Shown one piece after another: positions 1 through 64,000 of a DNA stretch of 64,000 bases. The notes beneath the pieces were generated by a model. It did not search any database, was not told where the DNA came from, and was given only the letters and a program-made list of their open reading frames with translations. Source of the stretch: Pseudoalteromonas sp. (GTDB lineage Bacteria; Pseudomonadota; Gammaproteobacteria; Enterobacterales; Alteromonadaceae); contig NZ_JBFKMX010000001.1 of assembly GCF_041629635.1 (NCBI RefSeq), positions 7,863-71,862 on the forward strand. The letters run 5' to 3'. The translations under genes were made by a program, and so were the position numbers. Positions within the stretch are counted from its first letter, which is position 1, and the number at the start of each line of letters is the position of its first letter.

Positions 1-894
1 TTGCTATCGTTTAATTTTGGTATTTTCGGGGTGTTATTGAGTGGTTGCCTAGTTACCACTATGGTAACCATCAGTTTAGTTTTAGTTCATAGACGTTTAT
101 TGTTTTGTAAAGAGCCTTTTCTTTCACGTAAGCACTTTCGTTACGGTTCGCACATCGCCCTTTCTGCACTCTTTTTGTATGGGTTGGGCGGTGCTGAAAA
201 CTGGTTTATAGCAAGTGCATTAGGTCCTTCTCAACTGGCATTTTATTTTATTGCAACACAGTTCTCTTTAGCGTTATCTCTGGCATTTGAACCGTTTCGT
301 TTATGGTGGTTTCCAGTGCGTTTCAAACGCTTTGAAAGCAATCCGGAATTAGCGGCGAAAGGGGCTGTTATGGGATGTTTTATCATCACTTTGTTGGCAC
401 TTTTCATGATGATATTTGCTCCCTTTATGATGACTTGGCTACTGCCAAGTCATTACCATGGCAGTGCTGACTATATTGCAATACTATGCCTAATTTTAGT
501 GATTAAGACATATGCAGAACTGTTAAACCTTGGCTGTTATTTAGATAAATATACTGGTTATGTGCCACTTATCAACGGGGTATGTGCTGTTATCGCGCTT
601 GTCAGCATAGCAAGAACCACAACATTTTATGGAATTAATGGAGTGTTTTTTGGATTACTACTAGCACACACATTGCGGTTTTTAGCCTTTTATCTGATAA
701 GTCAACGCATTGCTCGATTAAGGTATCAATTCACCACGCTTGCTGTGGTTTTTAGTTTGCTTGTATTGCATTTAGTGCTTGCAGAATCGATTTGGCTAAA
801 TATTGGCTTGCTAACACTTTCAGTGCTTTTCGCAATTAAATTTCTACATACGCACTCGCTCGACAAAGTGAGAGATAGATATGAATACTCTTAA
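1..894 (+). CDS. Wzx-type polysaccharide flippase (SypK-like), 5' truncated by window edge
   Basis: Multi-TM hydrophobic ORF open from base 1; FYFIATQFSLALSLAFEPFRLWWFP segment typical of MOP/Wzx flippases; first gene of an EPS cluster. Confidence 0.8.
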   Translation: MLSFNFGIFGVLLSGCLVTTMVTISLVLVHRRLLFCKEPFLSRKHFRYGSHIALSALFLYGLGGAENWFIASALGPSQLAFYFIATQFSLALSLAFEPFRLWWFPVRFKRFESNPELAAKGAVMGCFIITLLALFMMIFAPFMMTWLLPSHYHGSADYIAILCLILVIKTYAELLNLGCYLDKYTGYVPLINGVCAVIALVSIARTTTFYGINGVFFGLLLAHTLRFLAFYLISQRIARLRYQFTTLAVVFSLLVLHLVLAESIWLNIGLLTLSVLFAIKFLHTHSLDKVRDRYEYS

Positions 895-2284
895 CTTAAG
901 TCATGCTGAATTGATGTCCCCGTACAAGCTCATAATTCTCGGTTTATTAGTGAGTTTTACTGTTATCGCACTTTATAAAATTGCTGGACCCGCAGCACCA
1001 TTTGCATTTTTGATGTTGCCGTTTGCGCTTTTTTTTACTGTGCGCTTTAGCGTAATTTTTGTCATTTTATTTATTCTTTTTAGTTATTTTCGTATTCACG
1101 AAGCTTTTCCGGTGCTAATGCCATTTAAAATACCCAAATTACTTGCGTTGGCATCCCTATTTGGCATTGTGTGGCATCTGATATTAAGCAAAAAACTGAC
1201 ACCTTTCTGGCATCCGGCTCATAGTGTATTTATGCTGTTTTTTATTTGGTTAACCCTATGCGTAATGATGGCAACAAATCGTGCAATGGCGATTGATTAT
1301 TGGATTTCAACCCTTAGCAAAGTAATGATAATGGTATTTGTGATTAGTTGGTGGGTGAATACGCCTCGTGCCTTTAGTATCGCCCGCATTGGGATTATGG
1401 CTAGCGGTTTACTAATCGCTTTTGTTGCTGTTTCAAACAAACTCAATGGTATTGGTTTAGTAGAAGGGACACGCGTCACCATCTCTCGGCATTTAAAATC
1501 TCAGATTGGTGATCCGAATGATCTTTCACTGGTATTGCTTTTTCCCGTTTCGTTTCTCTGCGCCGAACTATTTAATAACGAAGGTAAATTTTTGAACCGG
1601 CTTCTTGTATTTATGGTTCTCTGTTTAGTAGTGTACGGCATTATCGCGACACAGAGCAGAGGCGGATTGTTAGGTGTAATGGCGATTGTTGCTTATTTTC
1701 TTGGACGAACTCTTAAAAACCCAATTGCGTTGATTTCTGTGTTGCTTACAGGGTTTAGCATGTTATTAATCGCTGCGGGTATCAGTGATAGACAAAGTGG
1801 TGGCGCTGCTGAAAGCGGTATAGATGAATCTGCTATGGGGCGAATATATGCTTGGCAAGCGGCAATCAATATGGCGATCTCAAATCCACTAACTGGTGTT
1901 GGCGTTAATAACTTCTATGTAAATTATTTCTTTTATAGCCCGCATTGGGATGGCAAAAATCACGCAGTACACAGTACATGGTTTCAAGTGCTAGGTGAAA
2001 CAGGCTTTGTTGGTATTTTGCTTTTTGCAACGCTAATCGCGACGATTTATCGTAGCTTAAAACGCAGCGGCTCACTGGTGAAGTATTACTCAGAACCAAA
2101 TTTGTTGGTCAATGTGCAAGCTTTAAAAGGCGGATTAATAGGCTTTGTCGTATCGGGTACTTTTTTAACGCAAGCTTTTACATGGCCAATATACATTGTG
2201 TTATCACTTAGTATCGCGTTGGAACAGATGCTGCAAACATCTAGTAAATCGCACGCGGAGGTGAGCCATGATTGCAGACGTTAA
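881..2284 (+). CDS. O-antigen ligase/Wzy-like polysaccharide polymerase (SypL-like)
   Basis: Many TM helices; GDPNDL, TQSRGG, PLTGVG and AVHSTWFQVLGETG motifs of the Wzy_C family. Confidence 0.85.
   Translation: MNTLNLSHAELMSPYKLIILGLLVSFTVIALYKIAGPAAPFAFLMLPFALFFTVRFSVIFVILFILFSYFRIHEAFPVLMPFKIPKLLALASLFGIVWHLILSKKLTPFWHPAHSVFMLFFIWLTLCVMMATNRAMAIDYWISTLSKVMIMVFVISWWVNTPRAFSIARIGIMASGLLIAFVAVSNKLNGIGLVEGTRVTISRHLKSQIGDPNDLSLVLLFPVSFLCAELFNNEGKFLNRLLVFMVLCLVVYGIIATQSRGGLLGVMAIVAYFLGRTLKNPIALISVLLTGFSMLLIAAGISDRQSGGAAESGIDESAMGRIYAWQAAINMAISNPLTGVGVNNFYVNYFFYSPHWDGKNHAVHSTWFQVLGETGFVGILLFATLIATIYRSLKRSGSLVKYYSEPNLLVNVQALKGGLIGFVVSGTFLTQAFTWPIYIVLSLSIALEQMLQTSSKSHAEVSHDCRR
2018..2030. promoter_or_regulatory. 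Near-perfect LuxO-type enhancer box inside the polymerase gene
   Basis: TTGCT-TTT-TGCAA, 1 mismatch to TTGCA-W3-TGCAA, about 190 bp upstream of the sigma54-like element at 2220; lies in coding sequence so may be chance. Confidence 0.35.
2220..2235 (+). promoter_or_regulatory. Putative internal sigma54 promoter for the acetyltransferase-GT genes
   Basis: TGGAAC-AGATG-CTGCA, GG-N10-GC spacing (GG 2221-2222, GC 2233-2234), 33 bp before the ATG at 2268. Confidence 0.45.
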
Positions 2285-2969
2285 AAATTGGGTAAAAAGC
2301 AGTGATACAGGTTTGGGTAAATTTTGTCGTAGTAGTTTTTATGCGCTTAAACATATCGAAATGCCTGTGATCCCGTTGTTTTACAAAATACTTTTTTTAC
2401 TACATGGTTGTATGAAAACGATGTGGCACAAGACACTCCAGTTTTTTTACTATACGCCAATGTTTAAAAGCCAAGTGGGTGGTTCTAAAAAACGATTGAC
2501 TCTCCAGTGCGGTATACCTCAAGTAATTGGAACATTGGCAATACGCGTTGGTAATGATGTAAGAATGTCAGGTGTTACGACCTTTTGCGGGCGCTATAAT
2601 CAACATCATGTTGCACAATTGATTATCGGAAATAATGTTGATATTGGTTGGCAAAATGCGTTTTCAGTAGGATCGCGGATTGAATTACATGACGATGTTC
2701 GACTTGCAGGCAGAGTTTTTTTAGCAGGGTTTCCTGGTCATCCACTTAATAGTGCTGAGCGAGCAAAAGGCAAGCCTGACTTGCCGGAGCAAGTAGGCGA
2801 TATCATTATCAAACAAGGAGCATGGATAGGAACTGGTGCCACCGTTCTAGCAGGTGTTACGATTGGAAAAGGTGCTATTGTGGCTGCGAATGCAGTTGTG
2901 ACTAAAGATGTTCCTGACTTTACTCTCGTTGCAGGTAATCCTGCGAGAATAATTAAGCAAGTAAGTTAG
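2268..2969 (+). CDS. Left-handed beta-helix O-acetyltransferase (SypM-like)
   Basis: Hexapeptide repeats, AWIGTGATVLAGVTIGKGAIVAANAVVTKDVP and VAGNPARIIK; GGAGG RBS. Confidence 0.9.
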   Translation: MIADVKNWVKSSDTGLGKFCRSSFYALKHIEMPVIPLFYKILFLLHGCMKTMWHKTLQFFYYTPMFKSQVGGSKKRLTLQCGIPQVIGTLAIRVGNDVRMSGVTTFCGRYNQHHVAQLIIGNNVDIGWQNAFSVGSRIELHDDVRLAGRVFLAGFPGHPLNSAERAKGKPDLPEQVGDIIIKQGAWIGTGATVLAGVTIGKGAIVAANAVVTKDVPDFTLVAGNPARIIKQVS

Positions 2970-2978
2970 GGAGGCAAC

Positions 2979-4088
2979 ATGAAATTTGTTGTATTTGCAG
3001 AAGACTGGGGACGCCATCCTAGTAGCACCCAACACATATTTAAAGTGATTGCTGAACAATACCAAGTTACGTGGTTTAATTCTGTCGGTATGCGTAAACC
3101 TAAGCTGAATTTAACCGATTTAGGACGCGTATATAGCAAGCTCAAGCTGATGCTGTTGAATAAAAAACAATTATCAGCAGAAAAGTTACTTATTAATACA
3201 CGTAACCCATTGATTTTACCTTGGCATGATCGCAAATGGGTGGCTAGATTTAATAAGCGTCAAATTGCAAAACAGCTAGATTTATCTTCACAAGAACCGA
3301 TTATTTACTGGATTAGTGTGCCAACTGCTATCAATATGATTCAACTGCGCCCGCAAGATAGCCTGATTTACTACTGCGGGGATGATTTTTCAAACCTAGC
3401 AGGAGTTGATCCTCAGCTGATCCAGGAAAGTGAAGCCCGCTTAATACATCAAGCGCATAACATTTTTGTCGTCAGTAAAGTGCTGCTCGACAAAATGCCG
3501 AAGCACAAAACGCAATTGCTAGAACATGGTGTGGATTACACATTGTTTAGCCAAATGAAAAAAACCAATAGCCAACTGAATTCATTAAACAATATTATTG
3601 GATTTTATGGCTCGTTGTCAGAGTGGTTAGATCTTGAATTATTAATCAAATTAGCTAAGACACGCCCACAATATCACTTATTGTTAATAGGAAAAGCTGA
3701 TATTGATATCAGTGCGCTTGTGGCATTACCAAACGTAACTTATCTTGCGCAAGTTGCGCATCACCAACTTGCTAGTTTTTCTCAACATTGGCAAGTTTCA
3801 CTTTTACCGTTTATTGATAACGGCCAAATTAGGGCATGTAACCCTCTTAAATTGAAAGAATACTTGGCAGCTGGTAAGCCCATTGTATCGAGTTGTTTCC
3901 CTGCTGTTGAACGTTACAAAGATTCAGTACTTATTGCACGGGATCATATGGGATTTATTGCAAGGGTAGATTACGCTATGGAGATTTCTAAAAATTCTTC
4001 TCTAGACTGGCGAACATATTCGCAACAATTAGTCAAAAAGCACAGTTGGCAACAAAAGGCAGCTTTTGTCATAGAACAACTAGTTTAA
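2979..4088 (+). CDS. Glycosyltransferase, GT-B fold/TuaH-like (SypN-like)
   Basis: EDWGRHPSSTQH N-terminus, IGFYGSL and NPLKLKEYLAAGKPIV motifs; GGAGG RBS. Confidence 0.9.
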   Translation: MKFVVFAEDWGRHPSSTQHIFKVIAEQYQVTWFNSVGMRKPKLNLTDLGRVYSKLKLMLLNKKQLSAEKLLINTRNPLILPWHDRKWVARFNKRQIAKQLDLSSQEPIIYWISVPTAINMIQLRPQDSLIYYCGDDFSNLAGVDPQLIQESEARLIHQAHNIFVVSKVLLDKMPKHKTQLLEHGVDYTLFSQMKKTNSQLNSLNNIIGFYGSLSEWLDLELLIKLAKTRPQYHLLLIGKADIDISALVALPNVTYLAQVAHHQLASFSQHWQVSLLPFIDNGQIRACNPLKLKEYLAAGKPIVSSCFPAVERYKDSVLIARDHMGFIARVDYAMEISKNSSLDWRTYSQQLVKKHSWQQKAAFVIEQLV

Positions 4089-4107
4089 ACGCTCTTTTGA
4101 GCGTTTT
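4087..4107 (+). terminator. Intrinsic terminator after the first EPS operon
   Basis: AAACGCTC-TTTT-GAGCGTTT perfect hairpin followed by T-tract, directly at the stop codon. Confidence 0.75.
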
Positions 4108-4199
4108 ATTCGATTATCGAGTTTCATAAAGCTTTAAAACCTGCCTCTAATTTCTCACCCCGCGTCTACGAGAGAGATCTTTAATTATCGTTTGAGAAT

Positions 4200-4215
4200 T
4201 GGCGCTAATATTGCG
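4200..4215 (+). promoter_or_regulatory. sigma54 -24/-12 promoter
   Basis: TGGCGC-TAATA-TTGCG, exact GG-N10-GC spacing, intergenic. Confidence 0.65.
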
Positions 4216-4283
4216 ACATAACCTACAGAGTAGTGAAAAAATAGTGTTTTTCACATTTTGAAAACAAAATTCGTTAAATTGCG

Positions 4284-4296
4284 TTGCATTTTGCAA
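4284..4296. promoter_or_regulatory. LuxO-type enhancer box
   Basis: Perfect TTGCA-TTT-TGCAA palindrome, intergenic, just before the RBS of the gene at 4310. Confidence 0.7.
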
Positions 4297-4309
4297 AATA
4301 GGAAGGGTA

Positions 4310-5797
4310 ATGGTTTTTACGATAGCGCAAATTAAAAAGCTTATTTACCTCGCTTTGTATACTATTTACGAGCGCTGGCAGCTAATTATATTGCCAATTA
4401 TTATTGTGCCCATTGCTGTTATCGGGATTGCACTTAACAGTCCAAAGCAATTCACCAACCACGCGACCATTTTGATAGAAGAATCTGCTCTTCTGAACCC
4501 ATTTTTAGATGAATTAGAATTCTCCTTTGAGTTGTCTTCACGGATGGATGCATTACGTACCTTAGTACTGAGCCGAAAAAATTTAACAGGAGTTGTGAAA
4601 GAAGTTGGGCTGGTAAAAAACCTTGATAATCAGCTTGAAGTTGAAAAAATGCAAGAAAAACTGGCCAATGCAATCTCTATTTCTCTGGTGGGAGATGAGC
4701 TAGTGCGAATTCACTTCAAGTGGGAAAAACGTGAAGAAATGAAACCTGTGCTTGAAGCAATGGTAGAAAAGTTTATTGAACGTTTACTCGCACCAACAAA
4801 AACATCTCTCGATACCTCAGAAATCTTTTTGAAAAATCAGCTGGAAGAAATGCGCGTCCAGCTAGAGGTAGCCGAAGATAAGCTGGCAAAATTCAAACGC
4901 GATAATCGTGCTGCACTGCCCGAATTATTGAACATCAATCAAGACACTTTGGTTCGCTTAGAACAAAAAAAACAGCAAAAATTAGTGGATTTAAGTGGTG
5001 CAAAAGCACGATTAGCTACATTGAAAAAACAACTTGCCAAAGCGAATCCCGTAAAAGGCCGTTTAGTGGACAGTATCATGCGAATTGAAGCGGATATTGC
5101 GCTATTACTTACCCGATATACTGACCAACACAGTAAAGTCCAAGCAAAACTGCGTGAATTAGAAACTTTAAAAATACGCAAGCAAGAAATAGAAACCCAG
5201 TCGCAACCATTTGAAGAAGCGGACCTTGATTCATTGTGGCAAATTGCAAATAGTTTACCGTTGGGTGCCAACGCCAAAGACAGTGCGCTGTTAGTATCAC
5301 AACTTATTACTTTAGAAGAAGCTGAAAATCAAGTTGCACAACTGAAAGAAGAACTTGAGATGTTGTCTGAGCAGCTTTCTGAGATTTCCACTCATCTATC
5401 AAGTTCCAGTGAAATTGATAAAACATTGCGTCAATTACAACGAGATTATCAAGTAAAACAAACACTGTATTCCGAAATGCTCGAACGATATGAGATGTCG
5501 AAAGTAACGGGTCAATTGGTTCGGTACGAAGGGCCTGACAAAGTAAAAATAATTGAGCGCGCTTACAGCCCAACTACACCAATCAATCAGTCACTTGTTA
5601 TTAATATATTTTTGGGGGTAGTACTCGGGCTTTTTAGCGCTGCGGCACTGACATTTATCGCCATGATCACCGACTTTAGATTACGTGATAAAAGCATGAT
5701 TGAAGCAATATCAGGAAAACGCGTCTTAACAACATTACCTATTGTGAAAGATGTATCTCAGTACATCACATCGACTCATCGGAGGCACTATGAATAA
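4310..5797 (+). CDS. Polysaccharide chain-length determinant, GumC/Wzz-Wzc type (SypO-like)
   Basis: N- and C-terminal TM helices flanking a long periplasmic coiled coil; KIIERAYSPTTP before the last TM. Confidence 0.9.
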   Translation: MVFTIAQIKKLIYLALYTIYERWQLIILPIIIVPIAVIGIALNSPKQFTNHATILIEESALLNPFLDELEFSFELSSRMDALRTLVLSRKNLTGVVKEVGLVKNLDNQLEVEKMQEKLANAISISLVGDELVRIHFKWEKREEMKPVLEAMVEKFIERLLAPTKTSLDTSEIFLKNQLEEMRVQLEVAEDKLAKFKRDNRAALPELLNINQDTLVRLEQKKQQKLVDLSGAKARLATLKKQLAKANPVKGRLVDSIMRIEADIALLLTRYTDQHSKVQAKLRELETLKIRKQEIETQSQPFEEADLDSLWQIANSLPLGANAKDSALLVSQLITLEEAENQVAQLKEELEMLSEQLSEISTHLSSSSEIDKTLRQLQRDYQVKQTLYSEMLERYEMSKVTGQLVRYEGPDKVKIIERAYSPTTPINQSLVINIFLGVVLGLFSAAALTFIAMITDFRLRDKSMIEAISGKRVLTTLPIVKDVSQYITSTHRRHYE

Positions 5798-6866
5798 CAT
5801 CATTCAGTTGATACAACACCCGTACATTGGTGGACTTGAAAAAATGGCATTTGGCTTATGTTGCAGTGAATTAAAAGATTCAAATATGTTCTTAGTTGCC
5901 TTAGAAGGGACAAAAAAAGATGCCATCGCAGATTGGAACGAACTTGCACAGCTTGATAACTTTTACTGTTTGAATAAGGCGCAGGGGATGGACTGGCAAA
6001 CGGTTAAAAATCTAGTGGAGATGATTGATAATTATCGGATTAAAGTAATCCACAGTCATCATATAGGCCCGATGTTGTATGCAAGTCTTGTAAAAAGAAT
6101 GCGCCCTGAAGTACAGCATATCCATACCCTGCATGATGCTTGGTATTTGACTGATTTTAAATATCGTATGTTCACCAAACTGATCGATAAATTTTCACCG
6201 ATCACGATTGTGGCTGACGCCGAGGCAGTCGCTGATGTTGCGAAATCCAAAGCTAATGTGGTGTCTGATTATATTGTGCATAATGGTATTGATACAGATT
6301 ATTTCAAACCGTCATCACGTTATTCGGCGCGTTTAAAGCTAGGTTTACCAAGCGATAACATCATTATAGGTTGTGCTGCGCGCATTGAAAAAGGCAAAGG
6401 TCATAAAGCCATGCTGCGAGCTTTGAATGCTTTGCCTGCAACAGTCCATATGGCATTTGCTGGAGATGGCAGTCTGTTAGCAGATCTTAAAGAGTATGCT
6501 TTATACATTGGCGTTTCAGATAGGGTTCATTGGTTAGGGTGTGTTCATGATATGCCAATTTTTTATTCTGCAATTGATGTGTTTTGTTTGTATTCAGAGC
6601 GTGAGGGGTTGCCGTTATCTATTTTAGAGGCAATGGCATGTAATCGGCCAATTGTCGCCAGTGATGTTGGTGGTATTTCTGAGGTGGTAAACGACAAATT
6701 GGGTTTTGTGCTTCCAATAGAAAATGAGCATCTTTTAGCTCCAAGTTTATTAGCAGCACTAAAGTTGAACAATGGTATGGATATCCGCCAATATGCACTT
6801 GCACAAGCGACGTTGAAAGTAATGGCTCAGGATTACAACAAAATATACCAAACTATCTTAGTGTGA
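5790..6866 (+). CDS. GT4 glycosyltransferase (SypP-like)
   Basis: GGLEKM, HNGIDTDYF, ARIEKGKGH and EGLPLSILEAMAC motifs; start moved to ATG 5790 behind GGAGG at 5781. Confidence 0.9.
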   Translation: MNNIIQLIQHPYIGGLEKMAFGLCCSELKDSNMFLVALEGTKKDAIADWNELAQLDNFYCLNKAQGMDWQTVKNLVEMIDNYRIKVIHSHHIGPMLYASLVKRMRPEVQHIHTLHDAWYLTDFKYRMFTKLIDKFSPITIVADAEAVADVAKSKANVVSDYIVHNGIDTDYFKPSSRYSARLKLGLPSDNIIIGCAARIEKGKGHKAMLRALNALPATVHMAFAGDGSLLADLKEYALYIGVSDRVHWLGCVHDMPIFYSAIDVFCLYSEREGLPLSILEAMACNRPIVASDVGGISEVVNDKLGFVLPIENEHLLAPSLLAALKLNNGMDIRQYALAQATLKVMAQDYNKIYQTILV

Positions 6867-6876
6867 GGATGTGATT

Positions 6877-8670
6877 ATGCTTTGGTTTATTATTGCTGCT
6901 ATTGCCGTCATATTTATTTACCATCACATGGTATACCCATTATTACTGGCATATATTGCTGGTAAACAGCCTTCAACAGAGCGGGGCCTATACAAATTTG
7001 AGTCAAGTGAGATACCTTCAATTGGAATTTTTATCGCCGCTTACAATGAGGCTGATTTTATTGAAGAAAAGCTACATAATTTAGCGTCACAGTTGTATCC
7101 CAATGACAAGATAGGTATTCATATTTTTGGCGATGGTTGTACTGATAATACCGCTGAAATTGTAAAACGGGTGAGTAGACACTTGCACGCTAATTTTATT
7201 TATTGCACTTATGATGAAGTCCAAGTGAATGCGGGTAAAGTGAGTGCGCTTAACCACTTGATTTCGCACTATCGTAATGAATACGACATTATTGTTTTCA
7301 CCGATGTAAGTGCGTTAATGAGTGTAGATTGCTTGACACAAGTAGCACTATCAATGGAGAACAAACAGGTGATTGCAGTGTCGGGTAATTACTTACCCAA
7401 TTCGAGTGCACATCAAAGCTTAGATAAGTATTGGCATTATCAAAATGCTATCCGTAAGCTTGAGGGGAAACTTGGTGCTGTCAATGGATTTTCAGGTGCA
7501 ATGTTTGCGATCCGTGCCGAGGCAGTGACCCGACTTGCTGCAAAAACAATTAATGATGATTTTGTTCAAGTGGTGTCAGCCATCAGCAAATCTAACTGCG
7601 CATGTTTTAACGAAGCGATTTCAATAATTGAATGTGAGCCTGATAGTTCTCAGAAAGACTTTAAACGGCGCATCCGCATTGGTGCTGGAAACTGGCAGCA
7701 ACTCACTGCTATTTTTACTGCCGCAAAAGGATTTAGTAAAGCACAATGGTTTAGCTTTATTTCAAATAAAGTCTTGCGAGGTGTAATGCCAATACTTCTG
7801 CTTGTGGCTTTCAGCGCGCAATTATTTTTAGCTGTAACCGGTGATTTTATCGCGCAACTGGGGGTGTCGCTTGCGTTTATCATTCATTTTATCGGTGTTT
7901 TGAAGGCGCTCTTTAAATGGCGTATTCAGCTTGGGTTAATCGATTCTATAAATTACCTTGTTTCGAGCTACCTCGCTGCACTTATTGGTATTTTGACCTT
8001 GTCTCGCTATAACAAGCCATGGCGTCGAATTTCAGAATTAAAAGCACATAGAGCTTATATTACGATTTGTAAACGCGGTATCGACATTATTACTTCTGTG
8101 ATTGGTTTAGTATTATTTAGTCCAATTATGCTGCTTGCTGCGATTGCCATTAAATGTGACTCGAAAGGTGCAGTTATTTACAAGCAACTTCGTGTTGGCC
8201 AAATAAATGAAGATAGAACAGAGCTTATTTATGTTTATAAACTGCGTACCATGCGCATTGGTGCAGAAAAAGGGACAGGCGCTGTATGGGCAAAAGGGAA
8301 TGATCCGCGTGTTACACGTGTTGGACGTTTTTTAAGAAAAACCCGCATTGATGAATTGCCTCAATTTTGGAATGTACTCTCTGGTGATATGTCACTTATT
8401 GGGCCACGTCCAGAAAGGCCTAGCTTTTACAGTAAATTAGAGCGCGAAATTCCCTATTTTATCCAACGTACTTATGGAATAAAGCCTGGTATTTCAGGCC
8501 TTGCACAAGTTATGAATGGTTATGATGAAAGTGTTGAAGATGTAAGAAACAAAATTGCTTGGGATTATTCTTATGTACTTTCAATGACACGCTTTTCAAC
8601 CTGGCTTGTGATGGAGTTTGATATTGTGCTTAAGACGATTAAAGTCGTGGTGTTGGGCAAAGGGCAATAG
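6877..8670 (+). CDS. GT2 glycosyltransferase fused to a Bac_transf priming sugar transferase (SypQ+SypR-like)
   Basis: N-half AAYNEA, GKVSALN, FTDVSA, INDDF, RRIRIGAGNWQ; C-half KRGIDI, YKLRTM, DPRVTRVGRFLRKTRIDELPQFWNVLSGDMSLIGPRPERP. Confidence 0.9.
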   Translation: MLWFIIAAIAVIFIYHHMVYPLLLAYIAGKQPSTERGLYKFESSEIPSIGIFIAAYNEADFIEEKLHNLASQLYPNDKIGIHIFGDGCTDNTAEIVKRVSRHLHANFIYCTYDEVQVNAGKVSALNHLISHYRNEYDIIVFTDVSALMSVDCLTQVALSMENKQVIAVSGNYLPNSSAHQSLDKYWHYQNAIRKLEGKLGAVNGFSGAMFAIRAEAVTRLAAKTINDDFVQVVSAISKSNCACFNEAISIIECEPDSSQKDFKRRIRIGAGNWQQLTAIFTAAKGFSKAQWFSFISNKVLRGVMPILLLVAFSAQLFLAVTGDFIAQLGVSLAFIIHFIGVLKALFKWRIQLGLIDSINYLVSSYLAALIGILTLSRYNKPWRRISELKAHRAYITICKRGIDIITSVIGLVLFSPIMLLAAIAIKCDSKGAVIYKQLRVGQINEDRTELIYVYKLRTMRIGAEKGTGAVWAKGNDPRVTRVGRFLRKTRIDELPQFWNVLSGDMSLIGPRPERPSFYSKLEREIPYFIQRTYGIKPGISGLAQVMNGYDESVEDVRNKIAWDYSYVLSMTRFSTWLVMEFDIVLKTIKVVVLGKGQ

Positions 8671-8672
8671 CA

Positions 8673-8716
8673 TTGCAAAATGCAACAAGTAAATAAACTT
8701 CTGTTGCATTTTGCTA
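8673..8716. promoter_or_regulatory. Tandem LuxO-type enhancer boxes
   Basis: Perfect TTGCA-AAA-TGCAA (8673-8685) and TTGCA-TTT-TGCTA (8704-8716), centres 31 bp apart (about 3 helical turns). Confidence 0.75.
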
Positions 8717-8767
8717 TAATTCTTATCAGTTAACTTGTAACTAATTGAAATATTAATATATTAATTT

Positions 8768-8783
8768 TGGCATTGTATTTGGT
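8768..8783 (+). promoter_or_regulatory. Putative sigma54 promoter with variant -12
   Basis: TGGCAT-TGTAT-TTGGT: consensus -24, correct spacing, GG instead of GC at -12; downstream of the tandem boxes and 35 bp before ATG 8818. Confidence 0.55.
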
Positions 8784-8817
8784 TGTAATTAATCATAGTC
8801 ACAAAGAGGATTAGATT

Positions 8818-9144
8818 ATGAACAACCAACTACCAACAAAAGAACAAGACAACACACTAACAATTGAACTTCCTCACGATTTTTCAGGCTTGAATGTCGA
8901 CAAATATCGCGAACATTTTGAGTGTTTCGCGGCAACGCAACACGATGCTATTGTACTTGATTTTAGTAACACGGAGTTTATTGATTCATCGGGTATTGGC
9001 GCCATGGTTTTTTTGTTTAAACGAATTGAAAAGCGTGGCATCTCAATGATGGTAATGGACGTTACGGGTCAACCTGAAAAGTTAATGAAGCTGTTACGTG
9101 TCGACTCTACTATTCCATTTATTACTTCTGCTCCACTCATTTAA
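8818..9144 (+). CDS. STAS-domain anti-sigma-factor antagonist (SypA-like)
   Basis: IVLDFSNTEFIDSSGIGAMV with the phosphorylatable Ser; GAGGA RBS. Confidence 0.9.
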   Translation: MNNQLPTKEQDNTLTIELPHDFSGLNVDKYREHFECFAATQHDAIVLDFSNTEFIDSSGIGAMVFLFKRIEKRGISMMVMDVTGQPEKLMKLLRVDSTIPFITSAPLI

Positions 9145-9157
9145 TAGAGGCCGTACT

Positions 9158-10000
9158 ATGGATAAGTTCTTGTCTCTTGTTTGCGCAATTGGCCTTTGTT
9201 CTGGTTGCTCTTCTTGGCCTGAAGAAGGACGAGGGGGCTGGGCAGAGATTTACCATCCGGATGCGCCAATCAGCACAAATGGATTTGAAAATGCACTACC
9301 ATTTCAAGTAATGAATGAGTTTGAACATTTATCGTTGAAGCTCGAATGGTTGAAAAATCGTGGTATTAAGCATTGCATGCCTGGCCAAGTTTACCAAGCA
9401 GAATTAATGTTGACACGAATTAATCGCACGCTTTCGGCAGAAATGTATGCTGAGGCTCAACTTGATCTCCGTTCGTTTTATCACCAATTACATCAACTGG
9501 AAAATCATTTTGAACGGGTAATTAGTAATACCCATTGCGTGAGTGAAAACAAAACAGATGACACAAAATTGATTAAGAAACTCGAAGAATTATTGAACAG
9601 TGATAATCAATTTGCTTTTGATAGTTTTGAAGTCACCCCTAAGTATCGTATTCGGTTAGCGCAAAGTGCTGAATTACTCAAAATGTCACCCGAAACTCAA
9701 GTGTTATTAGTCGGTCATACGGACATTAAAGGTAGCAAAATCAGCAATTTTGAACTTGCTTACAAACGGGCTGAAAGCGTGAAAAGTTGGTTGACCTTGT
9801 ATGGCGTAAGGCCCGAGCTTGTGAGCACATTGGCACAAGGCGCGCTGCTTCCATTTACAGATGAGGAAGAGAGTGCGCAGAAACAGCATTCAGATCGCCG
9901 AGTCAGTGCTTATATTTTATCTACATCATCAAGAGCGGCAGAGCTAACTAAGGTAAAGCCGCTTAGTGAATGGACAAGTAAACTAGAACAGCAGGAGTAA
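9158..10000 (+). CDS. OmpA-family lipoprotein (SypB-like)
   Basis: Lipobox LCSG-C; C-terminal OmpA domain FAFDS...VGHTD...NFELAYKRAESV...DRRV; start moved to ATG 9158 behind GAGG. Confidence 0.85.
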   Translation: MDKFLSLVCAIGLCSGCSSWPEEGRGGWAEIYHPDAPISTNGFENALPFQVMNEFEHLSLKLEWLKNRGIKHCMPGQVYQAELMLTRINRTLSAEMYAEAQLDLRSFYHQLHQLENHFERVISNTHCVSENKTDDTKLIKKLEELLNSDNQFAFDSFEVTPKYRIRLAQSAELLKMSPETQVLLVGHTDIKGSKISNFELAYKRAESVKSWLTLYGVRPELVSTLAQGALLPFTDEEESAQKQHSDRRVSAYILSTSSRAAELTKVKPLSEWTSKLEQQE

Positions 10001-10005
10001 TGATT

Positions 10006-12093
10006 ATGAAATCACTTATCTACCTAATATTACTCTTTTTCATAGCGACTGGGCTTGCAGATGAAAGCAACGAAGAATCGGTAATTGAAGTCGGTAATAA
10101 AGTGTATTTCAATGTTCCAGGTGAAGCTGAGTTCGATAATCCATTTGAAGTAGATGACAAAGGTTTTGTTGATTTACCTGAAATAGGTAAAGTTAAATTA
10201 GCAGGAAAAACACCGAAGCGAGCTGAAGCTGAAGTTAAAATGAAACTGGCAGGTGTTTATAAAGCTTTGAGTAAATTTTACTTAGAGGTACGTGCACGTG
10301 ACTTGTTAGTGACCGTACTTGGCTATGTAAATAACCCGTCTCAAGTGAGTATTCCAACGAATGGCAATATTCAAATGGTTATTGCCAAAGCTGATGGAAT
10401 TAAGCCAGGTGCACAGTTAAACAAACTGCAAATCCACCGTGATGGCACAACCCTTACATTTGATTACAAAGCGTATCTTGATAGCGGCGATTTAGCCTTA
10501 CTACCTAAACTACGCTCAGGAGATACAGTGTTTGTTCCAGTGTCACCACTACTAGGTAATGTGCAAGTTGATTTTGATTCACAAACACTCTCAAGTGCAG
10601 GTGATGCTTATGGTCAAACTCAAGCTGTAACCTTGTTTGGTGAATTACATAGTCCTGGCAGTTTTTCATATAAACCTGATATGAATATTATTGATGCATT
10701 AATGCGTGCAGATGGCGTAACGCGCTATGCGGATGTCACTAAGATCCGCGTTATCCAAAATAATCAGCCAACTATTTTTGATTTAAAACATTACTTAGAT
10801 TCAGGAGATACCAGTTTATTACCAAAAATAGATGCGGGAACGACCATTTTTGTGCCAATTATGGTCGATGATGTAAATACTACTGCACGAACAGTTTATG
10901 TTATGGGTGAGGTACATAATCCGGGAGCATTCGAAATAAGTAGCGATATAGGTTTTCTTGATATTTTAGCGAATGCAGGCGGTCCAACACGCTTTGCAGA
11001 AACTCGTCAGATCAAAATACTCACATCTGCAGGCAAGAATGTTCTCTTTGATTTACAAGCTTACAGCGAAGGATATAGCTCCATGTCAATCCCAAATATA
11101 GCCCCTGGAGATGTCATTTTTGTACCTGAAAAAACGGATTTAAATGAGAAGAGCTGGCTTAAGGTGGCGCCTACTCGTGCAGTAAAAATTATGGGAGCAA
11201 TTCATCATCCTGGGCGTTATGAGTGGAGTAATGAAATGGACTTTACTGATTTATTTGCTCATGCAGGCGGTCCGACAAAAAGTGCCAATGTAAATGACAT
11301 TAAGATTATTCGCCAAGGTCAGTTGTTGCAACGTTTTAGCTTAGATGAATATGCAAATAGTGAAGACAATAACTACCCATTACCAAATATCATTGCTGGC
11401 GATACGATTATTGTTGAAGAATTACCACATGATCCGAAAGACAATAAATCTCAGTGGGTTCGCCAAGACGCAAAAAGCTCAATTTACATACTTGGTCAAG
11501 TGGGAGCTCCAGGTCGCTATGCTTTTGATAAATCTCTTCATTTTTTAGATATTATCTCAGCGGCCGATGGTCCAACAAATGATGCAGACTTACGAAATAT
11601 CCGGATCACTCATCGTAATGGCACGCAATCTCGCGTGAGTAAACTCAATTTAGCACTTTACTTTGAAACAGGGGACGAAACACTATTTCCGCGCGTATTA
11701 CCTGGTGACACCATTTTTGTGCCAGAAAAAAGCAAAGACTGGTTGCGCCAACCTAAAGATCAAGTGGTGCGTATCATGGGGGCAATTAAGCAACCGGGCC
11801 GTTATAGCTTTGACGATTCAATGACCCTGCTTGATATATTAGCAGAGGCGGGTGGACCAACATCTAATGCTCTAATAAGTAAAATCGTTGTAATTAATCA
11901 TGGCTGTTGTAAGGAACAATCTCGTCGCTTTGATTTAGAGAAATTTATCAAGCAGCCAAATTCAGCCAATGTACCATTACTGAGAGCTGGTGACACTGTG
12001 TACATTCCAGACCAAGGGCAAGACTTCGCACAACGTGCAAAAGATTCATTGGTCGATATATTAACGATAATTGCACTGGCGGTGAGCCTATGA
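10006..12093 (+). CDS. Polysaccharide export protein with multiple SLBB domains (SypC/Wza-like)
   Basis: Signal peptide, Poly_export domain, repeated V-x-G-x-V-x-x-PG...AGGPT...GDTIFVP SLBB units. Confidence 0.9.
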   Translation: MKSLIYLILLFFIATGLADESNEESVIEVGNKVYFNVPGEAEFDNPFEVDDKGFVDLPEIGKVKLAGKTPKRAEAEVKMKLAGVYKALSKFYLEVRARDLLVTVLGYVNNPSQVSIPTNGNIQMVIAKADGIKPGAQLNKLQIHRDGTTLTFDYKAYLDSGDLALLPKLRSGDTVFVPVSPLLGNVQVDFDSQTLSSAGDAYGQTQAVTLFGELHSPGSFSYKPDMNIIDALMRADGVTRYADVTKIRVIQNNQPTIFDLKHYLDSGDTSLLPKIDAGTTIFVPIMVDDVNTTARTVYVMGEVHNPGAFEISSDIGFLDILANAGGPTRFAETRQIKILTSAGKNVLFDLQAYSEGYSSMSIPNIAPGDVIFVPEKTDLNEKSWLKVAPTRAVKIMGAIHHPGRYEWSNEMDFTDLFAHAGGPTKSANVNDIKIIRQGQLLQRFSLDEYANSEDNNYPLPNIIAGDTIIVEELPHDPKDNKSQWVRQDAKSSIYILGQVGAPGRYAFDKSLHFLDIISAADGPTNDADLRNIRITHRNGTQSRVSKLNLALYFETGDETLFPRVLPGDTIFVPEKSKDWLRQPKDQVVRIMGAIKQPGRYSFDDSMTLLDILAEAGGPTSNALISKIVVINHGCCKEQSRRFDLEKFIKQPNSANVPLLRAGDTVYIPDQGQDFAQRAKDSLVDILTIIALAVSL

Positions 12094-12800
12094 AAATTAT
12101 TCCCAAACAGTATCAAGAGTTAGAAGTTATTTTTGATGCAATTAATCGAGAAAATGCACGCTGTATTGCGTTTGCTTCTCCATATGGACACGCTGGGGCT
12201 ACCTCTCTCGCTGTAAGTGTGGCAAGGCGCTTAAGTGGTCGTAATGAACGAGTGTTAGTAATCGATTTAAATACTTTCCATCCAATGTCTGACAAGGACT
12301 TGATAAGCATGCCAAACTCTTTGGCAAAATGGTCTTTTGTTGATATTAGTTGCCAATTGAATGCGCAAGTGATTGATAATTTTTACTTCTTAAGTATTAC
12401 TCAGCTACAAGATTTGACCTTAGTACGTGAAAAGGATGTATTCAACACAGCCATTTTGATGCTAAAACAAGAGTTTGATTATATTTTGTTTGATATGTCA
12501 CCGATTTGTAAAAAGCATCATGCGAATTTTCCTCTGCATTTAATAATTTCGGTTACAGATTTACTGTTATTAGATATTTCGCTTGGTAAAACGACACAAG
12601 ACACGTTAGATGCTGTAATTAATGAACTAGAGCAAGTAAATTGTAAACGTTATGAAATCGTAGTAAGTCAGATCTTTATGCCTCCCTTAGGTGATTGTTT
12701 AATTAAGAGTATCAATAGGCGATGTTATAAACTACCAAAACTGAGGCAATTTTTAACTAATTTAGTTAACAAACAGCATTGGTTATTCACTGGAGTATAA
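12090..12800 (+). CDS. BY-kinase/ParA-like P-loop protein (SypD-like), Walker A lacks Lys
   Basis: ASPYGHAGATSLA, VLVIDLN, FDYILFDMSP. Confidence 0.7.
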   Translation: MKIIPKQYQELEVIFDAINRENARCIAFASPYGHAGATSLAVSVARRLSGRNERVLVIDLNTFHPMSDKDLISMPNSLAKWSFVDISCQLNAQVIDNFYFLSITQLQDLTLVREKDVFNTAILMLKQEFDYILFDMSPICKKHHANFPLHLIISVTDLLLLDISLGKTTQDTLDAVINELEQVNCKRYEIVVSQIFMPPLGDCLIKSINRRCYKLPKLRQFLTNLVNKQHWLFTGV

Positions 12801-12802
12801 CT

Positions 12803-14272
12803 ATGAATGTATTGTTTTATCGTCGTTTCAGTTTAATCTGGTCAACTTTACATTCGGTGCGAGAAACGCTATTGACGCTGTTGGCTAAACTCGATGTTGA
12901 AAGTGAAGAGATTGATAACACAGGCTTAGTAGTGACGGAATATCTGACGAATTTAATACGTCATAGTGAAGGAGAAGATCAGGCTGTGACGTTAGTGATT
13001 GGTCGTACTTTAAATGCTATCAGGATTGAACTTGTTGACCCAACAGACTACTTTCATCCTACATTGTCTCGGTCGCATGCTACAGATATTGTTGATGGTG
13101 AGCTGCGTGAGGGAGGAATGGGACTTGCCTTGATAGCTCATTACTTTCCTGACTTTAATTATGTTTCTGAAGAAGGAAAAAATCATTTTAGTTTTGCGTT
13201 GTCACTTAAAAAAATTAAAAATCGAATTGTAATAATTGATGATGAAAATGCTAGTTTACAGCTGATCAAAGCGTTTTTAGAAAATGAATATGAATGTCAT
13301 GCATTCACAGATGAGCATGATGCTTATCAGTATTTAATGTCACACAATGTTGACCTTTTACTTATTGATATGAACTTAAATGCAATGTTAGCTGATGAAT
13401 TTATATCTAACATTAAACAATTAGAGCATCTAAATAATATAGGTATAGTCGTGATTTCGGGTGATAGCAGCCGAGAAACTATGCTCAAAGCACATTTATG
13501 CGGAGTAGATGATTATTTGATAAAACCTGTTAAAAAACAGCAACTTGAATTAGTGTGTGAACGGGTTAAAAGTCGCTGTGTTTCACGTTCGGTTAGTAAT
13601 GCTTGCACGGGTAATTCGGGTAAAAATACGGTGATAAATTGCGGCCAATTTAAAGTTATCCCGTATGGGAATGTGGTAATAGGGAGCGGTGGTGATGTGT
13701 TAATTCATCACACTACGGATAACAAGAACATTGTTTTCTTTGGTGATGTGATGGGACATGGAGCAACGGCAAATCGTGTTGCATTACAACTCAAGGGGTT
13801 TATAAAAGGGTTATTACAGTCCTCTTACCATTCGCTTGACGTATTTGTTAACTTTTTTGCGACGAGCATAGTTCAACAAGACTTTATGCAGCAAAGCCTC
13901 GTTACCTTTATTGCATTGGAAATATCGGGGGATCAGATCCGACTTGTTAATGCAGGACACCCCCTTCCGATCGTAATATCCAAAATACAAGGAGTGCGAA
14001 GTGTGTGCACATCCCAGCCTTTAGTAGGGCTTGTTTCAAACTATGTATATCAAAGTGAATTGATCCCCTTCTTGACAGGAGAATCATTGCTCTTAGCGAC
14101 AGATGGTTTCTTTGAAAACCATGAAAATTATGATGAACTAACACAATTAGTGAATGCGGTATACAGTACTTCAAGTCTTGAAAACTTATCTGACACAAAT
14201 GACTTTTGGTACAAAAGTTTACCTAGATTATCAAAAGAAATTGACGATTCGTCTCTCCTGGTACTTAATTAG
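12803..14272 (+). CDS. RsbW-like Ser kinase / receiver / PP2C phosphatase protein (SypE-like)
   Basis: TEYLTNLIRH and EGGMGL (HATPase); IIDD..LLLID..IKP (REC); GGD, GDVMGHG, TDG, DD (PP2C); start at ATG 12803 behind GGAG. Confidence 0.85.
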   Translation: MNVLFYRRFSLIWSTLHSVRETLLTLLAKLDVESEEIDNTGLVVTEYLTNLIRHSEGEDQAVTLVIGRTLNAIRIELVDPTDYFHPTLSRSHATDIVDGELREGGMGLALIAHYFPDFNYVSEEGKNHFSFALSLKKIKNRIVIIDDENASLQLIKAFLENEYECHAFTDEHDAYQYLMSHNVDLLLIDMNLNAMLADEFISNIKQLEHLNNIGIVVISGDSSRETMLKAHLCGVDDYLIKPVKKQQLELVCERVKSRCVSRSVSNACTGNSGKNTVINCGQFKVIPYGNVVIGSGGDVLIHHTTDNKNIVFFGDVMGHGATANRVALQLKGFIKGLLQSSYHSLDVFVNFFATSIVQQDFMQQSLVTFIALEISGDQIRLVNAGHPLPIVISKIQGVRSVCTSQPLVGLVSNYVYQSELIPFLTGESLLLATDGFFENHENYDELTQLVNAVYSTSSLENLSDTNDFWYKSLPRLSKEIDDSSLLVLN

Positions 14273-14307
14273 AAAGGGATTTGTTAAATGTGATCAGGAG
14301 GTTGCCT

Positions 14308-15729
14308 ATGCCAAATAAGATTTTAATTGTTGAAGATACAGAATCACTTGCGCTTTTGTACCAGTCTTACCTGATCCCAACAGGCATGCACTCGGATATT
14401 GCGTTTACAGGGCAAGAAGCGCTTAATTATTTGGAAAAGAATAAACCCGATTTGATCATGCTGGATGTGATGCTACCGGACATGAGTGGCATGGATATTC
14501 TAGCACAGCTTTCCGTTAATGACCGTCCCAAAGTGGTGGTATTAACAGCTCATGCTAGTAAAGAAATGGCTGTTGATGCGATTCATTATGGTGCCGCAGA
14601 CTTTATTGAAAAACCCGTTGATGCAGAGCGCTTTCGTATTACTGTTAACAATGCTTTGAAACTCAATTCACTAAGTAAAACGGTAGAAAAATATCAATCT
14701 CGTTATGAAAATGGTCGCTTTTGTGAACTAATTGGCACTTCGGCACCGATGCAAACGGTATATCAAATCATTAGCAATTCAGCAAAAAGTAAAGCCACTG
14801 TGTTTATTACTGGTGAAAGTGGAACAGGTAAAGAGCTTTGTGCACGCGCAATTCACCAATGTAGTGACCGCAGTAAACACCCCTTTATAGCGATTAATTG
14901 TGCTGCAATCCCAAAAGATCTGATTGAAAGTGAAATATTTGGTCATGTAAAAGGCGCATTTACAGGAGCGACTAACAACCGTGAAGGTGCGGCAGGGATG
15001 GCTGATGGTGGTACGCTATTTCTTGATGAACTGTGTGAAATGGATTTAAACCTACAAAGTAAACTATTGCGCTTTATACAAACGGGTTGTTTCCAAAAAG
15101 TAGGTAGCGAACAACTGCAACAAGTGAATGTACGTTTTGTATGTGCGACTAACCGCGATCCATGGCAGGAGGTACAAGCTGGGCGCTTTAGAGAAGATTT
15201 ATATTATCGCTTATATGTTATACCTGTGCAGTTGCCTCCGTTGCGCCAACGGGGTCGGGATGTCATTCAAATTGCAGAAGCGTTATTTGCACGTATTGCA
15301 AAAGAAGAAGGGCAAGCGTTTGATGGATTAAGTGATGATGCAAAACAACACCTAATGTCTTATAGTTGGCCTGGAAATGTGCGTCAACTGGAAAATATGA
15401 TTCGTAATACGGTGGTGTTGAATAATACCGCATGGATAGAAAAACAGATGTTTCCCCCTTTTCCACAAAGTCACGTGTCGCAAGAACCCTTTATGGATGA
15501 GAGCATGAGTGTGTCTGAGCAACTATCTACGCCTAGTTTTGAAACCAATAATTTACTTAGAAGCTCAGATATAGAGCCTTTATGGCTAGTTGAAAAACGC
15601 TACATTGAAAAGGCAATAGCAGCGTGTAACGACAATGTACCAAAAGCAGCAGCATTATTAGATATCAGTCCATCTACAATCTACCGCAAAATGAAAACAT
15701 GGGAGCAAATGTCTGCACAGCTCTATTAG
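14308..15729 (+). CDS. luxO: sigma54-dependent response regulator, LuxO-like
   Basis: REC, GESGTGKE, GAFTGA, HTH; NCAAIPKDLIESE, DELCEMDLNLQSKLLRFIQTG, ATNRDPWQEVQAGRFREDLYYRLYVIP and ISPSTIYRK closely follow Vibrio LuxO as recalled; AGGAGG RBS. Confidence 0.8.
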   Translation: MPNKILIVEDTESLALLYQSYLIPTGMHSDIAFTGQEALNYLEKNKPDLIMLDVMLPDMSGMDILAQLSVNDRPKVVVLTAHASKEMAVDAIHYGAADFIEKPVDAERFRITVNNALKLNSLSKTVEKYQSRYENGRFCELIGTSAPMQTVYQIISNSAKSKATVFITGESGTGKELCARAIHQCSDRSKHPFIAINCAAIPKDLIESEIFGHVKGAFTGATNNREGAAGMADGGTLFLDELCEMDLNLQSKLLRFIQTGCFQKVGSEQLQQVNVRFVCATNRDPWQEVQAGRFREDLYYRLYVIPVQLPPLRQRGRDVIQIAEALFARIAKEEGQAFDGLSDDAKQHLMSYSWPGNVRQLENMIRNTVVLNNTAWIEKQMFPPFPQSHVSQEPFMDESMSVSEQLSTPSFETNNLLRSSDIEPLWLVEKRYIEKAIAACNDNVPKAAALLDISPSTIYRKMKTWEQMSAQLY

Positions 15730-16730
15730 TTTAAATAAAGTTTAATTAACTGAATATATTGTGATTTTCCTGCATAGAATTGATGAAGTTGGCTGGTTGC
15801 ATTTTTGACCAGATAATTACGCTCTTGCTGGCTCATTAAAAGCGCCTCTCTTAATTTACTCACCAATGCTTGGTGCGATTGGTCGTCCGTTAATAGTCCA
15901 GTGTGGTTGTTTATGATAACAGAATCGATAGCACCTACTGCATTTGCGATACATAACACTTTATTGTCAATAGCTTCAAGCAAGACCATAGGTAACCCTT
16001 CCTCTCTAGAACAAATTACTAATATATCAACGTGCTGCCATAATTTTTGAGTCGATTTATGACCATGAAAAAGCGTATTGTTCGAAGCTTTTTTTTGTAA
16101 CTCAGCGATCATAGGTCCATCGCCATAAAGGTGAAATTTAATGTTCTCTTGATGTTGAAAATGAGTGGCCAATTTAATAAAACGTTCGGGTGCTTTTTCA
16201 TATGCTAAACGTCCAACAAAAGCGATATTCAGTTGTTTTTCGGGCTCTTTTGGATGTGGGTTTTTAGGCAAGATAAAATTAGCAATAAACTGGCCATTTT
16301 TAACCTTACTTTTGAGTTGATTTGCCACGACTAAGTTTTTTGAAAAGCCGCTGGTTATTTGGTCGAGCCAATTATAGAGCCTTATTCTGCCCGAACCTTT
16401 TTCGCCAGCATGATAGGTGGAAATACAAGTGTGACCAGTTATTTTACATGTAAGTCTACCAATAATACCTGCTTTGTAACCATGGGTATGTAATACATAG
16501 TTGTCACTATGTTTGAGGAAATGAAAAAGATCTAATGCACTACCGCCTAAACATTGATAAGGGCAGTTAAGCTCTGTCAATAAATCATAGAGCTGATGAT
16601 TGAGATGATCTTGATAAAAAAGAACACTTGTAGGCACATGTTTCGATTGCATCAATTTAACTAATTCAATAATGTGCGATTCAATGCCGCCAAATAGGCT
16701 AGAATCTAGAAAGAGTACAAGATTTCGCAT
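15726..16730 (-). CDS. GT4 glycosyltransferase (SypH-like)
   Basis: FGGIESH, HTHGYKAG, FVGRLAYEKAP, SREEGLPMVLLEA; start moved to ATG 16730 behind AGGAG. Confidence 0.9.
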   Translation of the reverse strand: MRNLVLFLDSSLFGGIESHIIELVKLMQSKHVPTSVLFYQDHLNHQLYDLLTELNCPYQCLGGSALDLFHFLKHSDNYVLHTHGYKAGIIGRLTCKITGHTCISTYHAGEKGSGRIRLYNWLDQITSGFSKNLVVANQLKSKVKNGQFIANFILPKNPHPKEPEKQLNIAFVGRLAYEKAPERFIKLATHFQHQENIKFHLYGDGPMIAELQKKASNNTLFHGHKSTQKLWQHVDILVICSREEGLPMVLLEAIDNKVLCIANAVGAIDSVIINNHTGLLTDDQSHQALVSKLREALLMSQQERNYLVKNATSQLHQFYAGKSQYIQLIKLYLN

Positions 16731-16755
16731 ATTTATCTCCTCTAAAAGGAACCCT

Positions 16756-17073
16756 ATGTTTAACCAAACAACCATAAAACAACTGGAAGCCGATGTTGGC
16801 CAAGAAGTACTGATCAAACTTTTTGCCGTTTTTGCTCAAGAAGCGACAAAACTAACCGAGCAACTTATGGCTTGCACATCTCTTGATGAAGAATGTGTAC
16901 GTTTAAGCCATAGCCTTAAAAGCTGCGCTCGTTCCTATGGTGCGGATCAGCTAAGTGCTCTTGCTGAAACCCTTGAAAATCTTGCAAAAAATAACGATGC
17001 AAGCTTCTTTAATGAACGTGCGCTTTTAGGTGGCATACTGGATGCGACCATGTCTGCAATGCCAATGCTTTAA
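16756..17073 (+). CDS. luxU: Stand-alone Hpt phosphotransfer protein, LuxU-like
   Basis: SHSLKSCARSYGADQL Hpt motif; N-terminus FNQTTIKQLEADVG resembles Vibrio LuxU; AAGGA RBS before ATG 16756. Confidence 0.75.
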   Translation: MFNQTTIKQLEADVGQEVLIKLFAVFAQEATKLTEQLMACTSLDEECVRLSHSLKSCARSYGADQLSALAETLENLAKNNDASFFNERALLGGILDATMSAMPML

Positions 17074-17960
17074 TGCACTTTTGCATTTAGGCTTAAAGAG
17101 TGCTCATTAGTGTTGGGTAACCACTGTTCAATAATATGTTTAAGCTGAGATTTATTATGCTTTCCGATTGATTGTTCTTTTTCTATGGCGCGTAAATCCA
17201 TGGCCTCAAATGCATCTGGAGTGAGACATACATCAAAAAACTTGTAGCCTAAGATATGCATAGCCTGGTCAAGTTGCTCTGTGGCAGCAAGTTGGTCAAC
17301 AGGGCTATGTTCAGGCGTTAAGTTTTCAATAAAGATGCGACAACCAGTGGTATTACATAATGCTTTTTGAATATCCCATAACATTAAGGGCGGCATTACA
17401 CTGGTTAATAAACTACCAGGACCTAATAAGATTAAATCAGCACAGTTTATTGCCTCAATGGCTTGCTGGTTAGCACTGACCTGTTTGGATAAACGCATGT
17501 TATTAGGAAAATGACTAAGTGTGTCAATATTGCATTCACCAAAAACCTCCTCTCCTGTAGAGGTTGTAGCAACTAAATCAACAGGCGTATTTGTCATTGG
17601 CAAAATAGTATGTTCAACCCCTAACATGCTAGAGAAAATTTTAACTGCATCGTTTGCGTTGTGTGTAATTTGGCACAGTGCGCACAGTAGAATATTGCCA
17701 AAACTGTGACCCTTCAAATCATTGTCTAATTCAAAGCGTTGTTCGGACAAGATTGATAACATCTGGTCTTGGCAGGCTAACGCACTAACGCAACGGCGAA
17801 TATCACCTAAAGCAATTTGACTTGGGTCTTGACGCAAACGTCCGGTGCTGCCGCCGTTGTCAGTTGTAGTTACGATTGCTGTCAGTGCACAAGGTATGTT
17901 TTTTAAAGCGCTTAACACTTGCGATAGACCATGTCCCCCGCCAATACACACAATATTCAT
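17070..17960 (-). CDS. yvcK: YvcK/GlmR (CofD-like) UDP-binding protein
   Basis: IGGGHGL, TTTDNGGSTGRLR, GDIRRC, GHSFGNI, LGPGSLLTS; start moved to ATG 17960. Confidence 0.9.
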   Translation of the reverse strand: MNIVCIGGGHGLSQVLSALKNIPCALTAIVTTTDNGGSTGRLRQDPSQIALGDIRRCVSALACQDQMLSILSEQRFELDNDLKGHSFGNILLCALCQITHNANDAVKIFSSMLGVEHTILPMTNTPVDLVATTSTGEEVFGECNIDTLSHFPNNMRLSKQVSANQQAIEAINCADLILLGPGSLLTSVMPPLMLWDIQKALCNTTGCRIFIENLTPEHSPVDQLAATEQLDQAMHILGYKFFDVCLTPDAFEAMDLRAIEKEQSIGKHNKSQLKHIIEQWLPNTNEHSLSLNAKVH

Positions 17961-17994
17961 ATTTCGCCCCCCCATCGGTGTGTATTGAAAAGGA

Positions 17995-18010
17995 TTCAAA
18001 TTGTGTACCA
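17995..18010 (-). promoter_or_regulatory. Putative sigma54 promoter of yvcK with variant -12
   Basis: Minus strand TGGTAC-ACAAT-TTGAA, GG-N10-GA. Confidence 0.5.
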
Positions 18011-18051
18011 AGATATAAAACGCGAAAACTAGGGAAAACATTAATTTTTAT

Positions 18052-18064
18052 TTGCATTTTGCAA
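18052..18064. promoter_or_regulatory. LuxO-type enhancer box between yvcK and the hybrid kinase
   Basis: Perfect TTGCA-TTT-TGCAA; reverse complement shares the 16-mer GCATTGCAAAATGCAA with 8670-8685. Confidence 0.75.
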
Positions 18065-18130
18065 TGCAGCTTGCGGGGTCATTCGCTAAACTTAATTTTA
18101 ACCTTCGACCAAAACTCACAAAGAGGTGTC

Positions 18131-20140
18131 ATGGGAAAACTTAGTGCCAATGCTACATTGCAATTACTAGAAGATCTTATTAGCAGTAAAAATGCATTTG
18201 AATTACTGATTAAATTGCAAATAGGCCTTCAGCCTATTGTCAGATTTTCAGAGATCTTGATTTTGACCCAAGATCATTCGCAACTGTGTGCTGTGGCAAG
18301 CACTTACGAACCCTTATCGGGGGCGTGTTTATTTAATAAAGAAGAGCTTTTTGAAAGCGGTTTTGAAGAACAGATATTAGTGGTCAATAACACTGAGTTA
18401 CCAGCAGATTGGCAATTACCAAACACAGGTAATAAAGCGGCTTTAATTCCCATTAATTTTGCTGGGCGGAAAGGTATATATATATTATTTTTGACGGAAG
18501 AGATGGTTGATGATTCACAGGTAAAAAGTAATCTAATGGCTAGTCTTATCGTTTTTCGTCTAGCTTTTTATCAATTAGATCAACAACATCAAACTTCCCA
18601 AATGCTACTCGACCGAACTTTTGCGCTAACGCAGAGCCAGCAACGGTTTCAAGCTTATGCCGAACTTGCTTCTGATTGGTTTTGGGAAACGGATGAAAGC
18701 ATGTGCTTTACCTATCTTTCTTTTACTGAACAAAGTAAACCCAGTAACTTTGAGAACTTTTTATACAAAAGTCCGTTAAATATTCGCAGTGACAGCGAAA
18801 GTACTCAATGTAAAAAGTGGGAACACTTTTTACATCTTGTGCGTAAACATTTAGACATTATTGATTTTGAGTTTGAGGCAATAAACAACCAAGGTCACAC
18901 GGTTTGGATATCAATCAGTGGTAAAGCAAAATTCAATGTGGACAATAGCTTTGCGGGGTATTTGGGCATCGCTAAAGACATCAGTTTCTCTAAGCAGCGT
19001 GAATCAGATTTAAAAATGGCTAAAGAGAAAGCTGAAAGTGCTAACGCTGCAAAATCACATTTTCTTGCTGTTATGTCTCATGAAATTCGTACGCCGATGA
19101 ATGCAATTCTGGGTATATTAGAGTTACTTGAAGACACAGACCCGAATGATAAACAACGCGAGTTAATTGAATTTATGCGTGGCAGTGCCCAGTTGTTGCA
19201 GGGGGTTATCAGTGATACATTGGACTTTGCAAAAATTGAATCAGGCACCCTTGCATTAGAAAGTAGTAATATTAATTTTCATAAGCTAATCAAGAATTTA
19301 GTTCAGCAATTCGAAACCCAAGCGATAAAAAAAGGCATCCATTTTAATGCTATTGTGGGTAATGGTGTACCCGAGCAGATTAATACCGATGGTGTTCGTT
19401 TGTCTCAGGTCTTACTTAATTTGTTGGGAAATGCATTCAAATTTACCTTAACGGGAGAGGTTTGCCTTGCGGTTAATCGCAGTGATACCGAATTGTTGAT
19501 ATCGGTAAAGGACAGCGGCATAGGTATCGAGCAAAGCCAAGTAGATAGTTTGTTTGAACCGTTTTCACAGTTGCATGATAAACAAATTGGTCGACAGCAA
19601 GGAGTTGGTCTTGGTTTAAGTATCACTAAACGCTTGCTTGAATTGATGAATGGGAAAATAGAATGCCACAGTGAAATTGGTGTGGGCACTGAATTTTCTG
19701 TTGCTATTCCATTGCAGTTGGAAGTAACCGATGAAAACCCAGAAGGGTTGGAATCTAAAAATATCAGTACACCGAGTTATCATATTTTGGTCGCTGAAGA
19801 TAACCCAGCAAACCAATTTATCATTAAAGCTATTTTGGAAAAACGCAACCATACAGTGTCACTTGCGGATAATGGTGAGCAAGCTGTTGCCGCAGTTAAA
19901 AAATCGCAATTTGATTTGGTGCTAATGGATATGGTGATGCCTGTAATGGATGGTGTAGTAGCGGCACGCACGATAAGAACAGAACTTGGCAGAATGGCAC
20001 CGCCTATCATCGCGTTGACTGCAAATGCTGGGTTAGCTGACAAAACCAAATGTTTAAATGCGGGCATGTTGGATGTACTGACAAAACCATTAAACAGCGC
20101 TTTGTTAGACGAAAAAATAAGGACCCTTGTCGGGACGTAG
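18131..20140 (+). CDS. Soluble hybrid sensor histidine kinase (GAF-like, PAS, HisKA, HATPase, REC)
   Basis: ELASDWFWETD PAS, MSHEIRTPMN H-box, N/G boxes, AEDNPANQ..LMDMVMP receiver; no TM helix and no Hpt; start moved to ATG 18131 behind GAGG. Confidence 0.9.
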   Translation: MGKLSANATLQLLEDLISSKNAFELLIKLQIGLQPIVRFSEILILTQDHSQLCAVASTYEPLSGACLFNKEELFESGFEEQILVVNNTELPADWQLPNTGNKAALIPINFAGRKGIYILFLTEEMVDDSQVKSNLMASLIVFRLAFYQLDQQHQTSQMLLDRTFALTQSQQRFQAYAELASDWFWETDESMCFTYLSFTEQSKPSNFENFLYKSPLNIRSDSESTQCKKWEHFLHLVRKHLDIIDFEFEAINNQGHTVWISISGKAKFNVDNSFAGYLGIAKDISFSKQRESDLKMAKEKAESANAAKSHFLAVMSHEIRTPMNAILGILELLEDTDPNDKQRELIEFMRGSAQLLQGVISDTLDFAKIESGTLALESSNINFHKLIKNLVQQFETQAIKKGIHFNAIVGNGVPEQINTDGVRLSQVLLNLLGNAFKFTLTGEVCLAVNRSDTELLISVKDSGIGIEQSQVDSLFEPFSQLHDKQIGRQQGVGLGLSITKRLLELMNGKIECHSEIGVGTEFSVAIPLQLEVTDENPEGLESKNISTPSYHILVAEDNPANQFIIKAILEKRNHTVSLADNGEQAVAAVKKSQFDLVLMDMVMPVMDGVVAARTIRTELGRMAPPIIALTANAGLADKTKCLNAGMLDVLTKPLNSALLDEKIRTLVGT

Positions 20141-20238
20141 CATGCACATTAATTAGCTCTGTTAGTGATTGCGTTTAACCTAGCAGAGTAGATCTAAAGC
20201 AAAATCATTTGAACACCCATACCTTAATTTTCATCTAG

Positions 20239-20412
20239 TTATGGTTCAGCATATTCTTCCTTAAGTTGTTGTAAAATGCGTTCTTGCTGTTTAAAGCTAA
20301 AGATCACTTTACGGCGGTAATCGATAGAACGATAGAACAGTTCTAAATCTATAAAGGGTCTCATAGCTTTTAATTTCTGGTCGATTGAAAACTGCTGTTG
20401 AGCGTTACGCAT
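20239..20412 (-). CDS. Unannotated 57-aa protein MRNAQQQFSIDQKLKAMRPFIDLELFYRSIDYRRKVIFSFKQQERILQQLKEEYAEP
   Basis: Translated by hand; ATG 20412, GGAG RBS 7 nt upstream, sigma54 promoter and enhancer boxes upstream; below the 60-aa ORF-track cutoff. Confidence 0.7.
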   Translation of the reverse strand: MRNAQQQFSIDQKLKAMRPFIDLELFYRSIDYRRKVIFSFKQQERILQQLKEEYAEP

Positions 20413-20446
20413 ATCATATCTCCAAATTTGCTCTTCAATTCTCTAA

Positions 20447-20462
20447 AGCAAAATATGACCCA
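20447..20462 (-). promoter_or_regulatory. sigma54 -24/-12 promoter of the 57-aa ORF
   Basis: Minus strand TGGGTC-ATATT-TTGCT, GG-N10-GC. Confidence 0.65.
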
Positions 20463-20512
20463 AATTTAACCTGTTGAATTTCTTTTACTAATATTTTCGT
20501 GAAGGGCTGTAA

Positions 20513-20537
20513 ATTGATTTTGCAATGCAAAATGCAA
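20513..20537. promoter_or_regulatory. Abutting pair of LuxO-type boxes
   Basis: ATTGA-TTT-TGCAA overlapping ATGCA-AAA-TGCAA by 1 nt; centre of the better box about 70 bp upstream of the -24 element. Confidence 0.65.
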
Positions 20538-20863
20538 AAAATTTAAGAGGACATACTAAAAATAAGATAAGTTGATATGCAATTAAAACGTCTAAGTTAA
20601 GCTTGTATTTATATCTATAATAACGATAAAAAGGAATTTATATGCACCATGTGATACAAGTAAAAAGCTTTAACACGCAGAGGTGCTCATTGCGTGACGG
20701 GATGTGTTCAGGGAATAACTGATAGATATAATTTAAGGAATGTTCTTTTTGAGTTTTACTAAGCGAGTTTACATCTTACTGGGGATGAATCTATCTAAAT
20801 ATCTTTCAATAAAAACACTCTAAAGAAGAGGGTACGTTGCACTAGCAAAATCATGATTATAAT

Positions 20864-22070
20864 TGTACTAGCTCAGACTTGATCTGACAGTTACCCGTTT
20901 TTCAATCGGTGACTGTCAGTTTAGATTTGAGCTAAATTCTTTTCTGCCCAAATGCGTTTTCCATCTTCTAATGTTGCCAATGGCGTTCTGCCACAGCACA
21001 TTTTTCCTTGATGAGTTCGGTCATTATTGTAATAAACCATCCATTCGTCCAGATCCTTTTGTAATTCTTCTAACGAGCTATACAGCTTTTTACGGAACGT
21101 TACCTGATAAAACTCATTCAATATCGTCTTATGGAATCGCTCACAGATACCGTTTGTCTGCGGTGACATGGCTTTTGTTTTTGTGTGATCGATATCATTA
21201 ATCGCCAGATATAACTGGTAATCGTGATGCTCGACTTTACCGCAATACTCTGTACCTCTGTCTGTGAGTATTCGCAGCATTGGCAGCTCATGCTGCTCGA
21301 AGTAAGGTAGAGCTCTATCGTTCAGTATGTCCGCTGCTGTAATTGGCTTTTGGTGGTGTAGAGCTTCGCGAATGCTACTTTGCTGTACGTATCAACGAAC
21401 GTTTGCTGGTAGATACGTCCAACACCTTTGAGATTACCCACGTAAAATGTATCTTGTGAGCCAAGGTATCCAGGGTGAGCTGTTTCGATTTCTCCGCAAG
21501 CTTCATCATCGTTTTTCTTTTTCTCAAGCGCTGCGATTTGGCTGTCAGTTAAGATAATGCCTTCGTTAGCTACTTTGTCTTCTAAGGCTTTCAGCCGTTT
21601 CTTTAAGTTCTCTAAGTCATGGCGTAACCATATTGAACGAACACCACTGCCAGATACGAACACACCTTGCTTCCTAAGCTCGTTACTGGTTCTGTGTTGG
21701 CCGTGGGCTGGATAATCCACTGCATACTTGATTACGGCTTGTTCTGTTACTTCATCAACTCTGTTTTTGATGTTTGGCGACCTACGACTTTTATCAATTA
21801 ACGCATCAAGTCCACCATCTTCTACTAGCTCTTGATATCGATAAAATGTGTCTCGTGAAACGCCCATGACTTTACAGGCTTTAGAAACTTTACCTAATTC
21901 TTCAGCAAGATTAAGTAAACCAGTTTTGTGTTTTATAATTGGGTTGTTAGTATGCAACATGAGAGTTACCACCTTTTTGGTTGTTTTGATTTAAGATTCA
22001 GCACCTTTATCAAAACGGGTAACTCTCAATTTTTCAAATCGAAATGTCAGATCAAGTCGAGACTAATTCA
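20864..22070 (-). mobile_element. IS481-family insertion sequence (ISSod13-like), 1207 bp
   Basis: Terminal IRs TGTACTAGCTCAGACTTGATCTGACA (20864-20889) and the reverse complement of 22045-22070 (TGAATTAGTCTCGACTTGATCTGACA); 7-bp direct repeat TTATAAT at 20857-20863 and 22071-22077. Confidence 0.9.
20921..21960 (-). pseudogene. IS481-family transposase with a 1-nt deletion
   Basis: MLHTNNPIIKHKTGLLNLAEELG..., GSQDTFYVG, LTDRGTEYCG, QTNGICERFHKT; frame breaks near 21347 where the expected ACCAAAACGCCA (TKTP) reads ACCAAAAGCCA. Confidence 0.85.
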
Positions 22071-23579
22071 TTATAATGATTCAAAAAACGCGATTTCAAA
22101 CTCTGTGCCTTTGCCTAACTCGCTATTTACAGTCACCTTTGCATTATGCTGTTGTAGAATACTATAAGAAATAGCCAAACCCAGTCCGGTGCCTTCACCT
22201 GGTGCTTTGGTTGTAAAAAATGGGGTGAAAATATCCGCCAAATGCGAAGGGTCAATACCTTCTCCTTGATCTTTTACCGTTACAATTATCTTATTTCGAT
22301 CTTTTTTACTGCTTATTGTAAGTGTACCGCCCTCTGGCATTGCGTGCTTGGCATTTACAAACAGGTTTATAAATACTTGCTGTAATTTCCCTGCGTTGCC
22401 AAGAATACTTGCTTCGGATAGTAGATCTTTAACTACCTGATGTTGATATTTGAATTCGTTACTCACCACATTCAGTGACTTTTCAATCACCAAGTTTAAA
22501 TCAATGCTGTCGAGTTCATCATTGTCCATGCGTGAAAAAGTACTTAAATCAGACACTATGTCTCTTACCCTGATAAGCCCTTGCACGGATGCAGCAAGAA
22601 TATCTTCACTATCTGTTAGTAAAAAATCACCGTCTAGAGTCTGCCAATGGCCCAGCATTTGCTTAACTTTGCTTTGATTGTCTAGGTTGGTATTTGTTAG
22701 TGGTGAAACAATTTCTGAAAAATCATTAAAATAATCTCGCATGGTATCAAGGTTACTTAGGACGAATCCAATGGGGTTATTAATTTCATGTGCTACTCCG
22801 GCAGCTAATTGCCCGAGCGATGCCAACTTTTCTTGTTGCAGTAATTGTTGCTGTGTTTGTTCTAACATTTTATTACTGGTTTCAAGCTCGATTAAGCGCT
22901 CTTGCAGCGTTTCTTCAGCTCGTTTACGTTCAAATGCCACTGCTAACATACTGCGAGAAGATTCCAACGTTTGTAGCTTTACAATATTGATATCTTCTTG
23001 CGATTCGTAAAGTAATATGACAAGGCCAACCGCTTTACCTGACGGTAAATCAAGGGTATAAACAGGAACAATTACGCTATAGACAAAGTGTGCGTTTGCA
23101 TCTTTAGAAATTTCGCTATGCTCAAATATTTGTGATTCGTTTTCATTCAAAACGTGATGATAGAGTTTGTTGTGATTAAGCTGACTCAGTACCTCTTTAA
23201 GGTGCTTTGCTAAAATCTTAGATTCTCGTTCGGACGCTTGGCAATAAGATTGAAATTGATGCAACGAAAGATCCCCATGAATTTCCACAAAAAAATTGTG
23301 TGCAACACTTATAAAATTGTTTGTACGCTCTAGGTAATTTGAAATAATTTTGTGTAAATTGGGTTGTCGCCATGTTTCAGCTAGTAAACCAGTTAAAAAT
23401 TCAAGCTGTTCCTGCTGAGAAGCGATTTCTTGCTTTGTAAGGTTAACCGCTTCTTCTTTCTGGTAGAGCTCTCGAGAAGAGTCTTCAAGTTGCTTTTCGG
23501 CCTCTTTGCGCGCCAAGCGTTCGCGCATTAAAATACGCTCTAGTGCGTCGATTTTGCCCTGGGCGTTAAAATTATTCAT
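22071..23579 (-). CDS. H-NOX-associated sensor histidine kinase
   Basis: N-terminal coiled coil [30 protein letters not shown]-box, [25 protein letters not shown]; overlaps the H-NOX stop codon. Confidence 0.9.
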
Positions 23580-24117
23580 TAAATGTTATTTCAATTTCAC
23601 AACAATCAGCACCTTGGTGCATACAGCTATTCTGCGAGACAGAGACTGATTCTTTAAAGTGTTTTGCGGCACCAAGGATTAGACCCTCAGACAAAAAACA
23701 AAGCTTACGAGGTGAACGGTAAAGCATGGTTAAGTTATCACCAGAATCTCCTCCGTAGCTAAATTCAGGTAATTGCGCTTCTTTATCAAGCTTTTTAACT
23801 TCAACGTGAATCAGCTCATCTACCATCATTAAAAATGTGCGAAGAGAAGGTGCATTTTGAGCTTCATCAGGTGCCAGAGACATCAATAGTGGGAATAAGT
23901 ACTCACCAAAAGTCCTAACTAGGTCGGGAATGGGAACTTCAAGTTGTTCTGATAAGTAACCGATAATGGCGAAAAGTTCAACGTCTTGGTACTGCTTGGT
24001 TGAGGTATAGATCCCATGCGACTCAAGTGTATTGTTGGTCAGCGCTTCATCCCATAATTGATAACCATGGTTTTCTTCTACAAATTCCTGTAGTGCATTA
24101 AAAATTGCTCCCTTCAT
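23572..24117 (-). CDS. Heme NO/O2-binding (H-NOX/HNOB) protein
   Basis: MKGAIF start, FGEYLF, proximal His in IHVEV, conserved Pro, YRSPR (YxSxR) motif, C-terminal CMHQGADCC. Confidence 0.9.
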   Translation of the reverse strand: MKGAIFNALQEFVEENHGYQLWDEALTNNTLESHGIYTSTKQYQDVELFAIIGYLSEQLEVPIPDLVRTFGEYLFPLLMSLAPDEAQNAPSLRTFLMMVDELIHVEVKKLDKEAQLPEFSYGGDSGDNLTMLYRSPRKLCFLSEGLILGAAKHFKESVSVSQNSCMHQGADCCEIEITFNE

Positions 24118-24224
24118 TTTGTCCTCTTTTTAAGCATAATCAGGTTGATCAATTTAAAAAATAGTGTCACTTTTTAGTTAAGGCAATGTTTTTATAATAA
24201 ATAGCGAAATCGCACAGCTCGGGC

Positions 24225-25517
24225 ATGGTGATGACAGACAAGTTAAAATTAATGATTGTTGATGACGAAGTAGAAGTGCTGAATGCTTTGAAAAGGCTGT
24301 TCAGAAAAGACTATGACGTTGACATTTTTAGTGATCCCGAGCTTGCGGTGAAACAGCTGGTTGATACCACTTACGCGGTAATTGTCTCAGATATGAAAAT
24401 GCCAAAAATGTCGGGCGCACAGCTATTGTCAAAAGCATTTGAAATTTGTCCTGATACTGCGCGCATTTTATTGACGGGCTATTCTGATATTGATTCCACC
24501 GCAATGGCGATAAACCAAGGTAAGATTAACAATTATGTCAGTAAGCCTTGGAGTAACGATGAGCTTAGGAATGTGGTGTTGCAAGCCGCCGAACAGTTTC
24601 AACTAAAGCAATCGGTACAACGGTTAGAAGTTGAATTAAAACTGAAAAACGATTTGTTAAAACAGCAAAATTTAGAACTAGAAAGCAAGGTGGAAGAACG
24701 TACGTTATCGCTTTCTATCCTTAATGAGAAATTGAAATCAGCCAATAACCGTCAACGTAGTTTATTTTATGATGTCATTGAGATGATTAATTTGATCATA
24801 GAAGATACCACTGGTGGCGGAGAAGGGCATGTTAAGCGAGTTGCCAGTCACTGTCGTATGCTTGCAATAGCGATGGGGCTTGAAAAAAACCAAGTAACGC
24901 AAGTGTATTTAGCGGGATTAATGCATGAAATTGGCAAAGTATCACTGACCGATAATTTAGCAAAAAGCATTGAAAATGAGCTTTCTCGAGCCGAGCTAAC
25001 TGAAAAACAAAACCATGCAGTTAAAGGCGCTGAAATATTACAAACAGTACCGCACTTAAAAATGATTGGTACAGCTGTAAAACATCAATATGAACGCTTT
25101 GATGGCAGTGGTGTACCAGACCATCTAATAGGTTCTAATATACCATTAGCTTCTAGGATTTTAACTGTAGTAAACGAATTCGACAAATTGGTACTTGGCC
25201 GTATCAGTACACAAAAACTGTCGCAACCACAAGCCATAGATTTTTTAAAGAAAGAGAGTAAGACCTTTTTTGATCCGGAAATTGTCGACGTATACATCAA
25301 GCTACTTAATAGTGAAATTTCGCTTGAGCATCATAATATAGATTTATGTGTCGGAGTGGAGATGCTAGAACCAGGTATGCACTTAAGCCAAGACCTACTT
25401 AACAAACAAGGTGCAGTGGTACTGACGCAAGGTACTGAGATTACTCCCACAGTGATAGCTAAACTAAAAGCCTATGAAAAAGAATGGCGTTACATTTTTA
25501 ATATCTTCGTGCACTAA
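24225..25517 (+). CDS. Response regulator with degenerate HD-GYP domain
   Basis: REC IVDD..IVSDMKMP..SKPW; output has HEIGK, HQYERFDGSGVP and NEFD instead of HDIGK, HHERxDGxGYP and DxFD. Confidence 0.85.
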   Translation: MVMTDKLKLMIVDDEVEVLNALKRLFRKDYDVDIFSDPELAVKQLVDTTYAVIVSDMKMPKMSGAQLLSKAFEICPDTARILLTGYSDIDSTAMAINQGKINNYVSKPWSNDELRNVVLQAAEQFQLKQSVQRLEVELKLKNDLLKQQNLELESKVEERTLSLSILNEKLKSANNRQRSLFYDVIEMINLIIEDTTGGGEGHVKRVASHCRMLAIAMGLEKNQVTQVYLAGLMHEIGKVSLTDNLAKSIENELSRAELTEKQNHAVKGAEILQTVPHLKMIGTAVKHQYERFDGSGVPDHLIGSNIPLASRILTVVNEFDKLVLGRISTQKLSQPQAIDFLKKESKTFFDPEIVDVYIKLLNSEISLEHHNIDLCVGVEMLEPGMHLSQDLLNKQGAVVLTQGTEITPTVIAKLKAYEKEWRYIFNIFVH

Positions 25518-25550
25518 TGTCTTCTACCACACAATCCTGTTTCGAAATAT

Positions 25551-25584
25551 GTTTAAGTGCCAGTGTAAATATTGGCACTTAAAC
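25551..25584. repeat. Perfect 12-bp inverted repeat, possible terminator
   Basis: GTTTAAGTGCCA-10 nt-TGGCACTTAAAC, 33 bp after the HD-GYP stop; no clear U-tract. Confidence 0.6.
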
Positions 25585-25660
25585 GTGCCTATTTGTTGAA
25601 CTATCGCGTTAGATACATTTTAATTTCTTGTGGTTAACATTTAAATAACCTGGTGTGTCA

Positions 25661-25682
25661 AAATGTGACCAAAAACACACTT
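25661..25682. promoter_or_regulatory. CRP-like binding site upstream of the RND operon
   Basis: AAATGTGA-CCAAAA-ACACA, 1 mismatch to TGTGA-N6-TCACA. Confidence 0.55.
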
Positions 25683-25812
25683 TCTTACCGAAAACAGGCG
25701 ATTTGCAGCCCATCCTATTTCTTTGAGCGTTAAACTATTTCTCACTTTCTTGCGACTAATTTCTAACTATAGTCAAGCACGTTGTTTGCGAAAAAATAAA
25801 ATAGGGAACGCA

Positions 25813-28800
25813 ATGAACATTACAATTCGGGCTTTAAAAAATCCGGCGGGGGTAGCGATATTTGTCACCTTGTGCTTGGTATTAGGAATAGTTAGTTTTA
25901 CAAAACTACCTATTCAACTATTTCCAGATATTGAACGACCTCAAATTACCATTTTTACCAGTTGGCGACAGGCGTCACCTGCGGAAATGGAATCTGAAAT
26001 TCTTGAGCCACAAGAAGATGTATTGCAAGGCTTACCTGGGCTTACCAGTTTAAGAACGTTTGCCAACTCAGGGTCGTCGTTCGTTAACTTAACTTTCACT
26101 CTCGATACCGATATGGATAAAACCTTGATCGAGGTGATTAGTCGCATGAACCGTGTGCCACCGCTGCCACGCGATGTAAATCCGCCGGTGATTAGCTTGG
26201 GCGGCTTTAATGGCGGTGCACCAGCACTTACTTATTTCTTCTTACAAGCATTACCGGGCAATGATAAGCCGATTGGTGAATATGCTACGTTTTTTGATGA
26301 CACCATTCGCCCACGCTTAGAAAGCATTCCGGGTGTAGCACGTGTGCAATTACAAACAGGTAACTCAAGTGAGCAATTACAAATCGAATTTGATGCATAT
26401 CGCGCTGCGGAGCTTGGCATCAATTTAACTCGCGTAAGCAATTTAATTGGTTCGGCTAATGATGCGTCGGGTGGGTATGCGGATATTGGCCGGCGCCGTT
26501 ATACGCTGCGTTTTGCAGGTCGCTTTGATCCAACACAGTTAGGTAACTTAGTGCTTGAATGGCGCGATGGTAAGCCAATTAAACTAAGTGATATTGCAGA
26601 AATTAAAGTGACGCGAGACCAAGATAATGGCAGCGCGGTACAAAATGGTAACCCTGCGATGTCAGTGCGTATTGACCGTGAAAGTGGCGCAAATGTACTA
26701 GCCACCCTTGAACGAGTTAAAGCGGAAGTTGATAAAATTCGCAGCCAAGTACTTGAGCCGCAACAACTTACAATGCATCAGTCGTTTGATGCCTCAGTCT
26801 TTATCTACCGTGCGATTAATCTTGTATCAAGTAATTTAGTGCTTGGTATTTTACTCGCAGTGGGCGTTTTATGGTGGTTCCTACGTCAGCGCAGAGCCAC
26901 TTTGATTGTGGCAATGGCTATTCCAATTTCAATTATGACGACCTTTATTGTGCTTAACATTACAGGGCGTTCGCTTAATGTGATATCACTGGCGGGTTTA
27001 GCTTTTGCAACGGGTATGGTACTGGATGCTGCAATTGTGGTGCTTGAAAACATTGTTAGGCTTAAAACCCAAGGTTTGCGTGCTGATAAAGCCGCAGCGA
27101 AAGGCACTCAGTTGGTCTCAGGTGCCTTGATGGCCTCAACGGCAACTACCATAGCGATTTTTATTCCGGTTATTTTTTTACGCGATGTGGCTGGACAGTT
27201 CTTTGCGGATTTAGCGCTCACCATTGCGATTGCCGTATTTATTTCGTTATTGGTGGCACTTACGATTTTACCTGTGGCTGCGAAAATGTGGCTCACTCAG
27301 GCAGTGGAAGAAGATAGGCTTGATGGTCTTTGGCAAAATATCACTTCTAAAATTATGCAATTGACAAATTCCAGTAAAAAACGTGTAGCGGTGATTGTTA
27401 CTCTGATGGCTGCGCCCGTGGCGTTAACTGTATTGTTATTGCCTCCACTTGATTATTTACCCCCGGTAAAACGTGATGCAGTAGATGCTTTTGTTAGATT
27501 ACCAACTGGTTCAAACCAAGAGTTTGTTGAGCGTGAATACATTAAACCGTTAGTTGAGCGCTTGCAGCCTTATATGGATGGCACTAAGCAACCAGCACTG
27601 AAAAACTACTATATTTTGTCGTTCCCAGGCAACGCAAACTTAGGCGTACGTGCAAAGGATCAATCACAAGTGAAAGAGCTTGAACGTGTAATGCGTGAAG
27701 AAATCTTGGTTGATTTACCAGATACCCGTGTTTTTTCTCAGCAGGGAAATCTCTTTGGTGGTTTAGGCTCAGGGCGCAGTATTCAAATTCATTTACAAAG
27801 CCGCGACACGCGCGCCATGGCAGATGTGGCTGATAAAGCGCGCGACATTTTGCAAGCACGCTTTGAAGGCAGCAATATTAACATCAACCCAGGTACGCAA
27901 GATGCTGAGCCGGAGTTACGTCTATTGCCAAATGACCGTCGCATGATGGAAGTGGGTTTTAACCGTCGCGATTTAGCGCAAATTACACGAGCAATGGGCA
28001 CAGGCCTTTATGTGGGTGAATACTTTGATGGCAATAAACGCCTCGATATGATTTTCAAAGCCGAGGGCTGGCAAAATCCTGAAGAGCTTTCAGCAATGCC
28101 AATCACTACACCGAGTGGCACCGTTGTGCAATTGGGCGAGCTAGTGGATGTAACGCGCACAGTTGGCCCATCACGTATTCAACGCATTGACCGTCGCCGC
28201 ACCATTACAGTGAATGTTAATCCGCCAGAAGGCATGTCGCTGCAACAGGCAATGACGATTATTGAAACGAAAATTGAGCCGCAAATTAAAGCATTGATGC
28301 CTGCGGATGGATCAATTAACTACGGAGGCAGTGCTGATAGTTTAAAACAGTCTATTCAAACCATGGGGCAAAACTTTATTTTGGCACTTGGATTACTATT
28401 TATTCTGATGGCCGGTCTCTTTAAATCGTTAAAAGATAGTCTCATGGTAACTTTATCGATTCCACTTGCAACGGTCGGTGGTGTACTGGCATTACAATTG
28501 ATGAACTTAATTCAGTTCCAACCGCTCGATTTGTTAACCATGATAGGTTTTATCATATTGCTTGGCTTGGTGGTTAACAACGCAATCTTACTTGTGGATC
28601 AAACTCGTCAAGGTGAACGTGAAGGCCTAAGCCGTGAGATGGCAGTAGAACAAGCGCTGAAGCTACGTTTACGACCAATCTTTATGAGTACGTTAACCAG
28701 TATTTTCGGCATGTTACCATTGCTTATTATGCCGGGTGAGGGCAGTGTTATCTACCGCGGCCTTGCTGCTGTGATTGTGGGAGGCATGCTGTTCTCGACG

Positions 28801-28908
28801 TTATTCACCTTAGTACTGCTACCAGCGCTACTGAAACAATTTTCAACCCGAACAAGTGTTCAACCAACTCCTGTTACTTCAACTCAAACACAACTGAAAG
28901 GGAATTAG
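25813..28908 (+). CDS. RND efflux permease (AcrB/AcrD/AcrF family)
   Basis: LPIQLFPDIERP, SLNVISLAGLAFATGMVLDAAIVVLEN, RLRPIFMSTLTSIFGMLPL; start moved to ATG 25813 behind AGGGA. Confidence 0.92.
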   Translation: MNITIRALKNPAGVAIFVTLCLVLGIVSFTKLPIQLFPDIERPQITIFTSWRQASPAEMESEILEPQEDVLQGLPGLTSLRTFANSGSSFVNLTFTLDTDMDKTLIEVISRMNRVPPLPRDVNPPVISLGGFNGGAPALTYFFLQALPGNDKPIGEYATFFDDTIRPRLESIPGVARVQLQTGNSSEQLQIEFDAYRAAELGINLTRVSNLIGSANDASGGYADIGRRRYTLRFAGRFDPTQLGNLVLEWRDGKPIKLSDIAEIKVTRDQDNGSAVQNGNPAMSVRIDRESGANVLATLERVKAEVDKIRSQVLEPQQLTMHQSFDASVFIYRAINLVSSNLVLGILLAVGVLWWFLRQRRATLIVAMAIPISIMTTFIVLNITGRSLNVISLAGLAFATGMVLDAAIVVLENIVRLKTQGLRADKAAAKGTQLVSGALMASTATTIAIFIPVIFLRDVAGQFFADLALTIAIAVFISLLVALTILPVAAKMWLTQAVEEDRLDGLWQNITSKIMQLTNSSKKRVAVIVTLMAAPVALTVLLLPPLDYLPPVKRDAVDAFVRLPTGSNQEFVEREYIKPLVERLQPYMDGTKQPALKNYYILSFPGNANLGVRAKDQSQVKELERVMREEILVDLPDTRVFSQQGNLFGGLGSGRSIQIHLQSRDTRAMADVADKARDILQARFEGSNININPGTQDAEPELRLLPNDRRMMEVGFNRRDLAQITRAMGTGLYVGEYFDGNKRLDMIFKAEGWQNPEELSAMPITTPSGTVVQLGELVDVTRTVGPSRIQRIDRRRTITVNVNPPEGMSLQQAMTIIETKIEPQIKALMPADGSINYGGSADSLKQSIQTMGQNFILALGLLFILMAGLFKSLKDSLMVTLSIPLATVGGVLALQLMNLIQFQPLDLLTMIGFIILLGLVVNNAILLVDQTRQGEREGLSREMAVEQALKLRLRPIFMSTLTSIFGMLPLLIMPGEGSVIYRGLAAVIVGGMLFSTLFTLVLLPALLKQFSTRTSVQPTPVTSTQTQLKGN

Positions 28909-28910
28909 TT

Positions 28911-29969
28911 ATGAGATACGTTATTTCAACCATTTTATGTACCTTACTGGCATTAATCAGCTGTTTTGCCAGTGCCAATGAACGTCCCGATCCGTTAGTT
29001 GCATTAGGAGAAGTTGAACAAGCCGAAATCGCTGAACAAATGTGGGTACCAGGCACTGTGGTTAGTCGTTTTGACTCGCGCCTGACCACTGAGGTTTCTG
29101 GTGTAGTAAAACGCATTGCTGAAGTAGGTGAGCGCTTTAAAAAAGGCGATACTATTCTGCTTTTGGATGATGCATTTTTACAACTTGAAAAGCAGCAAGC
29201 AAGTGCCAGTATTAAAAGCTTTGATACGCGTGTTACTTTGCTTGAGCGCCAGTTAATACGTTTAGAAAAGCTTGGCAAAAACGCCTCTCTTGATGCCTTA
29301 GAGGCTAAAGAGGCTGAATTGATGATGGCAAAGCAAGAGCTTGAACAGGCGAAAATCACCTTTCAACGTATTGCCCTGCAATTAGAGAAAACACAGCTGG
29401 TAGCACCATTTGATGGCACAATTGTTGAGCGTTATAAACAAGTTGGCGAATTTAGCCAAACCAATGCACCCGCGGTGCGTTTAGTCAGTCTTGATGATTT
29501 AGAGGTTCGCGCTAATGCGCCACTCTCTCATACTCAATTTAACCAAGTCGGTGATGATGTATTTATTGCTAACAAAGAAGGTCGTTTTAGCTCAAAAGTA
29601 CGCGCTCTTGTTCCAGTAGGCGATGAATTAAGTCGTACCATGGAAGTACGTGTGTCATTAAGCGATCGCTCGTTACCTATTGGTACTGCGGTGCGGGTTA
29701 GCCTTGCCAGTAGTGCAAAACATAATGCGCTTACAGTTCATCGCGATGCGCTTATTTTGCGCCAAGACAAAGTATATGTGAATGTAGTGCAGGACGATTT
29801 AACTGTTAAACAAGTCACTGTGACACCTGGTAGTGGTTTTAATGAACTTATCGAAGTGAAAGGTGAATTAACATTAGGTGCAAAAGTGGCAATCCGTGGT
29901 AGTGAGATGCTGCGCGATGGTGCAAAAGTGCGTGTTAAATCAACGGACAATTTAGTTGCCCTGCGTTAA
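28911..29969 (+). CDS. RND periplasmic adaptor (MFP/HlyD family)
   Basis: Signal peptide, EVSGVV..VGERFKKGD lipoyl half, APFDGTIV, alpha-hairpin. Confidence 0.9.
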   Translation: MRYVISTILCTLLALISCFASANERPDPLVALGEVEQAEIAEQMWVPGTVVSRFDSRLTTEVSGVVKRIAEVGERFKKGDTILLLDDAFLQLEKQQASASIKSFDTRVTLLERQLIRLEKLGKNASLDALEAKEAELMMAKQELEQAKITFQRIALQLEKTQLVAPFDGTIVERYKQVGEFSQTNAPAVRLVSLDDLEVRANAPLSHTQFNQVGDDVFIANKEGRFSSKVRALVPVGDELSRTMEVRVSLSDRSLPIGTAVRVSLASSAKHNALTVHRDALILRQDKVYVNVVQDDLTVKQVTVTPGSGFNELIEVKGELTLGAKVAIRGSEMLRDGAKVRVKSTDNLVALR

Positions 29970-29974
29970 ACAAA

Positions 29975-30001
29975 AAAAGCGAGCCTAAGTGGCTCGCTTT
30001 T
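29975..30001. terminator. Bidirectional intrinsic terminator
   Basis: AAAAGCGAGCC-TAAGT-GGCTCGCTTTT with A-run before and T-run after, between convergent genes. Confidence 0.85.
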
Positions 30002-30007
30002 AAAGTA

Positions 30008-30232
30008 TTACCTAAGAGCAATATTTGGATTTACGTTTACTTCACCAAAATGATCTATTGTGGCAACTGAGTCTCCCTGTCTCAGCACAGCAATCTTAAG
30101 ATGACCAGTAGTACGCACAAACGCAAGATCGTATCCGTAATTACTTAAATCATACATTGCTATGCGTTGCTCGTCGCTTAATAAGTCAATATGCTCATTA
30201 AAGCCCGGAGAATGATGTCTACGTTCTAACAT
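30008..30232 (-). CDS. Small hypothetical protein
   Basis: Own strand and shared terminator; LSDEQRIAMYDLSNYGYDLAFVR..HFGEVNVNPNIALR reads like a small Alteromonadales protein family as recalled. Confidence 0.75.
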   Translation of the reverse strand: MLERRHHSPGFNEHIDLLSDEQRIAMYDLSNYGYDLAFVRTTGHLKIAVLRQGDSVATIDHFGEVNVNPNIALR

Positions 30233-30371
30233 GTTTACAGCCTAACTAACCCCCATATCACTTTAACTATAGTAGTTAATAAGTGTTGTGCAAAATTTAA
30301 TCAGTGTGAGTTGTTGCTGTTTTTGACAAATTTGATTAGAGTGCCGAAATACATTTTCAGCAATATATTTC

Positions 30372-31295
30372 ATGTTTTCGTCTCTTTTTCCTTTAGTAGT
30401 CTTGGTTGTGCTTGGCTACCTCACTATGCGTAAGGGCCGTGTGAATCAAGGTACTATTTCAGATCTAAGTAACATCACCTTTAGTTGTTTGTTTCCACTC
30501 TTTTTATTTATCAATATTGCAGAGGCTAAGTTATCGGGTGCGCTGTCATATACTGTGTTCTTAACCTTTTACGGTGCGGTTATTATCACTTTTTTTATAA
30601 CTTATTTTGTTTCACCACGAGTGTTTAAAAAGGAAAATGAAGCGAGCGCAGTACATGCTCTTGGCAGCACTTATTCCAATACCGTGATTGTGGGTTTACC
30701 AATTTTGATTAGTTTAATATCGCCAAATGTCACAGCGCTGGTATTCTTGATCATTAGTTTTCATAGTGCGATGTTATTTGCTGCAGCAAGCTTTTTAACA
30801 AGTATTACTACCAATAAAGCGTTTGAGGTTAAATTATTTTTTATTGAACTCTGTAAAAACCCTTTATTAGTTGGTATTTACACTGGTTTGTTAGTAAATC
30901 TAACGGGTGTGGAGTTGCCAGAATTCATCAGTAAAACGCTTCATCTAATGACCACCCCTGCATTGACGCTTGCTTTGTTTATACTCGGAGCTAATTTATA
31001 TCAATACCGTATAGTGGGCAGTGTTGGTCAAATTGTTTTTGCTAGTTGTGTTAAGCTTCTATTACTGCCGTTATCGACCTTGCTTATTGCAGATGGCGTG
31101 TTTCAGCTTAGCAGTGATATTATATTGATATTGGTTGTGTTAACAGCGTGTCCGACCGGAGTTAATGCCTATATTGTGGCATGTCAGCAAAACCAAGGTC
31201 AAAGTGTAGTAGCCGGTACCGTTGTGATGAGTACATTGCTTAGTGTTATTACCATTCCTGCATGGCTTTTGATATTGGAGTATGGCGTATTTTAA
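30372..31295 (+). CDS. AEC (auxin efflux carrier) family transporter
   Basis: About 10 TM; SNTVIVGLP, KNPLLV, KLLLLP, ACPTGVNAY. Confidence 0.9.
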   Translation: MFSSLFPLVVLVVLGYLTMRKGRVNQGTISDLSNITFSCLFPLFLFINIAEAKLSGALSYTVFLTFYGAVIITFFITYFVSPRVFKKENEASAVHALGSTYSNTVIVGLPILISLISPNVTALVFLIISFHSAMLFAAASFLTSITTNKAFEVKLFFIELCKNPLLVGIYTGLLVNLTGVELPEFISKTLHLMTTPALTLALFILGANLYQYRIVGSVGQIVFASCVKLLLLPLSTLLIADGVFQLSSDIILILVVLTACPTGVNAYIVACQQNQGQSVVAGTVVMSTLLSVITIPAWLLILEYGVF

Positions 31296-31468
31296 TAGTA
31301 CATATTACTTGAAGCCCCCCTTTGCTATGACCTCAATTAGTAAACAAATTTAGTATAAAAGGCCTGAAAGTAACTTTTCAATCCATTCGAAATACGCTTT
31401 TTCGGTATCAAGTACCTCAGTCAAAAGCACAGCCAAATAGGAAGTTAGGTTATTTTGTAATCGACAAA

Positions 31469-31517
31469 ATTGATCAGTGTTCTAACTAATGTTATATTGA
31501 TTAGTGTTCTAATTAAT
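31469..31517. repeat. Two 22-bp palindromic direct repeats, candidate MarR/CosR operators
   Basis: ATTGATCAGTGTTCTAACTAAT (31469-31490) and ATTGATTAGTGTTCTAATTAAT (31496-31517), 20/22 identical; the second is a near-perfect palindrome. Confidence 0.7.
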
Positions 31518-31703
31518 TTTAAAGAGATTTACACCTGCTAGAGTTATTAAACACTCTAACATTAAATAATTATGCATTATTCCCACCGATGTTCAATTAA
31601 GCATATTGCTATCAATTCTAAAGATGTTTTGTGTGTTAGGCATTGACTTGTTTTAACACTATACAAATTCCCTTTTTATACAAATTAACTGCAAGGATAC
31701 TAG

Positions 31704-32546
31704 ATGATGACAGCGACACAATTTGATAGTGAAATGACACTCACAGGAAATAAAATTCGATTTGGCAAACTAAATGACCGCGTCTATATAACGGATGCAA
31801 CAATTGAATTACCCAATACTTTTCACAAAGAGGTCGAAGATTTTGCTAAGCAAGGTGGATACAGCAAAATAATCGCGAAAGTAAAAGATGCCCAAGTATT
31901 ACCTTTTCTAAAAAGGGGATACCAAATAGAAGCTACCGTTCCAGGTTATTTTGGTCTACAAGATGCTATTTTTATTTCACGCTTTTTTGATGAAGAACGT
32001 GCATCATGTGAGCATATGGATCTTAGCGACGGTATTATTAATGAAGTACAAAATGTTGACACGTGGGATCCATCATCCTTTTCGCAGCCAGTGCTTTTCC
32101 GTAAGTGTAACCAGGTTGATGTGCGTGCACTTTCTAAGTTATACCAACTTGCCTTTTCCAGCTATGGATCACCGATAGGTGATGAACATTATATTTCACA
32201 GAGCATTGAAAATGGCGTGGACTATTTTTGTGTTGAGTATATGGATGCAATTGTTGCATGTGTGCGTATTGAATATGAAAAAGATGCACCTAATGCACGT
32301 CTTTACGATACGGTGGTATTACGTCAATTTCGTAATGAAGGAATTGCATCTGCTTTAATCTTTGAAGCCAGAAGATACCTAAAAAATAACGGTGTAGAAT
32401 TTATTTATTCGATTTGCAGGGCTTCATCGTTCGCCATCAATAAAGTGTTTGCAAGACTTGCTTTTGAATACGGGGGGCGGCTTATAAACAATAATTTAGT
32501 TAATAACAAACTTGTATCAATGAATGTATGGTCACAGAAACTCTGA
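31704..32546 (+). CDS. ablB: Putative beta-lysine N-acetyltransferase (AblB/YodP-like GNAT)
   Basis: SKIIAKV, GYQIEATVPGYF, RASSFAINKVF, YGGRLINN, MNVW follow B. subtilis YodP as recalled. Confidence 0.75.
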   Translation: MMTATQFDSEMTLTGNKIRFGKLNDRVYITDATIELPNTFHKEVEDFAKQGGYSKIIAKVKDAQVLPFLKRGYQIEATVPGYFGLQDAIFISRFFDEERASCEHMDLSDGIINEVQNVDTWDPSSFSQPVLFRKCNQVDVRALSKLYQLAFSSYGSPIGDEHYISQSIENGVDYFCVEYMDAIVACVRIEYEKDAPNARLYDTVVLRQFRNEGIASALIFEARRYLKNNGVEFIYSICRASSFAINKVFARLAFEYGGRLINNNLVNNKLVSMNVWSQKL

Positions 32547-32588
32547 CTTTGATTAATTAACATCAATTAATCTTACGGAGACTGAGCA

Positions 32589-35135
32589 ATGACGAGTACA
32601 TTAAAACAACAATTAGATCGATTTACTGCAGAGCAAAATACCCGATTTTTCTCTAGCCCTATCGCTGTGTTACTAGAAGAACGTGCAAATAAATTAGATG
32701 AGATCTTGATTGTAATGTGGCAAGAATGTGGTCTTGCGGATTCTTGCTGTTCACTCAATGCGGTCGGTGGTTATGGACGCACATCACTTCATCCTTATTC
32801 TGACATTGATATTGCTATTATTGCTCCTGATGATGGCTCTGTTTTTCCTGAGCGTGAAATCAGTGATTTTATTATGGGCTTATGGGACCTTGGACTTGAT
32901 ATTGGTCATTCAGTGCGAACAGAATCACAAGCAAAAAAATATGCAACTGAAGATATAACTATCGCAACTAACTTACTGGATATTAGGTGTTTATATGGAA
33001 ATAAACAGCATTCAAAAAGGGTGCGAAACTTTTTGTATGATGAGCAAGGTTGGGCAGATCAGGCTTTTTTGCAAGCTAAGTTAAAAGAGCAAAATGAAAG
33101 GCACAAAAAAGCACTTAATACAGCACTTTATTTAGAGCCAAATATTAAGGCAAATCCTGGTGGTTTAAGGGACTTTCAAACTATTTTATGGGTTGCACGC
33201 AAACATTTAAAAATATCACATACTGAGTTACTTGCGCAGGGAGATCTGTTGCAAGAGGATGAACATTTTGAACTTATTGAAGCGTATGATTTCATTTGTC
33301 GTATTCGCTGGGCACTTCATTGTGTAGCAAAAAAACCACAAGAAACACTGTTGTTCGAGTATCAAGCTGAAGTTGCTGAATTCTTGAAATTTGGTCGCGG
33401 CGATAGCGCACAACAGGCAATTGAGCGTATGATGCGTCAATTGTTTCGTGCAATGACCCGTTTACAAGAGCTTAATCAAATCTTATGTGGAAATGTACGA
33501 AGCAGCATTATGCGCGATCAGCAAAAGCAGATTATTAAACTAAACCAACAGTTCTCATTAGTTGATGGTCTGTTAAATGCAAACACTGCAAGTGTATTTA
33601 TTGATAAAGCGCAGGTGATAAATTTATTTGTGTTGCTAGCGCACCATACTCAAGCTAAAGGCATTTCTTCTCATACTTTACAGTTATTGAGAAAAGTAAA
33701 ACACCGCCTTCTTGGAGAACTCCAAGACTACCAAAGTTGTCGGGAAGCATTTATTCGCTTATTTGAACATCCAAAAACATTAAAAAAAGTGTTAGGTCTA
33801 ATGCATCGCTACGGAGTGCTCGAAATGTATTCAACACAATGGGCACAAAGCGAAGGTAGGATGCAATTTGATATTCACAATGCCTATACGGTAGATGAGC
33901 ATGTTTATAAAACTGTGTCATACATTTCAGATTTCGCATTCAGTAATGATAATCAAGAGAGTTACCACGTTGCTTATGGGCGTGTGCAAAATAAATTAGC
34001 GTTACTGTTAGCGGCTTTTTGTCATCATTTAGCAGGGTCACAAGAAAGCGATAGTCATAGCACGAGTGCTATATTAGCTAGGGAGTTTGCACGTTTTCAC
34101 AACTTAAAAAATGCATCTGTTGAACTGATAGAGTGGCTTATTGAAAATCAAGAATTGTTAATCACAACCAGTCGTACATTAGATATTTACGATCCGAGAA
34201 CGATTAAGGCACTCAATAAAAAGATTAAGTCGCTAGAACGCTTAAATGCTCTCTATACTTTAACGGTTGCAGATATAATGGCAACCAATGAAGATGCGTG
34301 GAATGATTGGCAAGCCGCAATTTTAGAGCAACTTTATTTAGCATCACGTGAAGCATTGAAAACCGATGGAAAAAGTATTTTTGAACAGCGTACTGTTATT
34401 CGAGAAAATAAAGCACAAGCACAAACCATTTTATCAAACAGTGATATAGCATTAGATAATGTGACGGCTTTTTGGTCGACACTCCCGAACAGTTTTTTTA
34501 CTTTCACTAGTGCAAAAGAATTGTCAGAAATTACCGCCAAAGTTGTATCAACTCAGCAGTTTCCGTTGGTTTTTATAACGCAAAGCGAACAGCAAGGCTG
34601 CTCTACTTTAGTTGTGTATACCCCTAATAGGCAAAAACTATTTGTCGACATTTTTAATACATTGACTCGTGCAAAGGTGAATGTAAAAGATGCTGAGCTG
34701 TTAGAAACCAAAGATGGTAACGTATTGGAAGTGTTTCGCGTACTTGACTTCAATGATGAACAGTTAAGCGAGAGTTATCGTATAAAACGTGTTATTAGTC
34801 AAATAGAGCAAGTCATTACGTCAGGACATAAAGACTGCAAGTTACCTGTTGCAAAGAAGATTAAAAACTTTGACTCTGAACCCATGGTGGAATTTATACC
34901 TACGCCCAAGCGCGATCGCACGCTGCTCAAAGTGACAACATTGAACAACCCAAGCTATGTCGATAAAATTTGTTCTGTCTTTCGAACTCACACATTGTCT
35001 ATTCATTCAGCTAAAGTGACAACACTGGGAGAAAGTTTGGAAAGTGTGTTTTTACTTTCAGACATTCACAACCAGTGTTTAAAAGAAGACTTACGTAATC
35101 AAGTCATTGATGCGTTCAGTTATAATTTACATTAA
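32589..35135 (+). CDS. glnD: [Protein-PII] uridylyltransferase-like protein, divergent GlnD paralogue
   Basis: AVGGYGR, HPYSDIDI, LEPNIKANPGGLRD, YTVDEH, two ACT domains; HD motif reads CHHLAG; not in the usual map-glnD-dapD context. Confidence 0.85.
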   Translation: MTSTLKQQLDRFTAEQNTRFFSSPIAVLLEERANKLDEILIVMWQECGLADSCCSLNAVGGYGRTSLHPYSDIDIAIIAPDDGSVFPEREISDFIMGLWDLGLDIGHSVRTESQAKKYATEDITIATNLLDIRCLYGNKQHSKRVRNFLYDEQGWADQAFLQAKLKEQNERHKKALNTALYLEPNIKANPGGLRDFQTILWVARKHLKISHTELLAQGDLLQEDEHFELIEAYDFICRIRWALHCVAKKPQETLLFEYQAEVAEFLKFGRGDSAQQAIERMMRQLFRAMTRLQELNQILCGNVRSSIMRDQQKQIIKLNQQFSLVDGLLNANTASVFIDKAQVINLFVLLAHHTQAKGISSHTLQLLRKVKHRLLGELQDYQSCREAFIRLFEHPKTLKKVLGLMHRYGVLEMYSTQWAQSEGRMQFDIHNAYTVDEHVYKTVSYISDFAFSNDNQESYHVAYGRVQNKLALLLAAFCHHLAGSQESDSHSTSAILAREFARFHNLKNASVELIEWLIENQELLITTSRTLDIYDPRTIKALNKKIKSLERLNALYTLTVADIMATNEDAWNDWQAAILEQLYLASREALKTDGKSIFEQRTVIRENKAQAQTILSNSDIALDNVTAFWSTLPNSFFTFTSAKELSEITAKVVSTQQFPLVFITQSEQQGCSTLVVYTPNRQKLFVDIFNTLTRAKVNVKDAELLETKDGNVLEVFRVLDFNDEQLSESYRIKRVISQIEQVITSGHKDCKLPVAKKIKNFDSEPMVEFIPTPKRDRTLLKVTTLNNPSYVDKICSVFRTHTLSIHSAKVTTLGESLESVFLLSDIHNQCLKEDLRNQVIDAFSYNLH

Positions 35136-35626
35136 TTTTTACTTTCACCATCAGTACTCATACCGATAGGAGCAATTTCTAACATAGGGGCTGCGTCAAG
35201 ATCACTTGCATCCATCATAGTTGCAATTCGCTGCATTGATGAGAGCAATAGACTTTGTTCCCATTGTTCAAGGGCGCAAAAATTCTGAATAAAGTGTTCT
35301 TGCAAGGGTTGGGGTGCATCGATAAGAGAGGTTCTTCCTATATCCGTTAGAAATAAACTAACACGGCGTTTATCTTCTTTGCTGCGTACACGCTCGATTA
35401 GGCCGCGAGACTCTAGTCTATCCAGAATGTTTGTTACAGTTGCCGCGCTTAAATTAATTTCTTTCGCAACAGCACCTGCTGTAACGCCCTTAATACGAGC
35501 GATTTCTTGCATTATCAACAGCTGTGGGCCAGTTAGACCTGAAGATTTATTAAGTTGTTTTGAATGCAAATCGATGGCTCTAATAACTTTACGGATGGAG
35601 ACAAGCAGTTCTTCGTATTTTTCCAT
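35132..35626 (-). CDS. cosR: MarR-family regulator, CosR/EctR-like
   Basis: IRAIDLHSKQL, GLTGPQL, ILDRLE, DKRRV, APQPLQEHF, LEQWEQSLLLSSMQRIA match the CosR/EctR subfamily as recalled. Confidence 0.75.
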   Translation of the reverse strand: MEKYEELLVSIRKVIRAIDLHSKQLNKSSGLTGPQLLIMQEIARIKGVTAGAVAKEINLSAATVTNILDRLESRGLIERVRSKEDKRRVSLFLTDIGRTSLIDAPQPLQEHFIQNFCALEQWEQSLLLSSMQRIATMMDASDLDAAPMLEIAPIGMSTDGESKN

Positions 35627-35830
35627 TTTGAAGTCTTAATATCTGAAATCGTAGTAAATTAATAATTTGAGCTAATAGTACCAAAATGTCTATCGCAAAA
35701 CATTTTTTTGTCTGTCATAACAGGATTTAGTGTCTAAAATTGATTGAAAGTGATTAATTTACAATAACTTTATTTGGTTTTTAAGCTCAAATGATGTCAT
35801 TTTTAAAGGCTATTAATAGGTCATGAAAGA

Positions 35831-45779: not shown

Positions 45780-46685
45780 TTAACCTTGACCTTTAGTTTT
45801 AGTTGAACCTGATTTTGCAGTTTTTTCTATAAACTCAACAAGTTTACCTGCCACATCTAAACCTGTAGCAGTTTCAATACCTTCAAGGCCTGGAGAAGAG
45901 TTTACTTCCATTACCATCGGGCCATTGTGTGAGCGAAGTAAGTCTACACCGCAGAAATTAAGACCCATTACTTTTGCCGCATTTACCGCAGTAGCACGTT
46001 CTTCTTTGGTTAGTTTTACAATTTCAGCGCTGCCACCACGGTGTAAGTTTGAGCGGAATTCGCCTTCTGCGCCTTGACGCTTCATAGCTGCAACTACCTT
46101 ACCACCAACAACTAGACAGCGAATATCTGCGCCGCCAGCTTCTTTAATGTATTCTTGTACTAAAATGTTTGCTTTTAGGCCCATGAAAGCTTCGATAATG
46201 CTCTCCGCGGCTTTAGCAGTATCAGCAAGTACTACACCAATACCTTGAGTACCTTCTAAAAGCTTGATTACTAAAGGTGCACCCCCCACGTTTTTAATTA
46301 AGTCTTTAATATTATCTGGTTTGCGTGCAAAACCTGTACGCGGCAGGCCAATGCCTTTACGAGATAAAAGCTGAAGCGAGCGAAGTTTGTCGCGCGAACG
46401 GCTGATAGCAACAGACTCATTTACATTGAATGTGCCCATCATTTCAAACTGTCTAGCTACAGCAGTTCCGTAAAAAGTTACTGATGCACCAATACGCGGA
46501 ATAATTGCATCATATTTTGGTAATTCTTTACCATGGTAACGAACCGCAGGACGGCTACTAGTAATGTCCATATAGCAGTGAAGTGTATCGATAATATCTG
46601 CTTCATGACCACGTGCAATACATGCCTCTTGAAGGCGACGAGTTGAATATAAGTTTTCGTTTCTAGATAAAATAGCAATTTTCAA
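45780..46685 (-). CDS. rimK: Alpha-L-glutamate ligase RimK
   Basis: [69 protein letters not shown]. Confidence 0.95.
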
Positions 46686-46782
46686 AATTTGGCTCCCTTA
46701 ATCGTTTTTAGTCCGATAATTTATATTTGGAAAGGTAGTTGATAATTAATAGAAATAGAAACAAAATAAAAATAGTTATTTA

Positions 46783-46797
46783 ATAAAAAAAATTTAT
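46783..46797. promoter_or_regulatory. LysR-type recognition site
   Basis: ATAA-AAAAAAT-TTAT (T-N11-A dyad) in the divergent rimK/LysR intergenic region. Confidence 0.45.
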
Positions 46798-46814
46798 CAA
46801 ACGGGTGGTTTTGC

Positions 46815-47657
46815 GTGAAAATTGAGCTTTTAACTACTTTTTTAGAAGTGAGTCAAACATTACATGTACGTATTGCTTCTGAAAATCTATATCTTACGCA
46901 AGCGGCAGTGAGCAGTCGCATTAAACAATTAGAAGAAGAGCTCGGTGTGCAGTTATTTGACCGTACGCAAAAGCGTTTGAAGCTTACCGCAGAAGGTCAT
47001 CGCCTTGTTAAGTATGCTAATGAAATGCTGATCATGTGGCAAAAACTAAAACAAGATGTGGGTGTTGCTCAGCCTAACTCCTACCAGCTGTTTGTAGGTT
47101 CAATGATGTCTATTTGGGATATTGTATTGCAAGATTGGCTGCAAAAGATTCATCGCAATCTCGATGATGTTCACTTGTTTACACATACATACTCACCACT
47201 GGAGCTCAGAAAACAAGTAATTAGTAGATTGGTGGATATTGCCTTTTTGTTTGAGCCCCCGTTTGTTGAAGACATTGTCACTGAAAAGGTGGCCACGGTG
47301 CCACTGCAGTTAGTTTCTACCGAAAGAGATATAAAGGTAAGTAATATTGAAAATATGGTGATGGTGGAATATGGTGAATCGGTTAATAGCCAAATTTTAC
47401 GTGATTATAGTGACTCTAATGCTATCCGGCATCATATGAGTCAACCAAGAATCGCACTCAATTTTATTTTAGAAGCATCAGGCAGCGCTTATTTACCAAA
47501 ACAAATGTGCTTTGAACATATTCGTAAAGGAAAATTGCATCGCGTGGAAGATGCACCTGAATACAGTCGTGATATCTACGCAATTTACCTTGATAAAAGT
47601 CAAAAAAAGCAATTAATTGAAGAAGCTCTAATGCTTTTTCCGTATGTCCGAAGTTAG
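46815..47657 (+). CDS. LysR-family regulator, second HdfR-like paralogue
   Basis: ELLTTFLEVSQTLH..LYLTQAAVSSRIKQLE; divergent from rimK. Confidence 0.88.
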   Translation: MKIELLTTFLEVSQTLHVRIASENLYLTQAAVSSRIKQLEEELGVQLFDRTQKRLKLTAEGHRLVKYANEMLIMWQKLKQDVGVAQPNSYQLFVGSMMSIWDIVLQDWLQKIHRNLDDVHLFTHTYSPLELRKQVISRLVDIAFLFEPPFVEDIVTEKVATVPLQLVSTERDIKVSNIENMVMVEYGESVNSQILRDYSDSNAIRHHMSQPRIALNFILEASGSAYLPKQMCFEHIRKGKLHRVEDAPEYSRDIYAIYLDKSQKKQLIEEALMLFPYVRS

Positions 47658-47828
47658 TTTGTGATAAGAATAATTTTTCAATTTTGTGTTTTTAATAAAT
47701 ATATTTTATTTTTTTAAAAAATTAACTTGTTACAACGGATTTCATTTGTATAAAGAGAGGTAATTTTGAAAAATATCGCATGCTAAATTTAACAAACTAA
47801 TCAATAATGACGAAAACAACGTGATACT

Positions 47829-48719
47829 TTGAGTATTATGAATATACAAAAAATTCGTCAAATAGGCATATTTACTGAGTCAGAGAACATTACTGCATGG
47901 TTAGAGTGCACCTTAAAACTGACGTCTCTCTCAATTGAGGGTACTTGTGTTATAACAAAAACTAGTCAAATCGATAAGCTTTCTCCTTCTTTGTTAATCG
48001 TATCTGAAAGTAAGTTTCGTATAACTTATAACTACTTAAGAAAATTAAATAAACTCTTACCTGTCTTAGTCTTAACCAAAGACTTTAATGGCTTTTCGGT
48101 TCCGAACTCGTGTAAATTGACGATTGATATTTTGCCGCTCCATGCTGCTACTATTGGCTTAGTTGAGCACAGCATTAAAGCTGTATTTCAAGATTTCAAA
48201 CTAAACCAAGAGTTGACCAAGTTGGCCCATTATGATGCATTAACAGGAGCAGCAAACCGATTGTTATTTCAGGACCGATGTAAGCAAGTGTTGAAAATGG
48301 CAAAGCGAAATAAACGTCCTGTCAGCCTGCTTTATTTCGATTTAGATGATTTTAAACCTATAAACGACACTTATGGACACGATATTGGCGATGAATTATT
48401 AAAACGTTTTGTAAAAATGGTCTTATCAGTTTGTCGAGAAACAGACACCTTAGCACGTTTAGGCGGTGATGAATTTGCGTTGTTACTACCTGACACAGCA
48501 GAGTCAGAATTAACACTTTTTTGCAAAAAATTGGTACGTTGTCTTGCTGAAAAGCAGCAATTTAATGATCAACAAATTGAAATTAAATGTTCTATTGGTG
48601 CGGTCTCTACTTCGAGAGAAGAACATATTACTTTAATACCGCAAAAACTTATCAAAAAAGCTGACCAAGCAGTTTATCGTGCTAAGGATGTTGACGGTAC
48701 CAGTTTTGTTATCATTTAA
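47829..48719 (+). CDS. GGDEF diguanylate cyclase with degenerate receiver-like N-terminus
   Basis: AHYDALTG, DLDDFKPINDTYGH, RETD I-site, RLGGDEF; start codon uncertain. Confidence 0.85.
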   Translation: MSIMNIQKIRQIGIFTESENITAWLECTLKLTSLSIEGTCVITKTSQIDKLSPSLLIVSESKFRITYNYLRKLNKLLPVLVLTKDFNGFSVPNSCKLTIDILPLHAATIGLVEHSIKAVFQDFKLNQELTKLAHYDALTGAANRLLFQDRCKQVLKMAKRNKRPVSLLYFDLDDFKPINDTYGHDIGDELLKRFVKMVLSVCRETDTLARLGGDEFALLLPDTAESELTLFCKKLVRCLAEKQQFNDQQIEIKCSIGAVSTSREEHITLIPQKLIKKADQAVYRAKDVDGTSFVII

Positions 48720-49044
48720 ATCAAGGGCATCTGTCAGGCTGTGATGTTGCTGTTTTTCAATTTTGAAGTGTTTAGGTGATACTCGGTGGACAAAGATGGC
48801 GACACCACATACTTTATCGAAATAACAGAGACTATGGTTAACTTGCAACCGCACATCCTTTACGCAGGTGTAATGTTACGCAGTTTTTTCGCTTATAGCA
48901 TATCTCAAGTTTAAAAATGATTCCTGATCTTGTTAAGTGGAACACTAATATGAGGCGTAATACAGTTTTCTTCTCTATGAAATTAATTCACATTCGTATT
49001 AGATTTATTTGCTTGTGCCTTTATTAATAACTTCTATACTCAAT

Positions 49045-49060
49045 TGGCTTATATTTTGCG
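49045..49060 (+). promoter_or_regulatory. Possible sigma54 promoter upstream of the glycogen operon
   Basis: TGGCTT-ATATT-TTGCG, GG-N10-GC, intergenic. Confidence 0.4.
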
Positions 49061-49115
49061 TTAAAAGGATATAGAGCGAATATTTAGTGTTAATTTGCAT
49101 GATTTGCATCAAATT

Positions 49116-49141
49116 AGTGCATAAAAACTTTTTTATGCACT
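49116..49141. repeat. 26-bp near-perfect palindrome
   Basis: AGTGCATAAAAA-CT-TTTTTATGCACT. Confidence 0.75.
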
Positions 49142-49164
49142 GTCATGAAGCGTAAATATTCCTA

Positions 49165-49180
49165 TGTTTAGATAATCACA
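49165..49180. promoter_or_regulatory. CRP-like site
   Basis: TGTTT-AGATAA-TCACA, one perfect half-site. Confidence 0.4.
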
Positions 49181-49233
49181 GTTATGCGCTAGGCAGTTTG
49201 AAGCGTGTTAGTTAAATGGAAAGGAAAAGCACA

Positions 49234-49533
49234 ATGTTAACTAAACGATTTTTTAAGACCAAGCAAGAAGCAGAAGTAACGTTCGAGTTTGCAGCAGAGG
49301 CTGACACAAAAGTGTCGTTGGCAGGTGAATTTAATGACTGGCAGCCAGTGACTATGAAGTACGTTAAAAAGGACAACGTTTTTCGCACCAAACTTCGCTT
49401 ACCAATTGAGCAAAATTTCCAGTTTAAATACCTAGTTAACGAGCAAGAATGGCAAAACGACCAAGCTGCGGATCACTACTTACTAAACGCGTTTGGCACT
49501 GATAATTCAGTTGTTTCTACTGTGCGAGCTTAA
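49234..49533 (+). CDS. CBM48 / isoamylase early-set domain protein
   Basis: VSLAGEFNDW, FQFKYLVNEQEWQND..AD; start moved to ATG 49234 behind AAGGA. Confidence 0.88.
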   Translation: MLTKRFFKTKQEAEVTFEFAAEADTKVSLAGEFNDWQPVTMKYVKKDNVFRTKLRLPIEQNFQFKYLVNEQEWQNDQAADHYLLNAFGTDNSVVSTVRA

Positions 49534-49538
49534 ATTGA

Positions 49539-51545
49539 GTGAATGCAGTAGAACAATTGTGTTACCTGCAAGGGGTAGCACTCGATTATATTGATTATTA
49601 TGGTCAGCAAACTCGCATACTAGATGATGTAAGACGGCAAATTCTTAAAGCCTGTGGCCATGATGTTACCAACCAAGACTACATTTGCGACACTAACTTT
49701 CGCTTAGATGCGTTGCCTTGGCAAACGGTGCTTAATGCTTTTCAAGTGACATCGAGTGAACACGCTGTTTTAAAAGTACGTGCGCAAAGCTGTGAGCCAG
49801 GAAAACATCTTAAAATTGTTATTTCAGAGGGTGCAACTGAGTTTTGCAGATTACACGTTGCGCTGACAAACAGCCTCGAAATTGGTGACTACGTTATCGA
49901 TGGTGTGCGTTATTGTGAATATCAAATTGAGCTACCATCACTTGTTGCAAACTACTACCAAGTTGATGTTGTTTTCTCGTCTCAAATTACAAAAGCACAG
50001 TCATTTCGTGCGACTTTGGCTGTGGCACCGCCAAGTTGTTTTGCGTTAGATGAAAACCAAAGGTCGTGGGGCATTTCTTGTCAGTTATATACTCTGCGCG
50101 ATAAACGTGAAAGTGGTTTTGGAGATTTTTCATCGCTTAAAGAGCTTATTCAGCGTAGTTCTGAAAAAGGTGCGGATTATATTCTGTTAAACCCTTTGCA
50201 TAAGTTGTTTGCAAAAGAACCTGAACGCGCAAGCCCTTATAGCCCAAATGATCGCAATCAAATAAACCCGCTCTACATTAGTCCGCGTTTATGTATTGAT
50301 TACACTTTATCTAATGGTGAATATCGCTCTGATAATCAATTTATTGATTATAGCCAAGCAACACAGCATAAATATCAATGTTTTAAGGTAATGTATCTTA
50401 ATTTTTGCGAATTAGAGCTGGCAAAAAATACTGAACGCGCAGACGATTTTAATGCCTTCGTGGTTGTTCATGCTGACTGGCATTTATCGCAGTTTGATTA
50501 TTACTTGCAGTGGATCGCTAAAGAGCAGCTTGACTATTGCCAGCGTTATGCCAAAACCAAAGGTATGGCAATCGGGCTTATTTTAGATTTAGCGGTTGGT
50601 TGCACCCGTGATGGCGAAGAGTATCAGCGCAATAAATCACTGTTTGTTAAACATGCCAATATCGGTGCGCCTCCTGATCCTTGGGCTCGAGATGGGCAAG
50701 ATTGGGGCTTGGCAGTACAAGATCCGGTTAAGTTAAAGGCATCTCATTTCTCACATTTTATTGCATTAATTCGTGCCAATATGATTGCCGGTGGCCTGCG
50801 CATTGATCATGTTATGGGATTACTGCGTTTATGGTGGTGTGTTAGCGTTAATAACCAGCCAGCAGGCTGTTATGTCTATTACCCGTTTAAAGAATTATTA
50901 GCGCTCTTATGCTTAGAAAGTCACTTAAATCAATGCATTGTAATTGGTGAAGATTTAGGTGTGGTACCAGAAGCAATTAAACACGATTTAGATAATGCTC
51001 ATGTTTACGGCAATGATATTTTCTATTTCGAAAAAGATGCAGCTGGTCAATTTTTATTGCCAAACGATCATCGTAAACATGCGCTGGTGATGATTGCCAA
51101 CCATGATGTTGCCCCGTTTTTTGCGTGGTGGCAAAGCATCGATATCCACACTCGTGATAAATACCAACTTTATTCAAATAATGAGCAATATGGTTTTGAT
51201 TTAACGCAACGTGAACACGACAAACGCGCATTGATTCATTGGTTGAAAACCGCAAATGAGTTACCAGAAAATGATGATGCAAAAAGTATTTATCGTGCAA
51301 TGGTACTCAACCTTGCAACAAGCAATTCGCAATTTTTATGTTTACAACTTGATGATTTAAGTGGTGAAACACTTGCGGTAAACATCCCTGGAACCGATCA
51401 AGAATACCCCAACTGGCGACGCCGTCTTTCGTGCTCTTTAGCCACCATTTTTGGCCCCTTAAGCAATGAAGAGCAAGACAACAATAATGAAGAACACGGT
51501 TTTTGGCAGTTATTAAATGCTAGGAGAGATCATGTCAGTAGCTAA
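49539..51545 (+). CDS. malQ: 4-alpha-glucanotransferase (GH77)
   Basis: SPYSP, DLAVG, GAPPD..GQDWG, RIDHVMG, IGEDLG, NIPGTDQEYPNWRRRL. Confidence 0.93.
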   Translation: MNAVEQLCYLQGVALDYIDYYGQQTRILDDVRRQILKACGHDVTNQDYICDTNFRLDALPWQTVLNAFQVTSSEHAVLKVRAQSCEPGKHLKIVISEGATEFCRLHVALTNSLEIGDYVIDGVRYCEYQIELPSLVANYYQVDVVFSSQITKAQSFRATLAVAPPSCFALDENQRSWGISCQLYTLRDKRESGFGDFSSLKELIQRSSEKGADYILLNPLHKLFAKEPERASPYSPNDRNQINPLYISPRLCIDYTLSNGEYRSDNQFIDYSQATQHKYQCFKVMYLNFCELELAKNTERADDFNAFVVVHADWHLSQFDYYLQWIAKEQLDYCQRYAKTKGMAIGLILDLAVGCTRDGEEYQRNKSLFVKHANIGAPPDPWARDGQDWGLAVQDPVKLKASHFSHFIALIRANMIAGGLRIDHVMGLLRLWWCVSVNNQPAGCYVYYPFKELLALLCLESHLNQCIVIGEDLGVVPEAIKHDLDNAHVYGNDIFYFEKDAAGQFLLPNDHRKHALVMIANHDVAPFFAWWQSIDIHTRDKYQLYSNNEQYGFDLTQREHDKRALIHWLKTANELPENDDAKSIYRAMVLNLATSNSQFLCLQLDDLSGETLAVNIPGTDQEYPNWRRRLSCSLATIFGPLSNEEQDNNNEEHGFWQLLNARRDHVSS

Positions 51546-53730
51546 TTTTGTTTCACTTAGCCAACTAAATGAAGAACAACACACGTTAGAAAAAGCTTAT
51601 TCATTACAACGTGCTGATTTTATTAATGCGTTCAGCTTTTTAGGTAAACACACTATTAACAGTGAACTTGCGATTATTCGCTGCTTTGTTCCTGGAGCAC
51701 AAAAAGTGGCAGTGCGCGCAAATAAACAAAATCTCGCGATGGAACAGTTGCAAGACACCGCGTTATTTCAGCTTGTGGTGAGTAACAGTAAAGTTGCAGA
51801 GCCCATCGAGCTGAATATTGATTATGGTAATTGCCAAGTACAAGGTTATTTACCTTATAGCTTTTCATCAAGCTTAGACGTTGATGCAATGTACTTATTT
51901 AATCAAGGCACTTTGGCACATGCATATCGTCATTTCGGTGCGCATGTAATAACGCATCAAGGGGTTAAAGGCACGCGTTTTACCGTGTGGGCACCTAATG
52001 CTAAAGCGGTGTCAGTAATTGGTGATTTTAATCATTGGGATGCCAGTTGCTACCCCATGCGCTTTCACCCAGCCTCTGGGGTGTGGGAAATTTTTATCGG
52101 GGAAGATTTAAGCGATAAAAATTACAAATACAGCTTGTTAACCGAGCACGACCAACGCATAGAAAAAGCCGACCCATTTGCACTGCAAATGCAGTTACCG
52201 CCCCATACGGCCTCGCGGGTAGCTAGATTACCAACAAACCCAGCGTCAATTTCGCCTATTAATAAATTCAATCAAGCTATCAGCATTTATGAAGTGCACT
52301 TAGGTTCGTGGCGTCGCAATGTTGAAGAAGGTAATGGTTATTTAACTTACCAGCAACTTGCCGAACAATTGATCCCCTATGTATTAGATCTTGGTTTTAC
52401 CCATATTCAATTAATGCCAATCAGTGAATTTCCATTTGATGGTTCGTGGGGCTATCAACCCGTTGGCCTTTATGCGCCAACCAGTCGTTTTGGCGATATT
52501 AATCAATTTGCAGAGTTTATTCGTCAAATAAAAGCCGCGGGACTAGGCGTACTGATTGATTGGGTGCCGGGGCATTTTCCAAATGACCCTCATGGCTTAG
52601 CAATGTTTGATGGCACTCATTTATACGAACATGCGGATAAACGTCAAGGCTATCATCCAGATTGGAATACCCATATTTATAATTACGATCGTGCTGAAGT
52701 TCGCAGCTTTTTGATGTCAAACGCCACATATTGGCTAACAGAATTTGGTATTGATGGTTTACGTGTCGATGCGGTGGCATCGATGCTTTACCTAGATTAC
52801 AGCCGCGAAGAAGGGCAATGGGTACCCAATTGTTATGGTGGCCGTGAAAACCTCGGGGCAATAAGCTTATTGCAGCACATTAATGCCAAAGTTTACGGTG
52901 AAAACCCCAATATTGTCACCATTGCAGAAGAATCCACAGCGTGGCCGGGGGTGACCAAGCCAAGCGACCAATCAGGTTTAGGCTTTGGCTTTAAATGGAA
53001 TATGGGCTGGATGAATGACAGCCTAGAGTATATGAAAAAAGATCCCATTTATCGCCGTCATCACCATAACGAGATGACTTTTTCGTTAGTATACGCGTTT
53101 AGTGAAAATTACATTCTGCCGCTATCGCACGATGAAGTAGTGCACGGTAAAGGCTCACTTATTAACAAAATGCCGGGAGATGACTGGCAAAAGTTTGCAA
53201 ACTTACGTGCATTTTATGGCTTTATGTGGGCACATCCCGGTAAAAAACTACTGTTTATGGGCGGCGAATTTGCTCAATATGATGAATGGGATCATGACAT
53301 TAGTTTGGATTGGCACTTACTTAATGAGGCGAAACATCAGGGTGTTTCTAACCTAATAAAAGCACTCAACACGCTGTATAAAACGCATCCGTCACTGTAT
53401 CAACTGGATAATAGCGGTGAGGGCTTTGACTGGATTGATGGTGGTAATGCGGAGCAAAGTGTCTTCAGTTTTATTCGTAAAAGTAGCGACCAACCAAACG
53501 TGATTGTGATTTGTAATTTTACCCCAACGGTTTGTGAAAACTTTAAATTAGGCGTTCCCAAAGCGAAAGGTTACCAGTTGGAGTTAAACACGGATGACAT
53601 TCAATTTGGTGGAAGTGGTGTTTTGGTTGAAAGCGATGTCACTGTGTTAAATGAAGAAAATCATGGCTTTGATCACAGTATTTCATTAACGCTTGCACCG
53701 CTTGCAACCTATTACCTTGTGGAGAAATAA
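51532..53730 (+). CDS. glgB: 1,4-alpha-glucan branching enzyme
   Basis: IYEVHLGSW, GSWGYQP, DWVPGHFP, RVDAVASMLY, AEESTAWP, LPLSHDEVVHGK; start at ATG 51532 behind AGGAG. Confidence 0.96.
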   Translation: MSVANFVSLSQLNEEQHTLEKAYSLQRADFINAFSFLGKHTINSELAIIRCFVPGAQKVAVRANKQNLAMEQLQDTALFQLVVSNSKVAEPIELNIDYGNCQVQGYLPYSFSSSLDVDAMYLFNQGTLAHAYRHFGAHVITHQGVKGTRFTVWAPNAKAVSVIGDFNHWDASCYPMRFHPASGVWEIFIGEDLSDKNYKYSLLTEHDQRIEKADPFALQMQLPPHTASRVARLPTNPASISPINKFNQAISIYEVHLGSWRRNVEEGNGYLTYQQLAEQLIPYVLDLGFTHIQLMPISEFPFDGSWGYQPVGLYAPTSRFGDINQFAEFIRQIKAAGLGVLIDWVPGHFPNDPHGLAMFDGTHLYEHADKRQGYHPDWNTHIYNYDRAEVRSFLMSNATYWLTEFGIDGLRVDAVASMLYLDYSREEGQWVPNCYGGRENLGAISLLQHINAKVYGENPNIVTIAEESTAWPGVTKPSDQSGLGFGFKWNMGWMNDSLEYMKKDPIYRRHHHNEMTFSLVYAFSENYILPLSHDEVVHGKGSLINKMPGDDWQKFANLRAFYGFMWAHPGKKLLFMGGEFAQYDEWDHDISLDWHLLNEAKHQGVSNLIKALNTLYKTHPSLYQLDNSGEGFDWIDGGNAEQSVFSFIRKSSDQPNVIVICNFTPTVCENFKLGVPKAKGYQLELNTDDIQFGGSGVLVESDVTVLNEENHGFDHSISLTLAPLATYYLVEK

Positions 53731-53732
53731 CA

Positions 53733-55856
53733 GTGTCTGCGCGCTTTGCAATACGACCCGGAAACACTTCACCACTCGGCGCAACGCCGAGTGACAATGG
53801 TACAAATTTCGCGCTTTTTTCAGAAAGGGCAAGTAAGGTTGAGATTTGCTTGTTTGATCAAAGTGGTCACAGCGAAATTGCACGTATTCCGCTTTATCGT
53901 GACGAGCAAGGCATTTGGCATATATTTATTCGCGGCGTTGGCCAAGGTCAACTGTATGGTTATCGGGTTTATGGTGACTATAACCCGAAAAAAGGTCATT
54001 ATTTCAATGCAAATAAGCTTTTATTAGACCCGTATGCTAAATCCTTATTTGGTGAATTTAATTGGGGTAATGCGCACAAAGCTGATGAAGCGTATCGGCA
54101 CTTAGATTCGGCAACAGACATGCCAAAATGCAAAGTGTCAGTATTGCCTCATTATCAAGGCACAAGACCAAATATCCCATGGCATAAAACGGTCATTTAT
54201 GAATGCCATGTCAAAGGTGCCACCAAGTTATATCCGTCAATCCCAGAAGAACTTCGTGGTACTTACTTAGGTTTGGCTCATCCAAATTTTATTTGGCATT
54301 TAAAAAGCTTAGGTGTTACAGCCATTGAATTATTGCCGGTGCATAGTTTTATTAGTGAAGCGTTTTTACCAGAGCGCGGTCTTAGCAATTATTGGGGTTA
54401 CAACACACTTAACTTTTTCACGCCCCATTTAGCCTATGCACACACCAATCAGGAACAAGAATTTCAGCAGATGGTGTCGGTATTACACGAAGCGGGTATT
54501 GAAGTAATCGTTGATGTGGTATTTAACCATACTGCTGAAGGTAATGAACAGGGACCCATTTTGTCCCTTCGGGGTATTGATAACCAAGCCTATTATCGCT
54601 TGCAGCAAGATAATTTTGCTTTCTACGTCAATGATACGGGCTGTGGTAACACCCTTAATATTTCACACCCTAAAAGTTTACAGCTGGTCATGGATAGCCT
54701 GCGCTACTGGGTGCAAGTGTATGGGGTGGATGGTTTCCGTTTTGATTTAGCAAGCATTTTAGGCCGTGATCAAGACGGCTTTAAAAAGCATCACACCTTT
54801 TTTCAAACCTTAGCACAAGACCCGATATTAAAGGGCATTAAGTTAATTGCGGAGCCGTGGGATCTGGCGATTGATGGCTACCAACTTGGAAATTATGTAG
54901 CACCATGGCGCGAATGGAACGACCAATATCGCGATACAGTGCGCAGTTTCTGGCGCGGTGATTCGAGCATATTGCCAGACTTTGCCCGCTTCTTTCATGG
55001 TTCAAGCCACTTGTTTGAGAAAAAAGGGCGTTCGGTTACGTCCAGTATCAACTTTATCACCGCTCATGACGGTTTCACCTTGGCTGATTTAGTGAGTTAT
55101 AACAACAAACATAATCTTGCCAACCAAGAAGAAAATCGCGACGGGCACGACCATAATCTATCTCATAACTGGGGCTTTGAAGGTGCCACAGACTATACAG
55201 ATATCAATGCATTACGTTTACGCGCACAAAAGAACTTTTTACTGACACTGTGTTTATCAAATGGTGTTCCCATGCTATGCGCTGGCAGCGAAGTTGCACA
55301 CTCGCAAAGCGGCAACAACAATGCTTATTGCCAAGATAATGAAATTAGTTGGATCGATTGGCAAAGTGATGTTCTTGATGATACACAGCAGCACCCGCTT
55401 TACCAATTTATTAGTCGCGCATTAAAACTGCGCAGTGAGTTTTCTTTATACCGCCAAAGTCAGTTTATTCACGATGATGATCCGCGCTTTAGCGTTTCTT
55501 GGCTGAATGAACACGGTGCCTTAATGCAAGGTACTGACTGGCATAACCCAAATGGCCATTGTCTTGGCTATTTAATGGAAGATATTCAAGACGATAAAGC
55601 GCTGTTACTGCTGTTTAATGCCTCGAGCAAAAATGTGATGTTTAAATTACCTGAACAAGAAGCGCATCACTGTTGGCGCATCCGCCTTTATTCCTATTGT
55701 GACGAGCGCGATGAAGAATGCTTAGCACCTGGCCAAACGTTGTTACTTAATAGCTACAGTGCATGGGTGCTTTCCAGCCATATCAAAATGCCTGCCAATC
55801 AGCAGGAAAAGAATGATACGTCTCACACGTTCAATTTAACTAAGCAAGGAGTTTAG
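53733..55856 (+). CDS. glgX: Glycogen debranching enzyme
   Basis: NYWGYN, DVVFNHTAEG, DGFRFDLAS, IAEPWD, NFITAHDGFTLADLVSY, NNNAYCQDNE. Confidence 0.95.
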   Translation: MSARFAIRPGNTSPLGATPSDNGTNFALFSERASKVEICLFDQSGHSEIARIPLYRDEQGIWHIFIRGVGQGQLYGYRVYGDYNPKKGHYFNANKLLLDPYAKSLFGEFNWGNAHKADEAYRHLDSATDMPKCKVSVLPHYQGTRPNIPWHKTVIYECHVKGATKLYPSIPEELRGTYLGLAHPNFIWHLKSLGVTAIELLPVHSFISEAFLPERGLSNYWGYNTLNFFTPHLAYAHTNQEQEFQQMVSVLHEAGIEVIVDVVFNHTAEGNEQGPILSLRGIDNQAYYRLQQDNFAFYVNDTGCGNTLNISHPKSLQLVMDSLRYWVQVYGVDGFRFDLASILGRDQDGFKKHHTFFQTLAQDPILKGIKLIAEPWDLAIDGYQLGNYVAPWREWNDQYRDTVRSFWRGDSSILPDFARFFHGSSHLFEKKGRSVTSSINFITAHDGFTLADLVSYNNKHNLANQEENRDGHDHNLSHNWGFEGATDYTDINALRLRAQKNFLLTLCLSNGVPMLCAGSEVAHSQSGNNNAYCQDNEISWIDWQSDVLDDTQQHPLYQFISRALKLRSEFSLYRQSQFIHDDDPRFSVSWLNEHGALMQGTDWHNPNGHCLGYLMEDIQDDKALLLLFNASSKNVMFKLPEQEAHHCWRIRLYSYCDERDEECLAPGQTLLLNSYSAWVLSSHIKMPANQQEKNDTSHTFNLTKQGV

Positions 55857-55857
55857 T

Positions 55858-58368
55858 GTGAATAAACAATCAAACCTAGCGAAAAAGAAAACGGCCTTGT
55901 CACCTAGCATGATTGAAAAATCCGATTTAAGTGAAGATTTATATCGCCATTTTTATTACACCTTAGGACGCGATCAGGTTAATAAGTCGCAGCGTTACTT
56001 GTATCAGGCGCTGGCGCTAACCATTCGAGACAGATTGGTGGCAAAATGTCGTCACACAAATCAACAGCGCGACAGCGCACCACACAAACAAGTTGCTTAT
56101 TTATCGCTAGAGTTTTTAATGGGGCGTGCACTTAACAATGCCATTTTAAATTTAGATTTAGCACCTGAAGTAACCGAAGCGCTTACCCAATATGGCAGTG
56201 AACTTGAGCAAGTTGCAGCGGCAGAGCATGATGCAGGCCTTGGTAACGGTGGTTTAGGGCGATTAGCAGCGTGTTTTTTAGATAGCTGTGCCACGTTAAA
56301 ACTGCCTGTGGTTGGCTACGGCTTACGTTATGAATATGGCATGTTTAATCAATCGCTTGAGCAAGGACGTCAAATTGAACAGCCAGATCACTGGTTACAT
56401 GAAGGCCACCCGTGGGAGATTGCAGCACCAGAGCAAAGCCAGCGAGTAAAATTTTTTGGTCATGTGGAAGTCTATAAAGACAAATATGGCCGTGAGCATC
56501 GCCACTGGGTGAATACCCAAGATGTATTAGCTGTGCCATTTGATGTGCCTATTCCGGGATACCGCAATGACGTGGTTAATCGTCTACGCCTTTGGAAAAG
56601 TGAAGCAACAGAAGAGTTTGACTTAAGAGAGTTTAATGCGGGTAGTTACCCAGAAGCGGTAGCCAAAAAAAACCAAGCTGAACAAATCACCATGGTGCTT
56701 TACCCGAACGATGCTAGCGAAAACGGTAAAGAATTGCGTTTACGTCAGCAATACTTTTTATCAAGCGCAACACTGCAAGACATTATTGCAAAATGGGTTA
56801 AACAATACGGTGAAGATTTTCATAACTTCCCAAAATACCATGTTTTCCAATTAAACGATACTCACCCAAGCATTGCAGTGGCAGAGCTGATGCGTATTTT
56901 ACTTGATGATCATCAGCTTGATTGGGATAAAGCATGGCAAATTACGTCAAGTACCATGGCATACACCAATCACACCTTGTTGCCGGAAGCATTAGAAAAA
57001 TGGCCTGTTAGGCTATTTGAGCGTCTACTGCCGCGTTTACTTGAAATTATTTACGAAATTAATGCGCGTTTTTTACAGCAAGTAGCCACATGCTGGCCGG
57101 GGGATGCGCAAAAGCAGCGCGATATGTCGCTAATTGAAGAAGGACCAGAGCCCAAAGTACGTATGGCATATTTAGCCATTGTTGGTTCGTTTTCGGTAAA
57201 TGGTGTGGCTGCGCTTCATACCGAGCTACTCACTAGCGGCTTATTTAGCGATTTTTATGCGCTGTGGCCAGAACGCTTTAATAACAAAACTAATGGCGTA
57301 ACACCACGACGTTGGCTGTCGCATTGTAACCCTAAATTAGCGCATCTAATTAACCAACAAATTGGCGACGAATGGGTCAGCGATTTTTGTAAAATTAATG
57401 CGTTACGTGCGAAATTTGATAACAAAGCGCTGCATAAAAAATGGCAACAAGTAAAGTTTGAAAACAAGCAAGCGCTGGTGGATTTAGTAAAACGTGAAAC
57501 TGGCGTCGAGTTTGATGCCAATATGCTATTTGATGTGCAAGTAAAGCGTATTCATGAATACAAGCGCCAGTTACTCAATATTTTGCATGTTATTCACCTT
57601 TATGAACGTATTCGCGAAGGGGAACTTGAAGGGTTTACACCTCGCTGCGTGTTGTTTGGTGGTAAAGCTGCGCCCGGTTATTTTATGGCGAAACTGATTA
57701 TTCGTTTAATTAATCATGTGGCGGATGCCATTAACAATGACCCGGCTGCTAAGCCTTATTTGCGCGTCGCATTCTTACCTAATTATAACGTTACGGCAAT
57801 GGAAACCATCTGCCCAGCAACTGACCTCTCAGAGCAAATCTCGACGACAGGCAAAGAAGCGTCTGGCACTGGGAATATGAAGTTTATGATGAATGGGGCA
57901 CTGACCATTGGCACATTAGATGGCGCAAACATTGAGATTTCAGAGGCTGTGGGCCTTGATAATTTCTTCTTATTTGGTGCCCAAGCTGAGCAATTAGCGA
58001 AAATTCGAGAACACTATAACCCCAACGAACTTATTGCAAATTCGCCTAATTTATCCCGCGTAATGACGCTATTGGAAAGTGGTCATTTTAATTTATTTGA
58101 CCCAGACTTATTCCAGCCTTTAATTAATTCAATTCGTGATAACCATGACCAATGGCTAACAGCTTACGATTTTGATAGTTACGTGAAAGCACAAGAGGCA
58201 GCAGCTGCGCTTTACCAAGAGCAAAGTGCTTGGACCCAGAAGAGTATTTTAAATACGGCCGCATCAGCTATGTTTTCGAGCGACCGCACAATTAGCCAAT
58301 ACAACAGTGATATTTGGCAAGCAAAGGTAATCGAATTCAACAAGGCACAAGGAGACCGCAATGCCTAA
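55858..58368 (+). CDS. glgP: Glycogen/maltodextrin phosphorylase
   Basis: [53 protein letters not shown]. Confidence 0.96.
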
Positions 58369-59680
58369 TTCTGCAAATCGTTATATTAGTAACCTTACCC
58401 GTGATACGTATGCACTTATTTTGGCAGGTGGCCGAGGCTCACGCCTCAAAGAATTAACTGATTGGCGTGCTAAACCCGCAGTGTATTTTGGTGGTAAGTT
58501 TCGCATTATTGATTTTCCGCTATCAAACTGCATTAATTCAGGCGTGCGCAAAGTAGGCATAGCAACGCAGTATAAATCGCACAGTTTAATTCGCCATGTT
58601 AATCGCGCGTGGGGTCATTTTAAAAAGGAATTAGGTGATTCAGTTGAAATTTTACCAGCGTCACAACGTTACAGTGATGACTGGTACTGTGGCACTGCTG
58701 ATGCAGTGTATCAAAATATGGATATTATTCGTCACGATTTACCAAAATACGTAATGATCTTATCGGGCGACCATGTTTACCGTATGGACTATGGTGAGTT
58801 GATTGCAAAGCACGTAGAAACGGGCGCGGACATGACAGTTTGTTGTTTGGAAGTGCCAGTGGAAGAAGCCGCGGGTGCTTTTGGTGTGATGGCGGTTAAT
58901 AACGAAAAACGCGTACAGCGCTTTGAAGAAAAACCAGCGAATCCTGCGCCATTACCGAACGACCCAACTAAGTGTTTAGCATCCATGGGTAACTATGTGT
59001 TTAATACTGAATTTTTGTTTGAGCAATTGAAAAAAGACGCACAAAATAGCTGCTCTGACCGCGATTTTGGCCACGATATAATTCCATCAATAATTGAAGA
59101 GCATAATGTGTACGCGTATCCATTTAGAGATGCACGCCAAGGGGGCACCCCTTATTGGCGCGATGTAGGTACGCTAGATTCGTTCTGGGAAGCGAATATG
59201 GAATTAGTATCGCCAACGCCATCACTTGATTTATATGATAGAAATTGGCCAATTTGGACTTATCAAGAGCAACTACCACCGGCAAAATTTATTTTTGATG
59301 ATGAAACTCGCCGTGGCATGGCGGTGGATTCAACAGTTTCGGGTGGTTGTATTATTTCTGGCTCAACCATTCGCAAGTCACTGCTCTTCTCAAACGTGCA
59401 TGTCCATTCATATTGCACTGTGGAAGAAGCGGTTATTTTGCCGGGTGTAGTGATTAACCGTAATTGTGTAATCAAAAAAGCGATAATTGATCGAAGCTGT
59501 GTGATCCCTGAAGGCTTAAGCATAGGTGTCGATCATAAACAAGATGAAGCCAATGGCTTTAGAATTTCAAGTGGTGGTGTGGTGCTTGTTACACGTGACA
59601 TGATAGCAGCTCTTATAAAAAAGGAACAAGATGTCGCTAAAATAAACACCAAACCTTTAAGCCAAGCGGCGATGGTATAA
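58361..59680 (+). CDS. glgC: Glucose-1-phosphate adenylyltransferase
   Basis: [48 protein letters not shown]. Confidence 0.97.
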
Positions 59681-59689
59681 GAGGATACT

Positions 59690-61240
59690 ATGCGAGTTTT
59701 GATGTTAGCGGCTGAAAATGATTGTATTTTGGGCGCGAAAGTGGGCGGTGTTGCAGATGTAATTCGTGATGTTCCAAAAGCGCTTGCTGAGCATGATGTG
59801 GATGTTGATGTAGTGATCCCGGATTATGGTTATTATCACAGCCACTATCATGGTGAGTGTGTCGCAGAAGTGAGCTTTTCATTCGCTCACCAACAGCAAA
59901 CTGCTTACCTTTATAAACTGCACGCAATTTCAAGCGACAAAGTGACGCAGTATGTGGTGGTACATCCATTATTTCAACAAGCTGGGGAAAGCCGGGTTTA
60001 TTGTCATGATGAAGATAATCGCCCATTTGCCAAAGATGCCACTAAGTTTGCGCTTTTTTGTAATGTTATTGCCGAGTGTATTTTGCAAGGACATTTATCG
60101 GCAGATATATATCATTTGCATGATTGGCATGCGGCAACCTTTGCTGTGCTACTGAAGTTTGATGCACGTTATCGCGATTTTGCCAACACTAAGCTGGTTT
60201 ACACAGTTCATAACCTGGCGCTACAAGGTACGCGACCATTTAACGGCGATGATTCGAGCTTAGAGGCGTGGTTTCCAAGTTTAAGCTACGATGGACAACA
60301 ATTATGCGACCCGCGTTACCCGTTTTGTTATAACCCGATGCGCGCAGCAATCAGTTTGGTTGATAAAGTACATTTTGTATCAGACAGTTATGCTGAAGAG
60401 GTGCTCTGTGCCAGCGACCATCAAAATGGTATATACGGCGGTGAAGGACTGGAGCATATTCTTGCTGACAATAGTAACAAACTCGTTGGCATTTTAAACG
60501 GGTGTGAATACAGCAATGAACCAGAACCTAAAGTCACATTAGATTGCTTTCTGCGCAGCAGTAAATCTTGTCTTCGAAACTGGATGAGTCGCTTTGAGCA
60601 ACTAAAAACCGTGCATTATCTTGCCAATGAGCAAATATCGCTTTGGCAAGATAGTCCTCAGTTTAAAGGCCCCGTTGTGTCGAGCATTGGTAGGTTAACC
60701 GAACAAAAAGTGCGTTTGTTAGTTGAACGCATTGATGGCGAATTAGTGCTAAGTAAGTTGCTGTTCGATTTAGAACAAAAAAGCGGGCGTTTTATTATGC
60801 TTGGTAGTGGTGATAGCCACTATGAATTTATATTAATGCAGTTGATGGCAAAGCACAGTAACTTTTTGTTTTTAAATGGCTATGGGCAAAGCTTATCGGA
60901 TGATTTATATGTGCTTGGTGATATTTTTTTAATGCCAAGTTCGTTTGAACCATGTGGCATCAGCCAGATGCTTGCGTTAAAAGCAGGGCAACCTTGCATT
61001 GTGCATGGGGTAGGTGGTTTAAAAGACACAATCAAACACCACGAAAACGGCTTTGTATTTGAAGGAAATACCATTAGTGAGCAAGTAACCTCATTGCAAA
61101 ATGTGTTTAATGATGCGCTTAATCGTTATATGAACGACGGTACGCATTGGCAAACTATGGTGCAAACTGCCAAATCTAGCCGCTTTAGTTGGCAAAGCAG
61201 TATTGAACAGTATTTAACAAAACTATATAAAAACGAATAG
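59690..61240 (+). CDS. glgA: Glycogen synthase (GT5)
   Basis: KVGGVADV (KxGG), HLHDWH, TVHNLALQG, MPSSFEPCGISQM. Confidence 0.92.
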   Translation: MRVLMLAAENDCILGAKVGGVADVIRDVPKALAEHDVDVDVVIPDYGYYHSHYHGECVAEVSFSFAHQQQTAYLYKLHAISSDKVTQYVVVHPLFQQAGESRVYCHDEDNRPFAKDATKFALFCNVIAECILQGHLSADIYHLHDWHAATFAVLLKFDARYRDFANTKLVYTVHNLALQGTRPFNGDDSSLEAWFPSLSYDGQQLCDPRYPFCYNPMRAAISLVDKVHFVSDSYAEEVLCASDHQNGIYGGEGLEHILADNSNKLVGILNGCEYSNEPEPKVTLDCFLRSSKSCLRNWMSRFEQLKTVHYLANEQISLWQDSPQFKGPVVSSIGRLTEQKVRLLVERIDGELVLSKLLFDLEQKSGRFIMLGSGDSHYEFILMQLMAKHSNFLFLNGYGQSLSDDLYVLGDIFLMPSSFEPCGISQMLALKAGQPCIVHGVGGLKDTIKHHENGFVFEGNTISEQVTSLQNVFNDALNRYMNDGTHWQTMVQTAKSSRFSWQSSIEQYLTKLYKNE

Positions 61241-61570
61241 TCAAATGTGGGCTTTCAGCTTTTAATTTAATGCGGATGGCTTGTAGTAATAGGTCATCCA
61301 TCGACCTGAATTTTATATGCTTAGGATGAATGACATATTACTAAGTAACAATCTTAACCTACGTCGAAATAGCTAATCAAAATACACTAGGTATTAAAAG
61401 TGTATACCTAGGTAATTTTGAAAATGATAAAGGGGAGTAGTTAAAACAATCTAAAACCTAGTTTGGCAAATTGTTGCTTTTCGCTGGGAGCTTATTTGTA
61501 AAGAAAAATTATTATTTCACTCAGATAAGATCTTTTTGCTATACCTTAATGATAGAGTATTGAATGATGG

Positions 61571-62404
61571 ATGGTGTTTATGTCAATTTCACTAACTACA
61601 GATGAGAAAGCTATTTTAAGCTCGGTTTCTATTCCTCCCCGACCCGAAGTGCTTCTTAAATTTTCAGAAGAAGCCAAAAAAGCTGAACCCAATATTTCTG
61701 TCATTTCAAACATATTACAGTCTGATGTTGCAATATCGGCGGCTATCTTACAAGTCGTGAATTCTGCTGCGTTCAGAAGATGTAAAGAAATTGAATCAAT
61801 TGACCAAGCGATTATGACGCTTGGTTTAAAAAGACTGGTACCGCTTGTTCGTGCAGTCGCATTACAATCGACCATTGGTGATGATCCTAAGTTATCAAAT
61901 TTCTGGGATAGCCAAACTGAGATAGCTCAATTTTCAGCAAGTATCGCATCTAAACTAAACAAGACAACCTTATCAAATCATGCATACATGCTAGGTTTGT
62001 TTCATTTTGTTGGTGTTCCTATTCTGAATCAACACTTTGCAGAATACTCGTCTATTATTGAGCTGGCGAATCAAGCTGGTTGGGACCATGCTGCTGATGA
62101 AGAAGTTGCACTTTTTAAAACGTCGCATACAACAATAGGTGCATTGTTAGCTCAACAATGGGGATTACCTAAGGCCATGATCTATGTTATTTACTATTTG
62201 CATGATACAGAAGGAATTTTCACATCAGGAGAACTTGACCAAAGCGGATTAGATTTAATGTCTATCCTTAAACTAGCAAGACATCTTCAGTTTATTAAAT
62301 CGAACCCTGAAAATACTGATAACGAGTGGGCAAATATTGTGGATGATGTGGTAGATCATTTAGGCTGTGATGAGGAGGAGTTAACAGAGTTAATTGCTGA
62401 ATGA
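61571..62404 (+). CDS. HDOD-domain protein
   Basis: PPRPEVL, QSDVAISAAILQVVNS, SIDQAIMTLG, YMLGLFHFVG. Confidence 0.88.
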   Translation: MVFMSISLTTDEKAILSSVSIPPRPEVLLKFSEEAKKAEPNISVISNILQSDVAISAAILQVVNSAAFRRCKEIESIDQAIMTLGLKRLVPLVRAVALQSTIGDDPKLSNFWDSQTEIAQFSASIASKLNKTTLSNHAYMLGLFHFVGVPILNQHFAEYSSIIELANQAGWDHAADEEVALFKTSHTTIGALLAQQWGLPKAMIYVIYYLHDTEGIFTSGELDQSGLDLMSILKLARHLQFIKSNPENTDNEWANIVDDVVDHLGCDEEELTELIAE

Positions 62405-62916
62405 TTGGGGGTTAGATGTCAGGCGTCAAATCCATTAAAAAGTCACACCATTGTGCTATGTTCAGTTAGGATCTGGCGCTTAGATCATTTAAATGTTACA
62501 AATTTAAAGAGACACGGATAATTTAACTAGCATCGAAAAGCACATTAAAAAGACAATATAACGCAACTAGTCCATAGAAGTTTTATATAGGCAATGAGAG
62601 CCCAAGCAGGCTTCTTTCAGCCCCCTTAAAACATGCATATTCCTATTAAGCAAATATTTTCCCTAAAAATAATACGATGAAAGAAGCGCAGTTGGTTTTA
62701 AAACTAGGTGTTTTAGCTGATGAAGCAGCCTCGAGACAGATTTGTGCACGTACCGCTGCTTTTTATCGTTACTAAAGTGAACATTTAAAAGCGCCGATGG
62801 TTTAACGCGTCGAATATGTGATAAGTCCTAGGTATATTGTTATGTTTGATAAGCGAAAATTGTAAGTTACCATCGATTGGCGCATAAAACATATCCAGTT
62901 TGTTGCCACTTGTGGC

Positions 62917-64000
62917 TTATTCCAGATTATCGGGGGGATTACACGTAAGTGTAAATTTACTTCCCATACCTGCTTTACTTGTTAACGATATTTCGCCATT
63001 TAATTTTTCTTCAACTAATTTCTTGACAATATATAATCCCAAACCACTACCACCTTCACCTAATCGTGTGGTGTAGTATTTATCGAAGATATGCTCAGCA
63101 ATTTCCGACGATATTCCTTTACCGTTATCAATAATATTAATAATGAGGCGCTTATTATCTAATCTAACATCTATTACAATTTCACCATTTTGCTCCTTAT
63201 CGAAAGCGTGGATTAAGGCGTTATTGATTAAATTTAGTAATACCTGTGACAATGCGCCGATCTGTCCACGGAAGAGGATTGTATTTTCACATTCTACGAT
63301 GAGTTTATGAGGTGAGTTTTTCAGTCTTGGGCTTAAGAGAGTGTTTATTTCTGCCAGATATTGGCTCATATTCACTTCTGTAAGTGCATCGTTAAATTCT
63401 CCAATAACAATGCTTTTAAAGCTCTGGACTAACAGGTTAGCATGCTGAATATTAGCATCCATGATAGTAAGCGCTTCCTTACTGTAATCCATGCACGCCA
63501 GAAGGTCTGGCTTAGAAAGAGATTGATCGTGTAATTTAGTTTCGGTAATCTGAAACTTCTCCTGAATGCCACTTAAAGCTGTCCGAGTAACCCCAAGCGG
63601 TGTAGCTAATTCGTGTCCTAATTCTCCGACTAACTCTCCTAAGTGATTGAGTTTCTCGGACTCAGCTAATTGTTCTTCTTTTTCTTTAGCATACGCTTCT
63701 AATGTTATATTTTGTTCTCTTAGTTGCACGATAAGTTGATCGCGAAGTAACAGTAGCTTTCGCAGTTTTAAATGTGTTTCGACACGAGCGAGTAATTCGG
63801 CTTCACGGATAGGTTTTGTGACATAATCAAGTGCCCCACAAGAAAATGCTTTTACGAGTTCATTAACATGTGTGCAGGCCGTCACAAAAATAACGGGAAT
63901 ATCTTTTAGCTCAGTCAACGACTTGAGTCTTCGACATGTTTCAAAGCCATCAATACCTGGCATCATAACATCTAACAAGATTAATTCGGGTAAAAAGAGC
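62917..64000 (-). CDS. Receiver-histidine kinase hybrid, 5' truncated by window edge
   Basis: Frame open past 64000 (PELILLDVMMPGIDGF receiver); GHELATP H-box, NALIH, YYTTRLGEGGSGLGL. Confidence 0.9.
   Translation of the reverse strand, partial: LFLPELILLDVMMPGIDGFETCRRLKSLTELKDIPVIFVTACTHVNELVKAFSCGALDYVTKPIREAELLARVETHLKLRKLLLLRDQLIVQLREQNITLEAYAKEKEEQLAESEKLNHLGELVGELGHELATPLGVTRTALSGIQEKFQITETKLHDQSLSKPDLLACMDYSKEALTIMDANIQHANLLVQSFKSIVIGEFNDALTEVNMSQYLAEINTLLSPRLKNSPHKLIVECENTILFRGQIGALSQVLLNLINNALIHAFDKEQNGEIVIDVRLDNKRLIINIIDNGKGISSEIAEHIFDKYYTTRLGEGGSGLGLYIVKKLVEEKLNGEISLTSKAGMGSKFTLTCNPPDNLE

Follow-up and report, generated by a model that had tools for sequence, protein, structure and literature searches.

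Positions 1-20140 of the window (the whole stretch of 64,000 nucleotides analysed here) represent a syp/scv-type exopolysaccharide (EPS) locus in a member of the P. piratica group of Pseudoalteromonas. Judging from sequence, its sigma54-dependent activator probably comes from the sister lineage of LuxO and works in a relay that has kept an Hpt protein in the luxU position with a convergent yvcK and acts directly on the EPS genes. LuxO, LuxU and the Qrr sRNAs form the textbook core of quorum sensing in Vibrio, with SypG being the biofilm paralogue, and to our knowledge the relationship between the LuxO and SypG circuits has been discussed only within the Vibrionaceae.

Gene content of the locus

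The genes are arranged in the order sypK-L-M-N, sypO-P-(Q+R fused) and sypA-B-C-D-E, followed by the activator gene, an inverted gene for a SypH-like GT1 glycosyltransferase and the genes for the Hpt protein, YvcK and a hybrid kinase (Table 1). Each structural gene matches a homologue in six Vibrio syp loci at 22-56% identity (sypA-D, H and K-R clustered). For the flippase, the Polysacc_synt domain was recognized on the full ORF, with 25-30% identity to flippases of Vibrio and other syp loci, while the SypH-like enzyme shows 32-38% identity to the product of the gene following sypG in Vibrio. Both members of the partner-switch pair, SypE (RsbW-like kinase, receiver and PP2C) and SypA (STAS), are present as deduced from Pfam domains. 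Upstream of the window, the locus continues with a GT1 gene plus a divergent pair encoding a GT2 and a stand-alone receiver. A SypF-type hybrid kinase with its own Hpt domain was not found on the contig, including the 7.8 kb upstream of the window; SypF is also missing from many of the sampled Vibrio syp loci. Pfam domains, Vibrio homologues and the contig scan bear out the gene set of the first-pass annotation (K, L, M, N, O, P, Q+R, then A, B, C, D, E, without SypF), which was correct in content and order but had missed the SypH-like gene and the upstream extension.

Table 1. Features of the Pseudoalteromonas syp-type locus (positions within the window).
Feature	Position	Strand	Characteristics
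sypK-like flippase, C-terminal part	1..894	+	start upstream of window, contig position 7377
sypL-like Wzy/O-antigen-ligase family polymerase	881..2284	+	Wzy_C 3e-20; 44-48% identity, Vibrio syp loci
sypM-like hexapeptide acetyltransferase	2268..2969	+	Hexapep; 40-45% identity, Vibrio syp loci
sypN-like GT1 glycosyltransferase	2979..4088	+	Glyco_trans_1_4; 40-43% identity to Vibrio
sigma54-type promoter of sypO-P-QR	4200..4215	+	TGGCGC-N5-TTGCG
perfect LuxO-type box TTGCATTTTGCAA	4284..4296	+	sypO 5' leader, downstream of promoter
sypO-like chain-length regulator	4310..5797	+	GNVR; 32-36% identity to Vibrio
sypP-like GT1/GT4 glycosyltransferase	5751..6866	+	domain match; 37-40% identity to Vibrio
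sypQ+sypR fusion (GT2 + polyprenyl-phosphate sugar transferase)	6871..8670	+	Glycos_transf_2 + Bac_transf
LuxO-type box pair upstream of sypA	8673..8716	+	8673-8685 perfect; 8704-8716 one mismatch; 31 bp apart
sigma54-like -24/-12 element of sypA operon	8768..8783	+	TGGCAT-N5-TTGGT
sypA-like STAS protein, anti-sigma antagonist type	8818..9144	+	STAS 4e-15
sypB-like OmpA-domain protein	9098..10000	+	domain match
sypC-like polysaccharide export protein	10000..12093	+	Poly_export + SLBB repeats; 50-51% identity to Vibrio SypC
sypD-like AAA_31 ATPase, tyrosine-kinase-like	12090..12800	+	domain match
sypE-like kinase-receiver-PP2C phosphatase	12779..14272	+	HATPase_c_2 + Response_reg + SpoIIE
sigma54 activator, LuxO sister lineage, 473 aa	14308..15729	+	REC, Sigma54_activat AAA+ with GAFTGA, Fis-type HTH_8
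sypH-like GT1 glycosyltransferase	15726..16730	-	inverted between activator and Hpt; start picked by RBS
stand-alone Hpt phosphotransfer protein, LuxU position, 105 aa	16756..17073	+	Hpt 3.5e-9; His within SHSLKSCARSYGA
yvcK (CofD-related UDP-GlcNAc-binding protein family)	17070..17960	-	convergent with Hpt; sole copy in genome
perfect LuxO-type box	18052..18064	+	divergent yvcK/kinase intergenic region
soluble hybrid histidine kinase	18131..20140	+	N-terminal sensor region, HisKA, HATPase_c, REC; no TM segment
57-aa ORF with sigma54-type element and boxes	20239..20537	-	ORF 20239-20412; TGGGTC-N5-TTGCT 20462-20447; overlapping boxes 20513-20537

With the syp locus of Vibrio (Aliivibrio) fischeri, this locus shares homologous structural genes (A-D, H, K-R), SypE and SypA, the position of the activator gene after sypE and, here as predictions, sigma54-dependent operons with upstream enhancers and an Hpt-mediated relay. 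In contrast to V. fischeri, the gene order is a circular permutation with K-R ahead of A-E, sypQ and sypR form a single fused gene, sypH points in the opposite direction, yvcK is part of the locus, and a separate Hpt protein and a soluble hybrid kinase are found instead of SypF.

Affiliation of the activator

The activator shares 54-56% of its residues with Vibrionaceae LuxO versus 46-48% with Vibrio SypG. In a maximum likelihood tree, its Pseudoalteromonas clade is the sister of Vibrionaceae LuxO and not nested within it (support 95/96), a relation found again in a 125-sequence tree (SH-aLRT 93), while a union of this clade with Vibrio SypG is rejected by the AU test (p = 0.007). The first-pass view of a LuxO-like protein, rather than SypG or a generic bEBP, is in line with these results. 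The separate clade, the AU test and the lower identity argue against membership in the SypG lineage, to which the V. fischeri activator belongs.

However, while LuxO is the closest lineage, the hallmarks of a true LuxO are lacking. Against the LuxO equivalog of NCBIfam (NF041946), the activator reaches 666.7 bits, which is below the cut-off of 800 (next family NtrC, 382 bits), compared to 825-870 bits for Vibrionaceae LuxO and 543-617 bits for Vibrio SypG. In addition, its linker motif FCELIG has a Glu where YQGFIG of LuxO bears the conserved autoinhibitory Gly, the same position being occupied by D or Q in other Pseudoalteromonas, and a qrr partner is absent from the genome. The HTH region, on the other hand, fits the NIPKAA...SPSTIYRK pattern of LuxO, from which Vibrio SypG has diverged. 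By sequence, the activator hence is a member of a LuxO sister lineage and not a strict LuxO.

Hpt protein, YvcK and hybrid kinase

The placement of the Hpt protein is of the LuxU type, as it is a stand-alone protein with a phospho-accepting His encoded convergently with yvcK, albeit with a glycosyltransferase gene between it and the activator gene. Its best NCBIfam match is LuxU (NF041948) at 48.5 bits, below the cut-off of 140, and in the Hpt tree Vibrionaceae LuxU is split from all other Hpt sequences (97/92), with the window protein falling into the unresolved remainder. The LuxU-like character originally assigned to it holds with respect to position and best match, but not to score and phylogeny. 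Domain searches confirmed the presence of yvcK beside the Hpt gene and of a hybrid kinase which ends with a receiver and has, consequently, no Hpt domain of its own. An H-NOX module adjoins the locus, the neighbouring H-NOX kinase being non-hybrid.

Convergence of Hpt gene and yvcK was observed at all six Vibrionaceae luxO loci, in agreement with the luxO-luxU-yvcK block postulated for this family, which is present in 6/6 sampled genomes, and at about 31 of 39 Pseudoalteromonas loci, while it is absent from the loci sampled in other families. The activator occurs in about one third of the Pseudoalteromonas species, most of which have the full layout in common. Among 121 genomes, activator and yvcK are each encoded in 41 and both in 40. 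As both are accessory genes and are acquired or lost jointly, it is doubtful that the relay is resident in this genus, as had been assumed in the first-pass annotation.

Enhancer boxes and sigma54 promoters

Perfect LuxO boxes (TTGCAWWWTGCAA) occur seven times in the 4.03 Mb genome, four of them at operon starts of the syp locus; the window holds three, compared to 0.09 expected. When allowing for one mismatch, a box is found upstream of sypO in 38/38 species, of sypA in 37/38 and of yvcK in 21/31, whereas shuffled controls give less than 1% for sypO and sypA. The box pair of sypA is kept in all 38 species (up to two mismatches). Its members are located about 85 and 115 bp upstream of the -24/-12 element, corresponding to classical activator geometry. 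The -12 part of this element is non-canonical (TTGG/TTGT), and TGGYAY-N5-YTG precedes sypA in 33/38 species; where inspected, its distance to the ATG is about 35 nt. At the position of the sypO promoter, inspection revealed a TTGGC-N8-TGC element in most species loci; the sypO leader also contains a degenerate second box (4250-4263). In the divergent GT1/GT2 region, the box lies just 40-50 bp from the -24 elements. The 57-aa ORF, conserved at 82-88% amino acid identity in three close species only, probably belongs to the regulon as well.

A perfect match to the SypG enhancer TTCTCANNNTGMDW was not found in the window, while several occur in each Vibrio syp locus sampled. As a control, Vibrio luxO loci show the LuxO-type box and no SypG enhancer and Vibrio syp loci the reverse. 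Accordingly, the enhancers also set the locus (TTGCAW3TGCAA) apart from that of V. fischeri (TTCTCAN3TGMDWN). The same box type is, however, present in another syp locus (L023), the activator of which falls outside the LuxO clade, so that the boxes indicate the binding specificity of the family and not LuxO identity. From the enrichment and conservation of candidate sites at the locus and the LuxO-like HTH, the activator is predicted to bind TTGCAWWWTGCAA.

The genome contains rpoN and a single bEBP of the activator's class. A Qrr sRNA was detected neither in the window nor in the genome, which is 90.5% complete (best match 19.8 bits, threshold 50). The direct wiring of a LuxO-type activator to EPS genes, advanced in the first-pass annotation, is supported at the sequence level by the boxes at the operon starts, their conservation in 38 species and the lack of both Qrr and a second activator of this class.

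Discussion

In the proposed mechanism, the soluble hybrid kinase would sense a cytoplasmic cue. Since this kinase has no Hpt domain, a phosphate transfer from its receiver to the stand-alone Hpt protein would be needed. By analogy with the Hpt domain of V. fischeri SypF, the latter would then phosphorylate the receivers of the LuxO-like activator and, probably, of SypE. Bound to the TTGCA-W3-TGCAA boxes, the activator is predicted to drive the sigma54 promoters, with their conserved -24/-12 elements, of sypOP(QR), of sypABCDE together with its own gene, of yvcK-GT and of the 57-aa ORF, as well as GT1-sypKLMN, probably along with the divergent GT2-receiver pair. As no Qrr sRNA is interposed, the LuxO-type relay would act on the EPS genes directly. 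SypE/SypA may represent an added partner-switch checkpoint, and YvcK might adjust how much UDP-sugar precursor is available.

As for the origin of this arrangement, the luxO-luxU-yvcK core of the Vibrionaceae might, tentatively, descend from the regulatory end of a syp-type locus. Pseudoalteromonas would then keep the older wiring from a LuxO-type relay via sigma54 to EPS genes, with yvcK in the regulon, while the Vibrionaceae would later have lost the EPS genes there and redirected LuxO to Qrr. Such a descent would explain the location of yvcK beside luxU in Vibrio, for which we know of no published explanation. Possibly, however, the same mechanism has a chimeric history, in which Pseudoalteromonas acquired a proto-Vibrionaceae luxO-luxU-yvcK block that, by recombination, took the place of sypF-sypG in a syp locus already present. 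This would be in line with the accessory nature of activator and yvcK, with SypH being inverted exactly at the activator/Hpt junction and with other bEBP lineages occurring in families no closer to Pseudoalteromonas than the Vibrionaceae are; moreover, a box type common to the family, as in L023, would permit a swap without rewiring of promoters. On the other hand, the stem lengths in the tree place the split from Vibrionaceae LuxO before the radiation of that family, yvcK is also linked to the L023 locus, and roughly half of the remaining bEBP family lineages likewise adjoin polysaccharide genes, consistent with EPS control being an ancient function.

It is unlikely that the activator is an ordinary SypG/ScvE equivalent, one of many catalogued syp/scv variants, with its LuxO affinity being a tree artefact of faster evolution of Vibrio SypG. 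Its gene does occupy the place of sypG, its linker is longer than the short one of Vibrio LuxO and more SypG-like, the backbone of the bEBP family tree is a polytomy, and against the wider clade that contains SypG the AU test gives a borderline result (p = 0.046). Likewise, a survey of 28 genera with scv/syp loci, Pseudoalteromonas among them, treats the activators of these loci as ScvE/SypG orthologues, and already records the sypQ-R (scvN-O) fusion in Pseudoalteromonas and the lack of SypF from many Vibrio loci (PMC8941931). According to a term search of the paper, in which neither 'LuxO' nor 'Hpt' occurs, the survey does not distinguish activator lineages or mention enhancer types. The scv locus of V. 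parahaemolyticus with ScvE is of the same kind as the one described here. However, two data sets agree on the sister relation to LuxO, the union with Vibrio SypG was rejected, the synteny of convergent Hpt gene and yvcK, found only here and beside Vibrionaceae luxO, is independent of the trees, and the enhancers are of the LuxO and not of the SypG type.

Very improbable is a role of the boxes mainly as operators, from which the regulator, unphosphorylated or phosphorylated, represses or blocks transcription while the main positive output lies elsewhere, for example, in an undetected sRNA: both sypO boxes are indeed located in the 5' leader between sigma54 promoter and RBS, the kinase gene has a box but no sigma54 element in front of it, Vibrio LuxO represses its own gene from a box of this kind, present next to luxO in Vibrio loci, and another three perfect boxes are found outside the locus, but the sypA promoter shows conserved activator geometry, the genome search gave no Qrr, and one of the outside boxes precedes the sigma54 promoter of a protein gene and not an sRNA.

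The direct relay in Pseudoalteromonas resembles the LuxO-LuxU-Qrr system of the Vibrionaceae in activator lineage, yvcK-convergent stand-alone Hpt protein, 13-bp box and, as predicted here, input from a hybrid kinase without Hpt domain. It differs in its predicted targets, EPS operons instead of qrr genes, and in the sub-threshold equivalog score, longer linker, Gly-to-Glu exchange and intervening glycosyltransferase gene. Kinases feeding LuxU outside autoinducer sensing are reportedly VpsS of V. cholerae and H-NOX/HqsK of V. harveyi. The predicted chain from a cytoplasmic hybrid kinase without Hpt domain via a LuxU-type Hpt protein to biofilm genes is similar, although their output still proceeds via LuxO and Qrr and the H-NOX kinase neighbouring the Pseudoalteromonas locus is not a hybrid. 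LuxO of V. fischeri is unable to activate syp promoters (PMC10162802).

The syp locus of Pseudoalteromonas harbours the lineage closest to LuxO, its EPS operons bear LuxO-type enhancers, and Qrr was not detected. These features suggest that direct control of polysaccharide genes is within the reach of LuxO-type relays and was perhaps their original role. Whether LuxO originated as an EPS regulator or was captured later thereby becomes testable in culturable, non-pathogenic marine bacteria, and the conserved place of yvcK beside luxU may obtain a functional rationale. Furthermore, the activator provides a natural example of a protein of the LuxO class without the autoinhibitory linker glycine. 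The proposed relay also offers a concrete regulatory model of biofilm polysaccharide control in Pseudoalteromonas, which is known to colonise surfaces.

Gene content and organization of the locus

Gene calls in the window are based on an ORF listing combined with Pfam and NCBIfam scans, with the starts of the glycosyltransferase (GT), Hpt, yvcK and kinase genes chosen by ribosome-binding sites (RBS) and N-terminal motifs. From these, the same syp genes can be deduced as in the first-pass annotation, and the hybrid kinase without an own Hpt described there was recovered as well (HisKA-HATPase_c-REC, ending with the receiver). Base 1 of the window is base 7863 of its 78-kb contig, and the preceding 7.8 kb encode a GT1, the N-terminal part of the flippase and, divergently, a GT2 plus a stand-alone receiver. 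The reported lack of SypF extends to these 7.8 kb, where likewise none is encoded.

Features of the syp-type locus and perfect LuxO-type boxes (window coordinates unless a contig is given)
Feature	Position	Strand	Domains or remarks
sypK-like flippase, C-terminal part	1-894	+	
sypL	881-2284	+	Wzy_C
sypM	2268-2969	+	hexapeptide transferase
sypN	2979-4088	+	GT1
sypO	4310-5797	+	GNVR
sypP	5751-6866	+	GT1
sypQ+R fusion	6871-8670	+	GT2 + Bac_transf
sypA	8818-9144	+	STAS
sypB	9098-10000	+	OmpA
sypC	10000-12093	+	Poly_export/SLBB
sypD	12090-12800	+	AAA_31
sypE	12779-14272	+	HATPase_c_2-REC-SpoIIE
sigma54 activator	14308-15729	+	REC-AAA+-HTH_8
SypH-like GT1 gene	15726-16730	minus	absent from the first-pass gene list
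Hpt, 105 aa	16756-17073	+	
yvcK	17070-17960	minus	CofD-related
hybrid kinase	18131-20140	+	HisKA-HATPase_c-REC; without Hpt, without TM segment
perfect box between divergent GT2 and GT1 genes	contig C1:6111		upstream of window
perfect box before sypO	4284		
perfect box before sypA	8673		one-mismatch partner at 8704
perfect box between yvcK and kinase gene	18052		

Between 14308 and 17960, the activator (+), GT (-), Hpt (+) and yvcK (-) genes are interleaved in antiparallel orientation. Both convergent pairs (activator/GT and Hpt/yvcK) share 4 nt at their stops, and the start codons of the GT and Hpt genes lie only 25 bp apart with their RBS back-to-back, so that the transcript of each strand must cross genes of the other in antisense, resembling an excludon. 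This layout is kept in about 31 species.

When the locus was fetched from 39 further Pseudoalteromonas species, about 31 showed an identical layout, i.e., sypLMN, sypOP(QR) and sypABCDE-activator followed by the GT gene on the opposite strand, the Hpt gene convergent with yvcK, and the kinase gene. In six species (P. phenolica group), yvcK is found 30-36 kb away, and one species possesses the activator alone. In the remaining one, Pseudoalteromonas sp. H71 (L054/L167), the locus is decayed, with intact activator, Hpt and kinase genes amid fragments of sypL, GT and yvcK and the other syp genes lost. Five loci (L131-L135, from P. piratica-group relatives and one uncultured Pseudoalteromonas) bear an insert between sypN and sypO that is absent from the window, encoding a secreted protein of 678-695 aa and a small lipoprotein and possessing its own LuxO box.

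Downstream of the hybrid kinase gene, two transposase fragments (rve_3; HTH_29/HTH_28) occupy 20921-21972 and are missing at the same spot in the close relative Pseudoalteromonas sp. SSM20 (L050). They are followed by a co-oriented pair of genes for a non-hybrid histidine kinase (22071-23579, minus) and an H-NOX protein (HNOB; 23572-24117, minus), facing a receiver-HD_5 regulator of the HD-GYP type (24225-25517). The same adjacency of the H-NOX module is found in strain SSM20 and in an uncultured relative (L051). In V. fischeri, the SypF Hpt receives input from H-NOX kinases, as does LuxU in V. harveyi. Further along the window, a stretch of raised G+C (25723-29969; 0.44-0.45 versus about 0.39 nearby) encodes a membrane-fusion protein and a transporter of the AcrB family, and 36360-39002 encodes a histidine kinase in which an N-terminal domain resembling ethylene receptors (ETR1_N, 2e-37) precedes PAS domains.

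Phylogenetic affiliation of the activator

The NCBIfam LuxO model (cut-off 800 bits) was run over 401 genomes of the order. In one family, all 24 matching genomes encode a LuxO scoring above 800 bits, and 19 of them a second copy at 543-617 bits; these scores and the clustering with named Vibrionaceae sequences in both trees described below identify this family as Vibrionaceae. Many other families have one copy each, scoring 630-684 bits. The window genome is of this kind, with a copy at 666.7 bits as its only activator of this class. The nearest named match to this copy is the P. piratica activator (89% identity), while identities to the Vibrionaceae copies amount to 54-56% for LuxO and 46-48% for SypG. 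LuxO and SypG themselves share about 47-48% (PMC10162802).

In a maximum-likelihood tree of 62 sequences (LG+C20 PMSF; outgroup of four NtrC-class sequences from the same genome), the Pseudoalteromonas clade together with Aestuariibacter is the sister of Vibrionaceae LuxO (ultrafast bootstrap 95, SH-aLRT 96), and Vibrio SypG is placed in a separate (starred) clade with activators from SypF-type syp loci of other families. The same grouping with LuxO was obtained in a tree of 125 sequences (SH-aLRT 93) to which named loci of Gamma- and Alphaproteobacteria had been added. In AU tests, a union of the Pseudoalteromonas clade with Vibrio SypG was rejected (p=0.007); for the wider clade that includes SypG, the rejection was marginal (p=0.046). 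The remaining backbone of the LuxO/SypG family is a polytomy. Hence, the reading of the activator as LuxO-like rather than SypG-like, proposed from the sequence at first pass, is corroborated. At the domain level, identity to Vibrionaceae LuxO and Vibrio SypG is 65-66% versus 56-59% for AAA+ and 53-63% versus 49% for the HTH, where the activator and LuxO have NIPKAAxLL...SPSTIYRK in common and Vibrio SypG shows NVLNAAVLLEL...SPSTVYRKKQ.

The linker, however, is not LuxO-like, being longer and bearing Glu in place of the Gly of YQGFIG (FCELIG, 14701-14740), as is also seen in the alignment with the LuxO crystal-structure sequence 5EP0. A G145E change of the same Gly activates V. cholerae LuxO (PMC10162802). 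Judged from this alignment, the Glu is the natural equivalent of that activating change, and LuxO-style autoinhibition therefore probably does not apply to the window activator. Other Pseudoalteromonas activators have Asp or Gln at this position.

Hpt and yvcK beside the activator

For comparison, 40 genomic contexts were fetched and mapped with the window proteins. The high-scoring Vibrionaceae copies are embedded in an order of a 676-aa ORF, luxO, the Hpt gene luxU, convergent yvcK and a 334-aa ORF in 6/6 genomes, confirming the conserved Vibrio luxO-luxU-yvcK block invoked at first pass. The flanking 676-aa and 334-aa ORFs are provisionally taken, from their length alone, to be uvrB and moaA. 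Extended flank synteny with the Pseudoalteromonas locus was discarded, as homologues of both ORFs lie on other contigs, and the 678-aa ORF between sypN and sypO of close relatives encodes a secreted protein with no relation to the 676-aa ORF of Vibrio. The second copies sit in syp loci (sypA-D, sypE and/or a SypF kinase or solo Hpt, sypG, sypH, to sypL-R). Of the six Vibrionaceae syp loci sampled, five (L011, L013, L015, L017 and L019) have a stand-alone Hpt ORF of 123-135 aa directly upstream of sypG in place of the SypF hybrid kinase; the encoded proteins cluster with the Hpt of SypF from L021.

In Pseudoalteromonas, the Hpt gene and yvcK converge and overlap at their stop codons, as they do beside Vibrionaceae luxO, and this arrangement is absent from the other sampled families, where yvcK is far from the activator gene. 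A tree was also built from 44 Hpt domains, although an alignment of 113 columns is too short to tell LuxU affinity from SypF-Hpt affinity. In it, Vibrionaceae LuxU stands apart from all others (97/92) and the Pseudoalteromonas Hpt form a polytomous group outside the starred clade of Vibrio syp Hpt. Gene position is more informative on LuxU affinity than this tree. Accordingly, the postulated LuxU-like Hpt holds as a stand-alone protein in the luxU position with LuxU as best NCBIfam match, but this match reaches only 48.5 bits versus a cut-off of 140.

The yvcK gene is single-copy in the window genome. Among 121 Pseudoalteromonas species genomes, a LuxO-clade activator (at least 61% identity) is encoded in 41, yvcK in 41 and both in 40, indicating that yvcK is accessory and travels with the locus; the block can consequently hardly be termed resident, as had been assumed. 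YvcK similarity was dropped as a pointer to Vibrionaceae, since identity across the order is flat: many families reach about 40-46%, and Vibrionaceae do not stand out.

LuxO-type boxes and promoter elements

The LuxO enhancer is TTGCAWWWTGCAA (PMC10162802). Perfect matches occur three times in the 64-kb window versus 0.09 expected, and seven times in the whole 4.03-Mb assembly (90.5% complete), four of these in intergenic regions of the locus; the significance of such short motifs rests on shuffles. The three boxes outside the locus are at C158:4859, C5:53202 and C22:25764. One of them precedes by 157 bp a TGGCAC-N5-CTGCT element together with an ORF for a 208-aa coiled-coil protein that adjoins a chemoreceptor gene, another is upstream of a small lipoprotein-like ORF and the third lies within a pilin-like ORF.

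Conservation was examined in the 250 nt upstream of each gene. Of 38 sypA regions, 37 contain one or more boxes with no more than one mismatch, all 38 contain two or more when two mismatches are allowed, and 33 contain a TGGYAY-N5-YTG element. Boxes with up to one mismatch are also found at sypO (38/38) and yvcK (21/31), versus less than 1% in shuffled controls. Inspected sypA regions show two boxes 31-33 bp apart and, about 55-65 bp downstream, a sigma54-like element about 35 nt before the ATG. At sypO (4200-4310), a conserved sigma54 promoter (TTGGC-N8-TGC) is located upstream and the boxes downstream in the 5' leader, just before the RBS. A sigma54 consensus at two mismatches is too permissive as sole criterion; rpoN is present in the genome. 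As controls, 6/6 Vibrionaceae luxO loci have the box beside luxO and no SypG enhancer, and 6/6 Vibrio syp loci show the reverse, SypG enhancers (TTCTCANNNTGMDW) without a LuxO box. The window contains no perfect TTCTCANNNTGMDW, and one-mismatch hits were dismissed as being at chance level.

An Rfam scan of the window at gathering thresholds returned nothing, and a search for Qrr in the whole genome (assembly 90.5% complete) gave only chance-level matches. Adjacent to the locus (20239-20537, minus), a 57-aa ORF is accompanied by a TGGGTC-N5-TTGCT element of its own and by overlapping boxes of the LuxO type. Its product belongs to no Pfam family and was found only in three close species (L130, L132 and L133; 82-88% identity).

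Proposed regulation and evolutionary implications

All functional steps below are inferred, starting from the observed parts, the lineage to which they belong, the sigma54 elements, and boxes that are both enriched and conserved. The soluble hybrid kinase would pass phosphate via the Hpt to the activator, and the Hpt probably phosphorylates SypE as well. The activator would bind the predicted boxes and turn on the syp operons including its own, yvcK-GT and the small 57-aa ORF, while SypE/SypA might gate the process post-transcriptionally.

Published work already covers the occurrence of syp/scv-like loci in Pseudoalteromonas and the fusion of sypQ with sypR (PMC8941931), and a BLAST-named 'luxO' is mentioned for the genus in PMC6275029, where a term search found no link to syp. 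Crosstalk of LuxO and SypG at qrr1 has been described, as has the inability of V. fischeri LuxO to activate syp promoters (PMC10162802). In a full-text literature search, no report was found of a Pseudoalteromonas syp activator in the LuxO sister lineage, of luxU/yvcK synteny kept at this activator, or of LuxO-type boxes heading its syp operons or Qrr absence there.

Polysaccharide genes also adjoin the activator gene in about half of the other lineages sampled within the family, and in a related genus (L023) a syp locus of the SypF type includes yvcK and shows the same boxes. Both observations are compatible with an old role of the family in EPS control, and the luxO-luxU-yvcK block of Vibrio may be the relic of such a locus. 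Acquisition of the luxO-luxU-yvcK block by Pseudoalteromonas, replacing sypF-sypG, fits equally well, and the patchy, co-varying distribution of activator and yvcK in this genus is compatible with it.

What the first reader, a model, noticed from the sequence alone, without database searches (positions are those of the whole stretch)
4284..20537. Recurrent TTGCA-W3-TGCAA palindrome defines a local sigma54 regulon
Seen: three perfect copies (4284, 8673, 18052) and near copies (8704, 20525, 2018). All perfect copies are intergenic and each lies close to a -24/-12-like element. The 16-mer GCATTGCAAAATGCAA is shared by 8670-8685 and the reverse complement around 18052-18067. A rough i.i.d. estimate at 40% GC gives about 0.02 perfect copies expected in 64 kb. 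Known: TTGCA-W3-TGCAA is the reported LuxO box at qrr promoters, whereas SypG uses a TTCTCA-N3-TGxxx element. Inference: LuxO DNA specificity is kept but the targets are protein-coding EPS genes.
Basis: partly seen in the sequence, partly recalled or inferred. Interest (0 to 1): 0.82.

Follow-up and report, generated by a model that had tools for sequence, protein, structure and literature searches.

The report
LuxO-type enhancer boxes controlling polysaccharide genes
A short DNA palindrome known from Vibrio quorum-sensing promoters recurs at every operon start of a biofilm-polysaccharide gene cluster in a Pseudoalteromonas genome, where it most likely is the docking site through which the cluster's own LuxO-like activator switches on sigma-54 promoters.

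Summary
TTGCAWWWTGCAA occurs 3 times in the window (0.09 expected). It occurs 7 times in the 4.03-Mb genome, and 4 of those lie within 20 kb. The locus is a syp-like exopolysaccharide cluster of a Pseudoalteromonas. It encodes SypA/SypE-like partner-switch proteins, a LuxO/SypG-family sigma-54 activator, a LuxU-like Hpt protein, YvcK and a hybrid kinase.

Each conserved box lies 55-106 bp from a conserved -24/-12 promoter, on one face of the helix (10.5-bp phasing, R=0.82). Boxes, promoters and spacings are conserved in the 15 Pseudoalteromonas species examined and in Neiella. LuxO-type boxes also precede sypA in three other families. Genomes without the activator have only background copies.

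Box 4284 lies about 83 bp downstream of its promoter, at a conserved, in-phase distance. This looks like a natural downstream enhancer.

The genome has no true LuxO and no Qrr. Vibrio SypG loci use TTCTCA-N3-TGAGAA instead.

Best reading: the boxes are the upstream activating sequences of the locus-encoded activator, which controls EPS operons, a 57-aa protein and a distant DUF4842 operon directly. Binding and rpoN dependence are inferred, not shown. I rate it a new variant of a known kind, of moderate interest.

The parts
4200..4215 (+). Sigma-54 promoter TGGCGCtaataTTGCG for the operon 4310-8670 (chain-length determinant, GT4, priming glycosyl-phosphotransferase).
   Evidence: GG/GC spacing. 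It is the only conserved block in an otherwise diverged spacer in 4 species. An equivalent promoter lies 80-92 bp upstream of the box in 7 more species.
4233..4254 (+). Conserved A-tract palindrome GTGAAAAA-N6-TTTTTCAC between the promoter and box B. It may be a bend element or a 5'-UTR hairpin.
   Evidence: Conserved in 4 species. RNA fold centroid is -10.6 kcal/mol, z = -1.7. The role is inferred.
4284..4296 (.). Box B, a perfect TTGCATTTTGCAA. It lies 83 bp (centre to centre) downstream of promoter 4200-4215 and 13 bp before the ATG at 4310.
   Evidence: The position and the -80 to -92 spacing are conserved across the genus. It has the same helical phase as the upstream boxes.
8673..8685 (.). 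Box C1, a perfect TTGCAAAATGCAA, 96 bp upstream of the sypA-like promoter.
8704..8716 (.). Box C2, TTGCATTTTGCTA (1 mismatch). It lies 31 bp from C1 and 65 bp upstream of the promoter.
   Evidence: The paired boxes 31-32 bp apart are conserved in most species. C1 and C2 could also pair as an RNA hairpin (-19.6 kcal/mol).
8768..8783 (+). Sigma-54-like promoter TGGCATtgtatTTGGT for sypA-like through the activator gene (8818-15729). Its -12 element is non-canonical (TTGG, not TTGC).
   Evidence: Conserved in 4 species. Orthologous sypA promoters in 11 more species read TGGCA[CT]-N5-TTG[ATG].
8818..9144 (+). SypA-like STAS protein.
   Evidence: Pfam STAS and TIGR00377.
12779..14272 (+). SypE-like regulator (HATPase_c_2 + REC + SpoIIE/PP2C).
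14281..15729 (+). LuxO/SypG-family sigma-54 enhancer-binding response regulator, the presumed box-binding protein.
   Evidence: REC + Sigma54_activat + HTH_8, with GAFTGA and Walker A. It scores 667 bits on the LuxO model against a cut-off of 800. It is 55-56% identical to Vibrio LuxO and 46-48% to Vibrio SypG.
16672..17073 (+). LuxU-like Hpt phosphorelay protein.
   Evidence: Pfam Hpt, 37 bits. The best NCBIfam hit is LuxU at 48.5 bits, below the 140 cut-off.
17995..18010 (-). Sigma-54-like promoter TGGTACacaatTTGAA for yvcK-like (17960..17070) and the glycosyltransferase 16817..15726.
   Evidence: Conserved as TGGTACAYAAYTTGWA in 3 species. It lies 55 bp from box D. The -12 element lacks the C.
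18052..18064 (.). Box D, a perfect TTGCATTTTGCAA, between yvcK-like (minus strand) and the hybrid kinase (plus strand).
18131..20140 (+). Soluble hybrid histidine kinase (HisKA, HATPase_c, REC, no Hpt). It is the likely input to the Hpt protein and the activator.
   Evidence: No promoter could be assigned to it.
20447..20462 (-). Sigma-54 promoter TGGGTCatattTTGCT for a 57-aa protein gene.
   Evidence: Conserved in SSM20 and G4. It lies 76 bp from box E.
20525..20537 (.). Box E, ATGCAAAATGCAA (1 mismatch here, perfect in SSM20 and G4).
20239..20412 (-). Conserved 57-aa protein gene driven by box E and its promoter.
   Evidence: The amino-acid sequence is conserved in SSM20 and G4. No Pfam or NCBIfam family matches.

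Best explanation
The TTGCA-W3-TGCAA palindromes are the upstream activating sequences (enhancers) of the LuxO/SypG-family response regulator encoded at 14281-15729.

Proposed mechanism (inferred): a phosphorelay runs from the hybrid kinase at 18131-20140, and perhaps from the neighbouring H-NOX-linked kinase, through the LuxU-like Hpt protein to the activator's receiver Asp. Dimers of the activator's Fis-type HTH bind the boxes. The AAA+ ring then contacts sigma-54 RNA polymerase held at -24/-12 promoters 55-106 bp away on the same face of the helix, and opens them.

The promoters controlled in this way would be:
- two divergent promoters just upstream of the window;
- the promoter at 4200, reached from a box placed downstream of it;
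- the promoter at 8768, which drives sypA-like through the activator's own gene and so gives positive feedback;
- the promoter at 17995-18010 (minus strand), for yvcK and a glycosyltransferase;
- the promoter at 20447-20462 (minus strand), for the 57-aa protein;
- a DUF4842/lipoprotein operon on contig C5.

Shown here: motif rarity and clustering, conservation of boxes, promoters and spacings, helical phasing, co-occurrence with the activator, and presence of rpoN and an intact bEBP. Inferred: which protein binds, the direction of regulation, and the signalling input.
For: - Enrichment: 3 copies against 0.09 expected in the window. There are 7 in 4.03 Mb, 4 of them within 19.8 kb.
- Promoter association: 5 of 7 perfect copies lie 55-96 bp from a sigma-54-like element. 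Of 56 one-mismatch copies, only 2 are intergenic with a promoter firing away from the box, and both are in the locus. The chance rate is about 5% per site.
- Footprints: in 4 species with about 90% identical activators, the boxes and the -24/-12 elements are the conserved islands in diverged spacers. The same architecture holds in 11 further Pseudoalteromonas species with 61-73% identical activators and in Neiella at 52%. LuxO-type boxes also precede sypA in three other families.
- Relatives: in P1-9 all 4 genome copies lie on the locus contig. The figures are 4 of 7 in G4, 3 of 5 in SSM20 and 2 of 2 in N. marina.
- Genomes of the same family without the activator have 0-3 unclustered copies, equal to the control pattern.
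- Phasing: signed box-promoter distances (55, 65, 76, 87, 96, 106; -80 to -92) share one phase at a 10.5-bp period, with R = 0.82.
- Components: the activator has REC, GAFTGA, Walker A and HTH_8. rpoN is present.
- Recognition helix: SPSTIYRK is identical to that of LuxO, whose S423, I425, Y426, R427 and K428 are needed for binding to the qrr4 promoter (PMC11407668).
- Positive control: Vibrio luxO loci show the same box 76-78 bp from the qrr1 promoter.
- Precedent: V. fischeri SypG also activates through LuxO-type boxes at qrr1 (PMC10162802).
Against: - There is no binding, transcription-start or rpoN-dependence data.
- Three promoters (sypA-like, yvcK-like, C5) lack the canonical -12 C.
- Box B, and the box of the first Neiella intergenic region, lie downstream of their promoters. 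This is unusual for bEBPs and could instead mean a negative role.
- No promoter could be assigned to the kinase gene next to box D.
- The HTH also resembles that of Vibrio SypG, so sequence alone does not fix specificity.
- Some boxes sit inside longer hairpins that look like terminators.
- The distance statistics use related genomes and are not fully independent.
Confidence: 0.8

Rival explanations
1. The palindromes act at the RNA level, as terminator or stabiliser hairpins at operon ends, and not as protein-binding DNA sites.
For: Box C1 starts 3 bp after a stop codon. C1 and C2 can pair into a -19.6 kcal/mol hairpin (z = -4.0). In G4 and P1-9 an extra box is the tip of AAAGCGTTGCA-N3-TGCAACGCTTT followed by Ts. 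Two Neiella boxes are tips of longer inverted repeats.
Against: Single boxes fold no better than shuffles (z = -0.2). The scan finds no terminator-like site at any box within the stretch scanned, 3900-9000, which covers boxes B, C1 and C2. Box A lies between promoters that fire away from it, and boxes D and E likewise lie upstream of the promoters assigned to them. The sequence itself is invariant (GCA-N3-TGC in 29 of 29 sites), with no compensatory changes. An RNA role does not explain the fixed, phased distance to -24/-12 elements. A dual role at some sites remains possible.
Confidence: 0.05
2. The boxes are bound by the activator, but those downstream of or overlapping transcription units (box B in the 5' UTR, box D next to the kinase gene) act negatively. 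They would work as a roadblock or operator, in the way LuxO represses its own promoter. On this reading the 4200 promoter would be activated in some other way.
For: Box B lies at about +64 from the predicted start and 13 bp before the ATG. In Neiella one box lies downstream of two facing promoters. From memory, LuxO autorepression through its own sites is known in Vibrio harveyi.
Against: No other conserved candidate enhancer exists for the 4200 promoter. The box-promoter distance is held at 80-92 bp across the genus, on the same helical face as the upstream boxes, which a roadblock would not need. From memory, natural 3' enhancers are known for Caulobacter FlbD.
Confidence: 0.12
3. A different transcription factor, not the locus-encoded activator, recognises the palindrome.
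For: No binding data exist. The genome encodes at least a dozen other sigma-54 activators.
Against: The motif equals the site of the closest characterised homologue and clusters around this gene in every genome that has it. It stays at background in genomes that lack the gene.
Confidence: 0.05
4. The copies are chance occurrences in AT-rich intergenic DNA, or simply the TTGCA -12 elements of sigma-54 promoters.
For: TTGCA is also the -12 consensus. One candidate -24/-12 match (8662-8677) overlaps box C1.
Against: Shuffles give 0.09 expected. No GG lies at the right spacing before boxes B or D. The 8662 match loses its spacing in P1-9.
Confidence: 0.01

Closest known systems
LuxO upstream activating sequence at Vibrio qrr promoters (TTGCAWWWTGCAA; Lenz 2004 and Svenningsen 2008, as cited in PMC10162802)
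   Same: The 13-bp motif is identical. The geometry is the same: the box lies 76-78 bp from the -24/-12 centre in two Vibrio control loci, against 55-106 bp here. The activator is a LuxO-like REC-AAA+-HTH_8 protein with an identical recognition helix, and LuxU-like Hpt and yvcK genes lie nearby.
   Different: The targets are protein-coding EPS operons and small or secreted proteins, not Qrr sRNAs. No Qrr was found in this genome or in 5 other non-Vibrio genomes, while the same search found 4 in each Vibrio control. The activator is below the LuxO family cut-off. There are 6-7 promoters in one locus.
SypG and the syp enhancer regulon of Vibrio fischeri (TTCTCANNNTGMDWN; Ray 2013, as cited in PMC10162802)
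   Same: The activator gene lies inside a syp-like cluster after sypA-E. Several sigma-54 promoters with an enhancer palindrome sit at operon starts. SypA (STAS) and SypE-like partner-switch proteins are present. There is a regulon member outside the locus. In V. fischeri, the SypG-controlled bmp genes play this part (from memory).
   Different: The enhancer half-site is TTGCA, not TTCTCA. Vibrio syp control loci have TTCTCAtatTGAGAA and no LuxO boxes. The activator is only 46-48% identical to Vibrio SypG, less than to LuxO. There is a separate Hpt protein in place of SypF's Hpt domain.
SypG acting through LuxO boxes at qrr1 (PMC10162802)
   Same: That work shows genetically that a syp-cluster activator can use TTGCAWWWTGCAA.
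   Different: There it is cross-talk at one sRNA promoter in a cell that has both paralogues. Here a single family member uses the box at all of its promoters.
3' enhancers of Caulobacter FlbD (ftr elements) and experimentally relocated NtrC/NifA sites (from memory)
   Same: Box B, and one Neiella box, lie downstream of the sigma-54 promoter they most likely serve.
   Different: Here the downstream position, the roughly 82-bp distance and the helical phase are conserved across a genus, within a 5' UTR 13 bp from the start codon.

Membership tests
LuxO-Qrr quorum-sensing circuit | 13-bp UAS TTGCAWWWTGCAA next to a sigma-54 promoter | tested here: met
   Vibrio control loci.
LuxO-Qrr quorum-sensing circuit | Activator reaches the curated LuxO family score (NF041946, 800 bits) | tested here: not met
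   666.7 bits. It is the only LuxO-like protein in the genome; the next hit scores 376 bits.
LuxO-Qrr quorum-sensing circuit | Target promoters drive Qrr sRNAs | tested here: not met
   No Rfam family matches in the window. No Qrr in the genome. The same search finds 4 Qrr in each of 2 Vibrio genomes and none in 5 relatives. The genome is 90.5% complete.
LuxO-Qrr quorum-sensing circuit | LuxU phosphorelay partner encoded next to the activator | tested here: inconclusive
   An Hpt protein at 16672-17073 has LuxU as its best NCBIfam hit, but at 48.5 bits it is below the 140 cut-off. yvcK is adjacent, as in the Vibrio luxOU loci.
SypG / syp enhancer regulon | bEBP gene embedded in a syp-type cluster with sypA (STAS), sypB, sypC, sypD and a sypE-like gene | tested here: met
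SypG / syp enhancer regulon | Enhancer of the type TTCTCANNNTGMDWN | tested here: not met
   The boxes here are TTGCA-W3-TGCAA. The TTCTCAtatTGAGAA type is found only in the Vibrio syp control loci.
SypG / syp enhancer regulon | Orthology of the activator to Vibrio SypG | tested here: inconclusive
   46-48% identity to SypG against 55-56% to LuxO. The tree backbone is unresolved and the SypG clade sits on a long branch.
Bacterial enhancer-binding protein / sigma-54 regulon (general) | Intact bEBP (Walker A, GAFTGA, HTH) and rpoN in the genome | tested here: met
Bacterial enhancer-binding protein / sigma-54 regulon (general) | Conserved GG-N10-GC promoters at fixed, helically phased distance from the sites | tested here: met
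   Three promoters have TTG[GAT] in place of TTGC at -12.
Bacterial enhancer-binding protein / sigma-54 regulon (general) | Physical binding of the activator to the sites, with rpoN-dependent transcription | not testable with these tools

The most novel reading that the evidence does not exclude
Outside the Vibrionaceae, a single LuxO/SypG-type activator, together with a LuxU-like Hpt protein and yvcK, is embedded in syp-like polysaccharide clusters and drives them directly through LuxO-type boxes. This may be the ancestral state. The Vibrio luxO-luxU-yvcK block would then be a remnant of such a cluster, re-targeted to Qrr sRNAs with its DNA specificity unchanged, while the copy left in the syp locus (SypG) drifted to TTCTCA-N3-TGAGAA. 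In addition, this activator family would routinely work from an in-phase enhancer placed downstream of the promoter, inside the 5' UTR.
Probability: 0.35. Interest if true: 0.65.

Novelty: new variant of a known kind. Interest (0 to 1): 0.5.

Why it matters
The finding gives a concrete and testable regulon map for a biofilm-polysaccharide cluster. That cluster is present in about 30% of sampled Pseudoalteromonas species (24 of 81) and in several other marine gammaproteobacterial families.

It links the best-studied quorum-sensing activator site (the LuxO box) to direct control of structural genes in bacteria that lack Qrr sRNAs. This bears on how the Vibrio LuxO-Qrr circuit and the SypG paralogue arose. 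It may also explain why V. fischeri SypG still recognises LuxO boxes (PMC10162802).

The conserved, helically phased downstream enhacer position at the chain-length-determinant operon is a clean natural case for studying how enhancer-binding proteins reach sigma-54 polymerase from within a transcribed leader.

Tried and rejected
- Boxes as -12 elements of sigma-54 promoters: rejected. No GG lies at the right spacing before 4284 or 18052, and the 8662-8677 match is not conserved.
- Single boxes as RNA hairpins: they fold no better than shuffles.
- Rfam scan of the window for a box-linked sRNA: nothing found. The transcript under box E encodes a conserved 57-aa protein, not an sRNA.
- Assigning the activator to the LuxO or the SypG clade by phylogeny: the backbone is unresolved.
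- HTH comparison to discriminate LuxO-type from SypG-type specificity: not decisive. The recognition helix is nearly the same in all three, and only the first helix differs (P-K/R against L-S/N).
- Sigma-70 or sigma-54 promoter for the kinase gene at 18131: none convincing, judged by eye from the sequence; the scan covered only 3900-9000.
- Literature search for a described Pseudoalteromonas syp-like or LuxO-like regulon: none found in the library. Ray 2013 itself is not held, so its motif is quoted through PMC10162802.
- Near-copies 2018 and 5237: they lie inside ORFs and are not conserved, so I treat them as chance.
- Perfect copy C22:25764 lies inside an ORF with no promoter nearby. C158:4859 has a canonical TGGCACatcccCTGCT 158 bp away, but I did not check its conservation.
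Full report
**Observation.** The pattern TTGCAWWWTGCAA occurs three times in the window, at 4284, 8673 and 18052. Dinucleotide-preserving shuffles expect 0.09, and none of 100 shuffles reaches three. With one mismatch, further copies appear at 2018, 5237, 8704 and 20525. All three perfect copies are intergenic. In the whole 4.03-Mb assembly (39% GC) there are only 7 perfect copies. Four of them lie within 19.8 kb on contig C1, and one of these (C1:6111) lies 1.75 kb before the window.

**Context.** The activator is 88-90% identical to those of Pseudoalteromonas sp. SSM20, G4 and P1-9, so the organism is a Pseudoalteromonas. The region is a syp-like exopolysaccharide cluster. Its genes are:
- glycosyltransferases, a flippase-like protein, an O-antigen-ligase-like protein and an acetyltransferase;
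- a chain-length determinant (4310-5797) and a priming glycosyl-phosphotransferase (6871-8670);
- a SypA-like STAS protein (8818), an OmpA-like protein, a polysaccharide export protein and a SypD-like ATPase;
- a SypE-like HATPase_c_2-REC-PP2C protein (12779-14272);
- a sigma-54 response regulator (14281-15729);
- on the opposite strand, a glycosyltransferase and a YvcK/CofD-like gene;
- a small Hpt protein (16672-17073) and a soluble hybrid kinase (18131-20140).

The activator has the receiver Asp, Walker A, GAFTGA and a Fis-type HTH. rpoN is present.

**Promoters and footprints.** I aligned the intergenic regions of four Pseudoalteromonas genomes. The boxes and adjacent GG-N10-(G)C elements are the conserved islands in otherwise diverged DNA.
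- Upstream of the window, box A lies between divergent promoters CGGCACatactTTGCG (minus strand) and CGGCATaaagaTTGCG (plus strand).
- Before the sypA-like gene, boxes C1 (8673) and C2 (8704), 31 bp apart, precede TGGCATtgtatTTGGT (8768-8783).
- Box D (18052) precedes TGGTACacaatTTGAA (17995-18010, minus strand), which faces yvcK. The true yvcK start is 17960.
- Box E (20525) precedes TGGGTCatattTTGCT (20447-20462, minus strand) and a conserved 57-aa protein gene.
- Box B (4284) is different. The only conserved promoter, TGGCGCtaataTTGCG (4200-4215), lies upstream of it, just after a terminator-like hairpin at 4087-4106 that follows the preceding gene. Box B therefore sits in the 5' UTR, 13 bp before the start codon, behind a conserved A-tract palindrome at 4233-4254.

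**Genome-wide specificity.** Five of the 7 perfect copies lie 55-96 bp (centre to centre) from a sigma-54-like element. Among 56 one-mismatch copies, only two are intergenic with a promoter that fires away from the box, and both are in this locus. Chance would give about 5% per site. The fifth copy (C5:53202) precedes TGGCTCagttcTTGAA and an operon for a lipoprotein and a secreted DUF4842 protein. Box, promoter and genes are conserved in SSM20 and G4.

In relatives the motif is just as rare and just as concentrated. On the locus contig there are 4 of 4 genome copies in P1-9, 4 of 7 in G4, 3 of 5 in SSM20 and 2 of 2 in Neiella marina. Seven genomes of the same family that lack the activator carry 0-3 scattered copies, no more than a control pattern gives.

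**Breadth and geometry.** About 30% of sampled Pseudoalteromonas species carry an orthologue (24 of 81 at 61% identity or more). In 11 of them that I examined (61-73% identical activators; other proteins 30-65% identical), the same architecture recurs:
- box A with promoters 56-66 bp away;
- paired boxes before sypA at 55-74 and 84-106 bp;
- box B 26-30 bp before the chain-length-determinant start, with its promoter 80-92 bp upstream of the box.

The distances fall into classes about one helical turn apart (55, 65, 76, 87, 96, 106). Taken as signed distances modulo 10.5 bp, they share one phase (R = 0.82, and 10.5 is the best of the periods tried). The downstream box B values (-80 to -92) fall on the same phase as the upstream boxes. 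These genomes are related, so the statistic is indicative only. The distinct distance classes do, however, imply repeated indels of whole helical turns.

Neiella shows a further variant. A perfect box lies between two canonical promoters that face each other, so it is downstream of both.

**Which regulator?**
- The activator scores 667 bits on the NCBIfam LuxO model (cut-off 800) and is the genome's only LuxO-like protein.
- No Qrr is found in this genome or in five other non-Vibrio genomes. The same search finds four Qrr in each of two Vibrio genomes.
- Across the order, Vibrio genomes have two family members. One is LuxO (above 850 bits), with LuxU, yvcK and a LuxO box 76-78 bp from the qrr1 promoter. 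The other is SypG (about 600 bits), inside syp, with TTCTCAtatTGAGAA before sypA and no LuxO boxes.
- Other families have one member (about 650-680 bits). In several of the loci examined it lies inside a syp-like cluster, with T[TC]GCA-N3-TGCAA before the sypA promoter.
- The window protein is 55-56% identical to Vibrio LuxO and 46-48% to Vibrio SypG. The tree does not resolve its position.
- Its recognition helix (SPSTIYRK) is identical to that of LuxO, where these residues are needed for binding the qrr4 promoter (PMC11407668). SypG differs mainly in the first HTH helix.
- V. fischeri SypG is known to activate qrr1 through the LuxO boxes (PMC10162802).

**Mechanism proposed.** When phosphorylated through the kinase and Hpt relay, the activator binds the boxes as the enhancer for sigma-54 polymerase at six or seven promoters. 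These include the operon that contains its own gene, which would give positive feedback. At the chain-length-determinant operon it acts from a downstream, in-phase site, perhaps helped by the A-tract element. Binding, signal input and the sign of regulation are all inferred.

**Rivals.**
- An RNA-hairpin or terminator role cannot explain the invariant sequence, the positions of boxes A, D and E upstream of their assigned promoters, or the phased promoter distance. Some boxes may still double as terminator tips: the extra box in G4 and P1-9, two Neiella boxes and the C1-C2 pair.
- A negative (roadblock) role for box B is not excluded.
- Another binding protein, or chance, is unlikely.

**Novelty.** The components are known: the LuxO box, the sigma-54 regulon of a syp cluster, and SypG's use of LuxO boxes. 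Four things are new:
- the LuxO-type box is the enhancer of syp-like clusters outside the Vibrionaceae;
- this happens in bacteria with a single LuxO/SypG-family protein and no Qrr;
- a LuxU-like protein and yvcK sit in the same locus;
- there is a conserved downstream enhancer.

I found no description of this in the paper library. The eLife study limited its comparison to the Vibrionaceae.

**Limits.** There is no experimental evidence. The assembly is 90.5% complete.

Noticed in passing
contig C1:6054-6190 (window -1808 to -1672, outside the window): A fourth perfect box (TTGCATAATGCAA, C1:6111) lies between divergent conserved sigma-54 promoters. These drive a GT2 glycosyltransferase plus a single-domain response regulator (minus strand) and a five-gene GT/flippase/ligase operon (plus strand). 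The regulon therefore starts before the window.
   Followed up: yes
contig C5:51257-53214 (outside the window): This is an extra-locus regulon member. A perfect box and TGGCTCagttcTTGAA precede a 127-aa lipoprotein and a 489-aa secreted DUF4842 protein. The arrangement is conserved with its box in SSM20 and G4. The proteins may be matrix proteins.
   Followed up: partly
window 4200-4310: The enhancer box lies downstream of its sigma-54 promoter at a genus-wide conserved distance of 80-92 bp, in helical phase with the upstream boxes. An A-tract palindrome (4233-4254) lies between them.
   Followed up: yes
L093/L095 (Neiella marina and N. litorisoli), region before the O-antigen-ligase-like gene: Two canonical sigma-54 promoters (CGGCACtgtaaTTGCT on the plus strand, TGGCACagcttCTGCA on the minus strand) face each other across one perfect box. 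Each would transcribe through the box and through the other promoter.
   Followed up: partly
window 8673-8716; G4 and P1-9 extra box; Neiella boxes N2 and N3: Several boxes are the tips of longer inverted repeats directly after a stop codon, for example AAAGCGTTGCAaatTGCAACGCTTTTT. C1 and C2 can pair (-19.6 kcal/mol). The enhancer palindromes may therefore double as terminators of the preceding operon.
   Followed up: partly
window 8768-8783 and 17995-18010; C5:53134: The sypA-like, yvcK-like and DUF4842 promoters consistently have TTG[GAT] in place of TTGC at -12, also in 11 other species. The other promoters of the regulon are canonical. This suggests two promoter classes with different basal or activated behaviour.
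   Followed up: partly
window 16672-17073 (+) against 15726-16817 (-): The LuxU-like Hpt gene overlaps the 3' end of the convergent glycosyltransferase gene by about 146 bp. It lies between two minus-strand genes of one apparent operon. The arrangement is conserved in relatives.
   Followed up: partly
window 20921-21972 (-): Two adjacent ORFs match the N- and C-terminal parts of an IS481-family transposase. This is probably a disrupted insertion sequence at the edge of the locus. The equivalent stretch in SSM20 is different.
   Followed up: no
window 22071-25517: An H-NOX (HNOB) protein and an adjacent histidine kinase (minus strand) face a REC-HD-GYP-type protein, right next to the syp-like locus. 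In Vibrio, H-NOX-linked kinases feed LuxU/LuxO or the Syp relay, so nitric oxide may be an input here.
   Followed up: partly
G4 and P1-9 loci (L089-L092): These two species carry two extra genes (678 aa and about 145 aa) inserted between the 369-aa glycosyltransferase and the chain-length determinant. The insertion has its own box and sigma-54 promoter, so the regulon grows by adding box-promoter cassettes.
   Followed up: partly
L117 / L121 (SSM20 C4:501914, G4 C124:22264): SSM20 and G4 share a further box site with an AGGCACgttgtTTGCT promoter about 65 bp away. It has no perfect counterpart in this genome's assembly.
   Followed up: no
contig C158:4859-5729 (outside the window): A perfect box lies 158 bp before a canonical TGGCACatcccCTGCT promoter and a 208-aa coiled-coil protein gene. 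It is a possible additional target, but I did not check its conservation.
   Followed up: no

Follow-up and report, generated by a model that had tools for sequence, protein, structure and literature searches.

In a Pseudoalteromonas biofilm-polysaccharide locus, found within a 64,000-nt stretch of contig NZ_JBFKMX010000001.1 (the window), four genes alternate in strand almost without spacing: a LuxO/SypG-family sigma54-dependent response regulator (14308..15729, plus strand; ATG 14308, TAG 15727-15729), a SypH-like GT4 glycosyltransferase (GT; 15726..16730, minus strand; ATG 16730, TAA 15728-15726; Pfam Glycos_transf_1, 2.5e-27), a stand-alone LuxU-like Hpt phosphotransfer protein (16756..17073, plus strand; ATG 16756, TAA 17071-17073; Pfam Hpt, 3e-9) and a YvcK/CofD-related protein (17070..17960, minus strand; ATG 17960, TAA 17072-17070; TIGR01826). 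Beyond them lies a plus-strand gene for a hybrid histidine kinase (18131..20140) with HisKA, HATPase and REC domains and without an Hpt domain. An earlier note on this DNA had described the order as luxO(+), GT(-), luxU(+), yvcK(-), and we verified its coordinates, starts and stops. The stop codons of the regulator and GT genes overlap at 15726-15729 and those of the Hpt and YvcK genes at 17070-17073, as the note had stated, and neither junction of the window showed a terminator-like hairpin in a simple scan. The head-to-head gap between the GT and Hpt starts is indeed only 25 bp (16731..16755) and is occupied by back-to-back ribosome-binding sites, CTCCT at 16737-16741 (AGGAG on the GT strand) and AAGGAA at 16746-16751. 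This gap is too small for a promoter, and because the starts are so close, the Hpt and GT 5' ends must overlap in antisense. The same-strand genes yvcK and GT thus flank an opposite-strand Hpt gene without terminator or promoter space, which is the architecture of a non-contiguous operon.

Sequence comparison places the regulator in the LuxO/SypG subfamily, not among NtrC-type activators. It has REC, AAA+ (with GAFTGA) and HTH_8 domains in Pfam and is the sole gene of its kind in the genome, the next-best paralogue scoring just 376 bits. Against the NCBIfam equivalog model of LuxO (NF041946; cut-off 800 bits) it scored 666.8 bits, Vibrio LuxO scoring 843-870 and Vibrio SypG about 543-618, and in the tree the regulators of the related loci form a clade of their own (support 100%) that joins Vibrio LuxO and a SypG-containing clade in a polytomy. 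The Hpt protein has the histidine motif HSLKS and a Pfam Hpt domain, and reached 49 bits with the LuxU model NF041948, whose cut-off is 140, while YvcK scored 266 bits with TIGR01826, above the cut-off of 196. Among the gene names proposed earlier, therefore, yvcK stands as it is, and luxO and luxU call for qualification. The GT is 34-36% identical to the glycosyltransferase following Vibrio sypG.

Its gene content identifies the region as the regulatory end of a syp-like locus for biofilm polysaccharide. The regulator gene is the last of a sypA-E-like plus-strand block, and the succession of STAS/SypA, OmpA/SypB, SypC, SypD, SypE, the sigma54 regulator and then a GT4 gene, as in V. fischeri syp, gives the synteny of a syp-type polysaccharide locus. 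Sigma54 promoters with enhancer boxes before polysaccharide operons and an H-NOX/kinase pair nearby are further likenesses to V. fischeri. The V. fischeri kinase SypF carries its own Hpt domain, and in one related locus (L122) an Hpt domain is adjacent to the kinase match. Unlike the locus described here, the examined Vibrio loci and the 'type A' loci of Alteromonadaceae have all syp genes on one strand. The regulator is just 46-48% identical to Vibrio SypG, and the SypG enhancer motif TTCTCANNNTGMDWN has no match in the window.

The locus also resembles Vibrio luxO-luxU, in that the regulator is 55-56% identical to Vibrio LuxO, the LuxU-like Hpt gene is followed by a convergent yvcK in the same relative position, and the enhancer box is identical (TTGCAWWWTGCAA, the UAS-LuxO as quoted in PMC10162802). 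In Vibrio, however, luxO and luxU are same-strand neighbours with -1 to 26 bp between them, whereas here an opposite-strand glycosyltransferase gene splits regulator and Hpt, and the boxes cluster at polysaccharide genes. A search of the genome for Qrr genes identified none, the best match reaching 19.8 bits where the gathering score is 50, and an Rfam scan of the window gave zero family matches.

Upstream of yvcK, a sigma54-type -24/-12 element, TGGTACACAATTTGAA (17995..18010, minus strand), starts 50 nt before the ATG, and an exact LuxO-type enhancer box, TTGCATTTTGCAA (18052..18064), stands upstream of this promoter. Of 35 related loci, 32 have an equivalent element 48-56 nt ahead of the yvcK ATG and one more has it at 73 nt, the spacer sequence diverging among species; the -12 element of the clade to which the window belongs is TTGA instead of TTGC. 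The box TTGCA-W3-TGCAA, with at most one mismatch, was found upstream of yvcK in 27 of the 35 loci. The yvcK sigma54 promoter postulated in the earlier note is thus supported by an element conserved in 33 of 35 loci together with a LuxO-type box. The 400 nt upstream of Vibrio yvcK contained neither a LuxO box nor a plausible sigma54 element, and nothing convincing of either kind was found upstream of yvcK in the 'type A' loci. Exact boxes are clustered, 4 of the genome's 15 exact copies being in this locus (about 5 are expected genome-wide), and, as in a LuxO-type regulon, TTGCAWWWTGCAA boxes occur upstream of sigma54 promoters. One such place is the sypA-type control region (8673..8783, plus strand), with two boxes (8673-8685 and 8704-8716) followed by a sigma54-like element (8768-8783), which is probably the start of a plus-strand unit ending with the regulator gene. 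Since sypE is separated from the regulator gene by just 35 bp, the latter is probably part of the transcript that begins at the sypA sigma54 promoter.

A search of the genus detected the regulator in 48 of 140 species. Of 45 related loci, 37 share the strand order +,-,+,-,+; these 37 comprise 34 Pseudoalteromonas species and 3 other genera, and statistics over the species are not phylogenetically independent. To judge from this comparison, the alternating layout exceeds chance. In 30 of 36 related loci the GT and Hpt starts are separated by 20-27 bp, the gap retaining a CTCC..AGG core, and the Hpt/YvcK stop spacing is -66 to +5 bp in all 36, even though the identities of GT, Hpt and YvcK drop to 31-48% among loci keeping the layout. 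The GT N-terminus is conserved from its first residues, and the hybrid kinase keeps its position. The stop spacing between regulator and GT is -38 to +39 bp in 34 of 36 loci, and this junction is variable: L149 carries a strong bidirectional terminator at this point, and two species have insertions, one of 566 and one of 2187 bp; L161 is a locus with extra DNA here and L158 one with extra genes. The invariant core is accordingly GT(-)/Hpt(+)/YvcK(-), and the proposal that the antisense transcript continues into luxO does not describe a conserved feature. A synonymous-site scan of the four genes in about 30 species revealed no constrained patch marking embedded signals, synonymous positions showing almost zero excess codon sharing; the single scan window above z = 3, YvcK codons 241-256 (z = 3.6), was set aside as clade-shared coding sequence on inspection by eye.

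Only 2 of 34 loci have a terminator-like hairpin after the yvcK stop, weak in each case. Neither a sigma54 nor a sigma70 consensus turned up in the 340 nt preceding GT, in scans that may miss a weak or non-consensus promoter inside Hpt, and the best sigma70-like scores there were the same as those of control antisense tiles (8.10 vs 8.23, p = 0.80). Upstream of Hpt, that is, in the GT 5' coding region, the best sigma70-like scores were enriched (8.76, p = 0.0007). Because this enrichment is seen in other clades, an internal Hpt promoter is favoured over read-through from luxO, which the earlier note had offered as one source of luxU transcription. In the window, a candidate weak sigma70 promoter for Hpt (16646..16675, plus strand) lies inside the GT 5' coding region and can be read in two registers, TTGCAT-17-TAATGT or ATTGCA-16-AATAAT, with 6 to 8 of 12 consensus positions. 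The former register, at 16647-16675, was the note's other source for luxU; it matches 6 of 12 consensus positions and is altered in the closest relatives (L131-L133), and the claim for that particular sequence loses ground. In the window's clade no sigma70-like motif of at least 9/12 was found upstream of Hpt, except for one TG-extended 9-point match (L132).

An untranslated stretch of 340 nt in a gammaproteobacterium is a potential Rho target. A translated antisense bridge was considered and rejected, because no stop-free frame antisense to Hpt is longer than 40 codons and ribosomes cannot span the spacer. With a C/G ratio of 0.88 the Hpt-antisense RNA is not rich in C, and for this reason no obvious Rho loading site is predicted, this ratio being a heuristic only. 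In the window GT, Hpt and YvcK have a low sense GC skew (5th to 15th percentile), which is weak evidence in view of replication-strand effects and the small size of the genes.

The reading that we put forward, at roughly even chances, is that yvcK and GT form a non-contiguous operon whose transcription also covers the antisense strand of Hpt, with the Hpt promoter inside GT. Domain content suggests a phosphorelay in which the hybrid kinase would be the likely phosphodonor to the stand-alone Hpt, from which phosphate would go on to the LuxO/SypG-family sigma54 activator. By binding the TTGCA-W3-TGCAA boxes, the activator would turn on the sigma54 promoters of the locus, including the one before yvcK, and the yvcK transcript would continue through about 340 nt of antisense Hpt to become the mRNA that expresses GT. 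Such read-through is the most likely source of GT mRNA because of the 25-bp start gap, the lack of a detectable GT promoter and the occurrence of terminators in just 2 of 34 loci. Hpt itself would be read from a modest sigma70 promoter within the first 100-300 bp or so of the GT coding region; if this promoter is real, the GT and Hpt mRNAs overlap head to head. Firing of the activator would then generate RNA, and traffic of RNA polymerase, on the strand antisense to the very gene whose product phosphorylates the activator, and the outcome may be a cis-antisense negative feedback on the relay, with a logic like that of the Vibrio Qrr small RNAs acting on luxO. Co-expression of yvcK and GT would be sensible, because YvcK-family proteins are labelled UDP-GlcNAc-binding in NCBIfam and the GT belongs to a polysaccharide locus.

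The same genes may instead be four independent bounded units, with GT and Hpt each expressed from a weak promoter embedded in the coding region of the other, a possibility to which we give a minor though appreciable weight. Transcripts would then be stopped soon after the stop codons by Rho or inefficient elongation, the antisense RNA would amount to short 5' leaders with no regulatory role, and the alternation would be a relic frozen since an ancient inversion or insertion, persisting because any breakpoint would strike a gene. The tight packing may simply be such a relic: the type-B regulators are one clade, consistent with a single origin, and convergent pairs with a gap of 5 bp or less are common in the genome (about 16%) in a crude map of open reading frames. 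The same map contained at most one other alternating run of four, and is unreliable because it used longest-ORF starts and consequently missed this locus itself. The enriched sigma70-like motifs for Hpt inside GT, the terminator that L149 tolerates between regulator and GT, and the lack of detected synonymous-site constraint also suit separate units. What argues against them is that the promoter-like signal upstream of GT does not exceed the antisense background, that the start gap and the Hpt/YvcK junction stay tight across 36 loci at the low protein identities given above, that the regulator/GT junction varies while the GT/Hpt/YvcK core does not loosen, and that the conserved sigma54 promoter stands exactly at the head of the minus-strand pair. 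If either the GT or the Hpt frame were not a functional gene, nothing would be left to explain, and in L163 the GT frame is indeed interrupted; in at least 35 species, however, both frames are intact, with significant Pfam matches and conserved N-termini, at 31-86% identity, making this very improbable.

A more elaborate scheme, which we regard as rather unlikely, has one sigma54 activator driving two mutually antisense, fully interleaved non-contiguous operons from both ends of the five-gene block, the two strands repressing each other. The plus unit, from sypA to the regulator, would read on through antisense GT to express Hpt and from there through antisense yvcK to the kinase gene, and the minus unit of yvcK and GT would run on antisense to the regulator gene. 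The window is compatible with this, as both junctions are without terminator-like hairpins, the 35-bp spacing probably puts the regulator gene on the sypA sigma54 transcript, and the sypA and yvcK promoters both bear LuxO-type boxes. Yet a C-over-G stretch of the type preferred by Rho occurs in the untranslated antisense RNA of GT (1 kb), the terminator of L149 and the insertions of L158 and L161 indicate that read-through between regulator and GT is not conserved, and the sigma70-like motifs upstream of Hpt suggest that it has a separate promoter. If the scheme were true, switching on the polysaccharide genes would automatically yield full-length antisense RNA to Hpt and, in this species, to the activator's own gene, a hard-wired cis-antisense counterpart, conserved across a clade of Alteromonadaceae, of the Vibrio feedback of Qrr on luxO.

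The preferred reading, a yvcK-GT operon interrupted by Hpt, can be compared with the non-contiguous operons of S. aureus, exemplified by menE-menC-MW1733-ytkD-MW1731 and by 18 chromosomal cases in an atlas (PMC7154746, PMC11034616). Besides a shared mRNA for the flanking genes, such operons are characterised by reciprocal repression of the two overlapping mRNAs, through transcriptional interference or RNase III cleavage. In both, same-strand genes of related function are split by an opposite gene, and the flanking genes have no terminator or promoter space between them, here as read from sequence; this architecture is of the kind giving two fully overlapping mRNAs. Unlike the S. aureus cases, the present one would be in a Gram-negative gammaproteobacterial host with active Rho, its presumed operon promoter is sigma54-dependent, its embedded gene encodes a predicted phosphorelay protein feeding that promoter's own activator, and the alternation extends over five genes. 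In its layout the locus is also reminiscent of excludons, known from Listeria, in which neighbouring genes have long overlapping 5' or 3' UTRs (PMC7154746) and a long transcript of one represses its oppositely oriented neighbour: with starts only 25 bp from each other, the leader of either mRNA must be antisense to the 5' end of the other gene, and the convergent genes are without terminators. Unlike the partners in excludons, which have opposing functions, mutually exclusive expression and RNase III processing, GT and Hpt show no obvious antagonism.

Should the read-through prove real, the locus would provide a Gram-negative example of a conserved non-contiguous operon, and, with its embedded gene belonging to the relay that controls the operon, a feedback loop built from gene order alone. 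It would also mean that comparative genomics can nominate non-contiguous operons, which are currently deemed discoverable only from transcriptomes and are described by authors of the field (PMC11034616) as not computationally predictable; the nominating signals would be junctions of constant geometry, a promoter footprinted at one end and an inner gene that lacks promoter signal. Regardless of how the RNA question is answered, the 'luxO/luxU' genes of Pseudoalteromonas are re-labelled as predicted regulators of a syp-like locus that act through LuxO-type boxes in a genome without Qrr, and this bears on the quorum-sensing schemes published for the genus (PMC6275029).

The window (C1:7863–71862 of a 4.0-Mb Pseudoalteromonas assembly) was mapped by listing its ORFs and reading the sequence directly, with domains assigned from Pfam and NCBIfam. 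The four genes on alternating strands described in the earlier note were recovered: a sigma54-dependent response regulator (14308–15729, +), a GT4 glycosyltransferase (GT; 15726–16730, −), a 105-residue Hpt protein (16756–17073, +) and a YvcK/CofD-related protein (17070–17960, −); next comes a hybrid histidine kinase (18131–20140, +) that lacks an Hpt domain. In each convergent pair the stop codons do overlap, sharing bases 15726–15729 and 17070–17073, and the GT and Hpt starts are indeed 25 bp apart, the gap (16731–16755) holding solely two back-to-back ribosome-binding sites.

Of 140 genomes of Pseudoalteromonas species, 48 yielded the regulator gene, which was also located in other Alteromonadaceae; 45 loci, the window included, were compared (L-numbers denote the related loci). 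The order regulator(+), GT(−), Hpt(+), YvcK(−), kinase(+) occurs in 37 of them, 34 from Pseudoalteromonas and 3 from other genera, with identities of GT, Hpt and YvcK as low as 31–48%; the alternating layout is confirmed and strongly conserved. The GT and Hpt starts are 20–27 bp apart in 30 of 36 loci (elsewhere −2, 1, 32 or 46 bp, with a broken GT in one further locus), the Hpt and YvcK stops are spaced by −66 to +5 bp in all 36, and the regulator and GT stops by −38 to +39 bp in 34 of the 36. Exceptions at the last junction are L161, with a 566-bp insert, and L158, with two extra response-regulator genes (3174–5090), and L149 has a strong bidirectional terminator there (about 2926–2966); because this junction varies, GT(−)/Hpt(+)/YvcK(−) is the invariant core. 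The GT frame is interrupted in L163, and in the subclade L135–L141, nested in the alternating group, the four genes GT, Hpt, YvcK and kinase are missing after the regulator. Such variants (L149, L158, L163 and L135–L141) are useful for comparative tests.

Upstream in the window lie Wzy-like, acetyltransferase, GT, chain-length and priming-transferase genes, followed in order by STAS (SypA-like), OmpA (SypB-like), SypC-, SypD- and SypE-like genes; the locus is a syp-type polysaccharide locus with the regulator in the SypG position. The name luxO, used in the earlier note, holds as to the LuxO/SypG family and the LuxO-type boxes, but not as to the Vibrio LuxO model, to which the regulator's match, at 666 bits, stays under the cut-off of 800. 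No other gene of this kind occurs in the genome (next-best paralogue, 376 bits); among the genomes sampled from the order, those of Vibrio have a true LuxO at 843–870 bits, usually together with a SypG at about 543–618 bits. The regulator's identity is 55–56% to Vibrio LuxO and 46–48% to Vibrio SypG, and in a maximum-likelihood tree the regulators of all alternating-layout loci form one clade with 100% support, in a three-way polytomy with Vibrio LuxO and the SypG-containing clade. No Qrr gene was found in the window or genome, and no match to the SypG enhancer motif in the window. Judging from sequence, a fair name would be a LuxO/SypG-family regulator with LuxO-type DNA recognition, predicted to control a syp-like locus. 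The gene named luxU encodes a stand-alone Hpt, which is probably the relay joining the Hpt-less hybrid kinase to the regulator. An H-NOX gene and a non-hybrid histidine kinase adjoin the locus (22071–24117, −), as they do in L005 and L116, and may possibly provide a nitric-oxide input into the Hpt relay, as HahK does in V. fischeri. Between the hybrid kinase and this pair lies a transposase/integrase-core-like fragment (20921–21280, −), which was not seen at the equivalent place in L005.

The sigma54 promoter that had been proposed for yvcK is borne out by comparison. A −24/−12 element on the yvcK strand (TGGTACACAATTTGAA, 18010–17995, −) begins 48–56 nt ahead of the start codon in 32 of 35 loci, and another locus has it at 73 nt (33/35), and a LuxO-type box (TTGCA-W3-TGCAA, at most one mismatch; 18052–18064 in the window) lies upstream in 27 loci, mostly 92–150 nt before the ATG and 238 nt in two. 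Because the element keeps its position while its spacer sequence is divergent between species, it has the pattern of a real promoter, and yvcK is very probably under sigma54/LuxO-type control. The −12 element is TTGA in the window and TGCT in most other Pseudoalteromonas; TTGA(A/T) instead of TTGC marks the window's clade and three other genera (window 17995–18010; L116, L117, L120, L131–L134), with TTGT in L133 and L134: a lineage-specific change at a sigma54 position that hardly ever varies.

The enhancer boxes of the locus match exactly the LuxO motif quoted in PMC10162802, TTGCAWWWTGCAA, and of the genome's 15 exact boxes 4 sit in this one locus, about 5 being expected genome-wide. Outside the window, 1.75 kb before its start (C1:6111), is a further exact box, TTGCATAATGCAA, which presumably acts on another operon of this locus. 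Within 20240–20537 (−), a 57-codon frame (MRNAQQQF...EEYAEP), whose peptide is 82–88% conserved in three sister species (L131–L133), has a good sigma54 element (TGGGTCATATTTTGCT, 20462–20447) and a near-perfect LuxO-type box (20525–20537) in front of it, and seems to be a further target of this activator. Downstream of a sigma54-like element, TGGCGCTAATATTGCG, at 4200–4215 is an exact box (4284–4296), with just 14 bp separating it from the start codon of the GNVR chain-length gene, an unusual enhancer position.

Terminator-like hairpins, scanned up to 150 nt past each stop in 34 loci, are rare (regulator 2, GT 4, Hpt 2 and YvcK 2 of 34), and none was found by the scan at the window's junctions, in line with the earlier note, which saw no space for terminators at the convergent ends. 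Sequence upstream of GT consists of the 25-bp gap, antisense Hpt and the yvcK 3' end, where sigma54- and sigma70-like matches are sparse, vary in position and are missing in most loci. With species as non-independent samples, the best sigma70-like score in the 340 nt upstream of GT was 8.10, versus 8.23 in control antisense tiles (p = 0.80), and that upstream of Hpt, in the GT 5' region, was higher, at 8.76 (p = 0.0007), motifs reaching 9/12 in 59% versus 35%. The window's own clade has one 9-point match upstream of Hpt, TG-extended, in L132, and the TTGCAT-17-TAATGT promoter suggested for luxU is weak: it matches 6 of 12 positions and is altered in the nearest relatives. No open reading frame spans antisense Hpt, and a synonymous-site scan gave nothing convincing. 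Between 8000 and 21000 of the window, sigma70-like consensus matches are depleted (22 versus 39.2 ± 5.3 in shuffles). Sense-strand GC skew is low in GT, Hpt and YvcK (5.6th, 9.5th and 14.7th percentiles of the genome's long ORFs; 15726–17960), and their antisense RNAs are therefore C-poor; the neighbouring regulator, kinase and sypE genes have average or high values. Antisense-Hpt RNA, at C/G 0.88, is not rich in C, and antisense-GT RNA contains a C-over-G stretch.

Because the gap is 25 bp, the GT mRNA has to start inside or beyond Hpt, and the Hpt mRNA inside or beyond GT; provided that both genes are expressed, as their conservation indicates, their 5' regions overlap head-to-head in antisense. 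The simplest source of GT mRNA would be the footprinted sigma54 promoter of yvcK, because no other promoter signal is conserved on that strand and no terminator or visible promoter signal intervenes. We consider that yvcK and GT probably form a non-contiguous operon with Hpt embedded, giving their co-transcription itself an even chance or slightly better. For Hpt, a promoter of its own inside GT appears more likely than 1-kb read-through from the regulator gene, because the sequence upstream of Hpt is enriched in sigma70-like motifs, species differ at the regulator/GT junction and L149 has its terminator there. The main rival explanation is that independent short transcripts arise from weak embedded promoters and that the layout is a frozen rearrangement. 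This strain may have a fuller arrangement of two interleaved operons, but at the regulator/GT junction such interleaving is not conserved. Under yvcK–GT read-through, the phosphorylated regulator, if it activates the yvcK promoter, would drive antisense transcription over the gene of its own phosphodonor, and negative feedback would therefore result; in the window, though not in every species, that transcript could run on into the regulator gene. A physiologically meaningful antisense effect seems to us somewhat less likely than not.

The gene architecture matches two known kinds, non-contiguous operons, as the term is used in PMC7154746 and PMC11034616, and excludons; the comparative evidence supports the earlier note's interpretation in part, and the locus is a candidate, not a demonstrated, non-contiguous operon. 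Compared with those described, the new points would be a Gram-negative host lineage with Rho, a predicted sigma54-dependent operon promoter, and an embedded gene that is putatively part of the relay controlling the operon's promoter.

True Vibrio luxO loci have the order luxO(+), luxU(+), yvcK(−), so a convergent Hpt/yvcK pair also exists in Vibrio. Whereas Vibrio syp loci and the Alteromonadaceae loci of ordinary layout (type A) keep the one-strand order sypA–D, kinase, sypE, sypG, GT, the window alternates strands. In the type A loci L118, L119 and L124, a yvcK homologue lies directly upstream of sypA on the same strand, and yvcK is therefore tied to LuxO/SypG loci in three architectures. 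In a 2018 survey of Pseudoalteromonas quorum sensing, the luxO of this regulator family was read, on the Vibrio model, as a regulator of quorum sensing (PMC6275029); the locus context instead favours polysaccharide control for Pseudoalteromonas luxO.

What the first reader, a model, noticed from the sequence alone, without database searches (positions are those of the whole stretch)
17070..18064. yvcK as a member of the EPS regulon may explain its linkage to luxOU
Seen: yvcK has a perfect box and a variant sigma54 element upstream and is interleaved with a glycosyltransferase. Known: B. subtilis YvcK/GlmR binds UDP-GlcNAc and stimulates GlmS; Vibrio yvcK lies convergent to luxU without known reason. 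Inference: YvcK raises amino-sugar precursor supply when EPS is induced, and the Vibrio linkage is a relic of such a locus.
Basis: inference. Interest (0 to 1): 0.55.

Follow-up and report, generated by a model that had tools for sequence, protein, structure and literature searches.

The report
LuxO-box, sigma-54 controlled yvcK in EPS locus
In this marine Pseudoalteromonas, yvcK (a GlmR-family gene tied elsewhere to UDP-GlcNAc supply) sits behind a conserved LuxO-type enhancer box and sigma-54 promoter inside a syp-like biofilm-polysaccharide locus. It is therefore very probably switched on together with the polysaccharide genes, whereas the matching Vibrio gene next to luxU has no such control.

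Summary
A perfect TTGCAAAATGCAA box (18052-18064) and a -24/-12 element, TGGTAC-N5-TTGAA (18010-17995), precede yvcK. Its true start is ATG 17960. A sypH-like GT4 gene is interleaved on the same strand.

The signal is not chance:
- 23 of 23 Pseudoalteromonas genomes with this gene order keep a GG-N10-G element 43-58 nt before the yvcK ATG (shuffles: mean 0.07).
- 22 of 23 keep a box-like palindrome further upstream.
- In 81 genomes of the genus, yvcK is accessory and almost strictly co-occurs with the LuxO-type activator and the syp-like locus.

GT and Hpt start 25 bp apart head-to-head, and no conserved internal sigma-54 promoter was found. The promoter therefore most likely drives a yvcK-GT transcript that runs antisense across the LuxU-like Hpt gene.

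The precursor-supply role is plausible but untested. Salmonella GlmR enhances GlmS, and the one solved syp-type EPS is half N-acetylhexosamine.

The "relic" reading is only partly supported. Vibrio yvcK does converge on luxU (16 of 17 genomes), but no LuxO box or sigma-54 element lies within 400 bp upstream. The widely conserved feature is a tail-to-tail, often overlapping, Hpt/yvcK pair in four bacterial families, and in two of them it adjoins syp-like genes. Earlier notes of this scan on this same window (the box regulon, the interdigitated genes) agree; nothing like it was found on other DNA.

The parts
18052..18064 (.). LuxO-type enhancer box (UAS), TTGCAAAATGCAA read toward yvcK. Its centre is about 73 nt upstream of the inferred transcription start and 67 bp upstream of the divergent kinase ATG.
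   Evidence: A box-like palindrome is retained upstream of yvcK in 22 of 23 syntenic genomes. It is the only long invariant block in the intergenic alignment.
17995..18010 (-). Sigma-54 -24/-12 element, TGGTAC-N5-TTGAA (-12 reads GA rather than GC).
   Evidence: A GG-N10-G element lies at -58..-43 from the ATG in 23 of 23 genomes, against a shuffle mean of 0.07. Most relatives have the canonical TGCT at -12. The same TTGAA type occurs at the sypA-like promoters.
17070..17960 (-). yvcK (GlmR/YbhK family, 296 aa). It is the only copy in the genome.
16756..17073 (+). LuxU-like Hpt phosphotransfer protein (105 aa from ATG 16756). Its stop overlaps the yvcK stop by 4 bp.
15726..16730 (-). sypH-like GT4 glycosyltransferase. 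Its ATG at 16730 lies 25 bp from the Hpt ATG, head-to-head. It is probably the second gene of the yvcK transcript.
   Evidence: 33-36% identity to the GT that follows sypG in Vibrio syp loci; no conserved own sigma-54 promoter or box.
14281..15729 (+). LuxO-type sigma-54 enhancer-binding response regulator, the presumed binder of the boxes. Its stop overlaps the GT stop by 4 bp.
   Evidence: NF041946 at 666.7 bits against a cut-off of 800; only one in the genome.
18131..20140 (+). Hybrid histidine kinase (HisKA-HATPase-REC, no Hpt), divergent from yvcK and sharing the 170-bp control region.
8673..8783 (+). sypA-like promoter used for comparison: boxes at 8673-8685 and 8704-8716, and TGGCAT-N5-TTGGT at 8768-8783.

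Best explanation
yvcK is the first gene of a sigma-54-dependent transcription unit that belongs to the local regulon of a syp-type exopolysaccharide locus.

The locus encodes a LuxO-clade enhancer-binding response regulator. This regulator is presumably phosphorylated through the adjacent LuxU-like Hpt protein and the hybrid kinase. When active it binds the TTGCAAAATGCAA box and activates sigma-54 RNA polymerase at TGGTAC-N5-TTGAA, about 50 nt downstream. The transcript covers yvcK, runs antisense across the Hpt gene, and most likely continues into the sypH-like glycosyltransferase gene, which has no room for a promoter of its own in front of it.

YvcK is a GlmR-family protein. It most likely raises UDP-GlcNAc supply while the polysaccharide is being made, either as a GlmS enhancer or as an accessory uridyltransferase.

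What is shown: the motifs, their conservation, the co-occurrence, and the gene architecture. What is inferred: binding by this activator, co-transcription with the GT, and the biochemical role.

My odds:
- Activator- and sigma-54-dependent expression of yvcK: about 0.8.
- yvcK-GT co-transcription: about 0.6.
- A UDP-GlcNAc supply role: about 0.4.
For: The motifs are present and far more frequent than chance allows.

Footprinting: 23 of 23 genomes have the -24/-12 element at a fixed distance while its spacer sequence varies freely, and 22 of 23 have a box. The box variants (TCGCA half-sites) and the TTGAA-type -12 recur at the sypA-like promoters of the same genomes. All 7 genome-wide perfect boxes have a GG-N10-G element nearby.

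Co-occurrence in 81 genomes of the genus:
- YvcK of this type is present in 24, the LuxO-like activator in 24, and both in 23.
- sypC-like is present in 22, all of which have both.
- The one genome with the activator but no detected sypC carries a disrupted yvcK.
- The one genome with yvcK but no activator has lost the box.

Architecture: the GT and Hpt start codons are 25 bp apart head-to-head, both pairs of convergent genes overlap at their stops by 4 bp, and no conserved sigma-54 promoter or box lies in front of the GT.

The genome has rpoN and a single glmS.

Functional precedent in the literature: PMC8964723, PMC7525490, PMC10128056, PMC9145141, PMC5801674. A proximal UAS between -106 and -60 is documented for qrr1 (PMC10162802).
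Against: There are no transcript, binding or metabolite data.

The window's -12 lacks the canonical C. The box centre is only about 49 nt from the -24 GG, which is short for DNA looping; most relatives have about 90 nt.

The C-terminal part of the protein, where B. subtilis Y265 and R301 bind UDP-GlcNAc, aligns poorly with solved homologues. The window protein also has one of the weakest TIGR01826 scores in the order.

Vibrio and two other families keep the Hpt/yvcK pair without a box or sigma-54 element. The linkage therefore does not need this regulation.

The EPS composition here is unknown. Related genomes are not independent observations.
Confidence: 0.62

Rival explanations
1. Passenger or antisense reading. 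The promoter exists to express the sypH-like GT, and yvcK is kept next to the LuxU-type Hpt gene for a reason unrelated to amino-sugar supply. One possibility is mutual cis-antisense control, an excludon or non-contiguous-operon arrangement in which induced yvcK-GT transcription damps Hpt expression as feedback on the phosphorelay. Another is a protein-level link between YvcK and the Hpt protein.
For: The Hpt/yvcK tail-to-tail pair, mostly with overlapping coding ends (-4 to -36 bp), is conserved in Pseudoalteromonas, in 10 of 16 Vibrio genomes, and in two further families, including one group with no syp genes nearby. Vibrio yvcK has no box. The yvcK transcript must cross the whole Hpt gene to reach the GT.
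Against: Within the genus, yvcK tracks the EPS locus, and it is disrupted where sypC is not found. A yvcK function in UDP-GlcNAc supply is documented in a relative of the same order (PMC8964723). The two readings are not exclusive.
Confidence: 0.25
2. The box serves mainly as an operator for the divergent hybrid-kinase gene, in the way LuxO represses its own promoter from the site shared with qrr1. On this reading the -24/-12-like element before yvcK is weak or inactive in this strain.
For: The box lies 67 bp upstream of the kinase ATG. No sigma-54 element points toward the kinase. The window's -12 is non-canonical.
Against: The -24/-12 element is kept at a fixed distance from yvcK in 23 of 23 genomes, with a canonical GC in most of them. 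The TTGAA type is also used at the sypA-like promoters. Dual use of the box is possible and would not remove yvcK from the regulon.
Confidence: 0.1
3. Evolutionary reading by the first reader. The Vibrio luxO-luxU / yvcK neighbourhood descends from a syp-like locus in which a LuxO/SypG ancestor controlled EPS genes and yvcK, and Vibrio later lost the regulatory link.
For: The activator here groups with Vibrio LuxO rather than SypG (57-58% against 48-53% identity; tree), yet it sits in the sypG position of a syp-like locus. It is followed by Hpt and a convergent yvcK, as in Vibrio. A second family has sypC-sypD-sypE-Hpt followed by a convergent yvcK.
Against: The LuxO/Pseudoalteromonas node is weak (81/58). 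Hpt-linked YvcKs are not monophyletic, and at least 4 changes are forced on the tree. The Pseudoalteromonas locus is accessory within its genus and could equally be a derived fusion of a luxOU-yvcK module with a syp locus. No polarity can be inferred.
Confidence: 0.25
4. The motifs are a chance match without function.
For: Pattern matches alone prove nothing. The relaxed -24/-12 pattern is not enriched in the window as a whole (3 matches against 1.16 expected).
Against: Searches show positional conservation across proteins down to 45% identity, and strong enrichment of the box in the locus.
Confidence: 0.02

Closest known systems
Vibrio fischeri syp locus and its SypG/sigma-54 regulon (also scv of V. 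parahaemolyticus and eps of V. diabolicus)
   Same: Gene content and order match: sypL-R-like genes, then sypA-E-like genes, a sigma-54 activator in the sypG position, and a sypH-like GT. Several sigma-54 promoters each have upstream palindromic enhancers.
   Different: The activator is closer to LuxO than to SypG. The enhancers match the LuxO motif, and the SypG motif TTCTCANNNTGMDW is not enriched. The sypH homologue is inverted. A LuxU-like Hpt gene, yvcK and the kinase follow, and neither yvcK nor an Hpt gene was seen in the three Vibrio syp stretches examined.
Vibrio LuxO-LuxU quorum-sensing relay with LuxO boxes at qrr promoters
   Same: The box TTGCAWWWTGCAA plus sigma-54 is shared. The order activator, Hpt, convergent yvcK is shared. 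So is the divergent arrangement box / sigma-54 target versus a relay gene, as with qrr1 and luxO.
   Different: No Qrr was found in the window or the genome (90.5% complete; the search rang in none of the 14 control genomes, so it does not show absence). The targets are protein-coding EPS genes and yvcK. The activator falls below the LuxO equivalog cut-off. In Vibrio itself yvcK has no box.
GlmR/YvcK of Bacillus, Listeria and Salmonella
   Same: Family membership is met (TIGR01826), with the GGGxGLS, DNGGSTG and GPGSLxTS motifs present. Salmonella glmR is also transcriptionally tuned to UDP-GlcNAc demand, through NagC (PMC8964723).
   Different: Here control is by a sigma-54/LuxO-type activator inside an accessory EPS island. 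yvcK is not next to yvcJ/rapZ, which lies in the rpoN operon on another contig. The UDP-sugar-binding residues are unverified.
Non-contiguous operons / excludons (for example S. aureus menE-menC with ytkD antisense)
   Same: Two interdigitated antiparallel gene pairs leave no space for internal promoters.
   Different: This is purely inferred from the sequence here. No transcript evidence exists.

Membership tests
YvcK/GlmR (TIGR01826, CofD-related) | HMM score above the curated cut-off | tested here: met
   265.6 bits against 196. Pfam CofD E-value 2e-70.
YvcK/GlmR (TIGR01826, CofD-related) | Conserved nucleotide-binding motifs shared with solved YvcK homologues | tested here: met
   The protein aligns over residues 1-275 with 2ppv and over 2-245 with 2hzb and 2o2z. 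GGGxGLS, DNGGSTG and GPGSLxTS are conserved.
YvcK/GlmR (TIGR01826, CofD-related) | UDP-GlcNAc-binding residues equivalent to B. subtilis Y265 and R301 (PMC7525490) | tested here: inconclusive
   The C-terminal 50 residues align poorly or not at all with solved homologues. No B. subtilis reference sequence was available by reference.
YvcK/GlmR (TIGR01826, CofD-related) | Stimulation of GlmS or uridyltransferase activity | not testable with these tools
   This needs biochemistry. A single glmS is present in the genome.
LuxO-type sigma-54 target promoter | UAS matching TTGCAWWWTGCAA upstream of the promoter | tested here: met
   Perfect match at 18052-18064. Conserved in relatives.
LuxO-type sigma-54 target promoter | Canonical -24 GG / -12 GC with the correct spacing | tested here: inconclusive
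   GG and the spacing are met. The window has GA at -12. 14 of 23 relatives have TGCT. TTGAA-type -12 elements recur at the sypA-like promoters.
Vibrio LuxO (NF041946 equivalog) | Score above the equivalog cut-off, and control of Qrr sRNAs | tested here: not met
   666.7 bits against a cut-off of 800. No Qrr was found in the window or the genome, but the genome search rang in no control genome either. The activator is sister to Vibrio LuxO with only weak support.
V. fischeri SypG regulon | SypG enhancer TTCTCANNNTGMDWN at the promoters | tested here: not met
   18 matches against 17.5 expected with 1 mismatch allowed. None at the sypA-like or yvcK control regions; two one-mismatch matches (4152, 4250) lie in the intergenic region before the sypO-like gene.
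syp-type EPS locus | sypA-E, sypG-position activator, sypH and sypL-R homologues in order | tested here: met
   Pfam domains and tblastn against three Vibrio syp loci.
Non-contiguous operon | One transcript spanning yvcK and the GT across the antisense Hpt gene | not testable with these tools
   Only the architecture (25 bp between divergent starts, 4-bp stop overlaps) and the lack of a conserved internal sigma-54 promoter are shown.

The most novel reading that the evidence does not exclude
The tail-to-tail, overlapping LuxU-type Hpt / YvcK gene pair is an old functional unit shared by Vibrio, Pseudoalteromonas and two further families. It couples a LuxO/SypG-type phosphorelay to cell-envelope sugar-nucleotide status, either through obligatory antisense overlap or through a direct YvcK-Hpt interaction. 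On this reading the LuxO quorum-sensing branch arose from a regulator of a syp-like polysaccharide locus that still controls yvcK in Pseudoalteromonas.
Probability: 0.15. Interest if true: 0.75.

Novelty: new variant of a known kind. Interest (0 to 1): 0.5.

Why it matters
YvcK/GlmR has hardly been studied in Gram-negative bacteria. I found no paper that discusses its constant position beside luxU in Vibrio; the one hit for both words holds yvcK outside its main text.

This locus gives the first regulatory context for that neighbourhood. In a whole clade of Pseudoalteromonas, yvcK is an accessory gene that comes and goes with a syp-type biofilm polysaccharide locus, and it carries the enhancer of that locus's LuxO-type activator.

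This makes a concrete hypothesis directly testable in culturable strains such as P. atlantica: EPS induction is coupled to UDP-GlcNAc supply through YvcK. The locus also shows a LuxO-clade activator doing a SypG-type job with LuxO-type boxes and apparently no Qrr, which bears on how the LuxO and SypG branches diverged.

It remains a prediction from sequence. If it holds, it is a modest extension of known sigma-54 EPS regulons rather than a new principle.

Tried and rejected
- Rfam scan of the window and a Qrr (RF00378) search of the genome found nothing. The genome search rang in none of the control genomes either, so it does not show absence. The boxes are not known to serve a Qrr here.
- The SypG-type enhancer motif is not enriched.
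- No LuxO box or sigma-54 element was found upstream of yvcK in 16 Vibrio genomes, nor in the two other families that have the Hpt/yvcK pair.
- No Hpt gene was found within 3 kb of yvcK in 19 genomes of other genera and families. This used a small HMM built from five seeds, so sensitivity is limited.
- A YvcK tree, built to test a single origin of the Hpt linkage, has an unresolved backbone and forces at least 4 changes, so it gives no support.
- The activator tree places the Pseudoalteromonas clade with Vibrio LuxO at only 81/58 support.
- The consensus scan found no convincing sigma-70 promoter or terminator between yvcK and the GT, and no conserved internal sigma-54 promoter. A weak sigma-70 promoter cannot be excluded.
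- The residue-level check of the UDP-GlcNAc site failed, because the C-terminus does not align to solved homologues.
- Literature searches for yvcK with luxU, and for Pseudoalteromonas with LuxO and EPS, found no prior description.
Full report
**What is at the coordinates.** The window comes from a Pseudoalteromonas genome (4.03 Mb, 278 contigs, 90.5% complete). The region 1-20140 is a syp-type exopolysaccharide locus. It holds, in order:
- Wzy_C-like, hexapeptide acetyltransferase, GT, GNVR chain-length and GT genes, and a fused GT2/sugar-transferase gene;
- a STAS (sypA-like) gene, an OmpA-like gene, a Wza/SLBB gene, an AAA_31 gene, and a sypE-like HATPase_c_2-REC-SpoIIE gene;
- a REC-AAA+-HTH sigma-54 activator (14281-15729, plus strand);
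- a GT4 gene on the minus strand;
- an Hpt gene on the plus strand;
- a CofD/YvcK gene on the minus strand;
- a hybrid histidine kinase gene on the plus strand.

YvcK scores 265.6 bits on TIGR01826 (cut-off 196) and is the only family member in the genome. The activator scores 666.7 bits on the Vibrio LuxO model (cut-off 800). It is the only protein of that kind in the genome; the next best scores 376 bits.

**Checking the observation.** The perfect palindrome TTGCAAAATGCAA lies at 18052-18064. The window has three perfect TTGCAWWWTGCAA copies against 0.09 expected. The whole genome has seven, and four of them fall within 20 kb of this locus. TGGTACACAATTTGAA lies at 18010-17995 on the minus strand, with GG correctly placed but GA instead of GC at -12.

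The longest ORF (ATG 18041) would put the box only 11 bp from the start codon. However, every one of 35 relatives aligns from MNIVCIGGG, and a G-rich ribosome-binding site precedes ATG 17960. The gene is therefore 17960-17070. The -24/-12 element starts at -50 and the box at -104 from the ATG. The box centre is about 73 nt upstream of the inferred transcription start, which falls inside the -106 to -60 interval where a proximal UAS of V. fischeri qrr1 was mapped (PMC10162802).

**Is it more than chance?** I collected yvcK loci from 81 genomes of the genus.
- In all 23 genomes that carry the syntenic type, with YvcK identity down to 45%, a GG-N10-G element matching the sigma-54 consensus with at most 3 mismatches lies 43-58 nt before the ATG. 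Mononucleotide shuffles of the same upstream regions give a mean of 0.07 genomes and a maximum of 2.
- In 22 of 23 genomes a box with at most 2 mismatches lies at -85 to -250. Shuffles give a mean of 0.6 and a maximum of 4.
- The spacer bases inside the -24/-12 element differ freely between clades, while GG and the -12 G stay fixed. This is the signature of selection on the promoter rather than of recent common descent.
- In an alignment of five upstream regions, the box is the only long invariant block.
- Fourteen of the 23 relatives have a canonical TGCT at -12. The window's clade uses TTGAA, TTGTA or TTGAT.
- The same non-canonical type (TGGCAY-N5-TTGAA or TTGGA) sits behind the paired boxes of the sypA-like promoter in four genomes. 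The "variant" is therefore the house style of this regulon. Box variants with TCGCA half-sites also co-occur at the sypA-like and yvcK promoters of the same genomes.
- The three perfect boxes elsewhere in the genome also have GG-N10-G elements 40-160 bp away.
- The V. fischeri SypG enhancer motif is not enriched.

**Co-occurrence within the genus.** yvcK is accessory in this genus. The counts in 81 genomes are:
- the syntenic YvcK type in 24 genomes;
- the LuxO-like activator (at least 61% identity) in 24;
- both in 23;
- the sypC-like exporter in 22, all of which have both.

Three exceptions are informative. The one genome with the activator but no detectable sypC carries a yvcK interrupted by a stop codon. 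The one genome with yvcK and Hpt but no activator keeps the -24/-12 element and has no box. One genome has the activator only. Fifty genomes have no YvcK-family gene at all. These are related genomes and not independent trials, and the sample is not the whole genus.

**Architecture.**
- The GT's real start is ATG 16730, with a GAGGAG ribosome-binding site. The close relative has an in-frame stop upstream of the equivalent point.
- The Hpt gene's likely start is ATG 16756, with an AAAGGA ribosome-binding site. More distant homologues and the LuxU model align from there.
- The two start codons are 25 bp apart and divergent, so neither gene has room for a promoter in front of it.
- The activator and GT stops overlap by 4 bp, as do the Hpt and yvcK stops.
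- The same arrangement holds in P. atlantica-type genomes.
- No conserved sigma-54 promoter or box lies between the yvcK stop and the GT start: 3 sporadic hits in 21 genomes. The consensus scan shows nothing convincing there either.

The simplest reading is two interdigitated units. On the plus strand, activator...Hpt. On the minus strand, yvcK...GT, with the minus-strand unit driven by the boxed sigma-54 promoter. The GT is homologous (33-36%) to the glycosyltransferase that directly follows sypG in three Vibrio syp loci. The promoter therefore feeds an EPS enzyme, and yvcK is its first cistron. Co-transcription is inferred, not shown.

**Which regulator family?** In five Vibrio genomes the activator is 57-58% identical to the LuxO encoded next to luxU, and 48-53% identical to the SypG-type protein inside the syp locus. 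In a maximum-likelihood tree the Pseudoalteromonas clade is sister to Vibrio LuxO with weak support (81/58), and it is separate from Vibrio SypG (100/100). It works like a SypG (an EPS locus regulator), looks like a LuxO (sequence, box, adjacent LuxU-like Hpt), fails the LuxO equivalog cut-off, and has no detectable Qrr.

In 16 of 17 Vibrio genomes with a LuxU hit, yvcK is immediately convergent with luxU, mostly with 12-15 bp of coding overlap. Vibrio yvcK has its own intergenic region. Within 400 bp upstream there is no LuxO box with up to 2 mismatches and no positioned -24/-12 element in any of the 16. The regulatory link is therefore not present in Vibrio.

The same tail-to-tail Hpt/yvcK pair occurs in two further, unnamed families of the order.
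- One family has sypC-sypD-sypE-Hpt followed by a convergent yvcK, so it again adjoins syp-like genes, without an activator gene in between.
- The other has an amidotransferase gene, Hpt, a convergent yvcK, a FIST-domain gene and a related hybrid kinase gene.

In 19 genomes of other genera and families, yvcK has no detectable Hpt neighbour. Hpt-linked YvcKs are not monophyletic, and the backbone of the tree is unresolved. The linkage is thus real and old, and it recurs beside syp-like loci. Whether Vibrio retains a "relic" or Pseudoalteromonas fused two modules cannot be decided.

**Function.** The locus contains no sugar-nucleotide synthesis gene, and YvcK is its only metabolic candidate. Published work supports a link to UDP-GlcNAc supply:
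- B. subtilis GlmR binds UDP-GlcNAc and stimulates GlmS (PMC7525490, PMC6171935).
- Salmonella GlmR, from the same GTDB order, enhances GlmS, and its gene is activated together with glmUS (PMC8964723).
- Listeria GlmR is an accessory uridyltransferase (PMC10128056).
- The only structurally solved EPS from a syp-like locus, diabolican, is half GlcNAc/GalNAc (PMC9145141).
- One syp-like cluster carries glmS itself (PMC5801674).

The genome has one glmS, and rapZ lies in the rpoN operon. The N-terminal nucleotide-binding motifs are intact, but the equivalents of Y265 and R301 could not be assigned. I rate the precursor-supply role at about 0.4.

The main alternative is that the pair is maintained for antisense or protein-level coupling with the LuxU-type Hpt. 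That would explain why the pair persists without the box in Vibrio. The box may also repress the divergent kinase gene, as LuxO does at its own promoter (this last point is from my own recollection, not checked in a paper here).

**Verdict.** Regulon membership is well supported. The biochemical role is plausible but untested. The evolutionary claim is partly supported at best. This is a new variant of a known kind of system: a syp-type sigma-54 EPS regulon run by a LuxO-clade activator and including a GlmR-family gene. It is of moderate interest.

Noticed in passing
window 4200-4296 (also L074, L075, L076): Before the sypO-like gene (ATG 4310), a good sigma-54 element (TGGCGC-N5-TTGCG, 4200-4215) lies upstream of the perfect box (4284-4296). 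The box therefore sits in the leader, 14 bp before the ATG. This order, promoter first and box second, is conserved in four genomes, which suggests downstream activation or a roadblock/repressor role.
   Followed up: partly
L035-L040 (seven Pseudoalteromonas genomes with genomes of about 6 Mb): A distant CofD-like paralogue (about 30% identity) lies between a Na+/H+ antiporter gene and a periplasmic binding-protein gene, in genomes without the LuxO-like activator. It still has a GG-N10-GC element at -51 to -53 and palindromes such as TTGCAATATGCAA about 65 nt further upstream. Which activator serves it is unknown.
   Followed up: partly
G000 C5:53202, C22:25764, C158:4859 (L082-L084): The three perfect boxes outside the locus each lie 40-160 bp from a -24/-12-like element. 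One precedes a 127-aa ORF with no Pfam match, and one precedes an ORF starting near L084:1005. These are likely further regulon members.
   Followed up: partly
L079:11770; L081:10409 and 11236: In the family that has Hpt, convergent yvcK, FIST and a hybrid kinase, TCGCATATTGCAA-type boxes lie just beyond the kinase gene. This echoes the near-box at window 20525 beyond the kinase here.
   Followed up: no
L034 (G047:C44): yvcK is interrupted by a TAA codon in the one genome where the activator is present but no sypC-like gene was found. This is consistent with decay of yvcK once the EPS locus is lost.
   Followed up: partly
window 18080-18093: A block AAGTTTAGCGAATG, between the box and the kinase start, is conserved in the three closest genomes. 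It may be part of the kinase promoter or an architectural-protein site.
   Followed up: no
L015, L016 (G027, G010): In two genomes the GT-Hpt-yvcK-kinase block lies about 35 kb away from the activator and sypC genes, yet it keeps a -24/-12 element and a degenerate box upstream of yvcK.
   Followed up: no
window 21322-25517: An IS481-family transposase fragment lies next to an H-NOX gene, a histidine kinase gene and a divergent NosR-family response regulator/phosphodiesterase gene. This is a nitric-oxide sensing module right beside the EPS locus, as HnoX-HahK is for syp in V. fischeri.
   Followed up: no

What the first reader, a model, noticed from the sequence alone, without database searches (positions are those of the whole stretch)
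20239..20537. Unannotated 57-aa protein with its own sigma54 promoter and LuxO-type boxes
Seen: complete expression unit on the minus strand: boxes (20513-20537), TGGGTC-N5-TTGCT (20462-20447), GGAG RBS, ATG 20412, stop 20239. Spacing is typical of a sigma54 gene, and the product looks helical with an aromatic/basic core (FYRSIDYRRKV). Inference: a dedicated small-protein output of the relay, where Vibrio would have a Qrr sRNA. As it converges on the kinase gene, it may be a feedback modulator. No function recognised.
Basis: partly seen in the sequence, partly recalled or inferred. Interest (0 to 1): 0.75.

Follow-up and report, generated by a model that had tools for sequence, protein, structure and literature searches.

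The report
Tail-less small protein, LuxO-type sigma54 target
The 57-codon frame is a real small-protein gene from an uncharacterised Pseudoalteromonas family that appears to be switched on by the biofilm locus's LuxO/SypG-like activator through a sigma-54 promoter, but this genome's copy has lost the family's invariant C-terminal "LGYN" tail.

Summary

The ORF is a real gene. About 45 distinct loci in Pseudoalteromonas, plus a few metagenomic relatives, encode 65-73 aa homologues. Synonymous sites are saturated while dN is 0.06-0.10. No Pfam, NCBIfam, PDB or literature match was found.

The control region is conserved. Every lineage except the chromosome-1 clade keeps a sigma54 promoter at -50 to -62 and a TTGCA-W3-TGCAA box at -125 to -134 from the ATG. 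This holds even though the genomic contexts are unrelated. Those genomes are exactly the ones with the closest orthologues (71% identity or more) of the window's LuxO/SypG-type activator (14281-15729).

The boxes cluster in the syp-like locus: 4 of the 7 perfect copies in the 4-Mb genome lie there. No Qrr is found in the genus.

New here: every intact relative ends in [F/C/I][V/I]LGYN. The window copy has a nonsense codon, a 5-bp deletion and all four motif codons changed. Yet codons 1-57 stay under purifying selection on the window's own branch (omega about 0.1).

Function is unknown. A cytoplasmic connector protein is the best guess. The proposed kinase-feedback role has no support. No transcript data could be obtained.

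The parts
20513..20537 (-). Upstream activator site: TTGCATTTTGCAT (12/13 to the LuxO-type consensus TTGCAWWWTGCAA) followed by an overlapping TGCAA half-site.
   Evidence: It is conserved as TTGCATTTTGCAA / TCGCATTTTGCAA at -125 to -131 in spongiae-group orthologues. It is at -133/-134 in the G035 and phenolica groups and at -127 in a Colwelliaceae-like metagenomic member.
20447..20462 (-). Sigma54 (-24/-12) promoter TGGGTC-N5-TTGCT. The predicted start is near 20436, giving a 5'UTR of about 24 nt.
   Evidence: Orthologues carry TGGTTC-N5-TTGCT, TGGCTT-N5-TTGCT, TGGCAC-N5-CTGCT or TGGCAA-N5-ATGCT at -50 to -62 from the ATG. rpoN is present in the genome.
20420..20423 (-). Shine-Dalgarno GGAG, 7 nt before the ATG.
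   Evidence: TGGAGA is conserved in all five spongiae-group sequences.
20239..20412 (-). CDS of 57 aa: the helical body of the LGYN-tail small-protein family, ending at a lineage-specific TAA.
   Evidence: On the window's own branch there are 11 synonymous and 5 nonsynonymous changes, omega about 0.10, p=4e-6. The AF2 model of a full-length relative has helices at 10-16, 23-28 and 30-54.
20205..20238 (-). Decayed remnant of the ancestral C-terminal tail (relatives: CVREDYDCVLGYN*). It has a 5-bp deletion, and the LGYN codons now read W-V-F-K before the ancestral TGA.
   Evidence: Alignment and sequences. About 12 of 37 aligned bases are window-specific. That rate is indistinguishable from the synonymous rate of the body.
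14281..15729 (+). LuxO/SypG-type sigma54 activator (REC-AAA+-HTH_8), the probable trans-activator of the small gene.
   Evidence: Pfam domains. It scores 667 bits against the NCBIfam LuxO model (cut-off 800) against 382 bits for NtrC. It is the only such paralogue in the genome; the next best hit is 38% identical. Orthologue identity tracks presence of the box-type small gene.
18131..20140 (+). Convergent soluble hybrid histidine kinase (HisKA-HATPase-REC). It is a neighbour only.
   Evidence: This arrangement is shared by G001 and G018 only.
20876..22058 (-). IS element with 17-bp terminal inverted repeats and a split transposase. It is inserted between the hnoK stop (22071) and the small gene's control region.
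   Evidence: It is absent at this position in G001. G018 has two other ORFs there.

Best explanation
Window 20239-20412 (-) is a real monocistronic small-protein gene. It belongs to a small, uncharacterised family found in Pseudoalteromonas and a few neighbouring Alteromonadales. The family has a roughly 55-aa three-helix body with the conserved block LF-x-S-x-DYR-x-K, then a variable disordered linker, then an invariant C-terminus [F/C/I][V/I]LGYN-COOH.

Transcription is from a sigma54 promoter. The activator is most likely the single LuxO/SypG-type enhancer-binding protein of the adjacent syp-like exopolysaccharide locus. It would bind a TTGCA-W3-TGCAA site about 75 nt upstream of the -24 element. 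The same site type precedes the sypA-like operon and other operons of the locus. The gene is therefore an output of that phosphorelay (hybrid kinase, LuxU-like Hpt, activator), in a genus without a recognisable Qrr sRNA.

The protein is cytoplasmic: it has no signal peptide. Inferred, not shown: it acts as a small connector or modulator that binds a partner protein, with the tail serving in intact relatives as a docking peptide.

In this genome the tail was lost early on the lineage, through a TAA nonsense codon, a 5-bp deletion and neutral drift of the remnant. The helical body has stayed under purifying selection, so the tail-less product probably still functions.
For: Coding:
- 20 of 37 genus genomes hold an open homologous frame, and 0 of 24 other families in the order do.
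- 37 loci were found in genome contigs and 74 protein clusters. A search of 1.84 billion representatives found only about 11 clusters, all with the tail where the protein is complete.
- dN is 0.06-0.10 with saturated dS, and omega is 0.04-0.10 for close pairs.

Promoter and UAS:
- The phylogenetic footprint among the five spongiae-group sequences is limited to the box, the -24/-12 element and the RBS.
- 14 of 15 distinct loci outside the chromosome-1 clade have sigma54 at -50 to -62 (-40 where the start was called 7 codons too early) and a box at -125 to -134 (-112 in that locus).
- This includes a member at about 30% identity whose neighbour gene is Thalassotalea/Colwellia-like.
- The genes are unlinked to the activator in G010, G027 and G035.

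Activator:
- It scores 667 bits against the LuxO model and is the only such protein in the genome.
- 4 of the 7 perfect boxes in the genome lie in the syp-like locus, in intergenic positions. One is followed after 54 nt by a sigma54 promoter driving a glycosyltransferase gene. Two sit upstream of the sypA-like gene.
- The five best activator orthologues in the genus (71-90% identity) are exactly the genomes with box-type small genes.
- V. fischeri SypG and LuxO both act through TTGCAWWWTGCAA sites (PMC10162802).

No Qrr: with 4 Qrr copies found in one relative from the same order as a positive control.

Tail loss with a constrained body.
Against: - No transcript, rpoN-dependence, binding or translation data could be obtained.
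- The promoter has G-T at positions 4-5 of the -24 element instead of C-A.
- The largest clade of the family (chromosome 1, 28 distinct loci) lacks the boxes. Regulation by the activator is therefore not universal in the family.
- The partner and the biochemical role are unknown. No conserved neighbour gene exists, and the AF2 model is of moderate confidence (pLDDT 68) with no fold match.
- Loss of an otherwise invariant motif could mean the allele is non-functional despite the constraint signal. That signal rests on 16 substitutions.
- The nonsense codon could not be checked against reads.
Confidence: 0.6

Rival explanations
1. The window copy is a decaying pseudogene. Loss of the invariant LGYN tail abolished function, and the upstream IS insertion reflects a locus in decay. 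The intact promoter and body would be residual.
For: - Every complete relative keeps the tail, even at about 25-30% body identity.
- The window has a nonsense codon, a 5-bp deletion and all four motif codons changed.
- The 57-aa product is seen on only one contig in the 5.8-billion-protein collection.
- An IS element lies 340 nt upstream of the box.
Against: - On the window's own branch, codons 1-57 show 11 synonymous against 5 nonsynonymous changes (omega about 0.10, p=4e-6).
- The ex-tail has drifted at the synonymous rate, so the truncation is old relative to that branch, yet the body stayed constrained.
- The box, the -24/-12 element, the RBS and the ATG are all intact.
Confidence: 0.2
2. 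The family encodes precursors of a ribosomally made, modified or exported peptide, with a helical leader and an invariant C-terminal core ending in Tyr-Asn. This would resemble precursors whose C-terminal residues are modified. The window copy would be a dead precursor.
For: - The layout is a conserved helical N-part, a variable linker and an invariant extreme C-terminus.
- The tail is disordered in the model.
Against: - None of six different genomic contexts holds a maturase, an RRE protein, a peptidase-transporter or an immunity gene.
- In the chromosome-1 clade the only recurrent neighbour is an M3 peptidase, which fits vertical synteny.
- The N-part is more strongly constrained than is usual for a mere leader, and it stays constrained here without any core.
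Confidence: 0.08
3. The functional product is the RNA: a Qrr-like or dual-function sRNA under LuxO-type control. The ORF would be incidental or secondary.
For: - The promoter architecture is that of Vibrio qrr genes (PMC10162802).
- The genus lacks a Qrr.
- The transcript is short and monocistronic.
Against: - No Rfam match at E up to 10.
- Folding energy is no better than shuffles, z +0.3.
- Substitutions are overwhelmingly synonymous, and protein similarity persists to about 30% identity with no stops.
- There is no strong intrinsic terminator.
Confidence: 0.05
4. A chance ORF with chance motif matches.
For: Single-motif counts in the window are near expectation.
Against: Conservation of the frame, the promoter, the box and their spacing across lineages and genomic contexts.
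Confidence: 0.01

Closest known systems
Vibrio qrr genes (Qrr sRNAs, Rfam RF00378) under LuxO/sigma54, and under SypG in V. fischeri
   Same: A short monocistronic unit with a sigma54 -24/-12 promoter and TTGCAWWWTGCAA activator site(s) roughly 70-130 nt upstream. The activator is from the LuxO/SypG clade and is fed by a hybrid kinase through an Hpt relay (PMC10162802).
   Different: The product is a conserved protein, not an sRNA. There is no RF00378 match, no RNA structure signal and no strong terminator. The gene is not divergent from the activator gene; it lies 4.7 kb away, and is unlinked in other lineages.
V. fischeri syp locus and the SypG regulon
   Same: The window holds sypA- (inferred from the read sequence), sypB-, sypC-, sypD- and sypE-like genes followed by a sigma54 response regulator, glycosyltransferases and an associated H-NOX/kinase pair. 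Activator sites lie upstream of the operons of the locus.
   Different: The sites here are the LuxO-type palindrome rather than the reported SypG motif TTCTCANNNTGMDWN. The Hpt is a separate LuxU-like protein next to yvcK. No small-protein target of SypG is described in the papers found.
Small connector or anti-adaptor proteins induced by a two-component system that act by binding another regulator (for example Sda, PmrD, IraP). This is a functional analogy from general knowledge.
   Same: A small helical cytoplasmic protein with its own regulated promoter and no enzymatic domain.
   Different: No sequence or fold similarity was detected. No partner is known. The invariant C-terminal pentapeptide has no counterpart in those proteins.
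RiPP precursors with a functional extreme C-terminus (mycofactocin MftA, microcin C MccA type). From general knowledge.
   Same: A conserved N-part with an invariant C-terminal residue string ending the protein.
   Different: No maturase, RRE or exporter gene occurs in any context. No homology was found.

Membership tests
LGYN-tail small-protein family (unnamed; Pseudoalteromonas 'hypothetical protein', e.g. P0052, P0002) | Homologous helical body with invariant P19, L25, S29, Y32 and R33, inside the block LF-x-S-x-DYR. | tested here: met
   Alignments A1 and A2. The window copy is 82-87% identical to spongiae-group members and scores E 2e-19 against the profile.
LGYN-tail small-protein family (unnamed) | C-terminus [F/C/I][V/I][L/I]GYN followed by the stop codon. 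| tested here: not met
   The window stops after ...EEYAEP. The homologous codons downstream read V-W-V-F-K after a 5-bp deletion. By descent it is a truncated member.
Sigma54-dependent promoter | GG and GC elements with the spacing of TGGCAC-N5-TTGCW, at a suitable distance from the start codon and conserved in orthologues. | tested here: met
   TGGGTCATATTTTGCT at 20462-20447. Orthologous elements lie at -50 to -62. rpoN is present.
Sigma54-dependent promoter | Transcription requires RpoN and an enhancer-binding protein. | not testable with these tools
No experiment was possible.
LuxO/SypG-type regulon (UAS TTGCAWWWTGCAA) | A consensus UAS upstream of the sigma54 promoter. | tested here: met
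   12/13 match at 20525-20537, about 75 nt upstream of the -24 element. Perfect or 12/13 copies occur in orthologues. 4 of the 7 perfect genomic copies lie in the syp-like locus.
LuxO/SypG-type regulon | A cognate activator of the LuxO/SypG clade is present. | tested here: met
   The 14281-15729 product scores 667 bits against NF041946 LuxO. This is below the equivalog cut-off of 800, so it is not called LuxO proper. NtrC scores 382 bits. It is the only such paralogue in the genome.
LuxO/SypG-type regulon | The activator binds the site and activates transcription. | not testable with these tools
   Inference rests only on motif clustering and on co-variation with the activator orthologue.
Qrr sRNA (RF00378) | A match to the Qrr covariance model (conserved seed and stem-loops). 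| tested here: not met
   No Qrr hit in 19500-21500 at E up to 10. The best hit in the whole genome is 19.8 bits against a cut-off of 50. Nothing over the cut-off in 37 genus genomes.
RiPP precursor | A maturase, RRE or export gene in the neighbourhood. | tested here: not met
   Six contexts were inspected and none holds such genes.

The most novel reading that the evidence does not exclude
In Pseudoalteromonas and neighbouring Alteromonadales, a LuxO/SypG-type phosphorelay would have, besides EPS operons, a dedicated protein output in place of a Qrr sRNA. This would be a roughly 70-aa helical protein whose invariant C-terminal LGYN peptide docks onto a downstream regulator. It would link the relay to other behaviours at the protein level. 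The tail-less allele here would be a naturally rewired, or dominant, variant.
Probability: 0.2. Interest if true: 0.8.

Novelty: new variant of a known kind. Interest (0 to 1): 0.55.

Why it matters
LuxO-type activators are textbook regulators whose only well-established direct targets in Vibrio are the qrr sRNA genes. SypG additionally drives the syp operons.

Here a genus that has the activator but no Qrr keeps a small-protein gene under the same promoter and UAS architecture. This holds across unlinked genomic contexts and down to about 30% protein identity. That points to a conserved but unstudied output of these relays.

It also supplies testable material:
- a defined family with a sharply defined C-terminal motif;
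- a natural tail-less allele still under selection;
- a small predicted regulon (the syp-like operons, this gene, and a coiled-coil protein on another contig).

The result could show how biofilm or quorum-type relays signal without sRNAs.

Tried and rejected
- Rfam scan of the region at E up to 10: only sub-threshold noise such as miRNA models and psRNA2 inside the IS end.
- Qrr search in the own genome and in 60 relatives: none in the genus.
- RNA folding of the 3'UTR and the whole transcript: no better than shuffles.
- Generic terminator scan: nothing convincing behind the ORF.
- Pfam on the window ORF, then on 23 members at E up to 1; NCBIfam; and a PDB profile search: nothing.
- AF2 followed by Foldseek against PDB: a helical model at pLDDT 68 with no match.
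- Literature searches for 'VLGYN' and for Pseudoalteromonas with LuxO and sigma-54: nothing relevant.
- Earlier scan notes searched by sequence: none.
- Search for other proteins in the genome ending in LGYN, as possible competitors for a docking site: none.
- RiPP reading: no maturase in any context.
- Arrest or leader peptide regulating a downstream gene: rejected. In several lineages, including this one, no gene follows on the same strand.
- Kinase-feedback reading: rejected as unsupported, because the kinase neighbourhood is lineage-specific.
Neither transcription nor the nonsense codon could be checked against reads.

Full report
**1. What is in the sequence**

Read on the minus strand, the elements are:
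- TTGCATTTTGCAT at 20537-20525, a 12/13 match to TTGCAWWWTGCAA, overlapping a further TGCAA half-site that runs to 20513;
- TGGGTCATATTTTGCT at 20462-20447;
- GGAG at 20423-20420;
- ATG at 20412;
- a 57-codon frame ending in TAA at 20241-20239.

The frame converges on a soluble hybrid histidine kinase (HisKA-HATPase-REC, 18131-20140).

Taken singly, the motifs are not above chance in the window. Genome-wide the picture is different. The 4.03-Mb assembly has only 7 perfect TTGCAWWWTGCAA boxes against about 1 expected. Four of them lie in the roughly 20-kb syp-like locus. Only 7 box-plus-sigma54 composites exist on both strands.

**2. The neighbourhood**

The window carries a syp-like exopolysaccharide locus. 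It contains:
- a sypA-like gene starting at 8818 (identified from its position and read sequence; no domain search was run on it);
- OmpA-, Wza- and Wzc-like genes;
- a SypE-like protein (RsbW-REC-PP2C, 12779-14272);
- a REC-AAA+-HTH_8 sigma54 activator (14281-15729);
- a glycosyltransferase;
- a LuxU-like Hpt (16672-17073);
- yvcK;
- the hybrid kinase.

Then follow the small gene, an IS element (20876-22058, with 17-bp inverted repeats and a split transposase), hnoK/H-NOX (22071-24117) and a REC-HD-GYP gene.

The activator scores 667 bits against NCBIfam's Vibrio LuxO model. The equivalog cut-off is 800 and NtrC scores 382. It is the only protein of that type in the genome, the next best hit being 38% identical. 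rpoN is present.

Perfect boxes sit before the sypA-like gene (8673, plus a 12/13 copy at 8704), at 4284, and in the yvcK/kinase intergenic region (18052). One more lies just outside the window, 54 nt upstream of a sigma54 promoter that drives a GT2 gene.

In V. fischeri, SypG and LuxO both act through TTGCAWWWTGCAA sites at qrr1. The reported SypG site at the syp promoters is TTCTCANNNTGMDWN (PMC10162802). The boxes here are of the LuxO type.

**3. The ORF is a gene**

- A six-frame search found one open homologous frame in each of 20 of 37 genomes of the genus, and none in 24 other families of the order.
- The genus is Pseudoalteromonas. The nearest relatives are P. spongiae and strains G4, SSM20 and P1-9.
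- 74 protein clusters match a family profile. Those with a source name are called 'hypothetical protein' or carry plainly spurious names.
- A full HMMER pass over 1.84 billion representatives found only about 11 clusters.
- There is no Pfam, NCBIfam, PDB-sequence or fold match, and no literature.
- Among the five spongiae-group sequences, synonymous sites are saturated while dN is 0.06-0.10. The two close pairs give omega of 0.04 and 0.10.
- AlphaFold2 on a 23-sequence alignment gives helices at 10-16, 23-28 and 30-54 and a disordered tail at 55-70 (pLDDT 68).

**4.

Every complete relative is 65-73 aa and ends in [F/C/I][V/I][L/I]GYN-stop. This includes metagenomic members at about 25-30% identity.

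The window copy stops 13 codons early. The differences from its nearest relatives (...AEP-CVREDYDCVLGYN*) are:
- TGC/AGC changed to TAA;
- a 5-bp deletion;
- the homologous LGYN codons now reading W-V-F-K before the ancestral TGA.

I assigned changes to the window's own branch wherever the two sister lineages agree with each other. Codons 1-57 then carry 11 synonymous and 5 nonsynonymous changes over 32 and 139 sites. That gives omega of about 0.10 (Fisher p=4e-6). The former tail has about 12 changes in 37 bases, a rate indistinguishable from the synonymous rate (p=0.8; the test was computed with 11 changes).

The tail was therefore lost early on this branch, and the body stayed under selection. 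The allele looks like a functional tail-less derivative rather than a dead gene. The sample is only 16 substitutions, and the assembly could not be checked against reads.

**5. The control region is conserved with the gene**

Within the spongiae group, the upstream alignment is conserved only at the box, the -24/-12 element and the RBS.

Across the family the pattern is as follows:

| Lineage | Distinct loci | Sigma54 promoter (from ATG) | LuxO-type box with at most 1 mismatch (from ATG) |
|---|---|---|---|
| spongiae group (5, incl. the window), G035 (1), phenolica group (8), one metagenomic member (1) | 15 | 15 of 15, at -50 to -62 | 14 of 15, at -125 to -134 |
| chromosome-1 clade | 28 | about 9 keep a TGGTTCAG..TTCGCT element at -126 to -145 | none |

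- In one phenolica-group locus the script called the start 7 codons early. It therefore reports -40 and -112 there.
- The metagenomic member is P0078 (locus L069). Its neighbour gene is 68% identical to Thalassotalea/Colwellia proteins.
- A further distant metagenomic member (P0077, L068) is not in the table. It has only a weak -12 element and a SypG-like half-site, read by eye.

Outside the chromosome-1 clade the genomic contexts differ:
- hnoK and the hybrid kinase in the spongiae group;
- ferritin and rpsF in G035;
- hypothetical genes in the phenolica group;
- AraC in L069;
- HD-GYP in L068.

In G010, G027 and G035 the gene lies on a different contig from the activator.

The five genus genomes with the closest activator orthologues (71-90% identity) are exactly the five other genomes with box-type small genes. 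Genomes whose orthologue is 62-68% identical have either the box-less chromosome-1 type or no family member.

This co-variation, together with the clustering of boxes in the syp-like locus, is the basis for naming the local LuxO/SypG-type protein as the activator. It is inference; no binding was shown.

**6. RNA alternative**

- No Rfam family matches the region.
- Qrr is absent from this genome (best 19.8 bits against a cut-off of 50). It is also absent from all 37 genus genomes, while one relative from the same order shows four copies above the cut-off.
- The transcript folds no better than shuffled sequence.
- The substitution pattern is that of a coding sequence.

The 'Qrr slot' analogy holds for the promoter architecture only.

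**7. Function**

The protein has no signal peptide, no enzymatic domain and no conserved neighbour. It consists of a constrained helical body, a variable linker and an invariant C-terminal pentapeptide.

The most economical reading is a small cytoplasmic connector or modulator, made when the relay is active, that binds a partner. In intact members the tail would act as a docking peptide. I give this mechanistic part about 35%. I give the regulatory part (a real gene, sigma54-dependent, in the regulon of the LuxO/SypG-like activator) about 80%.

The kinase-feedback idea has no specific support, because the kinase neighbourhood is confined to one lineage.

A RiPP-precursor reading is possible from the layout. 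It lacks any maturase in six contexts, and it is hard to square with continued selection on a core-less copy.

No other protein in this genome ends in LGYN.

**8. Verdict**

- New facts are the family and its LGYN hallmark, the tail loss with retained constraint, the conserved UAS and promoter geometry across unlinked contexts, the co-variation with the activator, and the absence of Qrr from the genus.
- This is a new variant of a known kind of circuit, with a product of unknown function.
- Interest is moderate to fairly high for people working on Vibrio-type quorum and biofilm relays. It is limited by the lack of expression data and by the aberrant allele in this particular genome.

Noticed in passing
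window 20876-22058: An IS element with 17-bp terminal inverted repeats. Its transposase is split into two ORFs (HTH_29 at 21322-21972 and rve_3 at 20921-21280). It is inserted 12 nt after the hnoK stop. G001 has nothing at this position, and G018 has two other small ORFs there. The hnoK-to-small-gene spacer is therefore a variable spot.
   Followed up: partly
G000 contig C158, about 4859-5100 (outside the window): A perfect box followed after 157 nt by a strong sigma54 promoter, TGGCACATCCCCTGCT. It drives a coiled-coil protein of unknown function (MGKQQNIKQP...). This is a further candidate member of the same regulon.
   Followed up: partly
G000:C1:6069-6123, about 1.8 kb before the window start: A perfect box, TTGCATTATGCAA, lies 54 nt upstream of CGGCACATACTTTGCG. 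It drives a GT2 glycosyltransferase gene, so the syp-like sigma54 regulon extends beyond the window.
   Followed up: partly
window 8673-8785: The sypA-like promoter has two boxes (8673 perfect, 8704 at 12/13). Its -24/-12 element is TGGCAT-N5-TTGGT, with GG instead of GC at -12.
   Followed up: no
window 4199-4296: A canonical TGGCGC-N5-TTGCG lies at 4200-4215. The perfect box at 4284 lies downstream of it, only 14 nt before the ATG of the GNVR/Wzz-like gene. This geometry is unusual. Either the enhancer lies downstream of the promoter or the box acts as an operator.
   Followed up: no
window 18052-18070: A perfect box plus an extra half-site, TTGCATTTTGCAATGCAGC, fills the 89-nt divergent spacer between yvcK (start 18041) and the kinase (start 18131). 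No canonically spaced sigma54 element lies between the box and either start codon.
   Followed up: no
loci L008-L014, L035, L036 (chromosome-1 clade of the family): These copies lack LuxO-type boxes. About nine of them keep TGGTTCAG-N-TTCGCT at -126 to -145, which resembles the spongiae-group -24/-12 element. It may be a vestigial sigma54 promoter or one with a long UTR. In this clade the gene lies about 220 nt upstream of an M3 peptidase gene on the same strand.
   Followed up: partly
window 17876-18130: The mechanical ORF for the hybrid kinase starts at TTG 17876 and overlaps yvcK. The likely start is ATG 18131, which has a GAGG RBS. That gives 669 aa, in line with 667 aa in G001.
   Followed up: partly
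G002:C461:3462-3571: A sub-threshold Qrr-model hit (36 bits, E 1.5e-4) in one Pseudoalteromonas genome. It was not examined.
   Followed up: no
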